A stretch of DNA of 41,813 nucleotides from a bacterium. Lineage in GTDB: Bacteria; Zhuqueibacterota; QNDG01; JABMRT01. The DNA is taken from assembly GCA_016931355.1 (NCBI GenBank), contig JAFGEX010000343.1, positions 1-41,813 on the forward strand, in the 5' to 3' direction. The translations under genes and the position numbers were made by a program. Numbering within the stretch: position 1 is the stretch's first letter; each line of letters begins with the position of its first letter. The notes under the pieces were generated by a model that did not search any database, was not told the origin of the DNA, and worked only from the letters and a program-made list of their open reading frames with translations. Of this stretch, positions 1-41,813 are shown piece after piece.

Positions 1-1
1 A

Positions 2-124
2 AAGTCGCTCGAGGCACTCAAGAACGCGGTACTGCTCAATCCCAAACTCAAGACCCAGGCGAAGAAAGACAATGATCTGGCAGGATTGAGAGAGCAGGAG
101 GAATTTCGGGAAATATTGAAGTGA
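2..124 (+). CDS. 3' end of a TPR-containing protein (partial)
   Basis: Frame 2 reads KSLEALKNAVLLNPKLKTQAKKDNDLAGLREQEEFREILK*, the typical last TPR helix plus capping motif (A..D.DL..LR...EF). Confidence 0.65.
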   Translation, partial: KSLEALKNAVLLNPKLKTQAKKDNDLAGLREQEEFREILK

Positions 125-350
125 TGCGTCCCCGCAGGGACGGTACGTCCATGCGGGCAAGTGATAAGCATGCAGTTCGTTTTGGTTATGAGAAGCAAGA
201 TGGATTCCACTATTACCCAGGAATAATGAAAAATCATTTATTCCTTGAAATCCGGCTGAACAACGAGGATCCGATTGGACGATTCTTCATTTTTTGACTT
301 CAAAATATCCCATCTGCGTACCCCATCAATCGGAAAATATACTCCTGCCT

Positions 351-592
351 TTGAATCTGACAGCGAGCGCATTCCCCACGGCAAGCCGCGGGGTAAGCAC
401 GCGAGCAAACGAACGACCGCGGAGCAGGCGGCTTCATCGGCGGCTTTTGGACGCCGATGAAGAAAGGCGCTTGATGCGCCGGCCAGTTTAAGATCGAGAC
501 TCCCGTGCGGAGCACGGGAGTCGAAGATCAATCCAAATGTCTTTTCCTTATGGATCGAAGGTTCCCTGCCGCTTGCTGCCGGGGAGGTCCAT
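351..592 (+). repeat. Family-1 two-hairpin intergenic repeat, long copy with internal insert
   Basis: Starts TTGAATCTGACAGCGAGCGCATTCCCC, contains AATCCAAATGTC and GATCGAAGGTTCCC...GGGGAGGTCCAT; matches the copies at 5829, 7584 and 36894. Confidence 0.85.
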
Positions 593-606
593 TTTTAAAT
601 AAATCG

Positions 607-635
607 TTGCATTCCTTATTTAATGTTTTTATATT
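607..635 (+). promoter_or_regulatory. sigma70-type promoter of the ars operon
   Basis: TTGCAT (607-612), 17 bp spacer, TATATT (630-635), about 30 bp upstream of arsR. Confidence 0.65.
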
Positions 636-652
636 TCGTTTAATAACGAAAT
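633..652. promoter_or_regulatory. Putative ArsR operator
   Basis: Perfect inverted repeat ATTTCGTT-TAAT-AACGAAAT overlapping the -10 box and start site. Confidence 0.7.
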
Positions 653-666
653 GAGGACAAGAGAAG

Positions 667-1020
667 ATGAAAACAATCGTTAGAATTTTCAAGGCGCTTT
701 CGGATCAGAACCGGATCCGCATCTTGAAGATGCTTCAATCCAGGCCGCTTTGCGTGTGCGAAATCACATCCATCCTGGGTTTGGCCACATCGACGGTATC
801 CAAACACCTTTCCATACTCAAGACGTCCGGATTGATCTCGGACCGGAAGGATGCCAAATGGGTCAATTACGAAATCGATTTAAATTCCGGAGATCCGGAG
901 GTTGACCGTGTTCTTCGGCTCATGCGGGGCATGCTGGAAAAAGACGAAGTAATCAGGACGGACCGTAAAAAAGTTACCACGGTCGACCGAAACCGCATCT
1001 GCAGCACGGAATCGTCTTGA
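667..1020 (+). CDS. arsR: ArsR/SmtB family metalloregulator
   Basis: FKALSDQNRIRIL, LCVCEIT As(III) motif, STVSKHLSILK HTH; heads the ars cluster. Confidence 0.93.
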   Translation: MKTIVRIFKALSDQNRIRILKMLQSRPLCVCEITSILGLATSTVSKHLSILKTSGLISDRKDAKWVNYEIDLNSGDPEVDRVLRLMRGMLEKDEVIRTDRKKVTTVDRNRICSTESS

Positions 1021-1054
1021 TTTGAATCAAATGAAAAGAGATTGGATCTGAATC

Positions 1055-2356
1055 ATGGATCTGAAAAAAGAATGGAAGCCCCTTTCCCTGATCGTTTCTG
1101 TCTTTCTTCTCGCGTATTTTCTTCCGGTCGGCAGGGTCCGCTTCGACAACGCGGTCATGGAGGCGCTGCATCTGTTCAAATGGTACGCCCGCGAACATGT
1201 TCTGCTCTGCCTGATCCCCGCGTTTTTCATCGCAGGCGTCATCAGCGTTTTCGTCAGCCAGGCTTCGGTCATCAGGTACTTCGGTGTAAACGCCAGGAAA
1301 TGGCTGGCTTACGGGGTTGCGGCCGTTTCCGGGACCATACTCGCGGTCTGCTCCTGCACCATCCTGCCTTTGTTCTCAGGCATTTACAGGCGCGGTGCAG
1401 GCCTGGGACCCGCCATTGCGTTTCTCTATTCCGGTCCGGCCGTCAATATCCTGGCCATCATCCTGACCGCCCGTATCCTTGGATTCGAACTGGGCATCGC
1501 GCGCGTCATCGGGGCTGTGATTTTCAGCGTGGCGATCGGGCTGATCATGCATTTCATCTACCGGAAGGAAGAAGCGGTCAAGGCGGAGAAACAGCTTGCC
1601 ATGCCCGCGCCTAAAGAGACGCGACCCCTGTGGCAGACGGCTGTTCATTTCTTCGTGCTGGTCGCGATCCTGGTGTTCGCCAACTGGGGCAGGCCGGACA
1701 CGGACTCCGGTTTCTGGCATGCGGTTTGGTCCTCCAAATGGGCGATCACATCCGTGTTCGGGCTGATGTTCGGGGTTTCGCTGATCTTCATCCTCAAATT
1801 GGACTGGAGGAAAGTGCTGCTCGCCGCCCTTCCCGTGATCCTGGCAGCATTGTTTTTTCCACGCAATCCGCTCATCCCCTTTGCAGCCGGCGTGCTGGCT
1901 ACATCCGTCCTGATCAGCCGGAAAGAAGGCGAACCTGCCTTGTGGATGTCCTCCACCTGGGATTTTACCAAACAGATCCTGCCTCTTCTCGGGGCCGGCG
2001 TTCTGGTTGCAGGGTTGCTTCTCGGATCCCATGAAGATGGAGAAGGTTTGATACCGGGCAGGTGGATATCCTCCCTGGTCGGCGGGAATTCCCTGTTCGC
2101 CAATTTCTTTGCATCCCTGGCGGGCGCTTTCATGTACTTTGCGACTCTGACGGAGGTGCCCATCCTGCAGGGGCTGATCGCAAACGGCATGGGCAAGGGG
2201 CCTGCGCTGGCATTGCTTCTGGCCGGACCGGCTCTGAGCCTCCCCAACATGCTGGTCATCCGCAGCGTCATCGGAACCCAAAAAACGGTGGTATATGTTT
2301 CGTTGGTCGTGATCATGGCCACTGTAACCGGGCTTATTTTCGGGAAATTATTCTAG
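1055..2356 (+). CDS. arsP: ArsP/DUF318 family permease
   Basis: Multi-TM protein with LAVCSCTILPLF, FLYSGPAVN, YFATLTEVPI and LLAGPALSLP motifs. Confidence 0.85.
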   Translation: MDLKKEWKPLSLIVSVFLLAYFLPVGRVRFDNAVMEALHLFKWYAREHVLLCLIPAFFIAGVISVFVSQASVIRYFGVNARKWLAYGVAAVSGTILAVCSCTILPLFSGIYRRGAGLGPAIAFLYSGPAVNILAIILTARILGFELGIARVIGAVIFSVAIGLIMHFIYRKEEAVKAEKQLAMPAPKETRPLWQTAVHFFVLVAILVFANWGRPDTDSGFWHAVWSSKWAITSVFGLMFGVSLIFILKLDWRKVLLAALPVILAALFFPRNPLIPFAAGVLATSVLISRKEGEPALWMSSTWDFTKQILPLLGAGVLVAGLLLGSHEDGEGLIPGRWISSLVGGNSLFANFFASLAGAFMYFATLTEVPILQGLIANGMGKGPALALLLAGPALSLPNMLVIRSVIGTQKTVVYVSLVVIMATVTGLIFGKLF

Positions 2357-2366
2357 GAGTCTGACA

Positions 2367-2600
2367 ATGAAAAAGCTTCAAATTCTGGGCACGGGCTGTC
2401 CCAAATGCAAGAAACTGACCGAACTCACGGAGCAGGCGGCCAAAGAACTGGGTATGGAATACGAACTCGTCAAGGTGACGGACATCGGCGAAATCATGGG
2501 ATTCGGAGTCATGATGACTCCTGCCCTGGCCGTGGACGGAGAGGTGAAATCGGCAGGAAAGATCCCCGCTGTAAATGAAATCAAGAAACTCATCCAATAA
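2367..2600 (+). CDS. Small redox-active disulfide protein (MTH895/ArsE-like thioredoxin)
   Basis: 77 aa, LGTGCPKC, GVMMTPALAVDG; RBS AGGAG. Confidence 0.9.
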   Translation: MKKLQILGTGCPKCKKLTELTEQAAKELGMEYELVKVTDIGEIMGFGVMMTPALAVDGEVKSAGKIPAVNEIKKLIQ

Positions 2601-2774
2601 TCAAGCCCTGATGAGCAGACGGGGGAACACGTGTCCGAGATGATCGTGTCAACCGCACCGGATGCCGCCGGGGACGGCCGTTCTCTGGCTTCGAAAAACG
2701 GATGCAGCTGCGGCCTTTGCCGATTGAACGGGACCAGGCAGCGGGCCCATTTACATAGCACAGGAGACAACCGC

Positions 2775-3221
2775 ATGAGGACTGAAATCCGCACAGCGAT
2801 CTATTTTCTGATGCCTGTTTTCCTTGCGGCCGGATGCTCCAGCCAGAAGAATGAACAATCAAAAAATACTCCGCCCTTTTCGATCGCCGGAGGCGATACG
2901 GAGAAATCGGCAGCATTGGCCGAGACAGAAGCGGAAAAACCATGGGTCACATTCATCGAGCTGGGGTCCGTGAATTGCATCCCCTGCAAGATGATGCAGC
3001 CGGTCATGAAGGAGATTGAGGAGGAATATGCAGGACAGGTTCAGGTGGTGTTTTACGATGTCTGGACCCAGGCAGGCAAGCCGTATGCCGAGCAATACAG
3101 GATTCGGGCCATTCCAACACAAATCTTTCTAGACAGCGAGGGAAAGGAATATTCCCGCCATGAAGGCTATTTCCCGAAGGAGGAACTGGTCAAGGTCCTG
3201 AAACAGAAAGGCGTGAAATGA
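2775..3221 (+). CDS. Thioredoxin-family lipoprotein
   Basis: Start moved to ATG 2775 after AGGAGA; lipobox FLAAGC; ELGSVNCIPCKMM active site; IPTQIF. Confidence 0.85.
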   Translation: MRTEIRTAIYFLMPVFLAAGCSSQKNEQSKNTPPFSIAGGDTEKSAALAETEAEKPWVTFIELGSVNCIPCKMMQPVMKEIEEEYAGQVQVVFYDVWTQAGKPYAEQYRIRAIPTQIFLDSEGKEYSRHEGYFPKEELVKVLKQKGVK

Positions 3222-3403
3222 GACTCTATTGCTGAATGACGAACATCCTGATCTTCCTTGCTTTTCCGGTCTTCCTCTCCCTTTCCGGATGCAGCCGGTC
3301 GGATTCCTTTCAGGACGGCCTTTCCATTGCGGGCAGCCGGCGGATCTTTCATTCCAAACATCGTCACGGAGTTCCTGAATGCAGAATCTTTTCATCTGGC
3401 TGA
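3218..3403 (+). pseudogene. Truncated lipoprotein gene remnant
   Basis: ATGA-coupled to the previous stop; reads MRLYC*MTNILIFLAFPVFLSLSGCSRS..., a lipobox followed by a short non-domain tail. Confidence 0.4.
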
Positions 3404-4080
3404 CCGAGAGTCTGAGCGGCGCGGCGTGGCTCGCGCTGACCGCATCCTTTTTATGGGGCATTTTGAGCATCCTGCTCAGCCCCTGCCATCTGGCTTCCAT
3501 CCCGTTGATCGTGGGATTCATTGACGGCCAGGGGATCGTCACGAAGAAACGCGCGTTCATCCTGGCCGCCCTTTTCTCAGTCGGCATCCTCATCACCATC
3601 GCGGTTATCGGCCTGATCACGGGGCTGATGGGACGCATGATGGGCGATGTCGGGAAGATCGGGAATTTTATTGTGGCCGTGATTTTCTTCGTGATCGGAC
3701 TGCATCTGCTCGAAATTATTAATCTGCCCTTTCCCGGCATGTCCAATCAGCCGAAGTTAAAAAAGAAAGGCGCGCTTGCCGCGTTTGTGATCGGCCTTGT
3801 TTTCGGAGTGGCCCTGGGTCCCTGCACCTTCGCCTACATGGCCCCCATGCTTGGGATCGCATTCAACACGGCCTCGACCCGCCCCGTATTTGCCGCATCG
3901 CTGATCCTGGTTTTTGCCGTGGGACACTGCTCGATTATTGTGCTGGCAGGCACGTTCACCAGCATGGTGCAAAAATACCTGCACTGGAACGAACGCTCCA
4001 AAGGCGCTTTGATTTTAAAGAAAGTCTGCGGGGTTCTGGTTATATGGGGTGGTATCTATCTGATCTGCAGCGTCCATTAA
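3379..4080 (+). CDS. ccdA: CcdA/DsbD-beta family transmembrane electron transporter
   Basis: GILSILLSPCHLASIPL and GVALGPCTFAY conserved Cys motifs; about 6 TM segments. Confidence 0.88.
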   Translation: MQNLFIWLTESLSGAAWLALTASFLWGILSILLSPCHLASIPLIVGFIDGQGIVTKKRAFILAALFSVGILITIAVIGLITGLMGRMMGDVGKIGNFIVAVIFFVIGLHLLEIINLPFPGMSNQPKLKKKGALAAFVIGLVFGVALGPCTFAYMAPMLGIAFNTASTRPVFAASLILVFAVGHCSIIVLAGTFTSMVQKYLHWNERSKGALILKKVCGVLVIWGGIYLICSVH

Positions 4081-4228
4081 GAAAAAGGATTTCGGTGCGT
4101 CTATTTTGGATGACCGAAGCTGTGATACTCCTGATCGCGCCGGCCATGGAACGCTTGACGAAAAAAGACCGTTTTTCGATTGAAGATCCGGTATGACCCT
4201 GGCGCTCCATAAAAAAGAGGAAGCATTC

Positions 4229-5266
4229 ATGAGTCCCATTTCGAAAAAACTGTCAAGACTGGATCGATTCCTGACCCTTTGGATATTCCTGGCCATGGCA
4301 TTCGGAATCTTCCTGGGATATGCATGTCCGTCCGTTACAGGATTCATCACACGCCTCCAGGCCGGGACGACATCCATCCCCATTGCCGCCGGACTGATTC
4401 TGATGATGTATCCGCCGCTGGCGAAAGTCAGGTACGAGGAATTGGGGGATGTATTCAAGAATGGGAAGGTTCTCAGCCTCTCTTTGATACAGAACTGGGT
4501 GATCGGTCCGATACTGATGTTCCTCCTTGCCGTGCTCTTTCTCCCGAATCACCCCGAATACAGGACCGGCCTGATTCTGATCGGACTCGCCCGATGCATC
4601 GCCATGGTCATTGTCTGGAACGACCTGGCCGAGGGCGATTCCGAATATGCGGCAGGCCTGGTCGCCTTCAACAGCATCTTCCAGGTTTTGTTTTATTCGG
4701 TTTATGCATGGATTTTCATCACCCTGCTGCCTCCCCTGTTCGGATTGAAGGGGATGGTCGTCCACATCACCATCGGCCAGATTGCCGAAAGTGTTTTCAT
4801 TTACCTGGGCATCCCCTTCCTGGCCGGAGCCTTGACCCGTTTGATTCTCGTGAAAGCAAAAGGGAAGGAGTGGTATCATTCCAAATTCATCCCGGTGATC
4901 AGTCCGGTCACGTTGATCGCGCTTCTGTTCACCATCATCGTGATGTTCAGTCTGAAAGGGGAAACCATCATCCGGATCCCGCTGGACGTCGCCCGGATCG
5001 CGTTGCCGCTGCTGATCTATTTTGTGGTCATGTTTCTGGTGAGCTTCTTCATGGGGAGGAAGATCAACGCCGGATACGGCAGATCGGCAACCCTGGCCTT
5101 CACGGCAGCCAGCAATAATTTTGAGCTTGCCATCGCCGTCGCGGTGGCTGTTTTCGGAATCCATTCGGGAGAGGCCTTTACAGCCGTGATAGGCCCGCTG
5201 GTGGAAGTCCCCGTGATGATCGGCCTGGTGAATGTGGCTTTGAGGTTGAAGGAAAAGTCAGGTTGA
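4229..5266 (+). CDS. acr3: ACR3 family arsenite efflux transporter
   Basis: [48 protein letters not shown]; start at 4229 after GAGG. Confidence 0.95.
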
Positions 5267-5303
5267 ACAACGAAAAGGCGACTGAGGGAGAAAGGGATAC
5301 GGT

Positions 5304-5741
5304 ATGGATAGACTGAAAATTTTATTTCTCTGCACAGGAAATTCATGCCGCAGTCAAATGGCTGAAGGCTGGACAAGACATCTCAAAGGCGATCGGATTG
5401 AACCTTGGTCTGCGGGAATCGCACCGAAGGGGATGGATCCGCTTGCCGTCCGGGTCATGGCGGAAGTGGGTGTGGACATATCCAACCACCGCTCCAAGCA
5501 TTTGAAGGAACTGATGGATACAGAATTCGATTATGTCATCACCGTCTGTGATTCAGCCAATGAAAGCTGCCCCTTTTTCCCCGGCAAAACAAAACGGATT
5601 CATAAGGGTTTCGATGATCCGCCGAAATTGGCAAGATCAGCCGGGAGTGAGGAGGAGGCATTGGACTCTTACCGAAGGGTGCGCGATGAAATAAGGGCTT
5701 ATGTGGATGGCATGCCGATGAACCTGAAGAACGATTTATGA
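5304..5741 (+). CDS. arsC: Thioredoxin-dependent arsenate reductase (LMW-PTP fold)
   Basis: LFLCTGNSCRSQMAEG, ITVCD...CPFFPG, FDDP. Confidence 0.93.
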   Translation: MDRLKILFLCTGNSCRSQMAEGWTRHLKGDRIEPWSAGIAPKGMDPLAVRVMAEVGVDISNHRSKHLKELMDTEFDYVITVCDSANESCPFFPGKTKRIHKGFDDPPKLARSAGSEEEALDSYRRVRDEIRAYVDGMPMNLKNDL

Positions 5742-5828
5742 ACTGTCTCCGCAGACAGGGTCTGCGCATACGGCTTTTATATCTTAAAATTATATTTATC
5801 GAACAGGGGAAATCCTAGCGTTCCCTTG

Positions 5829-5880
5829 TTGAATCTGACAGCGAGCGCATTCCCCGCCGCTTGCGGCGGGGAGCTTCAAT
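5829..5880 (+). repeat. Family-1 repeat, 52-bp mini copy
   Basis: TTGAATCTGACAGCGAGCGCATTCCCCGCCGCTTGCGGCGGGGAGCTTCAAT: left end fused directly to the right-end hairpin. Confidence 0.85.
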
Positions 5881-6206
5881 CCCTATGTTCGTATATTCGG
5901 AGGGCAAAGCCCTCGCGATGATTCGCCCTGGGGCAGAGCCACAGGGCGATCAGGGGGTCCTGTCCGGCAGAAGCGCCAAGGATGATCGCACCGGGGCTGT
6001 GCTCCGGTGTGCATAAAAAGGGGGAGCAGGGAGAAGAATCAGTCGCCGGTTTTGTGATGATATCCATTGGCTCCCCGGACTCCGACAAACCTTTCTGCCA
6101 CGACCAGAGTGACAAAACGCTCTGCCGGAATCCTTGCCCGGCCCCTCCCGGTTTTCCTGAACGGCCGCAACAACCGGGAGCCCGCCGTCCATGCGTGCTT
6201 TCCATC

Positions 6207-7478
6207 CTAGAAATAAATTCTGAATGAAGAATAAAACATGTCCGGATAAACGCCGAATTCCGATTGCAGGGTCATTACCGGCGGCAGGCCGGATTCGGAC
6301 CGGTATTCGGGTCGGCCGCCGAGACTCCAATAGACGCCGGCGGAAAGATAGATGTTTTCGGAAATATTGTACTCGACCTGAGGAGCGGCGAACAGGGACC
6401 GGTCGCCGAGGTTGATCAGAATCTGTCCGGAGGCGACGGTCAAGGGCGTCAACTGGCAGGTGGCCCCCGGGATGAGATAATGCCGCCCCATGAGATAAAT
6501 ACAGCCGCGGGAGATCGCCGGGTTATTGAAAATGTCGAGATAGTGTTCCGGCTGAACGCCGCCGGCGCCGTTGAAATGATATTCGATAAATCCGTACGTT
6601 TGATCGTTCAAATGATAATCAACACCGACGGTGGCGCGGAAATAATTCGTCGGTTGGTCGATCCGGAGGCGTCGAAAACCGTCGGCGATGACATAGGCTG
6701 CCTCGCACCAGCCGCCGGCACCGCCGATGGACCGGGCCAGATCGATGCCGGCCAGCATATTCTCCTGAAAATCAACGAGCAACAGACTCATGTCCGTTTT
6801 CGCAAAATAAAATTTTCCGCGCAGATACCAGGCGCTGTTTGGATATTGAAAGTCTTTTCCGAAAACGGCGCCGGCATCCAACTCGCCCATGAATCCCATG
6901 GGTATGCGCAGCCGGACGGCGTCCACGCCGATCCGGTCTTCGGTATCCAGATCCTCGAAAGTAAACGGCGCGATGACATCGGTGGGATTGACCGCCCGGG
7001 CACTGCCCCAGGCGATGGCCTGGCGGCCGATATCCAGATCGGCCCATCCGGTTTTCAGGGTGAGAAAGGCCCGGTCCAAATTCTGGAACAGGCCGAACGA
7101 TTCGGTGTCTTCCTTCTTTGAAGGGTAGAGACGGGAATGCAGATCGGTCGCTCGATAATGATACGGGTTGATGTCCGCGATGAAAGCAGGCTGATCAAAA
7201 AGGGAGGGATCCTGAATCCGCGGCGACAGGTCATACGCCAAAGCGAAAGATAAGATTTGTTTGAACGCCGTGGATACATGCAAGCGCAGCCGGTTGTTCA
7301 CCAATCCCAAGGGGGAATCGCCTGCATAGGGCGAGGCAGCGTTACGGACGCCCGGCGGGACAAGGACGACTGAAAAGTTTTTGTAATATCCGCCGAGAGT
7401 AGTCGGACCTTCCGCAGCCATGCCCGGCAGCGCGGAAAAAAGCAGGAACGGGCACCAGAGGATTTTCAGCGCTTTCAT
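6207..7478 (-). CDS. Putative outer-membrane beta-barrel protein of the ABC cluster
   Basis: Likely start MKALKILW with a signal peptide; LDRAFL, GRQAIAWG and R.GVDA motifs; C-terminal YF. Confidence 0.75.
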   Translation of the reverse strand: MKALKILWCPFLLFSALPGMAAEGPTTLGGYYKNFSVVLVPPGVRNAASPYAGDSPLGLVNNRLRLHVSTAFKQILSFALAYDLSPRIQDPSLFDQPAFIADINPYHYRATDLHSRLYPSKKEDTESFGLFQNLDRAFLTLKTGWADLDIGRQAIAWGSARAVNPTDVIAPFTFEDLDTEDRIGVDAVRLRIPMGFMGELDAGAVFGKDFQYPNSAWYLRGKFYFAKTDMSLLLVDFQENMLAGIDLARSIGGAGGWCEAAYVIADGFRRLRIDQPTNYFRATVGVDYHLNDQTYGFIEYHFNGAGGVQPEHYLDIFNNPAISRGCIYLMGRHYLIPGATCQLTPLTVASGQILINLGDRSLFAAPQVEYNISENIYLSAGVYWSLGGRPEYRSESGLPPVMTLQSEFGVYPDMFYSSFRIYF

Positions 7479-7583
7479 TTTCCGACGATCCGACACGACT
7501 CTTGGTGCGGAAAGACCGCCGGCCCGCCGGACCTGCGCGATGAGTACACGGATGACGGCCATTCCCTTCATTTAATCCCCAGG

Positions 7584-7698
7584 TGAATCTGAGAGCGAGC
7601 ATATTCCGCGGGGCTTGCCCCGGGAAAAGCGAATGAATATCAATGTCTTTTTCCCTCTAGATCGAAGATTCCCCGCCGCTTGCGGCGGGAGCTTCAAT
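7584..7698 (+). repeat. Family-1 repeat, full copy
   Basis: TGAATCTGAGAGCGAGC...GGGGCTTGCCCC...AATGTCTTTTT...GATCGAAGATTCCCCGCCGCTTGCGGCGGGAGCTTCAAT; sits inside the ABC cluster. Confidence 0.88.
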
Positions 7699-7710
7699 CC
7701 GGAGGTTTCT

Positions 7711-8415
7711 TTATGAACGTGCCTCATCATGCACGATCGTCCCGTCCTGTAACGTGACGAGTCGTCGCGCCTTCCGGATGACCAATTCATCATGGGTGGA
7801 AAAAATAAAGGTCATGCCGGTTTGCCGGTTCAGCTCCCTCATCATATCGAGCAGCCCGGCGCCTGTCTTGGAATCGAGGTTGGCCGTCGGTTCATCGGCG
7901 AGAATCAGGGACGGTTTCGATACCATGGCGCGGGCGACCGCCACCCGCTGCTGCTGGCCTCCTGAGAGCTTGGGCGGACGGCGGTTCTCGTAACCGGCCA
8001 ATCCGACCTGTTTCAGAATGTCCGCGACGCGGCGATGCCGTTCCGTTTTCGGAACACCCTGAAGAAGCATGATATAATCAATGTTTTCCTCCACGCTCAA
8101 TACGGGAATGAGGTTGTAGGCCTGGAAAATAAATCCAATGTGATCCCGCCGGAAGTCCGACAGCCGCCGTCCGCTCATGGCCGAGAGAAGTTCGCCACTC
8201 AGCCATACCTCACCGGACGTCGGCGTATCCAGGCCGGAAATCACGTTGAGCAGGGTCGTCTTGCCCGAGCCGGAGGGGCCGACAATGGCGGTAAATTCAC
8301 CGCGCCGGATCGTCAAGTCCACATGCGTCAGAGCGTGAACGGGAACGCCGTTTTCAGAATAGGTCTTGGATATCGCTTTCGTTTCAATGATTGTGTCGTA
8401 TTCGCTTGTCACCAT
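7711..8415 (-). CDS. ABC transporter ATP-binding protein (LolD/MacB-like)
   Basis: GPSGSGKTT, LSGGQQQRVAVARA, LADEPTANLD; start MVTSEY after GAGGAG. Confidence 0.95.
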   Translation of the reverse strand: MVTSEYDTIIETKAISKTYSENGVPVHALTHVDLTIRRGEFTAIVGPSGSGKTTLLNVISGLDTPTSGEVWLSGELLSAMSGRRLSDFRRDHIGFIFQAYNLIPVLSVEENIDYIMLLQGVPKTERHRRVADILKQVGLAGYENRRPPKLSGGQQQRVAVARAMVSKPSLILADEPTANLDSKTGAGLLDMMRELNRQTGMTFIFSTHDELVIRKARRLVTLQDGTIVHDEARS

Positions 8416-8470
8416 CGATTGCTCCTCTGCGCCGGATCCTTGGATGTCATCTGAACGACAGCAGCCCGGT

Positions 8471-9703
8471 TTATAATGATTTTCGAATGGCCGTCGCCGG
8501 AGACAGTTTTGCCGCATAAACAGCCGGATAAATTCCGACGATGATGGTCAACAAAAAGGTCCAGCTTGGATAAATCACAAATTGCCTCATTTCCATCACC
8601 GGATAAATCAATCGGCGAAAAGTGACACCGGCCCATTCAATCCCGCTGTAGTCGATGCCCATTTTGCCCACAGCCGCGGTGACGATGAAGCCGATACTGT
8701 TTCCCAGGAGTATGCTCAAAACCGCCAGGGCGCCCGCCTCGCATAAAATCAGTTTTGCCACCCCAAACGGACGCGTTCCGACCGCACGCAGCACGCCGAA
8801 TTCGAACATGCGCTCGTAAAGCGACATGAAGAGGGTGTTGACGATCCCCAACGCCACCACGCCGAATAAAACGGCTCCGATGAGCAAGGTGCTGAAATCC
8901 GACAAGTCCAACGCCGCTTTCAGTTCCGAACAAATTTTTGTCCATCCCAAGGCCTCATTCCCATTTTGAGAGTATTTCTCCCAGAAGGGAAGGGATTCAT
9001 CGCCGCCGTACTGGGATCCGGTGAATTGGATGGCGATTTCATGCACGTTGTCCGGGATGCCAAATATCTGTTGCGCTTTGATCAGACGGATGAACGCCAT
9101 GCCGGCGTCCATTTCCCGGATATTGAAACGAGTGATGCCGGAAACCCGGAACATTTCCTGCGAGAGGTCGCCGGTACGGGCTTCCGAAACGGTCACCACA
9201 ACCCGGTCTCCGAGTCCGACCTCGAGAAGATCCGCCAATTTGCTGCCGATCACGATGTCGTGGTCGTTCGGGCCGCTGAAAAACGAGCCCCTGATGATCG
9301 CCTCGTCCACCTGGGAAACGGCCGCCTCCGTCTCCGGCTGAATGCCGACCAATTCCACGGCGCTGAAATTGGCGGCGGAGCTGATCATGCCCAGATTCAT
9401 GACCCGCAGCGTGAAATGCCGGACAATCGGCTCTTTCTTCAGATCGGCCACGACGTCGTCGAGTCCGTTGATGGTCGCCTCCACGGATTGAGTCTGTCGA
9501 AACCCCTTCCGATGGATCTGGCCTTCTCCAAGAAAAGAGGCGGTCGCCGATTGGATCATATTCTCATTCATGCCGATGATCAGGGCGTCGGTGAAAATCA
9601 AGGCCGCCAATCCCAGGCCGATGGCTGTGCCCGCGATGAAGGAGCGGCGCTTGTTTCGGAACAGGTTCCGCCAGGCCAGTTTGAAATAAATCCACATCGC
9701 CAT
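8471..9703 (-). CDS. ABC transporter permease (LolC/E, MacB/FtsX type)
   Basis: AWRNLFRNKRRS, periplasmic domain, NTLFMSLYERMFEFGVLRAVG. Confidence 0.92.
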   Translation of the reverse strand: MAMWIYFKLAWRNLFRNKRRSFIAGTAIGLGLAALIFTDALIIGMNENMIQSATASFLGEGQIHRKGFRQTQSVEATINGLDDVVADLKKEPIVRHFTLRVMNLGMISSAANFSAVELVGIQPETEAAVSQVDEAIIRGSFFSGPNDHDIVIGSKLADLLEVGLGDRVVVTVSEARTGDLSQEMFRVSGITRFNIREMDAGMAFIRLIKAQQIFGIPDNVHEIAIQFTGSQYGGDESLPFWEKYSQNGNEALGWTKICSELKAALDLSDFSTLLIGAVLFGVVALGIVNTLFMSLYERMFEFGVLRAVGTRPFGVAKLILCEAGALAVLSILLGNSIGFIVTAAVGKMGIDYSGIEWAGVTFRRLIYPVMEMRQFVIYPSWTFLLTIIVGIYPAVYAAKLSPATAIRKSL

Positions 9704-9708
9704 AACCT

Positions 9709-10923
9709 CTAGTGGATTCTCATCGCCTTGGCCGGTCGGATATGCGCCGCCCGCAAGGCCGGGAAGACGCTGACCAGCGATGCGGACAGGAAGACCGACA
9801 AACCCGGCAGATACAACGTGCGCGCATTTACGGCCGAGTACATCTTGTCAAACGTGACGCCTCCGTAGGTAAACGGAGTCGGTATCGTGACTCCATGAAC
9901 GGACAAAAACCGGTTGATCAGCATGCTGACGCAGATCCCCAGAACGATGCTTGCCAGCGTGATGAGGTTGACCTCGCATACGACCTGCCAGAAAATCTGG
10001 CTCGGGCGGGTGCCGACGGCCTTTGCCATGCCGTATTCCCGGGTGCGCTCCAGCACCGACATCAGAACCGTGTTCAACACGCCGATGGACACAATCAGCA
10101 CGATCACAAAGATCATGATCCACATGCCCTCCAGATCGGCTTTCATCGCGTGATAAAAGGATCTGGCGAATTCCTGCCAGGGTTCCACCGACAATCCCGG
10201 TGCATGGAGCCGTTCCCTGATTGTTCGGGTCAGCCTGTCGATCGAATGAAGGTTTTTGGCAATCACGGCGATTTCATGAACCTGCGAGGGAAGGACGAAC
10301 AGTGCCTGGGCGTCCGCAAGATGCATGTAAACGGACATGCGGTCGCTCGTCTCCTCCCCGCTTTGAATGATGCCGACGATGCGGTACAAATCGTTGGCGA
10401 TGGAGCCGTCGGCTGCCTGCGACACCATGATCAATTCGTCGTCAACCGTCGCCTTCAGAACCTCCGCCAATGATTTTCCCAAAATGACACCGTGTTCCGC
10501 CCGCCCGCCGAAGGCCTTTCCGGAAATGATTTTTTGATTGAACCGCGTCGCCCGCTGTTCCCTTTCCGGATCGATCCCGATGATCTGAACGGCCGCGCTG
10601 TTGTCGCCGACGGATGCCAATCCCGCCGAATACAGCCTCGGCGTCCAGGTCTCCACGCCGGCCAGTCCCTGAATGGCCTGCCCGATTTGTTCGTAACGTT
10701 TGATGGAATTGTAAATCGAAGGCTTGTCCAGGTACCCTTTGCCGTGCACCTGAATATGACCCAGGCGATTCCGCGTGAACATGTCGATGATGTTGTTGTA
10801 AGTGCCGTCCGACCAGCCGATTGAAATCGCGGACAGGACGAAGCCGCCGAACATGGTAAGCAGGGTGAGGACAGTCCTCCGTTTCTGACGAAGGGTGTTT
10901 CGGAGTGCAATTTTGAATATCAT
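9709..10923 (-). CDS. ABC transporter permease (LolC/E, MacB/FtsX type)
   Basis: ALRNTLRQKRRT, NTVLMSVLERTREYGMAKAVG, FPALRAA. Confidence 0.92.
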   Translation of the reverse strand: MIFKIALRNTLRQKRRTVLTLLTMFGGFVLSAISIGWSDGTYNNIIDMFTRNRLGHIQVHGKGYLDKPSIYNSIKRYEQIGQAIQGLAGVETWTPRLYSAGLASVGDNSAAVQIIGIDPEREQRATRFNQKIISGKAFGGRAEHGVILGKSLAEVLKATVDDELIMVSQAADGSIANDLYRIVGIIQSGEETSDRMSVYMHLADAQALFVLPSQVHEIAVIAKNLHSIDRLTRTIRERLHAPGLSVEPWQEFARSFYHAMKADLEGMWIMIFVIVLIVSIGVLNTVLMSVLERTREYGMAKAVGTRPSQIFWQVVCEVNLITLASIVLGICVSMLINRFLSVHGVTIPTPFTYGGVTFDKMYSAVNARTLYLPGLSVFLSASLVSVFPALRAAHIRPAKAMRIH

Positions 10924-10924
10924 G

Positions 10925-11692
10925 TCACCGTCCGGATTGCAGGTTTCTCAAATTGAAAACGTCATCCGCGACAGGAACGTCGAACGCGGCATCCAGGTAT
11001 CGAATGATCGTTTTCTGCCCTTCCTTGTTCTGCGGAATCAGTTCCATCACGGTCGGAATCCTGCGGTTGCCCAGCACTTGAATATCCTTAAAATGAATCA
11101 GGCGCATCAGCCCGCCTTTTTCATCATAATATTCTTCCCACACCGGCAGCGTGTCCTCACGCCGCACCGCCACGACAACCTTGCCCCAGACGACGGCCAC
11201 ATTTTCATTGGGGATCAACCGAAGATAAATCAAGCTGTCCTGCGCGTCTTCCCCGCGGATCCGTTCAAACTGATAGTCGTCCGTCCAGGTATATTCTTTG
11301 ACGAGATCATCATTGGTAAAATCGGATCCCATCCAGGAGCTCATCATCATGGAAGGGGGGACCTTGATGACCTTGTTGATCTTGGGCAGGTAATTCCACA
11401 TCTCATTCTTGATTCGCAGAGTCGCCACGCCTTCATCCTTGGCGGGTGCCAAAATGCGGATGAAGGTCTTGTCCATCCCCTTGAACCAGGCCTTCATCTT
11501 GAGGGTGCGCTCCCAATGAGGGGTTTGGATCACCATCTCCATTCGGACATAACTGGAGTTGCTTCGGTAGAGTGCATCCAGTCGCCGGACCATTTCCTGG
11601 ACATCCGGCGCTGCGTTGTTCTCTCCCGCCCCGAGCCTGAAGGGGACGTGAACGGCGGCGATCCATACGAATAAGAATCTTTTCATGAGCAT
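10925..11692 (-). CDS. LolA-like outer-membrane lipoprotein-sorting protein
   Basis: Signal peptide; MWNYLPK..KVIK, SWMGSDFTNDDL, F..RNL motifs. Start is 11692 or 11686. Confidence 0.85.
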   Translation of the reverse strand: MLMKRFLFVWIAAVHVPFRLGAGENNAAPDVQEMVRRLDALYRSNSSYVRMEMVIQTPHWERTLKMKAWFKGMDKTFIRILAPAKDEGVATLRIKNEMWNYLPKINKVIKVPPSMMMSSWMGSDFTNDDLVKEYTWTDDYQFERIRGEDAQDSLIYLRLIPNENVAVVWGKVVVAVRREDTLPVWEEYYDEKGGLMRLIHFKDIQVLGNRRIPTVMELIPQNKEGQKTIIRYLDAAFDVPVADDVFNLRNLQSGR

Positions 11693-11813
11693 CCTTCGCT
11701 CCTTGGCGGAAAAAATCAACGGTTTTAAAGTTCTGTTTAAAAGGGAAATTCGACGGATCCAGTCCCGGGTCCTGCCGCGGGACCGTCCGGAAGGGGCGCA
11801 CGGCCGGGCGTCC

Positions 11814-13256
11814 CTACAAAGTCCGGTCCGGCACCCACATGTCCTGCCAGGTCAATCCGCATTTCCGCGCCATATCCAGGCAGTACTCCAGCCTCCCCAA
11901 ATCCGCATCCGCGTTGTTCGTGCCGAACGTGAATTTCACGCCTGCCTCTTTTGCGCGCCTGATGAAGGCTTCGCTTGGGATCCGGTAGCGCGCATTGATT
12001 TCGACCGCCACTCCGTTACTGACCGCCGCATCGATCACCTGCTGCATGCGCTCAGGAGTCCAGAGCGAATCGTACTCAGAAGCCAGCGTGTCCGGCAGGA
12101 AGGTCGCGTTGACGTAGATGTCGATCGGTTCATTTTCCATGATCGATGCGATGCGGTTCACCAGCATGTCCATGAATGCCTGCCTGTCCCCGACATGCAC
12201 TTCTTCGGGTATCCAAAGCCGCATGCGCCTGCCCTGATCGTCTGTGAATGTCATGGCGTCCGTGAACACATAATCGAAACGGTCGATCATTTTCCTGGAG
12301 AAAAGGCCTGTCCATTCGCGGCCCTCGGCCTGCATGCCGATAAAGGCCGGGATGCCCTGCATGGATTTCAAATACGCTTCGATCCCGCGGTCGTCTGAGA
12401 TGGGGAAACCGAGTCCGCAGTTGGCTGCGATTCCGTAGAAAATCCCGGTCTTTCTCGAATTCTCCAGCGCCTTTTCAGGCGTCAAACCGCCCTTGGCGTG
12501 CACATGCAGATCCAGAACCGGGAAATTCTCCATGCCCAGACGCACGATTTCCTCATCGATGGAGTCCGCAGCAGCGGCATACCCTGAATAGCCCGGATCA
12601 TCCGGAAGAATCTTCACCCGGATGTTTCGGTAATGGACTTCGCTGCCCGGATCATGGCATTGCAGGGCGAATGTGCCGGATGAAAGGCTGCGTCCCGGTT
12701 CCCCGGACTCCAGTTTTTCCGGCTCCGTGTAGTCCACGACCGGGATACCGTCCAGAGACACCTGGATCCGTTTGCCGCGTACTGAAATCCCGATGCGGAA
12801 CCATTTGTCGTCCCGGGCCATGGCCTTGTACAGGTTGCGTACACCGTACAGGCTCGCGGTTTTCTTCAGTTCGCGGTAATCCCCTTCCCCTTTATGAGAA
12901 TTATTGACCTGGACTTCGTAGCCTTGCGACGGCCAGCCATCCTCCTGGAAGCGGGTGTGAAAATAGATGCCGGAATTGGCGCCTGGTTTTGTCAGCACTT
13001 CAGCGCTGAATTCGAAATTGCTGATATCCGCCTGCTCTTGGTCGCCCTTATAAAAGAGATGGGCCCTGGGCCCCCTGCATATCAATTCGCCGTTTTCCAC
13101 AGAGAACGAACCCGGATTCTCGGAGGCCTTCCATCCGTCCAGGTTTTTACCGTTGAAAAGGGAGGTCCATCCAGTTTCGGTCGTGCAGGACAACAATCCG
13201 GATAACAGGACGAATCCGGAGAGGAAAAGGAACACCCGCATTTTTAAATCAGTCAT
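11814..13256 (-). CDS. DUF1080 (3-keto-disaccharide hydrolase-like) domain fused to a PHP-like domain; probable lipoprotein
   Basis: LLSC lipobox; LFNGKNLDGW, NSGIYF, GYEVQ, FALQCH, YRNIRVK; C-terminal DLHVH...EINARY...FTFGTN. ATGA-coupled to the upstream gene. Confidence 0.85.
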   Translation of the reverse strand: MTDLKMRVFLFLSGFVLLSGLLSCTTETGWTSLFNGKNLDGWKASENPGSFSVENGELICRGPRAHLFYKGDQEQADISNFEFSAEVLTKPGANSGIYFHTRFQEDGWPSQGYEVQVNNSHKGEGDYRELKKTASLYGVRNLYKAMARDDKWFRIGISVRGKRIQVSLDGIPVVDYTEPEKLESGEPGRSLSSGTFALQCHDPGSEVHYRNIRVKILPDDPGYSGYAAAADSIDEEIVRLGMENFPVLDLHVHAKGGLTPEKALENSRKTGIFYGIAANCGLGFPISDDRGIEAYLKSMQGIPAFIGMQAEGREWTGLFSRKMIDRFDYVFTDAMTFTDDQGRRMRLWIPEEVHVGDRQAFMDMLVNRIASIMENEPIDIYVNATFLPDTLASEYDSLWTPERMQQVIDAAVSNGVAVEINARYRIPSEAFIRRAKEAGVKFTFGTNNADADLGRLEYCLDMARKCGLTWQDMWVPDRTL

Positions 13257-14359
13257 GATTTGTCTCCCATGAGCCACTCGACGATGTAGGGATTTCCGAA
13301 ATCCACATTCCCGAGTTCCGTCTGGCTGAAATCCACGCCTTTGAATGATGTATCCTTCAGGTTCGCATGCCCGAGCTTTGCATAGGACATGCCCGCTTTT
13401 TCGAAATTGGCGGAAGACAGATTGGCGCTCGTGAAATCCGCGGAATGGCAGTCAGCCCCGGTAAAATCCGCTCCGGAACAATCCGCGAGGCTCACATTGG
13501 CGCCGTGAAAATCCGCATGCTGAAACACGGCCATGGCCAGAGTGGCGCGTGAAAGATTGGCGCCGTAGAGAACCGTCCTTTCCCCGACTGCTCCGGAAAG
13601 ATTGGCCATGGACAGATTCGCCTCCCTGAGGTTGCAGTCGGACAGAACCGCCTTTTCCAGGTCCGCTTCCTCGAGATCCGCCTTCCGGAGATTCACATTC
13701 TTGAACACCTTGCCTTTCAGGGGCATGCCGGACAGATTGCATTCGGAAAAATCCGCTCCGGCGAAATGGCAGGAGGAGAGGTTCAGGCTGCGCAGGTCCT
13801 GGCCCGGCATCTTCGTGTTTTCCAGATTGAGCTGCGCCATCCGGCAGCCGTTCATCGCTGCTTTGGTCAGATCCGCTGCGAACAGGTTCGAACCCTTGAG
13901 CAGGGCGCCGGAGAGATCGGCCTGGCGCAGAACGGTGTGCTTCAGGATCGTGCCTGTCAGGTTGGCCTGCACCAGCTTCGCGCCGGAAAGGTTGGCGCCG
14001 CTGAAATCCGCTCCGGAGAGGTCCGCACCGCGCAGGTCCGCGCCTCTCAGGTCCGCGCTGGAGAAATCCGCGTCGCGGAGAATCGCTTTGAATAAGATGC
14101 AACCGCCGGCACTCGCGATTTTCAGCATGGCCCCGGTCAGATCCGCACCGCGCAGATCCGTGCCGCTTAAGTTGGCGGATTTGAAGCGTACGAACCGGAG
14201 ATTGGCATGATGCATCCTGAATCCGCTGAGATCCAGGTTCTCCTCCACCATGGCCTCCAGGTTCAGGGGCTCCTGGAGGCTGTCGAGCTGCTGGCGCCTC
14301 ATCATCCCCAGGGCTTTTCTTGTGCTGAGGACGAGCTTCACGTGCTTCGGATTGGCCAT
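13253..14359 (-). CDS. Pentapeptide-repeat protein
   Basis: Long run of A(D/N)(L/F)xx repeats; N-terminus MANPKHV. Confidence 0.93.
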   Translation of the reverse strand: MANPKHVKLVLSTRKALGMMRRQQLDSLQEPLNLEAMVEENLDLSGFRMHHANLRFVRFKSANLSGTDLRGADLTGAMLKIASAGGCILFKAILRDADFSSADLRGADLRGADLSGADFSGANLSGAKLVQANLTGTILKHTVLRQADLSGALLKGSNLFAADLTKAAMNGCRMAQLNLENTKMPGQDLRSLNLSSCHFAGADFSECNLSGMPLKGKVFKNVNLRKADLEEADLEKAVLSDCNLREANLSMANLSGAVGERTVLYGANLSRATLAMAVFQHADFHGANVSLADCSGADFTGADCHSADFTSANLSSANFEKAGMSYAKLGHANLKDTSFKGVDFSQTELGNVDFGNPYIVEWLMGDKS

Positions 14360-14622
14360 GACAGTATCCTTTTTTTCAGAGAAGAAAGAGGCCTGCTACC
14401 GGTCGGGTTTCAGATGATTCCGCGTGTGCTCTGCGAAATATTTTGTAAAATGCAGGCCGTTCCCTGTTGATGATCTTCAGCCGGTGCGTTCAAGAGTAAG
14501 AAAATCAATCCTCCTGAAAATATCAAGATATTCTTTCAGAAAAGGAACCAAATCCGCGGGCGGGAGTTTAGAGATGTTCGGGGAATGTGAAGCAAGGTCG
14601 AGAGGCAAAAGGGGTGACTGTC

Positions 14623-15555
14623 ATGAAACGGAAACCATTCGGAATGGCGGCAGGCCTGCTGTGCCTGCTTTTCATCGCGTTAAAAATCGGAGCCCAGGAC
14701 AACATGAAACAGAAACCATTGACCCGGGAAGAGGAGCGGGTGATTCTCCACAAAGGGACGGAGGCGCCCTTTACAGGCGAATACGTCGATCATCATGAAA
14801 AAGGAACGTATGTGTGCAGGCAATGCGGTGCGGCTCTCTACAAGTCCGAGGACAAGTTCGAATCCCATTGCGGGTGGCCCTCCTTCGACGACGAGATCGA
14901 GGGCGCGGTGAAACGCGTCCCGGACCGGGACGGGATGCGGACGGAAATCGTATGCGCGAAATGCGGCGGGCATCTCGGACATGTTTTTCTCAATGAAGGG
15001 TTCACTTCAAAGAACACGCGGCATTGCGTGAATTCGATTTCCATGGATTTCATCCCAGCCGCTTCTGCTGCTGCAGAAGAGACGGCTGTATTCGCGGGCG
15101 GCTGTTTCTGGGGCGTGGAGCATCATTTCGCCGGGAAGAAAGGTGTGATTTCAACAGAGGTCGGGTACACGGGCGGGCATACTCAGAATCCGACCTACGA
15201 GGAGGTGTGTTCGCACGGCACAGGCCACGCGGAGGCGCTCAAGGTCGTATTCGATCCCTCGCAAACCTCTTTCGAGGAATTGGCCAAACTGTTCTTCGAA
15301 ATACACGATCCCACGCAGGTAAACCGCCAGGGCCCGGACATCGGAGACCAGTACCGAAGCCAAATATTCTATCAGAGCGAATCGCAAAAAAAGACGGCTG
15401 AAAAACTGATACGCATCCTGGTGGAAAAGGGATTGCGCATCGCCACGAAGCTCACGAAGGCGGGCGAATTCTGGAAGGCGGAGGACTACCACCAGGATTA
15501 TTACGAGAAAACCGGAAAGCAGCCTTACTGCCATGTGTACACGAAGCGGTTCTGA
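14623..15555 (+). CDS. msrAB: Bifunctional methionine sulfoxide reductase MsrB-MsrA with signal peptide
   Basis: MsrB: GTEAPF, CGWPSF, GHLGHVF, RHCVNS. MsrA: FAGGCFWG, YEEVC..TGHAE, HDPTQ, QYRS, AEDYHQDY. Confidence 0.95.
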   Translation: MKRKPFGMAAGLLCLLFIALKIGAQDNMKQKPLTREEERVILHKGTEAPFTGEYVDHHEKGTYVCRQCGAALYKSEDKFESHCGWPSFDDEIEGAVKRVPDRDGMRTEIVCAKCGGHLGHVFLNEGFTSKNTRHCVNSISMDFIPAASAAAEETAVFAGGCFWGVEHHFAGKKGVISTEVGYTGGHTQNPTYEEVCSHGTGHAEALKVVFDPSQTSFEELAKLFFEIHDPTQVNRQGPDIGDQYRSQIFYQSESQKKTAEKLIRILVEKGLRIATKLTKAGEFWKAEDYHQDYYEKTGKQPYCHVYTKRF

Positions 15556-15562
15556 GCAGAAC

Positions 15563-15593
15563 GGGGATCGGGGACCGGGGATAGGGGTTCGGG
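15563..15593 (+). repeat. G-rich heptamer tandem repeat (G-quadruplex-compatible)
   Basis: GGGGATC GGGGACC GGGGATA GGGGTTC GGG just after the msrAB stop. Confidence 0.75.
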
Positions 15594-15921
15594 AAAGATG
15601 CGCTTCAAGCATCGAAGGGGTTTGGAAAATTTTCCTCCGGGAGGTCAGCCCATTACCGATGCTTCATGTGCACAAAGGTTTGGACTGGTCAGCGAAGGGG
15701 AAGACCTACCGGAGGTGATGGTATCAGATCTTTCAATAAATCTGAAATCGTGAATCTGCTATCTGGATTCTGAGATAATTTTGGGGACGCTGTCATCCCG
15801 GGCCAACAGGGCAGGCAGATTTACAGTCCTGGTTGAGATTCCTCAATGCCTTCGGTGCATACAAGCCTCACGCCCGGGATACAGGGAGGGAATTACCGGA
15901 GGATTCATTTCTGACGATGCA

Positions 15922-16914
15922 TCACCGCACGACAAACACCGGCTGCATCCATGCAGCGCGCCCCTTTGAATCCGTGATTTTCGCGCGTACGTAATTTCTT
16001 TCGTCTGACAGATGATAAACGGCAGGATTTCTTTTTGTCGAACGCAGGATTTTCCCGCCCGAACCGATGAACTCGGTTTTATATTCCAGCCCCGCTTCCC
16101 GCTCGATCAAAATCTCGATTTTCCGTTGCTGAATGTGGAGATTCCGGATCCCGACTCCTGTGCTGGAATAGAAAAGCCCGGATTCGAGGCTCCTGAGTAT
16201 GTCCTCCGGTTCCAGCCGCATCGCCTGAACAACGATCCATCCCCTGCCCGGATTGGAAAGTTCCGGCGAGAACCTCTTATACTCATGGCCGTCGTCCGAG
16301 GCGATGCCGTACATGCGCCTGCCCGAAGTGAGCACGAAATCCCAGACTTCCTCCAGTCCCGGATGGTTTTCATCCCCCTCATTGTTGGTGCCCGGGCACC
16401 CGTTGTACAGTTCGAACAAATTGCAGTTTTCCGCGCCGGACAGGGCGTACCGGTCCAGCCTCCACTGGAAATTCGGATGATTGATCACAGGGACGCCGTT
16501 CTGCCTGCGCACATCATCGATCAATTCCTGGAGCACTGTGGATACGGTTTCGCCATGCCAGGGCAGTATCGCTTCGCGGATGTTAAGGCCGTTGATTTCG
16601 AGCAGGTCCTCTCCGGAATATCCCATGATTTCCTCTCCCGGCATGAGAAGAAACGAGGAGTCCGCGAGAGCGGTCAGTTCCGGCGGGTATGTGACGACGG
16701 AGTGATCCGTGATAACGAGGAATGAATAGCCGCGGTCCTTGTACCATTGCGCGACCCCCGGCACTGTGGAATCACTTTCCCCCTCGCGCGCATGTGTGTG
16801 CGTATTGCCCTTGTACCAGCGCATGCCCGCCGTGTCGCGGATTTCGAAACGAAGGCGAGGGGAGGTGCAGTATATAATAAAAAGGAGGATGAACAGGATT
16901 GAATACCGTTTCAT
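15922..16914 (-). CDS. PHP-domain (CehA/McbA-like) metallohydrolase, exported
   Basis: WYKGNTHTH, ITDH, INHP, ASDDGH, GRGWIVV, GLFYSSTG. Confidence 0.85.
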   Translation of the reverse strand: MKRYSILFILLFIIYCTSPRLRFEIRDTAGMRWYKGNTHTHAREGESDSTVPGVAQWYKDRGYSFLVITDHSVVTYPPELTALADSSFLLMPGEEIMGYSGEDLLEINGLNIREAILPWHGETVSTVLQELIDDVRRQNGVPVINHPNFQWRLDRYALSGAENCNLFELYNGCPGTNNEGDENHPGLEEVWDFVLTSGRRMYGIASDDGHEYKRFSPELSNPGRGWIVVQAMRLEPEDILRSLESGLFYSSTGVGIRNLHIQQRKIEILIEREAGLEYKTEFIGSGGKILRSTKRNPAVYHLSDERNYVRAKITDSKGRAAWMQPVFVVR

Positions 16915-16979
16915 TCGATTTTCCTTTTCACTTTCAGCACGGCGTTCTCGTGATGTTGTCGATTCACGAACGGTTCCGG

Positions 16980-18488
16980 CTAAACCAGGAGCATCAACGA
17001 ACTCAACGGCAGGCTGACGATTCTCGGATCGTCGATCCGGGTTTCCTCGGTTTGTGTGACCAACAACCCGAAAGGCGCATTGTTCTGAGTTTTTTCTATG
17101 AAAGAGCGCAATCCCTCGGTATCCCGGAGGGGATCAATCCTGCGCTGGTACTTGACCTCAATGGGGATGCGCTTTGCGCCGATGGTAATGACAAAATCGA
17201 CTTCCGGTTCGTTCTTTCTTTCCGGAAAATGGGACAAATCCAGGCCACCAAGAGTGGATAGGACGGAGCCGGTCACGCTTTCGGCAATATATCCGGCCAT
17301 TGTCGTCAGATGCGGCTCATTCTGAAGCGCAGTCGGATCGAGGGGGATTTTTTCCTGCAGCCAGCTCATCCGAAGACCATGGTCGGCGAGACAGATTTTG
17401 GAAGCGCCTCGTTTCCTTTTCAGGCGTATTTCGAGCGGTGGGATGAGGCGGATGAGCAGGGTATTGTCAAGAAACTTCAAGTATTGAGTGATTCTATGAG
17501 GACCGACGTTTGCTCCGATGGCCCGATGAACCTCGCGGGCATAGGTTTCCGGCGGTGTGGATTGGCCCGCATAACGGCATGCGAGGCGGAATGTTTCTTC
17601 GAGCAATTGAGGATCCCGCTTGCGGCCTTTTTCTCCGATCCGCAGGTCATGCTGAATGACGCGCCTGATCACGTTTTCGTTGAGCTGATCCGCGATGTAC
17701 TCCCATTGGATATCCATCCTTTCATGACCGATGGGGTACCCGCCTCTCTCGGAGAACCATGAAAATGCCCGGTCTTTTTTGTCTTTTTTGTTTTCTCCAT
17801 GATTCTTCAGGTCGAGCCAGAAATCCTTGCGCGTCAGGGCTTCGAGCCCGTTTTCCTCCCAGAACGGATTTCCGAGATCGACAGAATGGAATTTTGCAAT
17901 GTCCGTCAGCGACAGGACGCCGGCGTCAATCGTGGAGATTCTTCCCGCAAGGCTGTCCCTGCCCATTTCGAGCCTCAAGGCCGAACTGCCGGTGACGATC
18001 ATTTGAAGCGTGGAATGATCGACGAGAAATTTCAATTGCGCATCCCAATCTTCGAGATTCTGGACCTCGTCCAAAAAAATGCATGCGGGCGTTCCGGCGT
18101 GGGCCGCTTCGTTTAAGGTCTTCCGGAGGACCGTTCTTTCATACCATTCCACAATTCGGAGAATGGGTTCGGAAAGCCGCTTGAAGGAGGGTATTTCCTC
18201 GAACTGCAGGCGCATGATTCGATCGGGCGCAATGCCCTTTTTCAGCAGATCGCTGATCATCTGTTTCTGGGCTACTGTTTTGCCGATCTGCCTGGGGCCT
18301 CGGACAATGACGATGGGTGCCAGCCGCCTTTCAAATCGTGTTTTCATCTGATCGACAAGGTGGCGCCGCGTTTCGGGCAGCACGGACATCGGCTTGTCCT
18401 GCCACCAGGGATTCATCTCCAGAATGTCCGAAACCAGAACATCGGAGAGTTCCATGCCGCTGAAGTAAAACGATTTATCTTCCTGCAT
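16980..18488 (-). CDS. AAA_14 ATPase with DUF4143 / PD-(D/E)XK-like C-terminus
   Basis: MNPWW, GPRQIGKT Walker A, IFLDEVQ Walker B, VTGSS, GGYP, EVDFV...IPIEVKY; start 18488 after GGAGGA. Confidence 0.88.
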   Translation of the reverse strand: MQEDKSFYFSGMELSDVLVSDILEMNPWWQDKPMSVLPETRRHLVDQMKTRFERRLAPIVIVRGPRQIGKTVAQKQMISDLLKKGIAPDRIMRLQFEEIPSFKRLSEPILRIVEWYERTVLRKTLNEAAHAGTPACIFLDEVQNLEDWDAQLKFLVDHSTLQMIVTGSSALRLEMGRDSLAGRISTIDAGVLSLTDIAKFHSVDLGNPFWEENGLEALTRKDFWLDLKNHGENKKDKKDRAFSWFSERGGYPIGHERMDIQWEYIADQLNENVIRRVIQHDLRIGEKGRKRDPQLLEETFRLACRYAGQSTPPETYAREVHRAIGANVGPHRITQYLKFLDNTLLIRLIPPLEIRLKRKRGASKICLADHGLRMSWLQEKIPLDPTALQNEPHLTTMAGYIAESVTGSVLSTLGGLDLSHFPERKNEPEVDFVITIGAKRIPIEVKYQRRIDPLRDTEGLRSFIEKTQNNAPFGLLVTQTEETRIDDPRIVSLPLSSLMLLV

Positions 18489-18740
18489 GGTCCATCCTCC
18501 TGAAATCCAGGGCCAAATTCCCTGCAATCACGCCGGCTATCCGGTGTTTCTCATCCGTGCAGGACGGATAGAGAGCTGAAACCGCCGGGCCGGGTTGCCC
18601 TGATCGCATAATCTTTGCTTCCTGTGCGGAGATAACCTCTGAGGTGTCAGGGAAAAGGGCACTCCGGAGAAGCGTATTCGGCAGAAATTTTTTTTCGATT
18701 GTGTTCAGAGTTGTCACTGTTGAGCTCTAATATTATTTGA

Positions 18741-18768
18741 ATTAAAATAAATCCATCGTCAATGTCAA
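18741..18768 (-). promoter_or_regulatory. Possible sigma70 promoter towards the AAA ATPase
   Basis: Minus strand TTGACA, 16 bp spacer, TTTAAT in an AT-rich patch. Confidence 0.35.
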
Positions 18769-18779
18769 GGCTGATTTTC

Positions 18780-19186
18780 TGATGCTCCAATCCCGGGGTG
18801 GGCCCCGGGGATCCGCTTGAAAACAAATCATGGATCCCGGGTTTTGATGCTTTCTGGTACTTTATGCATGGAGGAATCCTGTCTGGTGCACCGAATCACA
18901 GTTTTCCCGGGCACCCGGGATGACATTTCCTGGGATTCTTCAACCCCGGGGTTGACCCGGGAGATCGGGGTTGCACTCAGGAATCTTCGGGTGGATTCCC
19001 GATAAAAGATTTCTGGAATGACAGCAGGGTGATGCTCCCACCCCGGGGTGGACCCCGGGGTCTGTTCGACTCTGGATCCCGGATTTTGAGGTTCGCAGTC
19101 TCCTGGGGCATCAATGAATCATGACCGGAGCACAGAATCCACAAATCCGGCAGACCCGGGATGATTCTCCAACCCCGGGGTGCATC
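18780..19186. repeat. Degenerate direct duplication rich in ACCCCGGGGT palindromes
   Basis: GATGCTCC..CCCGGGGTGG.CCCCGGGG at 18781 and 19031; GATTCT.CAACCCCGGGGT at about 18934 and 19163; perfect palindromes at 18940-18955, 19038-19051 and 19051-19062. Confidence 0.75.
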
Positions 19187-19212
19187 TTCCAATTGATTTT
19201 CAAAAAAAAGTC

Positions 19213-19241
19213 TTGCAAATAACAGAAAATTTTTTTAAGAT
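19213..19241 (+). promoter_or_regulatory. sigma70 promoter of the TonB locus
   Basis: TTGCAA (19213-18), 17 bp spacer, TAAGAT (19236-41). Confidence 0.65.
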
Positions 19242-19253
19242 TGATTCACACAT

Positions 19254-19279
19254 CTTAAACGTTTTCGCTAACGATTAAG
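19254..19279. promoter_or_regulatory. Putative LacI-family operator(s)
   Basis: CTTAAACGTTTTCG and overlapping CGCTAACGATTAAG between the -10 box and the RBS; AAACGTTT is a LacI-type core. Confidence 0.5.
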
Positions 19280-19290
19280 GAGGACGGGAA

Positions 19291-19959
19291 ATGCCCCTTA
19301 AACGTTTGATTATTGGATTATTAGTCTGTATCCTGATCCCTGTTGAGTCATTCGGAAAATCCTGGACCTTCATTACAGGTGGCAGCTATGCGCAGAAATT
19401 TGGAGCGCAGAGCCAATACTGGAATGCAGGATTCAGCGCCGGCATATCCGGATTTCACCGTTTTTCCGATATCTGGTCCGCGGGACTGCGGCTGGGTTAC
19501 TGCCGCTGGACCCCGGACGGCTACAGGATGATGGACCTCGCCCCGCCGATACGCATGAAGGCCATTTACACGGTGCGCGTGGACGGAGTCGATTCCCTGG
19601 ATTATGACAATCTCTATCTGTTCGACAGCAAGTCCGGCGGTACAACGGTGCTGGAATTCGTTCCATCCGTCCGGTTCAAGGCGCTGAAGGATGCGGGCGA
19701 AACGCTGGCGCTGTCCGGGCAGGTTGGAGCCGGGCTTTTTATGATCCGCTCGGACGCCAGGGCGGTTGGAAGATACGGCCCGAATGTGGCGGAAGTCCGG
19801 CTGGATGAGGTGTCCGAGGTCAAACCGGGGATTCAACTGGGAATTTCCCTCGTGGTCAGGAAGCAGCTCGAATTCATGCCTCTGTGGACCTTTGTCTTCA
19901 CAGAATCGAATAGAAGATCCTATTTTCTGATGAACCTCGGATTCCTGTTTGAACTGTGA
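19291..19959 (+). CDS. Small outer-membrane beta-barrel protein
   Basis: RBS AAGGAGG, signal peptide, amphipathic strands, C-terminal MNLGFLFEL. Confidence 0.7.
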   Translation: MPLKRLIIGLLVCILIPVESFGKSWTFITGGSYAQKFGAQSQYWNAGFSAGISGFHRFSDIWSAGLRLGYCRWTPDGYRMMDLAPPIRMKAIYTVRVDGVDSLDYDNLYLFDSKSGGTTVLEFVPSVRFKALKDAGETLALSGQVGAGLFMIRSDARAVGRYGPNVAEVRLDEVSEVKPGIQLGISLVVRKQLEFMPLWTFVFTESNRRSYFLMNLGFLFEL

Positions 19960-20032
19960 TCCCGGCGCGGTCCGCTGCCGCGGCTTCCGCAGCAGCGCTT
20001 CAACCCGTTGGATGATTGGGAGACAAAAAGCC

Positions 20033-23000
20033 ATGAGTCGTTTCATCAATCGGATCGCAATGAGATGGGCCGTACTTCTGTTGGCCGCATGCCCGCTGTG
20101 GGCTCCCCGTTCGTTCTGCGCTACAACCGGCAAGATAGCCGGCCGGGTGACGGACGCCCAGACCGGGGATCCCCTGTCCGGGGCGAATGTGCTGGTTGTG
20201 GGGACAGCCCTGGGTGCGGCCTGCGACGGGGACGGGCGCTATTTCATCATCAATGTTCCGCCCGGCGTTTACGATATCCGCGTGAGCATGATGGGGTATG
20301 CGACCCTGACGAAAACCGGTGTCGAAGTGATGGTCAACCGGACCCAGGACATCCACTTCAACCTCAATCCCGCTGTGCTGGAGGGGCAGGAAGTGATTGT
20401 CGTGGCCGAGCGTCCGCTGGTGGAAATGGACGTGACCGGCAGCGAGATGGTGGTCAACGCCGCGGCCCTGGCGCGCACCCCCATCACGGAGATGGAGGAC
20501 GTGGTCCGGCAGCAGAGGGGCATTTTTTACACCGGGACGGTCACCTACATCCGGGGCGGCATCGGGAGCGAGGTTGCCTACAACATGGACGGCAATTCCA
20601 TGACCGGAGGCGTCCTGAGTGACAGCTGGAAGGGCATCAACACCACGGCCATACAGGAAGTATCCGTGATGACCGGAGGCTACAACGCGGAGTACGGAAA
20701 CGCCATGTCCGGCGTGGTCAATGTGGTGACCAAGGAGGCCAGGAGCGACCGGATCAACCTCAGCGGGACGCTCAAGTACAGGTACAGGCCGGCCGGCCAG
20801 TACCATTGGGGCCGGAACATGTTCGATCAAACGCTGAAAAAATACACGGATTTCGACCTGGCCTACTGGGAGAGCACGCTCGCGAAAAGGCCGGAAATGG
20901 GCGCCAACTATTTCAGGAGCTACTACGGCTGGCCGGAGGGCCGTACGCCGACCGTGGAGGAAGTGCATCAGGCCTTCCTGCATCAGGCGGACGGCAACAA
21001 AATACTGACGGATTACGTCAACCGGCCTGACCAGGAAGTGGAGGGAACCTTTTTCGGCTCTTTCGCCAGGAACACGAATTTCCTCCTTTCCGGAAATTAC
21101 AAGAAGGCCGTTTCGATCTATCCGACCCTCGAACCCTATCAGCCGGAATACAACGTGCAGGCCAAGTTCAACTGGCTCATATCCCCCAGCATCAAGCTGT
21201 CCTACAACCTGGTCAGCGGCTGGTACAAGAACTCGGCGTTCCGGCCGGACAACACGGCTACCAGCAGGGAGATGGGAACGGCCGGCGGCGGGGCTGTGCC
21301 GAACTGGATGCTCGATCCCTACATGGGGGGCGGTTACTGGTCCATGTGGGGCTCCACGTACGGCAGGGGCACGACCCGGTACAACATCGGCGTGCACACC
21401 TTGAAGTGGCAGCACACGCTGAGCCCTTCCACTTTTTACACCCTGAACCTGAATGTTTACCGGGACAGGATGTATATCATTCCGGACTATTCGCACGAGC
21501 GGCTTCCGGCTGCCAAGATCGACGAAAGCTGGGGCTGGCAGTCCCTCAACAACGCATTCAGCCTCGGCGGCGGGAGCCCCTATCCGTCCAATGTCCTGCG
21601 CTCCCAAAGCCTGTCTTTCGGCGGAGACCTCACCAGCCAGTTGCACAGGGCCCATCAGATCAAGAGCGGCGCGGTTCTCAAGCTGAACGACATGGATTAT
21701 GAGAGCATCGACGTGGCCCATTCCGGGATAGACAACTGCATTGTCACGACCAACATCTGGAAGGGGAGCCCGCTGGAAACGGCGTTCTACCTGCAGGACA
21801 AGATCGAATATTCCGGAATCACGCTGAACCTGGGCGTCCGCGTGGACGGATTCGACACGCGGCGGAAATTCCCGGAAAACCCGGTTTTCGATCCTCTCGG
21901 ACAGACCGCCGCATCGGGCTCGGACGGCCAGATGCCCACCAACAGCGCGGACCTGTGGTTCCTGAACCGCGATCTTCCGGATTACGCCCATTTTTACACG
22001 TATGACTCGCTCATGGCCGGCCTGGACCAGGCGGGCCTTTCCCGGGACGCCTGGATCCCCTCCATGCTGAGGGACCGCAACACGCTTTCCTCTGAATGGA
22101 AATGGGCGATTGCTCCCCGGATCGGAGTGTCCTTCCCGGTCACAGCCAGCTCGAAGATCCGGTTCAGCTACGGGCATTTCTATCAGAGGCCTGCCTGGAC
22201 CAAATTCTACGGCGCGCCGTTCCAGTTCACGCTTCCCTACAATAAAAAGACGCCGGATCCCCTGGCGGACGCGGCCGTGATTTTCCAGACGATTCATCCC
22301 GTGGGGGGCATGTACTGGGGCCAGCCTGGACTCACCTTTGAGAAGGCCATCCAATATGAATTCGGGTACGACCAGGATATTTTCGATGTCGTGCGACTCA
22401 ATTTGACCGCCTATTACAAGGACCAGACCCGCCTGACCCGGTTTTCGAACCGGCCCCTGCTGGATTACGGACAGGCGCATCAATTCGCTGCAGGCGGGGG
22501 CATCTCCCAGACCGGATTCGCGGGTGAGGACATCGCCATGGAGGTTGTGCCGGATCTCCAGAGGATGGGAAGCGGTTATGTGTACCTGTTCGCCAACGAC
22601 ATGTACAAGGATACGCGCGGCCTGGAATTAAACGTGGAGCGTCTTTTCAACAACCGCTGGTCCGCCTCCGTGACCTTCGACTACGGGTTGAGCTCCGGCG
22701 CCAAGTACGGATTCCAGTCCCTGAGCGCAAATCCGGAGGTCCAGTCCCTCATGGCGTTCGCGAACCAGGACGGCGAAACCAAGCTTCGCTGGCTCAGCAG
22801 TTACAAGCTCAAGGCCAATTTCAGCCTGGTCACGCCGAAAAAATTCCTGATCGCAATGGGGGACCTTTCCCTGGGATTGTACTACGAGTATTTCGCCGGA
22901 GACCAGTATACCTATTATGCAGTCGATTATACGGGCGTCCGGTATCCGGACAACAGGCGCTGGTACCCCCATCAGCGGACGGATCTGAAGATCAGCAAAC

Positions 23001-23224
23001 GGATCAAGTTCCGGGACATGAACACGGTATTGGGAGTCGACGTGATCAATTTGTTCAACAACTACGACCGTTATCTGCTCTCCGGCCAGGATCTGCAGAA
23101 CTGGGAGGAACAGGAGCAGATCCCCCTGCTCACACAAAGCGGGGAACCGCATGTCTGGCATTTTTACAGTTCCCTGTCCAATCCCAAACGGATGTTCTAT
23201 TTCACGGTCGCATTGGAATTTTAA
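20033..23224 (+). CDS. TonB-dependent receptor with N-terminal carboxypeptidase-regulatory-like domain
   Basis: TGKIAGRVTDAQTGDPLSGANV; plug motif GGYNAEYGNAMSGVVNVVTK; YLQDKIEY, APRIGVSFP, FSYGHFYQ; terminal F. Confidence 0.92.
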   Translation: MSRFINRIAMRWAVLLLAACPLWAPRSFCATTGKIAGRVTDAQTGDPLSGANVLVVGTALGAACDGDGRYFIINVPPGVYDIRVSMMGYATLTKTGVEVMVNRTQDIHFNLNPAVLEGQEVIVVAERPLVEMDVTGSEMVVNAAALARTPITEMEDVVRQQRGIFYTGTVTYIRGGIGSEVAYNMDGNSMTGGVLSDSWKGINTTAIQEVSVMTGGYNAEYGNAMSGVVNVVTKEARSDRINLSGTLKYRYRPAGQYHWGRNMFDQTLKKYTDFDLAYWESTLAKRPEMGANYFRSYYGWPEGRTPTVEEVHQAFLHQADGNKILTDYVNRPDQEVEGTFFGSFARNTNFLLSGNYKKAVSIYPTLEPYQPEYNVQAKFNWLISPSIKLSYNLVSGWYKNSAFRPDNTATSREMGTAGGGAVPNWMLDPYMGGGYWSMWGSTYGRGTTRYNIGVHTLKWQHTLSPSTFYTLNLNVYRDRMYIIPDYSHERLPAAKIDESWGWQSLNNAFSLGGGSPYPSNVLRSQSLSFGGDLTSQLHRAHQIKSGAVLKLNDMDYESIDVAHSGIDNCIVTTNIWKGSPLETAFYLQDKIEYSGITLNLGVRVDGFDTRRKFPENPVFDPLGQTAASGSDGQMPTNSADLWFLNRDLPDYAHFYTYDSLMAGLDQAGLSRDAWIPSMLRDRNTLSSEWKWAIAPRIGVSFPVTASSKIRFSYGHFYQRPAWTKFYGAPFQFTLPYNKKTPDPLADAAVIFQTIHPVGGMYWGQPGLTFEKAIQYEFGYDQDIFDVVRLNLTAYYKDQTRLTRFSNRPLLDYGQAHQFAAGGGISQTGFAGEDIAMEVVPDLQRMGSGYVYLFANDMYKDTRGLELNVERLFNNRWSASVTFDYGLSSGAKYGFQSLSANPEVQSLMAFANQDGETKLRWLSSYKLKANFSLVTPKKFLIAMGDLSLGLYYEYFAGDQYTYYAVDYTGVRYPDNRRWYPHQRTDLKISKRIKFRDMNTVLGVDVINLFNNYDRYLLSGQDLQNWEEQEQIPLLTQSGEPHVWHFYSSLSNPKRMFYFTVALEF

Positions 23225-23396
23225 CGCCGGATCGCCGCCGGTGATGCGGATTTGGGAGGCCTTGGTCCTTGAGGGAAAAGGGATAATGGCAGGCATATTC
23301 TGGAATCCGGCGCGCTTGGTTTCGGGCCGAACGGCATGTTCGAGCATTTTGACCAAACTGCAGGCCCAGCCTCAGGCAGAAAGCAAGGAGAGGTCC

Positions 23397-25541
23397 ATGA
23401 CGGATTTTAATTCCAAAAGACGACGGATCAGCGGAATCCTGCTGGTTATGATTGTCATGAGCGGATTCCACGCCTATTCCCAAACCCAGTTCCAGACGTT
23501 CGTACGTCTGAACCGGGGCCGGATGTGGTACGATCTCTTCAGCTACGGCGGTCACGGCGACCGGCTGCCCAATGACCGGTATTCCAGGCTGGACTATCCC
23601 GGATGCGCCTTTACGGCTGCGCGCCAGGTTTACAATCCCCTGATTCCCGAATACCCGGGGATGGACGGCTACATGTTCGCAGGGGAGGTCAACGACAGCC
23701 TGGTGCTGTACCGGATTCCCTTCAGGTCCGAATGGTTCAGGCCCCATGAAATTCTGGAGAAGAAAAAGGTGACGCTCAAGAACAATCTCAATCTTTCCAA
23801 GGAAGGGCCTGAACAGTCCGCGTCCGGAAGCGTTTTCCTGGTGTACTACGGCCTCGAAATGAGCTGGACCGCCATGGTCTGGAGCGCGGAGAAGTACGAC
23901 GATTTCATCATCTGGGAATACACCTTCTCCAATCCGGACACAGGCGCCTCAATCACCGGTTTCCGCTTCGCCCGCGCCTGCGAGATCAGCATCGGGTGCA
24001 ACACCGTGGACAACGCCTCCAGGCGCAGCAATACGGAAGACGATTACTTCGAGTGGGATCCGGCCCGGCAGCTCTTCTATTTCCGCGACGGCATCCAGCT
24101 CGATCCGTCCACGAACCAGCCCGTGGAACAGCCCTACGGATGGACCGGAAACGACCAGGGCGAGCCGTCGGATTACGAACACCCCGCTTCCATCACGCAT
24201 GATTTCAAGGCACCGCAGTATCTGACGTTCGCCTGGCTCTCACGGTCCAAGGAACCGGGCGAGCCCGATCACATGAACTGCACGGCCCGGTGGTTCTGGC
24301 CCCAGCCGCCCAACGAGGATGAAGGGACCTTCTGGTGGTTTCAGAGCGGGACGGACGACCCGTACATGCTGTCTCTGACCTATGACGAGCACCCGCCCCT
24401 GATCCGCGAGGAGGGGACGCCGATGCCAGCGGATTCCGTGCGGAACACGCCCCGGGCGAGGCGTTTTATCGACTGCTACCCCCTGTACATTTTCGAAACC
24501 GGGCCCTATGACATTGCCCCTGGAGAGAAGCTGAAGCTTGTCCTGGCCACGGTCGGCGGGCACATGGAATGGGAACGCGTGGCCAACTTGGTGAACAATG
24601 AGGATGACGCGCAGGAAAACGCCCGGCATCTGATAGACGGCAGGGCGCATCTGTTCGCGAACCTCGATGCGGCCAGGGAGCTGATGCAGAACCAGTACAG
24701 CTGTCCCTGCCCGCCGCCGACTCCGACTGCCATGGACAAGACCTACGATCTCAAAAAACCGGAAACAGTGGGCAACAATTCCCTGCTGGTCACGCCCCTG
24801 GTGAATGCGTGCAAGGTCCAGTGGTACCCCATCCCGACAGGGTACAAGGACAGGGATTACGCGATCAACGACGTGGCCGGCTACCGGATATACCGGTCCA
24901 GGTTTGATTGCTTCGGACCCTGGGAGCGCGTTCTGGAGATACCGGCCGATTCCGCGGACGCTTATCTGGATGCGGCAGAGGGGATGGAATCCGATTCGAT
25001 GATGACCTTTGTGGACGCGGATCTGGATCCCTCCAGGCCCCTCCATTACGTGGTCACGGCTTTTGACACGGGGCATGACGCGCCCTGGAAGCTGGACCGG
25101 ACAGGCGTATACGCCACGCTGCCCTCCCTGGAGAGCGCGAAGAACAATTTCAACGTGGTCCCGGTGTTCGCCCTGGGCCCGGCGGACAACGAAAATTTCC
25201 GGAACACGCTCCGCGTCTATCCGAATCCTTTCAAGCTGCACAGCCAGATACCCAACGAGCAATGGAAGCTGGATTTCGTGAATGTCCCCTCCCAATGCAC
25301 GATACGGATCTACACCCTGGCCGGGGACCTGGTCAATGTGCTGGAGCACAATGAAATTTCAGGCGTGCACGAATGGGCCAGCACCCATCATGCCGAGCTC
25401 GGCGTGCTGGTCGCCAAGGGACAGATGCTCAACCGGAACTGGCAGCGCGTGGTCCCTGGCATCTACATCTTCCATGTGGAGTCCCATGCGCCGGGGCACG
25501 AGGGAGAGAGCAAGATCGGAAAATTCGTGGTGATTCGTTAG
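23397..25541 (+). CDS. Secreted protein with Fn3-like segment and T9SS type-A/FlgD-like C-terminal domain
   Basis: Start after AAGGAG; signal peptide; GYRIYRS...YVVTAFD; C-terminus RVYPNPF...CTIRIYTLAGDLV...W...PGIYIFHV...GKFVVIR. Confidence 0.78.
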   Translation: MTDFNSKRRRISGILLVMIVMSGFHAYSQTQFQTFVRLNRGRMWYDLFSYGGHGDRLPNDRYSRLDYPGCAFTAARQVYNPLIPEYPGMDGYMFAGEVNDSLVLYRIPFRSEWFRPHEILEKKKVTLKNNLNLSKEGPEQSASGSVFLVYYGLEMSWTAMVWSAEKYDDFIIWEYTFSNPDTGASITGFRFARACEISIGCNTVDNASRRSNTEDDYFEWDPARQLFYFRDGIQLDPSTNQPVEQPYGWTGNDQGEPSDYEHPASITHDFKAPQYLTFAWLSRSKEPGEPDHMNCTARWFWPQPPNEDEGTFWWFQSGTDDPYMLSLTYDEHPPLIREEGTPMPADSVRNTPRARRFIDCYPLYIFETGPYDIAPGEKLKLVLATVGGHMEWERVANLVNNEDDAQENARHLIDGRAHLFANLDAARELMQNQYSCPCPPPTPTAMDKTYDLKKPETVGNNSLLVTPLVNACKVQWYPIPTGYKDRDYAINDVAGYRIYRSRFDCFGPWERVLEIPADSADAYLDAAEGMESDSMMTFVDADLDPSRPLHYVVTAFDTGHDAPWKLDRTGVYATLPSLESAKNNFNVVPVFALGPADNENFRNTLRVYPNPFKLHSQIPNEQWKLDFVNVPSQCTIRIYTLAGDLVNVLEHNEISGVHEWASTHHAELGVLVAKGQMLNRNWQRVVPGIYIFHVESHAPGHEGESKIGKFVVIR

Positions 25542-25555
25542 AGGAGAGCGGAAGC

Positions 25556-26572
25556 ATGACCCCCAAAATGCTTGTGCAGGCCGCGATGGCCGTCTGGATC
25601 GGAATCGCGGCGGGACACGCCCAGAACAGTAATTATGATTTCTCCCGGCTGGACCCGGTTTCTTTTTCCAGGGCGGGCTTGAGCGGGTGGCAGTTTCTCC
25701 ACCTCCCCGCGTCCGCGCGCAGCGCGGCCCTGGCAAACATCAAATGCGGCATGCTGGACAGCGACGCATCCGCTGTGTTTACGAATCCTTCGCGGCTGAC
25801 GGAAATCCGCAGCATCAGCGCCTCATTCACCCGGATCCGGTACATCGCGGACATCGGGTACATGACCGCTTCCGTGGCCAAAAATTTCGGGGCATGGGGG
25901 GTTTTCGGGATCTCCTTCGCCGGGCTGGACGCAGGGGAAATGATCCGGACCGAAAACCTTGTTTCAGGCGGCCGGAGCGGGGATCTGGGTACTTTCACGG
26001 CCGGGGACATCCTGCTGGGTGTCACCTATGCACGCCGCGTGACGGACCGGCTTTCCATCGGCGGGAACATCAACTATATCGAGGAGAATCTGGACGATGT
26101 GAAGGCCAGGAACTGGGATCTGGATTTCGGAGTAAGTTTTCAGACAGGCTTTCGCGGACTGCGCTTCGACCTCCTCACACGGAATTTCGGTCCGGACGTC
26201 CGTTTCGTGGGATTCACGGAGCAGTACCAGAACCCCGCGGACGTGCGCATGCCGCTGGATTTTTTCATGGGGATCGGAATGGATTTGGCGGGTGGCGGGG
26301 ATGCTGACAAACATACGCTGACTGGGTACCTGGAGGCCGGCCATCCGAACGACACGCCGGAAAGGCTGCATGCGGCCATGGAATACCGGTTTCGTGAATT
26401 TTTCAGCCTGCGGGGCGGATACAAATTCTTCTATGACGAGGCCGGCCTGACCCTCGGCTGCGGCCTTCAATATTATATTTCCGGAATCGAAGGAAGAATC
26501 GATTACGCATTCATGGATTACGGCCGCCTGAACTCGGTTCACCTGTTCACCCTCGGATTAAACATTCGATAA
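25556..26572 (+). CDS. PorV/PorQ family outer-membrane barrel
   Basis: G.SGWQFL.LP.SARSAALA, A.AVFTNPS.L, LRGGYKF, DYAF.DYGRL..VHLFTL; RBS GAGGAG. Confidence 0.85.
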   Translation: MTPKMLVQAAMAVWIGIAAGHAQNSNYDFSRLDPVSFSRAGLSGWQFLHLPASARSAALANIKCGMLDSDASAVFTNPSRLTEIRSISASFTRIRYIADIGYMTASVAKNFGAWGVFGISFAGLDAGEMIRTENLVSGGRSGDLGTFTAGDILLGVTYARRVTDRLSIGGNINYIEENLDDVKARNWDLDFGVSFQTGFRGLRFDLLTRNFGPDVRFVGFTEQYQNPADVRMPLDFFMGIGMDLAGGGDADKHTLTGYLEAGHPNDTPERLHAAMEYRFREFFSLRGGYKFFYDEAGLTLGCGLQYYISGIEGRIDYAFMDYGRLNSVHLFTLGLNIR

Positions 26573-26655
26573 TCATCAAAAAATTCCGGAAATTCAGAAA
26601 GAATTTTACGGATATTCAAGGTGACGACTGTTGATTTTTGCATTTCGAAAGATTT

Positions 26656-26807
26656 CGAATCTCTCCTCTGGCCTGTTCCCCGCGATCTGCCGCGCGGGAG
26701 CGGGCGCGAGAACGGTCCGGATCACTGCGACGCATCTTCAAGGCGCGTCGCAGTTCACGAAACTGCGGATCGAAGATTCCCCGCCTTTTGAAGCGGTGAG
26801 CTTCAAT
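26656..26807 (+). repeat. Family-1 repeat, degenerate copy with inserted hairpin
   Basis: Right end GATCGAAGATTCCCCGCC...GAGCTTCAAT; internal stem ACTGCGACGC/GCGTCGCAGT. Confidence 0.7.
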
Positions 26808-26832
26808 CCAATAACGGATTGAAAGGACTTCC

Positions 26833-27846
26833 ATGAGAAGCAAAAAGGTGACTCTCAAAATGATCGCCGAGCAGCTCGGCATGACGCCCGCCACCATTTC
26901 CAAGGCCCTGCGGGACAGCACGGACATATCGGAGGAAACGAAGCGGCGCGTCAAGGAAGTTGCGGACAATCTGGGATATCATCCCAATCTCATGGCGCGC
27001 AGCCTGGTTCAGAGGAGAAGCTATCTGCTCGGCGTGATGGTGCCCGATCTGCGCATTTCCTTTTTTTCGGAAGCGGTCCGGGGCATTTACGAAAGAGCCC
27101 GCGAAAAAGGATACGAGGCCATTATTGTGGTCAACGACGAGGATCTCGAGAACGAGGAGCGGAACCTCAAATTCCTGGCCGCCCTGCCCGTGGACGGGAT
27201 CCTCATCAATGCAGTCCCTGCCACGACCAACTGCAGGCTCATGCAGCGCATGCGGGACCAGGGCATCCCGTTCGTGAGCTGGGACAGGACCATCGACGGA
27301 TTCGATACGAGCTCTGTGACCATAGACGACGAGGCTGCAGCTTTTGAAGTCATGGAATATTTTGTGAAAAACGGCCGAAGGGACATCCTGTTCCTGGGAC
27401 CCACGGACCACCCTTCAGTCGTACGCGGCAGATACAACGGCTTCTGCAAAGGCAGGAACCTATTCGGCATCCCGGAAAGAGCGGACCGCGTCGCGACCTG
27501 CAAAATTGATTATGAGGCTGCCCGGGACACGATGCAGCGCGTTCTGGAGTCGGGCATCCGGCCGGATGCCGTGCTCTGCGTCGGCGGCCTGATCGCCCAC
27601 GGAGCGGGCAGGGCCATTCTGGACGCCGGGCTCAGGATACCGCAGGACATCCTGCTGGCGGAGTTCGGGGACAACGACGTGGTGGCCAGGCTCGGGGTAC
27701 CCTTCGTCACCATCCATCAATTCCCGCTCGAAATCGGACGCAGGGCAGTGGACATCCTGCTCGAGGAGATTGATCTCAAGCCGCGGCCGCATGCGTATCA
27801 TCATGAGATCATCCCGGCAAAACTGCTGGAGCGAACCCTGGGCTGA
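26833..27846 (+). CDS. LacI family transcriptional regulator
   Basis: VTLKMIAEQLGMTPATISKAL HTH, GYHPN..ARSL, sugar-binding domain. Confidence 0.95.
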   Translation: MRSKKVTLKMIAEQLGMTPATISKALRDSTDISEETKRRVKEVADNLGYHPNLMARSLVQRRSYLLGVMVPDLRISFFSEAVRGIYERAREKGYEAIIVVNDEDLENEERNLKFLAALPVDGILINAVPATTNCRLMQRMRDQGIPFVSWDRTIDGFDTSSVTIDDEAAAFEVMEYFVKNGRRDILFLGPTDHPSVVRGRYNGFCKGRNLFGIPERADRVATCKIDYEAARDTMQRVLESGIRPDAVLCVGGLIAHGAGRAILDAGLRIPQDILLAEFGDNDVVARLGVPFVTIHQFPLEIGRRAVDILLEEIDLKPRPHAYHHEIIPAKLLERTLG

Positions 27847-27877
27847 CCGGGGCGCACCGTTTCTTTCCTTCCCGATT

Positions 27878-28021
27878 TTGAAATCCGGCGGCGGGCCCTT
27901 TCCCCGGGGCTTTCCGCTGGGCTTGCCCCGGGCCTTGTCCCGCGGCAAGCGGGCGAATGCGAACAGCCATTTTTCCTGAAGATCAAAAATTCTCCGGAAG
28001 CCGGCTTCCGGGGGGCTTCAA
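27878..28021 (+). repeat. Family-1 repeat, degenerate copy
   Basis: TTGAAATCC...GGGCTTGCCCC...AAGCGGGCGAAT...GATCAAAAATTCTCCGG...GGGGCTTCAA. Confidence 0.65.
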
Positions 28022-28155
28022 AAACACCTTCACTCTTCTTCTGTACTACGAAAACGCGGGGATACTTCTTTCCCTCCCAAATGGAGGCCGTTGCGATTTT
28101 CCTTGCGGAATTGACTGAATTCCATTATTTTATACTGTTTTTACGGAGGATGGAC

Positions 28156-28271
28156 CGAATCGGACGGCGCGCGCATTTTCCGCGGCTTGCCGCGGGGCGT
28201 ATAAGCGTCTATTCATGTCTTATCCTTGCAGATCGAAGATTCTTCTCCGGGAGCTGCCGGGGAGATTCAAT
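28156..28271 (+). repeat. Family-1 repeat, full copy just upstream of the MFS gene
   Basis: GAATCGGACGGCGCGCGCATT...CCGCGGCTTGCCGCGG...ATGTCTT...GCAGATCGAAGATTC...GGGGAGATTCAAT. Confidence 0.8.
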
Positions 28272-28291
28272 TATAGGTAGGTAATAGTTAT

Positions 28292-29473
28292 ATGTCCATG
28301 CCTGCCAAGCGGGCCATCCGAATCAATTATTTCTTTTTCGCATTCGCCATGGGGGGCGCATTCCCCTACCTGGCTCCGTATTTCAAGGAAAATCTCGGCG
28401 TCACCGATTATACGCTGGGCCTGCTGCTCATGCTGAGGCCTGCAGTGGCCATTCTGTCCCAGCCTTTCTGGAGCTATTTCGCGGACAGGCACGGCCACAG
28501 GGCGCGCATAGCGGCCGGCCTGGCCGTGGCGGCCGGCGTTCTGTTCCCGCTCGTCTGGTTGGCCAGACCCATGGGCCTGTTGGTACTGGCCATCATGGCC
28601 TTTGCCTTCTTCAATGCCCCGCTCAACACGCTTGCAGACAGCCTGACCTTCGACTATCTCGGCCATCACAAGCGGATGCGTTTCGCCAATTTCCGCATTT
28701 TTGCATCGCTCGGTTTCGTCACAGCCGTGGCACTGATCGGCAAGGTGTACGACCGGTTCGGCATCCATTGGCTGTTCGCCGCGTATTCGATCAGCACCCT
28801 GATCGCGGTCTTTTTTCTCCTGAAAATCCCCTCCAACGGCAATTCGAGACCCTCCAGCTCCGGATGGAAAGAACTCGTGCTCCTGCTGCGGAAGCGGAAC
28901 GTGCTGCTCTTCCTGATATCCGTGCTGCTTGTCGAGACGGCAAACCAGATGTCCCACGCCTATCTGAGCGTGTACGGCAAGGCGCTGGGCGCCAATAATG
29001 CGCAGGCCGGATGGATCTGGGCTGTGGCGACACTGGCGGAAATGGTGACCATGTACCATTTCTCGAAGATAGCGGGTCGGCACGGCATCTGGAACATCCT
29101 TGCCGTGGGCATGGGAACCGCCATCCTCCGCTGGACGCTTTTCGCGTTCATGCGCGTCTGGTGGCAGCTTATCCCGCTGCAGCTCATGCATATCTTCACA
29201 TTGACCTTCGTGTATGTCGGATCCGCCATTTTTATGGATCTGGAAAGCCCGGCCTCGATACGCTTCACGGCCCAGGCCTTTTACAGCACATTCGTGCTCA
29301 ACGCCGGCATGATCATCGGCAGCATCGCGGGCGGAGCCATCGCGCATCGCTGGGGCTATTCGTCGATTTTCCTGTTTTCCGGGGGATTGTCGCTGATCGG
29401 CACCCTGGTCTTCATCCTGTTCGTCAAACCGCCGCAGGCCCATGAATCCCACGGGCAACCGGTTCAGGCATGA
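28292..29473 (+). CDS. MFS transporter (MFS_1-like, sugar/nucleoside type)
   Basis: About 12 TM segments; QPFWSYFADR, F.NFRIFASLGF, RFTAQAFY. Confidence 0.9.
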   Translation: MSMPAKRAIRINYFFFAFAMGGAFPYLAPYFKENLGVTDYTLGLLLMLRPAVAILSQPFWSYFADRHGHRARIAAGLAVAAGVLFPLVWLARPMGLLVLAIMAFAFFNAPLNTLADSLTFDYLGHHKRMRFANFRIFASLGFVTAVALIGKVYDRFGIHWLFAAYSISTLIAVFFLLKIPSNGNSRPSSSGWKELVLLLRKRNVLLFLISVLLVETANQMSHAYLSVYGKALGANNAQAGWIWAVATLAEMVTMYHFSKIAGRHGIWNILAVGMGTAILRWTLFAFMRVWWQLIPLQLMHIFTLTFVYVGSAIFMDLESPASIRFTAQAFYSTFVLNAGMIIGSIAGGAIAHRWGYSSIFLFSGGLSLIGTLVFILFVKPPQAHESHGQPVQA

Positions 29474-29491
29474 GGGGCGGCTGAAGCTGCC

Positions 29492-30250
29492 CTATCCGCC
29501 GAAATCCACCAGAAGCACATTTTTAAAGGAATAGACGGACCGGACCACGCCTTCGGGCGGCCGTGTGTCGTGGAGGTTATTGAAGCTCAATGAGATCGAG
29601 AAGCGTTTGGAAATCCGCATCAGGAAATCCGTTTGCGAGGCTGTCCTGAAGTCCGCCGGATCATCGATGCGGGGCTGAAAATAAGTGGTCTGAACCAGAG
29701 TGACGATGTCCGACAGCTTCCAGGTCCAGGAGGCATAGCTGCTCAGGCGGAATTGATCGGCGATGATGCCGGCCGTCTCCAGTTCCTCGTGTTCGAACAT
29801 GGGCAGGGCCGCCAGATAAAGACGGAATGATTCCACCGCGACGATCCGGAACCGCGGGCCCGCGCCCAGAAGTCCCCTGAAACGGACCGCCAGGATCTTG
29901 TTGGACTGCGCCTGCGTGAACGCCTCAGCCGTGAACCAGGGCCTGAACTTACGGTTGAAACGAAAATGCACGAACCCCGAGTTTGAAAAGTCCGAACGGT
30001 CCGCACGCAAAAATCCGTAATCGGCCAGAAACAGCGACAGGGTGCGCTGCGTCTTGAACTGGACGTGGAACCTTCCGCTCAGATTCAGCACCTGTTTCTG
30101 GTTCTTGATGATGTCGAAGGAGACCCTGGCGTTTCCGGACCAGCCGGTGGTATCCGTGCGGATGCGCTCCTGCTCGATGTTGAGGACCTGGCCTGATGAG
30201 GCCCCGGCCAGGATGGAGAAAAAGATGAAGGCAAGAAACGGCTTGTTCAT
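29492..30250 (-). CDS. DUF481-like outer-membrane beta-barrel protein
   Basis: Start MNKPF, signal peptide then QVLNIE..R; GFVHFRFN, EAFTQ, GAGPRF, YFQPR motifs. Confidence 0.75.
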   Translation of the reverse strand: MNKPFLAFIFFSILAGASSGQVLNIEQERIRTDTTGWSGNARVSFDIIKNQKQVLNLSGRFHVQFKTQRTLSLFLADYGFLRADRSDFSNSGFVHFRFNRKFRPWFTAEAFTQAQSNKILAVRFRGLLGAGPRFRIVAVESFRLYLAALPMFEHEELETAGIIADQFRLSSYASWTWKLSDIVTLVQTTYFQPRIDDPADFRTASQTDFLMRISKRFSISLSFNNLHDTRPPEGVVRSVYSFKNVLLVDFGG

Positions 30251-30308
30251 GGGTGTACCCGAACGGGATGCGGATGAGGGAGAAGAAGCGCAATCCGTCC
30301 CGCGGCGG

Positions 30309-30391
30309 ATTGAAGCACCCCGGTATCGTGCCGCCGGGGGATAGTCGATCGGCAAGGATGATCACTTTTGTATTTGTTTGCGGTCAGATCA
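30309..30391 (-). repeat. Family-1 repeat, reverse copy
   Basis: ATTGAAGCACCCCGG...CCGGGGGATAGTCGATC...CGGTCAGATCA is the reverse complement of the consensus ends. Confidence 0.65.
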
Positions 30392-31468
30392 TCTCTTGAC
30401 CCGCGCATTCCCCTCCCAGATGCTCCAGATTTCCTCTTCATCCGCGGGCTGCGCGTAATCGGTGAGCAGGGTAGTGGCCAGCGCGCCGCCGGCCCAGCCG
30501 AATTGAACCCATTTTTCAGGCTCCCATCCCCTGAGCACAGCGTGGAGAAGGCCGCCCACAAACGCGTCCCCGCCTCCGATGCGGTCGAGCACGGCGATTT
30601 CGCGCGGCCCCACGACATGCCAGCTGTCCCCTGCATACAGGATGGCGCCCCATTTGTGCAGGTTGGCGTTCACGACTTCGCGCAGGGTTGTGGCGAATAC
30701 GGACGCTGCGGGATAGGCTTTCCTGACCCGTCCGATCATTTCCTTGAAGCTGTCGATCTTGCCCGCCAGCCCCTTGCCGCCCGCCTCGGGCCCCTCGATC
30801 CCCAGGGCCAGCTGGAAGTCCTCCTCGTTCCCCACGAGGATATCCGCAGATCCGGCGATCTGGTGGAAAATGTCCCTGAGTTCCTTCTGCCGGTTTTTCC
30901 AGAACGAGGCCCTGTAGTTGAGGTCGAATGAGATTCGGGTACCGTGCTTTTTCGCTGCCTTCGCCAGCCCCAGGCAGAATTCGCCTGTTTCCGGTGAAAG
31001 TGCTGCGATCAGGCCGGACAGGTGCAGGATCTGCACGCCTTCCTTTCCGAAGATGCGCTCCAGATCGAAATCCCTGACGTTCAGCGTGCGGCCCACCTCG
31101 CCGGCGCGGTCGTTGTGCACGCGCGGGCCGCGCGAACCTTTCCCGCTGTCCGCGATGTTGAACTGATGCCGGAATCCCCACGGGCCGCCCTGTTCGACCT
31201 CTTTGCCTTCGACATCCATGTGCCGGCCCGCGAGATCGTCCTTGATCAGGCGCGCCACCGGGCTGCCCTTGACGAATGTGGTGAGCACCTTCACGCGCAT
31301 GCCGAGAAACGCAGGGATGCTCGCCACATTCGTTTCAGCGCTGGTGGCCTGGAGGAAGAAGTTCCTGCTTGCGTGCACGGGCTGTCCTTCTGCAGGCGTG
31401 ATTCGCACGCCCATGCTCGAAGGCACGAGCAGGGCATATCGCGAGTCTTTGCGGAGTTCCATGTCCAT
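30389..31468 (-). CDS. PfkB family sugar kinase (KdgK-like)
   Basis: SAETNVA, ISFDLNYRASFW, GNEEDF, DRIGGGDAF PfkB signature. Confidence 0.88.
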   Translation of the reverse strand: MDMELRKDSRYALLVPSSMGVRITPAEGQPVHASRNFFLQATSAETNVASIPAFLGMRVKVLTTFVKGSPVARLIKDDLAGRHMDVEGKEVEQGGPWGFRHQFNIADSGKGSRGPRVHNDRAGEVGRTLNVRDFDLERIFGKEGVQILHLSGLIAALSPETGEFCLGLAKAAKKHGTRISFDLNYRASFWKNRQKELRDIFHQIAGSADILVGNEEDFQLALGIEGPEAGGKGLAGKIDSFKEMIGRVRKAYPAASVFATTLREVVNANLHKWGAILYAGDSWHVVGPREIAVLDRIGGGDAFVGGLLHAVLRGWEPEKWVQFGWAGGALATTLLTDYAQPADEEEIWSIWEGNARVKR

Positions 31469-31495
31469 CCTTTCGGTTCGGGCGACCCCGGGGTA

Positions 31496-31545
31496 CTGAC
31501 AATTCCGGGGCTTGCCCCGGAATCAGCGAGCGAATCCAAATGTCT
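31496..31545 (+). repeat. Family-1 repeat, partial left/central copy
   Basis: CTGACAATTCCGGGGCTTGCCCCGGAATCAGCGAGCGAATCCAAATGTCT. Confidence 0.7.
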
Positions 31546-31616
31546 ACATCCAAACGGACCCCGGGGTACAATCCGGGACGCTGAAACTGCGACGCAACTC
31601 GAAATTGCGACGCATT

Positions 31617-33101
31617 TCAGCCGGCGAACGGATTCTCAGTCGGGTAATACGTCCCCTTCGGCAGGTTGAAGGAAATGTCCGGTACGCCGAGCGCCTTCAT
31701 GACTTCGAAAATGGATTTGCCCGCATGCCGGAACGCGACCGCCGTGTGATGCGGGAAGCGTTTTTCGATCAGCACATGGCGGTAGAAACGTCCCATTTCC
31801 CGCACCGCGAAGATGCCGATCCCGCCGAAGGATTTGGGATCCAGGTCCAGAACCTCCGCCTCCGCGATATAACCCTTGAGCTGCGTGTCCGCAGTGGACT
31901 GGATGCGGAATATCGTGGCTTCGCCCGGCCGGATCCGGCCTTCGAGCGTGCCGCGCGTGATGTCCGGATTCTTCCCCGGCTCCATGAGCCGGTGCATGAT
32001 GAGCTGGTATTTCATCTCGATGTTCGCCATGCATGAGGCGGGCGTATTCCCGCAGTGGAACCCCATGAACAGGTCGGTCGGCTTGTAGTCCCCCACGGTT
32101 TTCCTGCCCGCCTCGATCAGGTCATAGGGCACCGTATTGTTGATGTCCAGTAAAGTGGCGGGCATTTCCGTGACGCAGCCGGCCACATATTCGCTGAGCA
32201 CGCCGTATATGTCCACTTCGCAGGAAACGGGTATGCCGCGGCCGGCCAGCCTGGAATTCACGTAGCAGGGCACGAATCCGAAGTATTTCTCGAAAGACGG
32301 CCAGCATTTGTTTGCGAAAACGCCGTATTCTGAGGCGCCGAGATTTTTTTCCATGAAATGGAGCAGTGCCACCTCGTGCTGGGCCAGCTTTTTCAGAATG
32401 TCCGGATGCTTGTTCCCGACACCGAGTTCCTTTGCCATGTCCTTTGCAACAGCCTCGATTTCCGCGCTGTCCTTTGCGGACAGGAAGGCATCGTACAGAT
32501 CCAGTTCGCTGTTCTCCATGATTTCGACGCCCAGGTCGTAGAGCGCCTTGACGGGCGCATTGCAGGCGAGGAAATCCTGCGGCCTGGGACCGAACGAAAA
32601 AATCTTCAGCCTGCGCAGGCCCAGCAGGGCGCGTGCAACAGGCATGAAATCCGCGATCATGCCAGCGATTTCATCCGGCGTTCCGACCGGATACTCCGGG
32701 ATGTAGGGGCGCAGCTTCCTGAGCCCGATGTTGTAGGAGGCGTTCAGCATGCCGCAATAGGCATCCCCGCGGCCTCCGACCAGGTCCTTCCCCGTCTCCT
32801 CCGCAGCAGCCGCGAACATGACCGGGCCGCCGAATTTCTGCGCCAGCAGGGTTTCAGGGCCTTCGGGCCCGAAATTCCCCAGATAAACGAGCAGGGCGTT
32901 GACGCCTTCCTTCTCGATTTCCTTCAATGCCTTGAGCGCATCCGCTTCGTTTTCAACCGTTGTCTTGAGCTCTGTGACAGGGATTTTCTTCGCCTTGCAT
33001 GCTGCGGCGACAAGGGAGCGCCGCTTCTGGGAAAGCTCGATGGGGAAGCAGTCCCGGCTGACCGCCGTGATTCCCATGCGAACCTGGGGGACATTGTTCA
33101 T
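31617..33101 (-). CDS. L-fucose/L-arabinose isomerase-family protein
   Basis: VSRDCFP, YLGNFGPE, RGDAYCG, NKCWP, CEVDIYG, MGFHCGN, FPHHTAV; RBS AGGAG. Confidence 0.85.
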   Translation of the reverse strand: MNNVPQVRMGITAVSRDCFPIELSQKRRSLVAAACKAKKIPVTELKTTVENEADALKALKEIEKEGVNALLVYLGNFGPEGPETLLAQKFGGPVMFAAAAEETGKDLVGGRGDAYCGMLNASYNIGLRKLRPYIPEYPVGTPDEIAGMIADFMPVARALLGLRRLKIFSFGPRPQDFLACNAPVKALYDLGVEIMENSELDLYDAFLSAKDSAEIEAVAKDMAKELGVGNKHPDILKKLAQHEVALLHFMEKNLGASEYGVFANKCWPSFEKYFGFVPCYVNSRLAGRGIPVSCEVDIYGVLSEYVAGCVTEMPATLLDINNTVPYDLIEAGRKTVGDYKPTDLFMGFHCGNTPASCMANIEMKYQLIMHRLMEPGKNPDITRGTLEGRIRPGEATIFRIQSTADTQLKGYIAEAEVLDLDPKSFGGIGIFAVREMGRFYRHVLIEKRFPHHTAVAFRHAGKSIFEVMKALGVPDISFNLPKGTYYPTENPFAG

Positions 33102-33117
33102 GTGTATTCTCCTGTTT

Positions 33118-33209
33118 TTTTAATCTCTAAGGGTAAAATTCGCCTCCTGGGGGTCATTGTGTTTTGGATTTTCGCTTGATACCCCACTGCCTGCAGCGGA
33201 GCGGTTCAT
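33118..33209 (+). repeat. Family-2 hairpin repeat
   Basis: TTTTAATCTCTAAGGGTAAAAT...GATACCCCACTGCCTGCAGCGGAGCGGTTCAT aligns with 35671-35765. Confidence 0.6.
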
Positions 33210-33294
33210 GCGATGCGTGTATCATTCCCCGCTTCCCGGGGCTGATGATGTTTCCGGTTTTCTTTTACTGCCCCGCTTCCTGCTGCAGGGGCAA

Positions 33295-33993
33295 TCATTT
33301 TTTCTGCCCGTAGGTTGCGTCCCTGCCGTGCTTGCGCAGATAATGTTTGTCGATCAGGGACTTGTTCAGCCGCGGTGCGCCGGGACGGATCTCGAGGGTC
33401 ATCCAGGCCATGCGGGCGATCTCCTCCAGCATGACGCTGTTATAGACCGCCTTTTCGGCCGTGGCCCCCCATGTGAATGGGCCGTGGCCCGCGACCAGCG
33501 CCATCTCGATTTCGCGGCAGGTTCTTCCGGCCAGGGCCTTCACGATCGCCAGTCCGGTCTCCTCCTCATAATCGCCCTTGACCGATCTGTTTGTCAGGGG
33601 CCTGGTGCAGGGGATGTCGAATGCGAGATGGTCCGCATGCGTGGTCCCGAGAATAGGTATGGGCAGGCCGGCCTGGGCCCACGCAACAGCGCAACCCGAA
33701 TGCGTGTGGCAAACGCCCCCGATTTCCGGGAAATGCCTGTACAGCACAGCATGGGTTTTTGTGTCCGACGACGGCCTGAGCTTTCCCTCCACAATCCGGT
33801 TTTCCAGATCCACGACGACCATATCGGAGGGCTTGAGCGCATCGTAGGGGATCCCGCTCGGCTTGATGGCGAACACGGCCCTGTCCCGGTCCGCAGCGCT
33901 GACATTCCCGAAAGAATACCGGACCAGGCCCTGCACCGGGAGGTCCATGTTGGCTTCCCAGGCGATGCGCTTCAACTCGCGGAAACGGTTCAT
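33295..33993 (-). CDS. araD: L-ribulose-5-phosphate 4-epimerase
   Basis: FGNVS, AIKPSG, PSSDT.TH, HTHS, GTTHAD, HGPFTWG, KHG..ATYGQ; ATGA-coupled to araB. Confidence 0.93.
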   Translation of the reverse strand: MNRFRELKRIAWEANMDLPVQGLVRYSFGNVSAADRDRAVFAIKPSGIPYDALKPSDMVVVDLENRIVEGKLRPSSDTKTHAVLYRHFPEIGGVCHTHSGCAVAWAQAGLPIPILGTTHADHLAFDIPCTRPLTNRSVKGDYEEETGLAIVKALAGRTCREIEMALVAGHGPFTWGATAEKAVYNSVMLEEIARMAWMTLEIRPGAPRLNKSLIDKHYLRKHGRDATYGQKK

Positions 33994-35660
33994 GGGGTGA
34001 ATTCCTTTTCGACCCATGTACTGAGCCTGGAATAGCGCTCGTAAAGCGCCATGTATTTCTTGCGGCTGGATGCATCCGGCTTGTAGGTTTTTTCGAATCC
34101 GTTTCCCATGGCCTTTTGGGCGGACGGGATGTCCTTGTATATCCCGGCCGCAACTGCTGCGAACATGGCGGCGCCGAGAGCAGTGGCCTGCTCCAGGCGC
34201 GCGACCTGAATCGGCATATCCAGAACATCCGCCACCACCTGCATGACATAGGGCGCCTTTTTGGGAATGCCCCCGATGGCGATGACCCCCTGGATGGGTA
34301 TGCCTTCCTCCGTGAAACGGTCCACGATTTTCCTGGCGCCGAATGCCGTGGATTCCACAAGCGCCTTGAATACGCGCGGCGCATCCGATCCCAGATTCAT
34401 GGATGCGATCGCGCCCTTCAGCATCTGATTGGCGTAGGGTGTGCGCCTTCCGTTGAACCAGTCCAGGGCCACGATCCCGGTCTCATCCGGCGGGATCTGG
34501 GCAGCCGCCTTGGAAAGGGCCGGGATAACTGCCGAGGAGATCTGCCTGTAAAGCTCCTCTGAGTCCTTGAACGGGGAGGTCTGCATGAGCAGGTTGTCAA
34601 TGGGCCACAGGATCAATTTTTTGAACCAGGCATATACGTCTCCGAAGGCGGATTGTCCGGCTTCCATCCCGAGCATGCCCGGTATGATGGAACCGTCCAC
34701 CTGCCCGCAAATGCCCTTGATGAGCTTATCCCCGATTTCCTTGTTCGGAGCCACCAGCATGTCGCAGGTGGATGTGCCCATGGCCTTGCACAGGATGTAG
34801 GGCTTGATTTCCCCCCCGACCGCTCCCATGTGCGCGTCAAAAGCCCCCACACTGACCGGGATGCCTTCCGGGAGGCCCAGCCTGCCCGCCCATTCCGCGG
34901 AAAGGCCCCCGAATACAGCGTCCGATGTATAGGTTTCGCTGAACAGCCTCTGCCTCAGGCCCTGAAGCGCAGGATCCAGCCGGGTCAGGAAAGCCTCTGA
35001 GGGGAGCCCGCCCCAGGAGGGATGCCACATGGCCTTGTGTCCAGCTGCGCAGCGGCTGCGCTTGAGGGTCAGGGGATCTGCGAGCCCGGTCAGAAGGGCG
35101 GGGATCCAGTCGCAATGTTCCACCCAGGAGAAGGCGGCCTCCCGCACCTTTCTGTCTTTTCTCAGCGTATTGAGGATTTTCGCCCAGAACCATTCAGAGG
35201 AGTACACGCCGCCCTCGAACCGGGTAAAATCCCCTTCCGGCCATGTCCCGGCCAGCGCATTGATCTCCTCCGCCTCCCGCACAGCCGTATGATCCTTCCA
35301 CAGGATGAACATGGCGTTCGGATTGTTCTTGAATTCCTCCAGCAGCGCAAGCGGAGTTCCGCTCTTGTCCACAGCCACGGGCGTGGACCCGGTCGTGTCC
35401 ACGGCTATGCCCGCCACGCTTTCCGCAACGCCCTTGGGGCATTTGGATAGGGCTTCCCGGACCGCTGCTTCGAGGGATTCGATGTAGTCCAGCGGATGCT
35501 GGCGGAACTGGTTGGCGTTCGGATCGCAGTACCGGCCCTCCGACCAGCGCCTGTAATGGGAAACGGCATTGGCGGTTTCCTCGCCGTTGCGGGCGTTCAC
35601 CACGACCGCGCGTACGGAATCCGTGCCGTAATCCATGCCGATGACGAATGGATCTTTCAT
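33990..35660 (-). CDS. araB: Ribulokinase
   Basis: GMDYGTDSVRA, QFRQHP.DY, LWKDHTA, YSSEWFWAK, CAAGHKAMW, EAGQSAFGD. Confidence 0.95.
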   Translation of the reverse strand: MKDPFVIGMDYGTDSVRAVVVNARNGEETANAVSHYRRWSEGRYCDPNANQFRQHPLDYIESLEAAVREALSKCPKGVAESVAGIAVDTTGSTPVAVDKSGTPLALLEEFKNNPNAMFILWKDHTAVREAEEINALAGTWPEGDFTRFEGGVYSSEWFWAKILNTLRKDRKVREAAFSWVEHCDWIPALLTGLADPLTLKRSRCAAGHKAMWHPSWGGLPSEAFLTRLDPALQGLRQRLFSETYTSDAVFGGLSAEWAGRLGLPEGIPVSVGAFDAHMGAVGGEIKPYILCKAMGTSTCDMLVAPNKEIGDKLIKGICGQVDGSIIPGMLGMEAGQSAFGDVYAWFKKLILWPIDNLLMQTSPFKDSEELYRQISSAVIPALSKAAAQIPPDETGIVALDWFNGRRTPYANQMLKGAIASMNLGSDAPRVFKALVESTAFGARKIVDRFTEEGIPIQGVIAIGGIPKKAPYVMQVVADVLDMPIQVARLEQATALGAAMFAAVAAGIYKDIPSAQKAMGNGFEKTYKPDASSRKKYMALYERYSRLSTWVEKEFTP

Positions 35661-35670
35661 GTCTTCCCCG

Positions 35671-35765
35671 TTTTAATCTCTATGGATCAAATGACCCGCC
35701 CTTCGGGGCGCGTCCTGTTTCCCTCGTTTTTGGGCACGCCGCTGCTTGCGGCGGGATCGTTCATT
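35671..35765 (+). repeat. Family-2 hairpin repeat
   Basis: TTTTAATCTCTATGGATCAAATGACCCGCCCTTCGGGGCG...CCGCTGCTTGCGGCGGGATCGTTCATT. Confidence 0.6.
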
Positions 35766-36795
35766 ATTGATAATAATCGATATTCTCCCGGGTCAGGATG
35801 TCCAGCGGCATCATGATGCGGCTTTCCACCTTCTCCCGGAAGAGAAGATGCCTGCACAGGCAGTCGATGCTCCGGTATCCCTGGAGGTCCGGTTTCTGGC
35901 TGATCAGAAAGTCGATGGATCCCTCCCTGAGCAGCCGGACGTTCCGGGGTATCAGGTCGTATCCGATCAGGCGGAATTTCCGTTTTGATCGTATTTCCTG
36001 CAGGGCCCCGACAATGCGGTGCATGGAGGCGTCGGTTACGAATATCCCTTCCAGGTCCGGCAGGGATTCGATTTGGGATGCAAACCGCTTTGTAAACAGC
36101 GCGGGGCTTTCCTCGCCCTGCATGCTGATCGTGAAAACCGGCGCGATCCCGCAGTCCCGGTAATGGGAGAGGAAGCCGGCCGCGCGCCGGTCGATATGAT
36201 AATCCTCGGGAAGTACGCGCAGGACCGCCACATCCATTCCTTCACGGATGATGTTTTTCATGAGCGAGGCGGCCAGGACGCCCCCCTGGAAGGGATCCTG
36301 TCCGATGAAACTCAAGGGCTCGACCGTGGGGATGGATGAATCGATGAACACAAAGGCGAGGTCCTGCGGTAATTTCCGGATGAACCGTTCCGTGGCCCAT
36401 GGCAACACGGGCGCGATGACGAGGCCGTCCACCCTGTCCGCCAGAGCCTGCTTTCCGGCCTCCACGAAGGAGGCCTCCGAATACCGGTCGAAATGATAGG
36501 CCTGCGTGCGGATATGGTAGGATTGGAAATCCCTGCCTGCTTTTTCAATGCCCGCCATGGGGATTTCCCAGTATCCCCCGTCCTGCGCAGGCTCGGGCGT
36601 CAGGATGCCGAATGTGAACACACGGGTTCTTTTCAGGTTCTGGGCGAATGCATTGGGTTTGTATTTCATTTCCTCGATGATGAACCGGACTTTTTCCTCG
36701 GTCTCTTTGGACACGCGGCCGCGTTTATGAATGACGCGGTCCACTGTTCCGATGGAAACATGCGCTTTTTTTGCTATGTCTTTGATTGTCGTCAA
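35764..36795 (-). CDS. LacI family regulator of the ara cluster (TTG start)
   Basis: TIKDIAKKAHVSIGTVDRVIH, YKPN..A..L, IGYDL, FLISQKP. Confidence 0.92.
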   Translation of the reverse strand: MTTIKDIAKKAHVSIGTVDRVIHKRGRVSKETEEKVRFIIEEMKYKPNAFAQNLKRTRVFTFGILTPEPAQDGGYWEIPMAGIEKAGRDFQSYHIRTQAYHFDRYSEASFVEAGKQALADRVDGLVIAPVLPWATERFIRKLPQDLAFVFIDSSIPTVEPLSFIGQDPFQGGVLAASLMKNIIREGMDVAVLRVLPEDYHIDRRAAGFLSHYRDCGIAPVFTISMQGEESPALFTKRFASQIESLPDLEGIFVTDASMHRIVGALQEIRSKRKFRLIGYDLIPRNVRLLREGSIDFLISQKPDLQGYRSIDCLCRHLLFREKVESRIMMPLDILTRENIDYYQ

Positions 36796-36815
36796 GTTAA
36801 AACCAATAAAATCAG

Positions 36816-36837
36816 ATTGCGTTATGGTTCACGCAAT
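36816..36837. promoter_or_regulatory. Putative operator of the ara-cluster regulator
   Basis: Inverted repeat ATTGCGT-N8-ACGCAAT overlapping the -10 box. Confidence 0.6.
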
Positions 36838-36863
36838 ATAACAGGTTTTAATGGATTAGTCAA
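36835..36863 (-). promoter_or_regulatory. sigma70 promoter of the ara cluster
   Basis: Minus strand TTGACT, 17 bp spacer, TATATT. Confidence 0.7.
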
Positions 36864-36893
36864 GTGGAAATCGGAAAGGAATCCGGCTTTATG

Positions 36894-37115
36894 TGAATCG
36901 GACAGCGAGCGCATTCCCCTTTTAGCCTGCTCCGGGATAAGCGAGCGAATCCAAATGTCTTTTTTTGCAGATCGCAGATTCCCCGCCGCGGGCTGCCGGG
37001 GAGCTTCAATCAGGGTGCATACCCTGAGTCTTGCCGCCGGCAAGCGAGCGGGCAGGCGTGTCTTTTTCCCGGAGAGACCGAAGTCTCCCCGCTTCGAGTC
37101 GGCCGGGAATCCTAT
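36894..37115 (+). repeat. Family-1 repeat: full copy (36894-37010) plus degenerate tandem copy
   Basis: TGAATCGGACAGCGAGCGCATTCCCC...GGGGAGCTTCAAT, then GTGCATACCC...AAGCGAGCG...TGTCTTTTTCCC...GACCGAAGTCTCCCCGC. Confidence 0.85.
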
Positions 37116-37137
37116 TATCCTGGATTCATAAATGTCC

Positions 37138-37166
37138 TTGACATTCAACAATAGGTTTTATATATA
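37138..37166 (+). promoter_or_regulatory. Possible sigma70 promoter
   Basis: TTGACA, 17 bp spacer, TATATA upstream of the 37232 gene. Confidence 0.5.
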
Positions 37167-37231
37167 TCCTTTGTACGCTATCCTTTTGCCCGGCTTCCAT
37201 TCATGCTGTTTCACTCAAGACAGGAGGATCT

Positions 37232-38479
37232 ATGAGTACGGAGATTCCGTTCATCGCAGCATCCTGTATCCTGCTGCTTTCCCTGGCATCGGCAGACGGC
37301 GGTCAGCCTGTGGACATCAAGGTGCTTTGCAAGGAAGTGAACGCGGACATTCGCGCCGTTGAAAAGATGAGGGATAAAGACACGGCTGTGGCCAAAATTG
37401 CGGAAATCCGCAAAAAAATTGATGCCATAGCGAAGCTGGATCCGGGTTACTTCGAGCTGCGCGGCCTCGAGACCAAGTACAAGCGGCTCACAGGCATATA
37501 CGGGGCGCCTGCGGGAACGGCTGCTCCCGCCGCGAAACCTGCGCCGGACCCGGGCCGGTCCGCCTCTTCTCCTGAAAGGGAGCAGGCATTGAAGGACTGG
37601 CAGGAGATCAGTCAATTGAGAAGGGGCTTCCTCAAGGACGTGGAAACGGTCATCCCCTCCTATGTGAAAAACGTCATATACAGCGACAGCGACATCGACG
37701 AGGTCATTGCCAAAATACGTTCATTCCAGGCCCAGGCCCCCGGTGTCAAGGCCAGGCTGGAGGCGTTCCGCAAAAAGTACGGTTCGGACCCGGATGAAAT
37801 TGACAGGAAAATGGAGGATCTGAAACCCGGAAACCAAAGGCCCCCGGACTCGGCCGGACGATGCTTCTCCGAATTGTCAAACGGATTGACGAACCTGGAA
37901 GAGGCGCCGAAGATAGAAGCGAAAAAAATCCTGGCGGGCGTGCTTTCGAGCCTGGACCGGATTGAGAACTTCATTGCGGACACGGAGCGCGACAGGAGAT
38001 ATCAGGAACTGGAGGCGAGCATACAGAAAGGGCTCAAATTCAATCCCCAGGACGCGGAACTCAAGGAATGGGCCTTGAAGATCAAAACGCTCAGGCAGAA
38101 ATCGCAGGCGGACATTGAAAAATCTCTGGATGCGGCGCGCTTTCCGGGTCACATGACCGGTTTCGCAGGGCCGGGCGGCGTGGATGAGCTCGCGGCTTCC
38201 TGCGTTAAATATTTCAATGAGTCGGATCCCTCCCAGACCACGGTCAAGGTCAGCATTGCGGGCAACTGGGTCGTGGCGAAGGAGAACATTTTCGGGGAGC
38301 CGGTTCAATGGGGACTGCCCATATGGGCGGTCGGATACAAGAACGACAACCGGGAGATCGCCCGGGTATTCAAACTGACCATTTTGACAGGGGAAGCATT
38401 GGGAATTTCCAAGAGCCCGCCCTGGACCGGCCAGTGGGTGGGCGATTCCTACAGGATGCGCACGGCCAATATTAAATGA
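37232..38479 (+). CDS. Hypothetical secreted protein, helical N-terminal part and beta-rich C-terminal domain
   Basis: RBS AGGAGG, signal peptide, Pro/Ala linker, 415 aa; no family recognised. Confidence 0.75.
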   Translation: MSTEIPFIAASCILLLSLASADGGQPVDIKVLCKEVNADIRAVEKMRDKDTAVAKIAEIRKKIDAIAKLDPGYFELRGLETKYKRLTGIYGAPAGTAAPAAKPAPDPGRSASSPEREQALKDWQEISQLRRGFLKDVETVIPSYVKNVIYSDSDIDEVIAKIRSFQAQAPGVKARLEAFRKKYGSDPDEIDRKMEDLKPGNQRPPDSAGRCFSELSNGLTNLEEAPKIEAKKILAGVLSSLDRIENFIADTERDRRYQELEASIQKGLKFNPQDAELKEWALKIKTLRQKSQADIEKSLDAARFPGHMTGFAGPGGVDELAASCVKYFNESDPSQTTVKVSIAGNWVVAKENIFGEPVQWGLPIWAVGYKNDNREIARVFKLTILTGEALGISKSPPWTGQWVGDSYRMRTANIK

Positions 38480-38553
38480 TTTATCCCGCCAGGGGGGTGC
38501 TTCGCCGAGTGCTCCTGCGGACAAACGGCCCGGACGCGTGTAGCGTGTGTTTT

Positions 38554-38666
38554 TTGAAACCTCCCGGAAGCGGGGAGAGTTGGATTTTTGATCTCTCCGG
38601 GGAGAAGACATTTAAGCTGCTTGCTTACGCAGCAGCAGGCTGTGGGGGATGCGCTCGCAGCCCGAT
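38554..38666 (-). repeat. Family-1 repeat, reverse degenerate copy
   Basis: TTGAAACCTCCC...GATC...AAGACATTT...GCTTA...GGGGGATGCGCTCGCAGCCCGAT matches the reverse-complement consensus. Confidence 0.7.
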
Positions 38667-38816
38667 GGATTTTCATTTTGAAGAACCACGATGTTTTATA
38701 TTCGGAACGGTTTTTGCATATTTGTCATAAATTACGAAGTACATGGAAATTGAAACGATATGCATCGTTCAAAGCCGTTTTTGATTTCATTTTGGGATGC
38801 GTGATGGGGTCATCAG

Positions 38817-40253
38817 ATGGCCAGGCTGCTCATTGTTGACGACGAAGCGGTTATTCTGATTCAACTCAAGGAATATCTCCGCGACATGGGGTACGAGGTG
38901 GCGGGAACCGCCGTGTCCGGAGAGGACGCTGTGGAAAAAGCCAGGGAGTTGAATCCGGACCTGATCCTGATGGACATCTACCTGGCGGGCAGAAAGCTCG
39001 ACGGGATCTCGGCTGCCGTCAAGATCAAGGATGAGATGAACATCCCCGTTATTTTTATGACGGCTTTCGGCGGCGATCAGGTTCTGGAGCGCGTAAAAAA
39101 CGTCGAGCCCTACGGCTTTGTCCTCAAGCCCTTTCAGAACACGGAACTGAAGGCTGCCATTGACGTGGCCATGATACGCAAGGACATGGAATCCCGCCTG
39201 AGGGAGTCCGAGGCGAAGCTCCGGTCCGTGGTCGATACAGCCAACGAGGCCATCATCACAACGAACAATCTCAATCAGATCATTTTCTGGAACCGGGCCG
39301 CGCATTCCTATTTCGGCTACACGGAACAGGAAGCCCTGGGCCGGACCCCGCGGCTGCTGTTTCCGGGAAAGGACGCGGATTACATCGAACCGGAGATGGA
39401 GAGGATCATCGCTTCAGGTAAATCCGAACTGCTGGGGATAAATTTCGAAGTGACCGGCCGCCGGAAGAACGGAAGCGAATTTCCCATGGAATGCTCGCTG
39501 GCGACCTGGAGGGTGAACCGCCAGGTTTTCATGACCCTGATCGGCAAGGACATCACGGAACGGAAGAAGATCGATCAGATGAAGAGCGATTTTGTGTCCC
39601 TGGTCTCCCATCAGCTGCGCACGCCCCTGGCCGGGATCATGGGCTGCGTGGACAACATGCTCTGGGGCCTGACCGGGACGCTGAGCTTCAAGCAGATGGA
39701 ATACCTGCAGGTCATGAAGGAAATCAGTTCGCGCGGATACCGGATCATTGCGAACCTCCTCAACATTTCGCGCCTGGAACGCGGCGTCATCTCCATGGAC
39801 ATACGGCCGGTTGATTTGTGCTATGTGGCGAGGAATGCGGCGAATGAGCACAGCGCTGCGATCGAAAGCAAAGGCCTCAAGCTCACAGTCGAAGCTCCGG
39901 ACGGGCAGATCCTCGTCCTGGCGGACAAGGACAAACTTTTCGAGGCGATCAGCAACGTGGTTCACAACGCCTCCAAATTCACGGATGCGGGGAAAATTTC
40001 CGTACGCATCTTCAGTGACGATTCTCACGGGAAGGTCAAAATTTCAGACACGGGCCCCGGCATTGAACCGGCGGGCATGAAATACCTGTTCAGCCGGAAC
40101 CAGATTCTGTCCGGAAACGCCACTTACAAGGGCGGATGCGGGCTCGGCCTGTTCATTTCCAAGCAATTCATGCAGCTTCAGAACGGGGACGTGGACGTTC
40201 AATCCAGGCGGGGAAAGGGCGCGGCGTTTACTTTTCGCATCCCCCTGGCTTAA
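38817..40253 (+). CDS. Hybrid histidine kinase (REC-PAS-HisKA-HATPase)
   Basis: LIVDDE...LILMDI receiver; WNRAA...G.RKNGSEFPME PAS; SHQLRTPL, NASKFT, DTGPGI, GLGL. Confidence 0.93.
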   Translation: MARLLIVDDEAVILIQLKEYLRDMGYEVAGTAVSGEDAVEKARELNPDLILMDIYLAGRKLDGISAAVKIKDEMNIPVIFMTAFGGDQVLERVKNVEPYGFVLKPFQNTELKAAIDVAMIRKDMESRLRESEAKLRSVVDTANEAIITTNNLNQIIFWNRAAHSYFGYTEQEALGRTPRLLFPGKDADYIEPEMERIIASGKSELLGINFEVTGRRKNGSEFPMECSLATWRVNRQVFMTLIGKDITERKKIDQMKSDFVSLVSHQLRTPLAGIMGCVDNMLWGLTGTLSFKQMEYLQVMKEISSRGYRIIANLLNISRLERGVISMDIRPVDLCYVARNAANEHSAAIESKGLKLTVEAPDGQILVLADKDKLFEAISNVVHNASKFTDAGKISVRIFSDDSHGKVKISDTGPGIEPAGMKYLFSRNQILSGNATYKGGCGLGLFISKQFMQLQNGDVDVQSRRGKGAAFTFRIPLA

Positions 40254-40288
40254 GGCGGCTCAAGGGTGAGATCATTAAGGAGGAACAT

Positions 40289-40672
40289 ATGGATGAGGAC
40301 CGCAAACCGAAGATTCTGATCATCGAAGACGAGGCCGTGTTCCGGCTCATCTATCGCGGCGTGCTCGAGAGCCACAATTACAAGGTTTTCGAGGCGGACA
40401 CGGGGATGGCGGGCCTGGATCTCGCCAAGACCGAGCGTCCGGACATGATTCTGCTCGACCTCATCCTGCCGGACATCAGCGGGTACGAGGTGCTCAAGAA
40501 GATCAAGGCGCACGACCTGACCTGCACCATCCCCGTCATCGTCTTTTCCGTCATGGGGACGGAGGAGAACATTGAGAAGGCCAAGGAACTGGGCGCGGAT
40601 TATTACCGGGTCAAGGGAGCCAATTCGCCCAGCGATATCCTGAAGGAAATCGAGAGGATCATCGGCGCTTGA
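40289..40672 (+). CDS. Single-domain response regulator
   Basis: RBS AAGGAGG; ILIIEDE, ILLDLILPDISG, IPVIVFS. Confidence 0.92.
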   Translation: MDEDRKPKILIIEDEAVFRLIYRGVLESHNYKVFEADTGMAGLDLAKTERPDMILLDLILPDISGYEVLKKIKAHDLTCTIPVIVFSVMGTEENIEKAKELGADYYRVKGANSPSDILKEIERIIGA

Positions 40673-40952
40673 ACCTGACCGTGCGAGTCGGTGAGCGAAT
40701 CCGGATGTCTCTTTCCCCGCAGATCGAAGATCCCCCGGCAGCCCGGTTCGGGGGCTTACACCTGGGGGCGGGCGCATCCCCCGGGGCTTGCTCCGGGGCA
40801 GACGGTCGAATACGCATGTTTTTGCCTTCAGGATCGAAGAGATGAAGGCGGCTTGTCCGGGACTTCAAACTGACGGAGGCCGCATCCCCCGGGGATTGCA
40901 GCGAAAAAACATGGGGGATCCGTTCGGATTTGTTCAGGCGGATCGGGGATTC
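40669..40952 (+). repeat. Family-1 repeat, three degenerate head-to-tail units
   Basis: GAGCGAATCCGGATGTCT...GCAGATCGAAGATCCCCC...GGGGCTTACA; GCGCATCCCCCGGGGCTTGCTCCGGGG...GATCGAAGA...GACTTCAA; CTGACGG..CGCATCCCCCGGGG...GATCG. Confidence 0.7.
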
Positions 40953-41071
40953 ATCGCTGTGCTGAAAAACAAAACTTCGGTTTTATATATTGCATGGATG
41001 TTTCTTTTACAACGCATGTTCAGGCTAATGGAAAAGGCCCGGGATTCCAAATCCCCGAGGAGGGAACAGTC

Positions 41072-41813
41072 ATGAAAACCATCCGGGTGTTTCTGCTGCT
41101 GGCGGGAGCGTTTTTTTTCAGGCCGGACTCTGTCCCCGCGCAGGAAGCCGCGGCCTCGAAGCAGGAAAGCCGCCTGTCGATTCCCTGGGAGGAATTCAAG
41201 AATCTGATCCGTCTGGACGACAAGCAGATGGTCCTGACACTCGAGACTTTTCAGAAACTGGTGGAACAGACGGGGACACGGACAACACCCGCGCACACCC
41301 TGCAGGGTGGCATGGTGACACTGACGCGTGCGGAGTTCGAAAATCTGGTGGGTCAGATGAAGCCCCCCGCGTCCGCGGAAATCCCTCCGGTGGATTACCT
41401 GGTCACCCGGGCCGTTTACAGCGGACGGATGGGCAGGACCAGCGCCTCCTTCACGGCCGAATGGCTGGTTTTTGTTCTCAAGAAGGACGCCTTCGTCAAG
41501 GTCCCCGTGCTGCCGCAGGGGGCTGCACTCGAGGACATCCGCATCGGCCGGGAACAGGCGCCCGTCATCAATGAGAACGGCTTGCATCAGGTGCTTTTCC
41601 GCGAATCCGGCGAATACAGGGTATCGGCACGCTTCTCCACGCCCTGGGTGGAGAAGGGACCCCAGAAACTGGACTTCCAAATCATACAGACGCCCGTGAC
41701 GCTTCTGGATCTTTTGATCCCCATGAAACCCATTGACGTGGAAATCCCGCAGGCCCGGAGCATTGAGACCCGGATTCAGGGCTCCGACACCCGGGTATCC
41801 GCGGTCATGCAGA
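41072..41813 (+). CDS. Large secreted hypothetical protein (partial, runs off the window)
   Basis: RBS GAGGAGG, MKTIRVFLLLAGAFF signal peptide, LSIPWEEFK; no stop seen to the window end. Confidence 0.8.
   Translation, partial: MKTIRVFLLLAGAFFFRPDSVPAQEAAASKQESRLSIPWEEFKNLIRLDDKQMVLTLETFQKLVEQTGTRTTPAHTLQGGMVTLTRAEFENLVGQMKPPASAEIPPVDYLVTRAVYSGRMGRTSASFTAEWLVFVLKKDAFVKVPVLPQGAALEDIRIGREQAPVINENGLHQVLFRESGEYRVSARFSTPWVEKGPQKLDFQIIQTPVTLLDLLIPMKPIDVEIPQARSIETRIQGSDTRVSAVMQ

Follow-up and report, generated by a model that had tools for sequence, protein, structure and literature searches.

A large family of two-hairpin mobile elements, probably of the IS200/IS605 type, without a transposase gene in an uncultured bacterial lineage

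Introduction

Contig JAFGEX010000343.1 of the assembly GCA_016931355.1 carries many copies of a ~111-base repeat with two hairpins, which raises the question of what kind of sequence this is and how it spread. The window, i.e. the whole stretch of 41,813 nucleotides analysed here, is the entire contig (C76). The repeat is real, and it is a mobile element that encodes no transposase. In its best reading, it is probably a non-autonomous element of the single-strand IS200/IS605 type (Y1-HUH, 'peel-and-paste'), that is, PATE-like. Elements of this kind are already known; the present family is unusually large and cleanly resolved.

Results

The repeat family in the window and in the genome

The source assembly comprises 3.89 Mb in 412 contigs and is 84% complete. 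A profile of three copies gave 694 matches genome-wide, 382 of them full length, spread over 270 contigs. Searching with nhmmer and a profile built from 211 full-length genomic copies gave 834 matches (E<1e-3) and 557 merged loci, which sum to 75,049 bp or 1.93% of the assembly. The same profile gave 15 matches in the window (E 6e-31 to 5e-4), and a 21-mer from the spacer (up to three mismatches) occurs there twice, compared with 0.00 expected from 100 shuffles. All 11 loci at which a preliminary description of this DNA had placed a two-hairpin repeat match the profile (Table 1). The layout described there, two hairpins separated by a spacer between conserved ends, agrees with the genomic consensus, in which the order is TCTGACAGCGAGCGCATT-[hairpin 1]-spacer-GATCGAAGATT-[hairpin 2]-AGCTTCAA. 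The repeat is present at every one of these loci, but the layout is less uniform than described: the matches of copies 4, 7, 8 and 10 are fragments or decayed, the locus given as 5829 holds a one-hairpin form, and the locus given as 351 is interrupted by an internal insert.

Table 1. Copies of the repeat in the window and their matches to the 211-copy profile
Feature	Position	Strand	Profile match (nhmmer)
TGAA target, example left of copy 1 (TGAA or a close variant of it stands before each + copy)	352..355	+	
Copy 1, whole	356..591	+	350-404 (model 1-55) and 530-593 (model 55-120)
Copy 1, left end and hairpin 1	356..404	+	
Copy 1, ~125-nt insert	405..529	+	
Copy 1, spacer and decayed right end	530..591	+	
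Copy 2, 46-nt one-hairpin ('terminal-only') form	5834..5879	+	model 2-44
Copy 3, full two-hairpin, 110 nt	7588..7697	+	7584-7702, model 3-124, E 1e-29
Copy 4	26660..26806	+	right end only, 26763-26810, model 74-123
Copy 5, hairpin 1 duplicated (three hairpins)	27883..28021	+	27921-28022, model 20-120, E 4e-15
Copy 6, full, 111 nt	28160..28270	+	28157-28273, model 4-122, E 8e-22
Copy 7, fragment, spacer and right end only	30305..30381	-	model 48-124, E 4e-11
Copy 8, fragment, hairpin 1 and spacer	31504..31558	+	model 26-80, E 3e-7
Copy 9, full, 112 nt, hairpin 1 decayed	36898..37009	+	36894-37013, model 3-123, E 6e-31
Copy 10, decayed, immediately downstream of copy 9	37014..37108	+	model 17-112, E 5e-6
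Copy 11, decayed near-full	38554..38666	-	model 6-119, E 2e-11
Cluster, 2-3 head-to-tail copies/fragments	40686..40958	+	three matches
Cluster, match 1	40686..40756	+	model 43-115
Cluster, match 2	40762..40871	+	model 8-122
Cluster, match 3	40867..40958	+	model 5-97

Several copies depart from the consensus. The right end of copy 1 finishes in TCCA, not TCAA, and its insert (126-127 nt at model position 55) recurs in 6 genomic copies. Copy 2 consists of an 18-nt left arm, one 9-bp hairpin (z -1.8) and the AGCTTCAA tail; metagenome locus L185 holds the same form. Genome-wide, 7 one-hairpin forms were found by a strict pattern, together with 17 tandem junctions of a right end with a left end. 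In copy 4 the left end has diverged, a further palindrome (CTGCGACGCA...) is nested inside, and the right end is well kept (families D2 and D3); a CTGCGACGCA palindrome also follows copy 8. Copy 3 is flanked on both sides by minus-strand genes.

Ends, target site and empty sites

Similarity among the copies begins at (T)TGAATC and ends at CTTCAA(TC), much as noted before from the window, where it was seen to stop after TTCAA(T). The edges are sharp, with left column frequencies of T85 G99 A95 A96 / T96 C93 (the slash marks the boundary) and a right edge of ...TTCAA. Comparison of four species from a related genus yielded five orthologous sites in both filled and empty states, all in relatives rather than in the source genome. 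In each, a copy in one genome is precisely absent from one to three others; loci L003 and L005 are each empty in 3 genomes, and 3 further sites were compared. The filled site reads xTGAA/TCTG...TTCAA/flank and the empty site xTGAA/flank. TGAA is present once at the empty sites of 3 of the 5 loci and as diverged variants at the other 2. The comparison defines the mobile unit as TCTGACAG...GAGCTTCAA, most commonly 111 nt long, sitting directly 3' of TGAA with a preferred context of TTGAA^TC. The TGAA at the left edge, previously counted as part of the element, thus belongs to the target site.

None of the five filled/empty sites has a target duplication. Consistent with this, a flank-duplication test of 108 anchored copies (of the 211) gave 2 matches at k=2 compared with 6.8 expected, and 0 at k>=6. 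Terminal inverted repeats are absent: with TGAA counted as target, the ends TCTGACAG... and ...AGCTTCAA show no inverse complementarity. Past the insertion point, the flank has a bias in its first two bases (T 90%, C 77%), and TC pre-exists in 3/5 empty sites; the right flank at L003 is AT. Most copies are flanked by the quasi-direct repeats TTGAATC and TTCAATC. The IS608 paradigm has no 3' target preference, and the TC bias 3' of the cut is a point against an IS608-like model.

Hairpins and covariation

Hairpin 1 is CCCCGCGG-CTTG-CCGCGGGG, and hairpin 2 is CCCCGCCG-CTTG-CGGCGGGG or CCCCGGCAG-CTCG-CTGCCGGGG. The two subterminal hairpins are similar in sequence and lie in direct, not inverted, order. 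With RNA parameters, folding energies are ~2x those of shuffles in 119/211 copies, with CTTG tetraloop-like loops in 59/119 for hairpin 1 and 25/119 for hairpin 2. In folds computed for single-stranded DNA, two hairpins form in well-preserved copies of relatives (z -4.4 and -4.7); the window copies range from z -0.05, in copy 9, to -1.8. Analysis of 400 copies showed compensatory switches above the shuffle control in 2/17 stem pairs; hairpin 1 contributes one of them (C:G 131, G:C 71) and hairpin 2 the other (A:T 129, C:G 65). In the remaining 15, pairing is no commoner than in shuffled columns. The earlier impression that the stems differ between copies and still pair therefore holds for two pairs only, and covariation is confined to them.

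IS608-like geometry and putative guides

The left cut lies 18 nt from the foot of hairpin 1, and the right cut 8 nt from the foot of hairpin 2. In IS608, as given in the cited accounts, the left cleavage site CL (TTAC) precedes the foot of the left hairpin by 19 nt and the right site CR (TCAA) follows that of the right hairpin by 10 nt; the guides are AAAG (GL) and GAAT (GR), with T-4:A+17 and T-3:A+16 paired (PMC3201880, PMC5934647). The four nucleotides just 5' of the hairpin foot are CATT on the left and GATT on the right of the present element. Placement of TGAA/CATT and TCAA/GATT at the IS608 positions (-4:G2, -3:G1, -1:G4) gives 6/6 Watson-Crick pairs. The sole difference between CL and CR (G vs C at -3) is mirrored by the sole difference between GL and GR (C vs G at G1), a compensatory change. 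These combinations dominate among the 400 copies (TGAA/CATT 141, TCAA/GATT 172). CATT and GATT may thus act as IS608-type guides to the cleavage sites TGAA and TCAA; the complementarity comes from one left-versus-right contrast, and variant copies show decay, not retargeting. Together with the empty sites, the TTCAA right end and the hairpin distances, it supports the main reading already put forward in the preliminary description, a non-autonomous IS200/IS605-like element of the PATE type.

Distribution, orientation and genic copies

The family is carried by 13/31 genomes of the order and by 0/136 genomes elsewhere in the phylum, and this distribution is counted as a sign of mobility. So is the finding that copies at different loci of different species are up to 99% identical, above the 81-93% identity of orthologous flanks. 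The orientation of copies relative to genes is near random (114 co-oriented, 88 antisense), as expected for spread at the DNA level. Neighbouring copies are concordant in 153/287 cases compared with 144 +/- 8.6 expected, so the predicted replication strand bias was undetected by this measure. Orientation relative to GC skew is biased (275 vs 171, 62%), a figure confounded with gene strand, on contigs whose length does not allow the origin to be located. At 111 nt, the modal length is divisible by three, and in-frame insertions occur in real genes, with 32 read-through candidates among the 557 loci. RapA, with a 37-residue insert, is among the proteins hit by in-frame copies. One copy carries a ParE toxin-antitoxin cassette.

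Search for the enzyme

No transposase gene is present among the window genes, as had been stated before. Among the matches listed, the 35 Y1 loci of 9 carrier genomes have no copy of the element in their flanks (draft assemblies, flanks of ~2 kb, or less at contig ends), and no ORF of >=70 aa in 61 metagenome loci of the repeat resembles the Y1 set. The only Y1 gene in the 84% complete source assembly is a RAYT split over contigs C51 and C40 and flanked by its own, different GTAG REPs. RAYT-like Y1 genes occur in at least 39 of 41 relatives, and genuine REP/RAYT pairs coexist with the element in carrier genomes. Each RAYT examined (G000 C51, G009 C19, G009 C2, G003 C169 and G025 C331) is flanked by a GTAG-headed REP of its own, in which the hairpin is a different one. 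The TnpB zinc-ribbon family PF07282 has no match in the source genome or in any of the 13 carriers; the single positive genome among the 31 of the order is a non-carrier. Thus, the proposal that a tnpA(Y1), RAYT or tnpB gene might share these ends found no example at these loci.

Discussion

Alternative explanations

One alternative is a REP/REPIN-type element spread by one of the RAYTs of these genomes, again through HUH chemistry, but with an enzyme that is domesticated and fixed in the chromosome in place of an IS200/IS605 transposase. The near-universal RAYTs of the relatives, the RAYT as sole Y1 gene of the source genome, the REP-like copy number in the hundreds with mostly intergenic placement, and the missing autonomous partner at the Y1 loci listed and the metagenome loci all fit it. 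However, no element copy lies beside any of the RAYT genes examined, all flanked by REPs of their own. A GTAG head is missing from the element, its hairpins stand in direct rather than inverted order, and they are conserved across the families of the order, whereas RAYT-linked REPs vary between genomes. We consider this explanation improbable. A site-specific tyrosine or serine recombinase inserting at a 7-nt core TT(G/C)AATC, left on both sides, would account for the quasi-direct repeats and the TC bias of the right flank. Yet hundreds of scattered targets have only TGAA(TC) in common, the AT at L003 breaks the core, the IS608-like distances and guide complementarity are left unexplained, and no recombinase gene adjoins any window copy, which makes a recombinase very unlikely.

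A structured RNA family, either cis-regulatory or an orphan TnpB/IscB guide scaffold with the 3' flank as guide, had been offered as the alternative in the preliminary description. PATEs elsewhere often encode omega RNAs, according to one account (PMC10055086). The tetraloop-like loops are common, and some copies finish shortly before start codons, as copy 6 does at 28270, 21 nt upstream of the start of an MFS transporter gene (assigned by Pfam) at 28292. The copies nevertheless lie in both orientations relative to genes, their stems decay at random outside two pairs, PF07282 is absent from the carriers, and the right end is only ~45 nt, which is short for a guide scaffold. The window has no Rfam match at the gathering score; the best sub-threshold match, NsiR1, reaches 20.3 bits compared with a gathering score of 39 (E 0.14, chance level). 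Presence/absence polymorphism and in-frame genic insertions suit mobile DNA better, and the RNA explanation is unsupported and extremely unlikely. A conventional MITE, with inverted repeats and mobilized by a DDE transposase, is almost out of the question. Its termini would be TGAATCT... and ...AGCTTCA, weakly inverse-complementary over ~7 nt, but this apparent inverted repeat dissolves once TGAA is recognized as target. A DDE-moved MITE is already contradicted by the empty sites; there is no target duplication in 5/5 empty/filled sites or in the 108 copies, and the window is without a transposase.

Proposed mechanism

For the non-autonomous IS200/IS605-type element, a dimeric Y1 transposase supplied in trans would bind the top strand at its subterminal hairpins, which resemble each other. 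CATT would pair with the left-flank TGAA and GATT with the right-end TCAA, as in IS608, and the strand would leave as an excised circle and re-enter after another TGAA. The enzyme may have been lost from the source genome, because the copies there look old. The one-hairpin forms of 46-52 nt and the three-hairpin forms would arise when these hairpins, being alike, recombine with each other. Haloquadratum PATEs have 52-bp terminal-only forms attributed to recombination between two palindromes, in the account cited (PMC3119063).

A further, tentative and on balance unlikely idea is that the enzyme is of HUH or another single-strand type, neither bounded by element ends nor a recognisable GTAG-REP RAYT. 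The family would then represent a second, REP-independent system of a host-resident transposase plus a genome-wide hairpin element, with full IS608-style left/right asymmetry, guide-directed TGAA^TC targeting and a 111-nt stop-free design that lets copies persist inside proteins.

Significance and comparison with known systems

The analysis provides a testable sequence-level model (TGAA^TC target, cut sites, guide bases and hairpins) for ~2% of an uncultured genome, whose assembly is broken by the repeat. Several hundred copies of one family offer natural variation for the study of IS200/IS605 end recognition. For annotation in the order, the family accounts for odd intergenic hairpins, 37-residue protein inserts (RapA) and contig breaks. 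As the Haloquadratum puzzle of ends-only elements moving without a visible cognate tnpA is repeated here, the family is a good place to seek the trans-acting enzyme.

Rickettsia palindromic elements, of ~100-150 nt, lie in-frame in protein-coding genes and add a peptide loop. The present element resembles them in its in-frame genic copies, here a minority (32 candidates/557 loci), and differs in that an insertion mechanism can be inferred. With REP/REPIN sequences and RAYTs, as far as described in the sources cited, it shares a high copy number, a mostly intergenic location and G+C-rich hairpins presumed to be mobilized in trans by a Y1-HUH enzyme (PMC8266576, PMC3337134). It differs in its precise tetranucleotide target, in the two unlike hairpins arranged directly, and in having a left and a right end that are each defined.

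With IS608, as documented in the accounts cited above, the element has in common insertion 3' of a tetranucleotide kept in the left flank, a right end closing in TCAA, and, 5' of each hairpin foot, a 4-nt guide (putative here) complementary to the cleavage site at -4, -3 and -1, with A at -2. The target is TGAA here and TTAC there, and the guides are CATT/GATT here and AAAG/GAAT there. In third position the guides have T, not the A that in IS608 inserts into the protein. The TC preference 3' of the cut is additional here, and neither tnpA nor tnpB lies within the element.

The closest likeness is to the PATEs of Haloquadratum walsbyi and other ends-only IS200/IS605 elements, as portrayed in the cited reports, whose palindromes are similar in sequence and which are too short for a transposase gene (PMC3119063, PMC7290912, PMC10055086). 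Haloquadratum PATEs have near-terminal palindromes, no inverted terminal repeats and no duplication (PMC3119063). Also shared are strain- or species-specific insertions, terminal-only forms of ~50 bp, other repeats nested in copies, and the question of how such elements move when no intact cognate tnpA is present. The host here belongs to an uncultured bacterial lineage from sediment, and no parental IS605-type element with these ends was found at the loci listed; Halanaerobium has one PATE-like sequence in the same accounts. The 111-nt mode divisible by three and the many in-frame genic copies further set the family apart. In the numbers given there, Haloquadratum has 177-194 PATEs in total, in 6 families, whereas one family here has 557-834 copies and makes up 1.9% of the genome.

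Copy number and boundaries of the element

Contig C76, which makes up the whole window, belongs to a draft genome of 3.89 Mb (G000; 412 contigs, 56% G+C, 84% complete) and has an ordinary chromosomal gene content, with arsenic resistance, ABC and MFS transporters, sugar kinases, LacI regulators and a pentapeptide-repeat protein. The preliminary description had placed a two-hairpin repeat at 11 loci of the window and had seen no transposase there. Both statements were borne out: all 11 loci carry the element, the window has 15 matches to a profile of 211 full copies taken from the genome, and no transposase is found among its genes. A spacer 21-mer, allowing three mismatches or fewer, occurs twice in the window vs. 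0.00 times expected by chance. In the whole genome, a profile of three copies gave 694 matches across 270 contigs, 382 of them full length, and the 211-copy profile gave 834 matches at E<1e-3. After removal of overlaps and merging of neighbours, 557 loci amount to 75,049 bp, or 1.93% of the assembly.

The consensus, with its boundaries marked ^, is (T)TGAA^TCTGACAGCGAGCGCATT-CCCCGCGG CTTG CCGCGGGG-TAAGCGAGCGAATACAAATGTCTTTTTCCCTACAGATCGAAGATT-CCCCGGCAG CTCG CTGCCGGGG-AGCTTCAA^TC, outside which conservation falls to background. Of the 166 copies with both exact ends, 57 have the modal length of 111 nt, and lengths divisible by three are over-represented (89/166).

Filled and empty sites

The orthologous flanking DNA of four species of a related genus (G003, G009, G015 and G022) is 81-93% identical, which made five comparisons of filled and empty sites possible. 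At locus L003, G009 reads ...TTCCA TTGAA, followed by the element (TCTGACAG...GAGCTTCAA) and ATCAAG..., whereas the empty site in G015 and G022 reads ...TTCCC TTGAA ATCAGG... and G003 has TTGTC at the same place. At locus L005, G003 reads ...CCTTG TTGAA, the element and then TCGATCAG..., and the three other species lack the element and retain TCGATCA. Three more G009 copies follow GTGAA, ATGAA and CTGAA(A), and for each of them between one and three of the other species have no copy. The check proposed earlier, a comparison of empty with filled sites, showed that at all five sites the element lies directly 3' of TGAA with no duplication of the target. Likewise, matching flanks of at least 2 nt showed no excess over chance in 108 anchored copies. 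At locus L099 of G009 (about 10728-10891), by comparison with G003 and G015, the insertion is right after the ATGAA that starts a putative lipoprotein gene, and in that species the element now comes after the start codon. Among the public runs listed for this DNA, one was a DNA run, from a sediment metagenome, and none was an RNA run. The contigs of this metagenome and two metatranscriptome contig sets, compared with window 26000-41813, gave no empty sites and no usable transcript signal, just cross-joins of repeat copies. A search for syntenic empty sites via a fucose-isomerase-like protein found the repeat in none of 18 loci, the best relatives being 52-78% identical MAGs.

The element is present in 13 of the 31 genomes of the window's order and in none of 136 other genomes of the phylum. 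First-look candidate counts were 471 in G000 vs. 103, 74, 65 and 55 in the four species of the related genus. Between species of that genus, copies at non-orthologous sites (L003, L005 and others) share 97-99% identity vs. 81-93% for the orthologous flanking DNA, which suggests either recent bursts or interspecies exchange of the element. For 307 copies in G000, the median identity to the nearest neighbour is 85% and the highest value is 98.3%. Judging by this difference in copy identity, the element seems to have been active recently in the related genus and to be older in G000. At one further locus a copy is common to two species; therefore, insertions of different ages exist.

End geometry and predicted cleavage-site recognition

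In IS608, according to two accounts (PMC3201880, PMC5934647), insertion takes place 3' of TTAC and the right end terminates in TCAA; cleavage occurs 19 nt upstream of the foot of the left hairpin and 10 nt downstream of the foot of the right one. The 4-nt guides AAAG and GAAT just 5' of the feet read the cleavage sites, with the pairs T-4:A+17 and T-3:A+16. In the element, the corresponding distances are 18 nt between the left cut and hairpin 1 and 8 nt between hairpin 2 and the right cut, and the guides are CATT on the left and GATT on the right. Under the IS608 pairing, applied as position -4 with guide base 2, -3 with base 1 and -1 with base 4, TGAA/CATT and TCAA/GATT are Watson-Crick at all six positions. 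The sole difference between the cleavage sites (G vs. C at -3) is mirrored by the sole difference between the guides (C vs. G at base 1). These are also the commonest combinations among 400 aligned copies (141 and 172, respectively), and the remaining ones look like decay. CATT and GATT would therefore, as judged from base complementarity, read TGAA and TCAA in the manner of IS608, a specific prediction open to guide-swap testing.

Two features differ from IS608. The third guide base is T in the element and A in IS608, and the bias in the two bases 3' of the insertion does not fit IS608. These bases are T in 90% and C in 77% of copies and were already there in three of the five empty sites, so that the preferred target is TTGAA^TC. 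Analysis of GC skew and neighbour concordance gave no clear outcome on replication-strand bias in G000; on the large contigs of G009, the listed matches look same-oriented within contigs but are too few to test.

Search for the enzyme

The sole gene for a Y1 transposase in the G000 assembly is a RAYT broken across two contigs (C51:1-480 and C40:1-320) at an internal REP-like stretch. Three GTAG-headed REPs of different sequence precede it, and no copy of the element lies downstream. Y1 genes are present in 39 of 41 relatives; none of 35 Y1 loci from nine carriers of the element is flanked by a copy, and the inspected Y1 genes of carriers are RAYTs, each with its own GTAG-headed REP. Protein clustering yielded one Y1 type common to all four species of the related genus; it was rejected as the likely enzyme because it is a RAYT that has a GTAG REP of its own and is syntenic with the RAYT of G000. 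One candidate is a Y1 gene on a short contig of G003 (C383): the hairpin upstream of it, CCCCGCG..CGCGGGG, vaguely resembles hairpin 1, although the element profile gave no match to it. Several classical REP/RAYT pairs were seen in G000 and relatives (L034, L033, L050, L096), each RAYT flanked by its own GTAG palindrome.

A metagenome scan with the left end retrieved 61 loci (197 kb) with 130 profile matches, 67 of them full, and no ORF resembling the Y1 set. Nothing resembling a transposase was seen between the nine pairs of left and right ends 545-1681 nt apart in G000, as inspected by eye and, for C255, also with Pfam. TnpB (PF07282) is absent from G000 and from all 13 carriers, and the IS91-type Y2 family (PF04986) has no match in G000, nor in the control genomes, which makes this result uninformative. 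The proposed search for tnpA, RAYT or tnpB with the same ends thus came out negative; since every genome searched is a draft with repeats at its contig ends, absence of the cognate enzyme is not proven.

Hairpins, gene context and variant forms

Both hairpins could be excised from 119 of the 211 copies, and they fold about twice as well as shuffles (RNA parameters), with CTTG as the commonest loop. Folded as DNA, well-kept copies form two hairpins (z -4.4 and -4.7), and the window copies are weaker (z -0.05 to -1.8). The stems had been described as differing between copies while still pairing. Column statistics on 400 copies, with a shuffle control, retain this for one pair per hairpin, which shows compensatory switches, but not for the other 15 of 17 pairs, which are paired no oftener than shuffled columns. 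The stems thus fit a few master variants that then decayed neutrally, rather than hundreds of individually selected RNAs.

The 382 full copies comprise 114 sense and 88 antisense copies between co-oriented genes, 50 between divergent and 30 between convergent genes, 27 at contig edges and, by a crude custom gene caller, 73 overlapping an ORF. Of the 557 loci, 32 are candidates for read-through, lying inside an ORF that extends at least 90 codons to either side. At three of these, Pfam domains on both sides of the copy confirmed real genes. The in-frame copies occur in either orientation and add about 37-40 residues; alignment with E. coli RapA (4s20) places the surplus residues exactly where the copy sits.

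Inserts, cargo and in-frame copies of the element
Feature	Location	Remarks
126-127-nt insert	window 405-529; C64, C103, C112, C6 and C202 of G000	two hairpins of its own; model position 55
Cargo copy	G000 C255:4175-4917 (locus L137)	620-nt cassette between hairpin 1 and spacer + right end
In-frame copy, RapA	G000 C179:7727-7846	Pfam
In-frame copy, patatin-POTRA-Omp85 protein	G000 C267:8386-8489	Pfam
In-frame copy, ResB/CcsA-like protein	G000 C133:3273-3392	Pfam
In-frame copy, PD40/DPPIV-like gene	G000 C232:1146-1262	

Variant forms include one-hairpin, terminal-only copies (window 5834-5879; seven in the genome by a strict pattern and one in metagenome locus L185), many copies in the genome with hairpin 1 duplicated (for example, window 27883-28021) and 17 tandem junctions of a right end with a left end. 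Six copies, including window 350-593, share the same internal insert, which marks either a longer subfamily of the element or another small element that targets it. The cassette of the cargo copy holds genes for an antitoxin (PF09720) and a ParE-type toxin (PF05016), and the copy has intact outer ends, TTGAA^TC... and ...GCTTCAA^. Palindromic units on CTGCGACGCA...TGCGTCGCAG, nested in or adjoining two copies (window about 26735-26765 and 31560-31620), may constitute an additional small repeat family. A different short repeat, about 31 nt long and TGATGCTCCAATCCCGGGGTGGGCCCCGGGG-like, is present in three to four copies at window 18777-19182, within the gap between a gene ending at 18527 and one starting at 19291.

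Comparison with known elements

The element does not fit a REP or REPIN: it lacks a GTAG head, the two hairpins run in direct order and none of the RAYTs examined adjoins it. A TIR-MITE reading was also rejected. The alternative of a structured RNA or orphan guide, raised in the preliminary description, finds no support, as the stem pairs at shuffle level and the lack of TnpB in carriers show. The same description also offered a non-autonomous element mobilised by a Y1/HUH enzyme; its DNA side stands, with PATE-type features and precise empty sites, but no enzyme with these ends was found in the drafts and metagenome loci searched. By its DNA features, the element appears to belong with the IS200/IS605-derived PATEs, whose only defining feature not found in the drafts searched is a cognate transposase with the same ends.

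Comparable elements in the literature are PATEs in haloarchaea, one PATE-like sequence in Halanaerobium and several in Geobacillus. The kind of element is already known; in the literature searched, no PATE-like family at such a copy number was reported in a bacterium. The variant forms of the element match those described for Haloquadratum PATEs in PMC3119063.

Follow-up and report, generated by a model that had tools for sequence, protein, structure and literature searches.

Organisation of the locus

The window, by which we mean the whole 41.8-kb (41,813 nt) stretch of bacterial DNA that was analysed, contains six co-oriented open reading frames, all confirmed on the + strand between positions 19291 and 29473 in the order described in the first-pass annotation (Table 1). 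The central gene encodes a 714-residue protein, here called X, and the reading frame of the barrel that follows opens 15 nt past its stop codon. Pfam and NCBIfam searches found no glycoside-hydrolase family among the six genes, in agreement with the earlier reading that the unit contains neither SusD nor a recognisable glycoside hydrolase.

Table 1. Features of the locus and their positions in the window.
Feature	Position	Strand	Description
Two exact TTAAACGTTT boxes	19255-19264 and 19298-19307	.	Candidate operators, operon head
Small signal-peptide protein	19291..19959	+	222 aa; no family; nearest clusters OMP_b-brl-type
TonB-dependent receptor (TBDR)	20030..23224	+	1064 aa; CarbopepD_reg_2 + Plug
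X	23397-25541	+	714 aa; no Pfam/NCBIfam family
X signal peptide, residues 1-29	23397..23483	+	Read from sequence
X head, residues 30-460	23484..24776	+	Predicted galactose-mutarotase-like beta-supersandwich
X stalk, residues 461-602	24777..25202	+	PPPTP linker + fibronectin-III-like domain
X tail, residues 603-714	25203..25541	+	T9SS-type C-terminal beta-sandwich domain (CTD), special subtype
PorV/PorQ-family outer-membrane barrel	25556..26572	+	338 aa; NF033709 above cut-off
LacI-family repressor	26833..27846	+	LacI HTH + Peripla_BP_1
MFS permease	28292..29473	+	MFS_1_like PF12832

The six genes had been read as one unit. The TBDR, X and the barrel do form a conserved core, but the small barrel, the LacI protein and the MFS permease are, as judged by tblastn (E <= 1e-4) in 73 related loci, local additions outside it (0/73, 7/73 and 0/73 respectively).

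The reading frame of the TBDR is open from a TTG at 19949, with the ATG at 20030 as its likely start. It scores 67.6 bits with CarbopepD_reg_2 (PF13715) and 32 bits with Plug (PF07715, cut-off 23.9), while its barrel region matches no Pfam barrel family at E 0.01. Length, plug position and homologues are all consistent with a TBDR, and the protein is probably a receptor in which a carboxypeptidase-regulatory-like N-terminal domain and a plug precede a barrel of divergent sequence. Membership of the SusC/RagA family was rejected, the TIGR04056 score being 69.5 bits against a cut-off of 368.25 and the match being confined to profile positions 2-356 of 981, the N-terminal part.

The tail of X

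The tail carries the motif previously quoted for it (VYPNPF ... CTIRIYTLAGDLV ... PGIYIFHVES ... GKFVVIR). It had been called a T9SS-like CTD; the VYPNPF...GKF motifs are indeed present, but the domain falls below the curated thresholds for both type A and type B and most resembles the tails of PorU and PorZ. As a type-A CTD it was rejected at 18.9 bits with PF18962 (E 0.0018, cut-off 27) over the first 40 of 75 profile positions. It did not match TIGR04183 (type A, cut-off 23 bits) at E 0.1 and is absent from the 150 genome matches to that model, which include only one of the 16 X-type tails of the genome (C309). As a type-B CTD it was rejected at 12.5 bits with PF13585 (CHU_C, cut-off 27); three paralogous X proteins reach 18.5-21 bits. 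When a profile of the CTD was compared with 177,635 PDB sequences, the only matches at E < 0.01 were the CTDs of PorU (6za2_A residues 1083-1154, E 4.1e-4) and PorZ (5m11_A residues 669-758, E 4.7e-4). These matches and the VYPNPF ... G.Y ... GKF.IIK motifs mark the tail as a divergent relative of the T9SS CTD fold.

The review PMC10202324 describes the CTDs of PorU and PorZ as being kept on the protein, where PorV and PorQ bind them. The likeness of the X tail to these domains, the docking model discussed below and the conservation of the tail, which is the least divergent part of X (mean p-distance 0.447), suggest that the X CTD may also be retained uncleaved. With the window CTD below the type-A and type-B thresholds, X is best regarded as a putative T9SS substrate. 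The presence of sprA had been proposed as a check on the translocon: the lineage does possess a T9SS translocon, SprA being above its cut-off in 19 of 20 relatives, and PorU (865 bits) and PorV are found in this genome. SprA itself, like rpoB, is absent from this 84%-complete assembly. Searches for GldL, GldM and GldN found none, and those for GldK returned generic matches only, results that are uninformative since the models are Bacteroidia-based and the controls were silent.

The adjoining barrel and predicted docking

The barrel, in which a signal peptide (residues 1-22) was recognised by eye, belongs to the PorV_fam family, with 160 bits to NF033709 (cut-off 90) over profile positions 3-326 of 326, and a profile built from 27 of its orthologues matches PorV (6h3i_F, E 9.4e-9). 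It was rejected as PorV proper (NF033710 equivalog, 42.7 bits against 250), as PorQ proper (NF033711 equivalog, 103 bits against 220) and as PorP/SprF, there being no TIGR03519 match at E <= 1e-5 (cut-off 90.55; 26.9 and 27.7 bits in two paralogues). The barrel on contig C334 is the single one of 22 compared that passes the PorV equivalog (253.8 bits against 250), and by this score it is the general PorV of the genome. The nearest PorQ candidate (C64) lies below the cut-off at 184.6 bits, and all 16 barrels adjoining X-type proteins reach PorV_fam only. The suggestion that the barrel is a locus-specific PorV paralogue, not the general shuttle, is thus borne out.

A complex model of the CTD with the barrel gave a median ipSAE of 0.90 over three runs, the best of three controls scoring 0.00. 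Of 157 solved complexes 116 attain that mark, and of 215 mismatched pairs 2 do. The runs share no less than 72% of their contacts, with partner pLDDT of at least 68, and the predicted contacts include the conserved VYPNPF, YTLAGDLV, VVPGIYI and C-terminal GKFVVIR segments. The X CTD is therefore predicted by the model, as had been anticipated, to dock on the PorV-like barrel beside it; the score covers the cognate barrel only and is silent on cognate specificity, and the good result may stem from a resemblance to PorV assemblies whose structures are known (6h3i, 8gl* entries).

The head and stalk of X

The start codon of X is backed by alignment with 11 homologues. A signal peptide recognisable by eye, with no cysteine in it, points to a secreted non-lipoprotein, probably cleaved before a Gln. 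X matches no Pfam or NCBIfam family at E 0.01, enzyme families included. The structure model of the head (pLDDT 82.5, pTM 0.89) places a hairpin and a long helix after a beta-supersandwich and shows no catalytic (alpha/alpha)6 domain beyond them. Its best structural matches (Z 17.9-15.3, with 234-278 residues aligned at 3.3-4.6 A) all fall on the non-catalytic domain at the N-terminus of GH94, GH149, GH116, GH15 and GH65 enzymes (for example residues 130-450 of 5nz7_A and 19-352 of 6ggy_A); Foldseek returned the same targets. X was rejected as an enzyme of these types, its supersandwich being followed by helix, linker, FN3 and CTD and by no (alpha/alpha)6 domain. With no family match, and with the leading Foldseek and structure matches confined to non-catalytic domains, X cannot be recognised as an enzyme.

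Some true enzymes have a mutarotase-like fold as well, and the head matches galactose mutarotases and some lyase/hydrolase domains at Z 10.6-12.3. Alignment with homologues revealed invariant acidic and aromatic residues in the head (W162, Y167, D168, D215, W220, D231). The model suggests a carbohydrate-binding-type beta-supersandwich fold for the head, which is variable between copies. The stalk shows a fibronectin-III-like pattern (GYRIYRS ... GPW ... Y.VT..D) and, in a low-confidence full-length model, matches the FNIII pairs 7y6e and 6x3a; P437, P439, P440, P443, Y496, Y499, G507-W509, Y551, V553, T554 and D557 are invariant in its alignment. Profile positions 355-675 are the most widely shared part of X.

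Conservation and co-divergence

An HMM search found the X-type CTD in 16 ORFs of the genome, each followed 3' on the same strand by a PorV_fam barrel, either immediately or after one other gene. The gap between the two is within about 200 nt in 14 copies, and one small ORF intervenes in C229 and C42. A TBDR lies directly 5' of X in ten copies, the remaining six being cut by contig ends. Of 73 related loci in other genomes, 71 keep the order TBDR-X-barrel and the remaining two are truncated at contig ends; TBDR orthologues (25-48% identity) lie directly 5' of X in 72/73, and barrel orthologues (31-60% identity) directly 3' in 72/73. These records come from many relatives of Bacteroidetes, among their labels being Marinimicrobia, KSB1, Caldithrix, Ignavibacteria, Latescibacterota, Melioribacter and Rhodothermales. 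A count of triads had been called for in the first-pass annotation; with about 16 copies in the genome and these 71 loci elsewhere, the arrangement is far beyond chance. The X profile matches 5340 cluster representatives at E <= 1e-3, a number that falls to 2287 at E <= 1e-10, and the CTD subtype is present in all 151 sampled genomes of the phylum (best E <= 1e-20 in 145).

SusD/RagB (PF07980) has no match in X or in the 84%-complete genome, so the description of the locus as SusD-less stands, but SusD occurs in 57 of the 151 sampled genomes of the phylum (1-6 matches each). The triad is therefore not simply a tool of bacteria that lack SusD.

Co-divergence of the parts, a check also proposed beforehand, was measured by partial Mantel tests on 66 triads. 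The head of X tracks the TBDR given the barrel (r = 0.859) and shows little association with the barrel given the TBDR (r = 0.163); the tail tracks the barrel given the TBDR (r = 0.551) and shows little association with the TBDR given the head (r = 0.103), a pattern that falls short of proving contact and could stem from similar rates and saturation, the TBDR and head both being fast and the tail and barrel both slower, and from relatedness.

A proposed uptake module and its alternatives

We propose, with a probability of roughly 0.6, that the three core proteins make up an outer-membrane module for nutrient uptake, in which tethered X captures substrate for the TBDR. The X CTD would not be removed but would stay docked on its dedicated PorV/PorQ-type barrel, much as the PorU and PorZ tails do, tethering X non-covalently to the cell surface through the FN3 and proline-linker stalk. 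The variable head would then capture substrate and pass it to the co-encoded TBDR, the job done by SusD/SGBP lipoproteins in Bacteroidia. The order of the genes and how well it is kept, the family memberships, the pairing of each CTD of this subtype with one barrel and the fold of the head are established here, and docking is supported by a model. We infer that the CTD is retained, that X is exposed at the surface, that its head contacts the TBDR and that the substrate is a carbohydrate or other sugar-containing compound. In this copy the LacI repressor would control the operon, with candidate operators at 19255 and 19298, and the MFS permease would move the product through the inner membrane.

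A different and rather unlikely explanation is that the barrel serves purely as a private shuttle or export adaptor, X then being released or attached elsewhere and working independently of the TBDR, for instance as a binding protein or enzyme in free form, with the gene linkage reflecting co-regulation only. PorV is a shuttle, and PorP/SprF is needed to secrete neighbouring type-B cargo, according to PMC10202324; the CTD-barrel model speaks of binding and not of permanence. However, a fixed gene order across several phylum-level labels, and head-TBDR co-divergence as tight as that seen when the barrel is accounted for, both exceed what is usual for co-regulation, and the tail, the most conserved part of X, resembles the retained CTDs of PorU and PorZ and not ordinary cleaved ones.

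Somewhat less probable still is that X is anchored by the barrel as a surface enzyme, its head being a lyase, hydrolase or epimerase that cuts or converts substrate for the TBDR. The fold shared with galactose mutarotases and some lyase/hydrolase domains, the invariant acidic and aromatic residues of the head and the fact that the unit encodes no other enzyme are in keeping with this, but the best matches are all non-catalytic N-terminal domains of enzymes whose catalytic domain X does not have, and neither Pfam nor NCBIfam assigns an enzyme family. That the barrel is an unrelated FadL-type channel which itself imports a hydrophobic or small substrate, its adjacency unconnected to the tail of X, is very improbable: PorV is a FadL homologue (PMC12578637), but the special CTD subtype is paired with a barrel in 16/16 cases in the genome, the docking model has clean controls, and tail and barrel co-diverge.

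Relation to known systems

The uptake module proposed here combines known parts in a new way, namely T9SS barrel-docking and a TonB transporter, and a search of the published literature found no description of a TBDR-X-barrel triad. The cassette probably equips the importer with a partner for capture at the cell surface, in a hitherto undescribed way.

Close known counterparts are PorZ-PorQ and PorU-PorV of the Porphyromonas gingivalis T9SS attachment complex, in which a T9SS-exported protein keeps its CTD and is held at the surface by a PorV-family barrel (PMC10202324). The barrel here falls in the same NCBIfam subfamily, and in the PDB the CTDs of PorU and PorZ are the sole matches to the CTD profile of its partner. 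Unlike those pairs, the X-barrel pair lies outside the secretion machinery, occurs about 16-fold per genome, has barrels below the PorV and PorQ equivalog cut-offs, and in each copy carries its own variable head and is linked to a TonB-dependent receptor. Cargo and barrel genes also adjoin in type-B CTD systems with PorP/SprF-like barrels (SprB-SprF of Flavobacterium johnsoniae; PG1035-PorP). The type-B cargo CTD is probably uncleaved, and the cognate PorP/SprF-like barrel has been proposed as the cargo anchor (PMC10202324, which lists Gorasia 2022, PMC9143113, among its references). These pairs differ from the triad in the family of the barrel, in the type of CTD (that of X is not CHU_C) and in having no TonB receptor.

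The SusC/SusD (RagA/RagB) and BtuB/BtuG-type pairs of Bacteroidia share with the triad a TonB-dependent transporter of about 1000 residues with a carboxypeptidase-regulatory-like N-terminus, an adjoining surface protein, a regulated sugar-utilisation locus and the division into capture and import that is proposed here. SusD acts as a lid on SusC. In contrast, the TBDR here fails the SusC model, X is unrelated to SusD, and X, probably no lipoprotein, would be held via its secretion tail by a third protein, the barrel. The BAM complex of Bacteroides thetaiotaomicron contains the pair BamG-BamH, in which the extracellular loops of a 14-stranded FadL/PorV-like barrel bind a surface-exposed protein (PMC12578637); BamH, however, is part of the BAM machine and not CTD-bearing T9SS cargo, and has no TonB receptor link, so that the principle alone is held in common.

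Local additions and sugar context

Neither Pfam nor NCBIfam has a match to the small 222-aa protein, which also lacks a paralogue in the genome. A protein language model places it nearest to OMP beta-barrel clusters (0.97), and it is probably a small outer-membrane beta-barrel. The LacI protein meets Pfam gathering thresholds (PF00356, 41.8 bits; PF00532, 94.9 bits), its best partial NCBIfam likenesses being to RbsR, CytR and UriR, each below cut-off, and it is probably the local regulator. The two TTAAACGTTT boxes, 43 bp apart, are the only exact copies in the window and may resemble LacI-type AANCGNTT cores; as candidate LacI-family operators they are statistically weak, 10 of 100 shuffles yielding at least 3 matches at 1 mismatch. 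The MFS permease also meets gathering thresholds (PF12832, 184.7 bits; PF03825, 81.4 bits), is nucleoside/oligosaccharide:H+ symporter-like and probably provides the inner-membrane step. Orthologous loci carry RhaT-like or SSF permeases in its place, together with a PfkB kinase, and more distant related loci carry GH115, SSF and SDR genes. Pentose or deoxyhexose catabolic genes adjoin the unit.

Composition and conservation of the cassette

The six forward-strand genes that the first-pass annotation had drawn over 19291-29473 are all present, and a sugar catabolic cluster follows on the reverse strand. The TonB-dependent receptor (TBDR), whose ORF is open already from a TTG at 19949, scores 69.5 bits against the SusC model TIGR04056, for which the cut-off is 368. 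Next comes a secreted protein, here called X, made up of a head (residues 30-460), a stalk (461-602) and a tail, the C-terminal domain or CTD (603-714). Judged by eye, its N-terminus is a signal peptide without cysteine, and its C-terminus bears the tail motif already quoted in the annotation. The gap from X to the start of the PorV/PorQ-family barrel is 15 nt. The small signal-peptide protein at the head of the operon, which is separate from this barrel, lies nearest to protein-language-model clusters of outer-membrane beta-barrels (0.97). The first residue after the predicted signal-peptide cut is Gln in X, in its homologues and in the barrel (AYS/QTQ, LYS/QDF, GHA/QNS; 23397-23490 and 25556-25630); the 'Q-rule' for Gln after cleavage is said in one paper (PMC5837995) to hold in Bacteroidetes and not in the whole FCB group (Fibrobacterota-Chlorobiota-Bacteroidota).

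Features of the operon and of the gene cluster beyond it
Feature	Position	Strand	Description
Small signal-peptide protein	19291-19959	+	222 aa; no Pfam/NCBIfam family
TonB-dependent receptor (TBDR)	20030-23224	+	1064 aa; CarbopepD_reg_2 67.6 bits, Plug 32 bits
X	23397-25541	+	714 aa; no Pfam/NCBIfam family
Barrel	25556-26572	+	338 aa; PorV/PorQ subfamily 160 bits (cut-off 90)
LacI regulator	26833-27846	+	337 aa; LacI family
MFS permease	28292-29473	+	393 aa; MFS_1_like
Sugar catabolic cluster	29492-36795	-	DUF481 barrel, PfkB kinase, class II aldolase/epimerase, second LacI; fucose/arabinose-isomerase-like Fucose_iso_C-type gene (494 aa), FGGY kinase (556 aa)

One genome per species was scanned by pattern and tblastn, which returned 199 relatives of X, and 73 loci were kept. 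The first-pass annotation had staked its reading on conservation of the triad, and tblastn with the window's proteins found TBDR, X and barrel in this order at 71 of the 73, the two exceptions (L030 and L092) being cut by contig ends. The record labels among triad loci include Rhodothermales MAGs, Marinimicrobia, KSB1, Caldithrix, Ignavibacteria, Latescibacterota and Melioribacter. Neither the small barrel nor the MFS permease, both of which had been counted as members of the unit, was found at a related locus (0/73 each), and they are rejected as core parts; a LacI homologue was present at seven.

When a profile of X was searched against 1.84 billion cluster representatives the number of matches was 5340 at E <= 1e-3 and fell to 2287 at 1e-10 and to 280 at 1e-30; what is widely shared is the C-terminal half (profile positions 355-675). 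A broad profile of the tail alone, built on a 36-row alignment, was matched in all 151 sampled genomes of the phylum Zhuqueibacterota (149/149 without the two unpublished genomes, G087 and G144), with a best E <= 1e-20 in 145; at most 32 matches were scored in each genome, and the per-genome numbers are therefore not to be taken as copy numbers. In the window's genome it gave 29 matches compared with 16 for a narrow HMM made from residues 603-714 of X and 11 homologues, which indicates that the broad profile also touches other CTDs.

Copies in the genome of origin

Each of the 16 ORFs matched by the narrow HMM is followed on its own strand by a PorV_fam barrel, at a distance of about 200 nt or less in 14; on contigs C229 and C42 one small ORF separates the two. 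In ten cases the gene immediately before X encodes a TBDR paralogue, and in the other six the contig ends in or just before X. The complete members of this set are 640-1280 aa long, and a Pfam search of the 16 proteins found no family, with CHU_C sub-threshold in three. The genome holds 150 matches to the type-A CTD, among which a single cassette tail, that on contig C309, is included. The co-occurrence of tail and barrel in 16/16, together with the presence of only 1/16 tails among the type-A matches, argues that a special tail is paired one to one with a private barrel, apart from the bulk of type IX secretion system (T9SS) cargo.

Other barrels of this genome have different neighbours. On contig C17 (L016:2992-7476) a PorV_fam barrel (172 bits) adjoins a 1117-aa FG-GAP/DUF7619 protein with a tail above the type-B CHU_C cut-off (34.3 bits), a barrel-cargo pair without a TonB receptor. 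On contig C152 (L019:2-7851) the order is a 1965-aa protein whose tail is weakly FlgD_ig-like, a 651-aa protein in which a PorV_fam barrel (103 bits) is fused to TPR repeats, and a SpoIIE/HATPase/TPR signalling protein. A 1583-aa ORF at C412:2754-8625, with a CTD and a partial PorU-like match (228 bits, profile positions 63-738), directly precedes a weak PorV_fam barrel (69.9 bits); the two may form a second sortase-like or PorZ-like pair.

The tail and its barrel

The annotation had taken the barrel to be a locus-specific paralogue, and the family models bear this out. Of the 22 PorV_fam matches over the cut-off in the window's genome, all of which were tested, only the barrel on contig C334 passes the equivalog threshold for PorV (253.8 against 250) and is the general PorV, while the nearest approach to PorQ is made by that on contig C64 (184.6 against a cut-off of 220). 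The barrels of the 16 cassettes pass the subfamily model alone, at 150-214 bits. They were also considered as NF052325 (PorVQ2), the NCBI-curated equivalog 'putative type IX sorting system protein PorV2', and this was rejected at 39-82 bits against a cut-off of 325. A profile of 27 orthologous barrels matches PorV (6h3i_F) with an E of 9.4e-9.

On its own the tail of X stays below the cut-off of 27 bits for either class, with 18.9 bits for type A (PF18962) and 12.5 for type B (PF13585). Searched with a profile built from 36 tails, 177,635 PDB sequences gave just two matches at E < 0.01, namely the CTDs of PorU (6za2_A residues 1083-1154, E 4.1e-4) and PorZ (5m11_A residues 669-758, E 4.7e-4). 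The review PMC10202324 names these two as the T9SS proteins that keep their CTDs, which remain attached to PorV and PorQ, and suggests that such CTDs are shielded from cleavage by cognate PorV-like barrels.

Docking of the CTD on the PorV-like barrel, as the first-pass annotation had proposed, is predicted by modelling. Barrel residues 23-338 and X residues 581-714, each with a custom 27-row alignment, gave ipSAE values of 0.91, 0.90 and 0.90 in three runs with the cognate barrel only, the best of three controls being 0.00. Contact agreement between runs was at least 72% and partner pLDDT at least 68. The docking mark used is reached by 116/157 solved complexes and 2/215 mismatched pairs, although a pass may partly be recall of likeness because PorV assemblies have already been solved. 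The predicted contact residues of X (606-611, 639-646, 683-689 and 707-714) correspond to the conserved VYPNPF, YTLAGDLV and VVPGIYI motifs and the C-terminus. By hand count, invariant or nearly invariant positions make up 17/36 of the CTD contacts (about 12.5 expected) and 12/45 of the barrel contacts (about 7.5 expected), modest excesses that are not used as evidence.

The head of X

A full-length model of X was poor (pLDDT 60.5) and was replaced by one of residues 30-460 alone, based on a 62-row alignment (pLDDT 82.5, pTM 0.89). In a structural search against representatives the top matches to this head (Z 17.9-15.3, 234-278 residues aligned, rmsd 3.3-4.6 A) in every case covered the non-catalytic beta-supersandwich at the N-terminus of cyclic glucan synthase or of a GH94, GH116, GH15, GH65 or related enzyme; lower scores were obtained with GH149 (Z 13.9) and with galactose mutarotase-like proteins (Z about 11), and Foldseek agreed. 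An identity as a glycoside phosphorylase is rejected, since the match is confined to the non-catalytic domain. The head is followed in X by a long helix, then a PPPTP linker and an FN3-like domain, and last the tail; there is no catalytic domain after it, and the view that it is not a known enzyme stands.

Co-divergence of head, tail, receptor and barrel was examined in 66 triads, made up of that in the window, 60 of the 73 related loci (13 were left out as having an ORF cut, a start missing or a length under the limit) and five complete paralogous triads of the window's genome. All pairwise p-distance matrices are correlated at r = 0.93-0.98, and mean divergence rises from the tail (0.447) through the barrel (0.547) and the TBDR (0.615) to the head (0.667). 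In partial Mantel tests the head tracks the TBDR when the barrel is controlled for (r 0.859) and the barrel little when the TBDR is controlled for (r 0.163); the tail tracks the barrel with the TBDR controlled for (r 0.551) and the TBDR little with the head controlled for (r 0.103). This split, drawn from sequence distances, is consistent with joint action of head and receptor on one side and of tail and barrel on the other; the pattern is a hint and not proof, because relatedness and similar rates of change could yield the same.

The secretion apparatus

The annotation had also called for a check of the genome for T9SS genes. The window's genome has PorU (865 bits) and one PorV equivalog, and of 20 relatives at family or order level 19 have SprA above the cut-off. 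SprA is weakly matched here (39.7 bits) and is counted with rpoB as not found in the 84%-complete assembly; as rpoB is missing too, gaps explain such absences, and absences in this genome are not to be trusted. GldK has generic matches alone (50-61 bits). The GldL, GldM, GldN and SprA_N models had no match in the genome, nor had GldM in 21 relatives, and in both cases control genomes were silent too, so that absence is not shown.

A possible capture partner for the receptor

SusC/SusD glycan capture is the paradigm of nutrient uptake in Bacteroidia. In agreement with the reported lack of SusD in the unit, SusD_RagB has no match in the window's genome (84% complete). In the phylum sample SusD occurs in 57/151 genomes (55/149 without the two unpublished ones), with 1-6 matches each; the triad is the dominant, not the exclusive, arrangement there. 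We know of no account of how TonB transporters are loaded in Marinimicrobia/SAR406, Latescibacterota, KSB1, Ignavibacteria, Calditrichota and other related environmental phyla.

The first-pass reading, in which a locus-specific PorV paralogue holds a CTD protein on the surface, is partly supported as a whole; that the tethered protein serves as lid or capture partner of the receptor is what we infer. More broadly, and with a probability of roughly 40%, the TBDR capture partner in FCB relatives outside Bacteroidia would be a T9SS-secreted protein rather than a lipoprotein, its uncleaved PorU/PorZ-type tail plugged into a private PorV-like barrel. The result would be a three-component complex of transporter, head and anchor, with dozens of specificities per genome, which may represent an older solution, or a parallel one, to the problem solved by SusD. 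The X family has thousands of members, and the cassette lies within sugar-utilisation loci. If this reading is correct, the T9SS principle of docking on a barrel gains a second, much larger use, and the triad becomes a marker for predicting the substrate-uptake loci of uncultured carbon-cycling bacteria as well as a modular head-and-anchor system for the display of proteins on the cell surface.

Full-text searches in the main text of open-access papers yielded no description of a unit of TBDR, CTD protein and PorV-like barrel. In PMC6987092 Rmar_1070, within a xylan locus of Rhodothermus marinus, is listed as a TonB-dependent receptor and after it come two hypothetical proteins, without interpretation; the three genes (Rmar_1070-1072) may be a triad. 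Passages of the Caldithrix genome paper (PMC5317091) do not mention the triad.

Neighbouring genes, substrate and regulation

At orthologous loci, where X is about 38% identical, the neighbours are regulators of LacI or GntR type, a PfkB kinase, a RhaT-like permease, an FGE-sulfatase-domain protein and a URO-D-like protein, with an ADP-ribosylglycohydrolase in one, and more distant loci carry GH115, SSF and SDR genes. The module is thus embedded in sugar-utilisation loci of varying specificity. In the window, whatever the triad imports may be processed further by the reverse-strand cluster. The best likenesses of the LacI protein, all below their cut-offs, are to RbsR, CytR and UriR, and the MFS permease is similar to symporters of the nucleoside and oligosaccharide:H+ kind; our guess at the substrate of this copy is a pentose- or ribose-containing compound.

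The only exact TTAAACGTTT boxes of the window are the two at 19255 and 19298; the statistics are weak. The 760-nt gap upstream of the operon is filled by four copies of a GC-rich palindromic motif of about 31 nt (..CCCCGGGGTGG.CCCCGGGG..), at 18780-19192.
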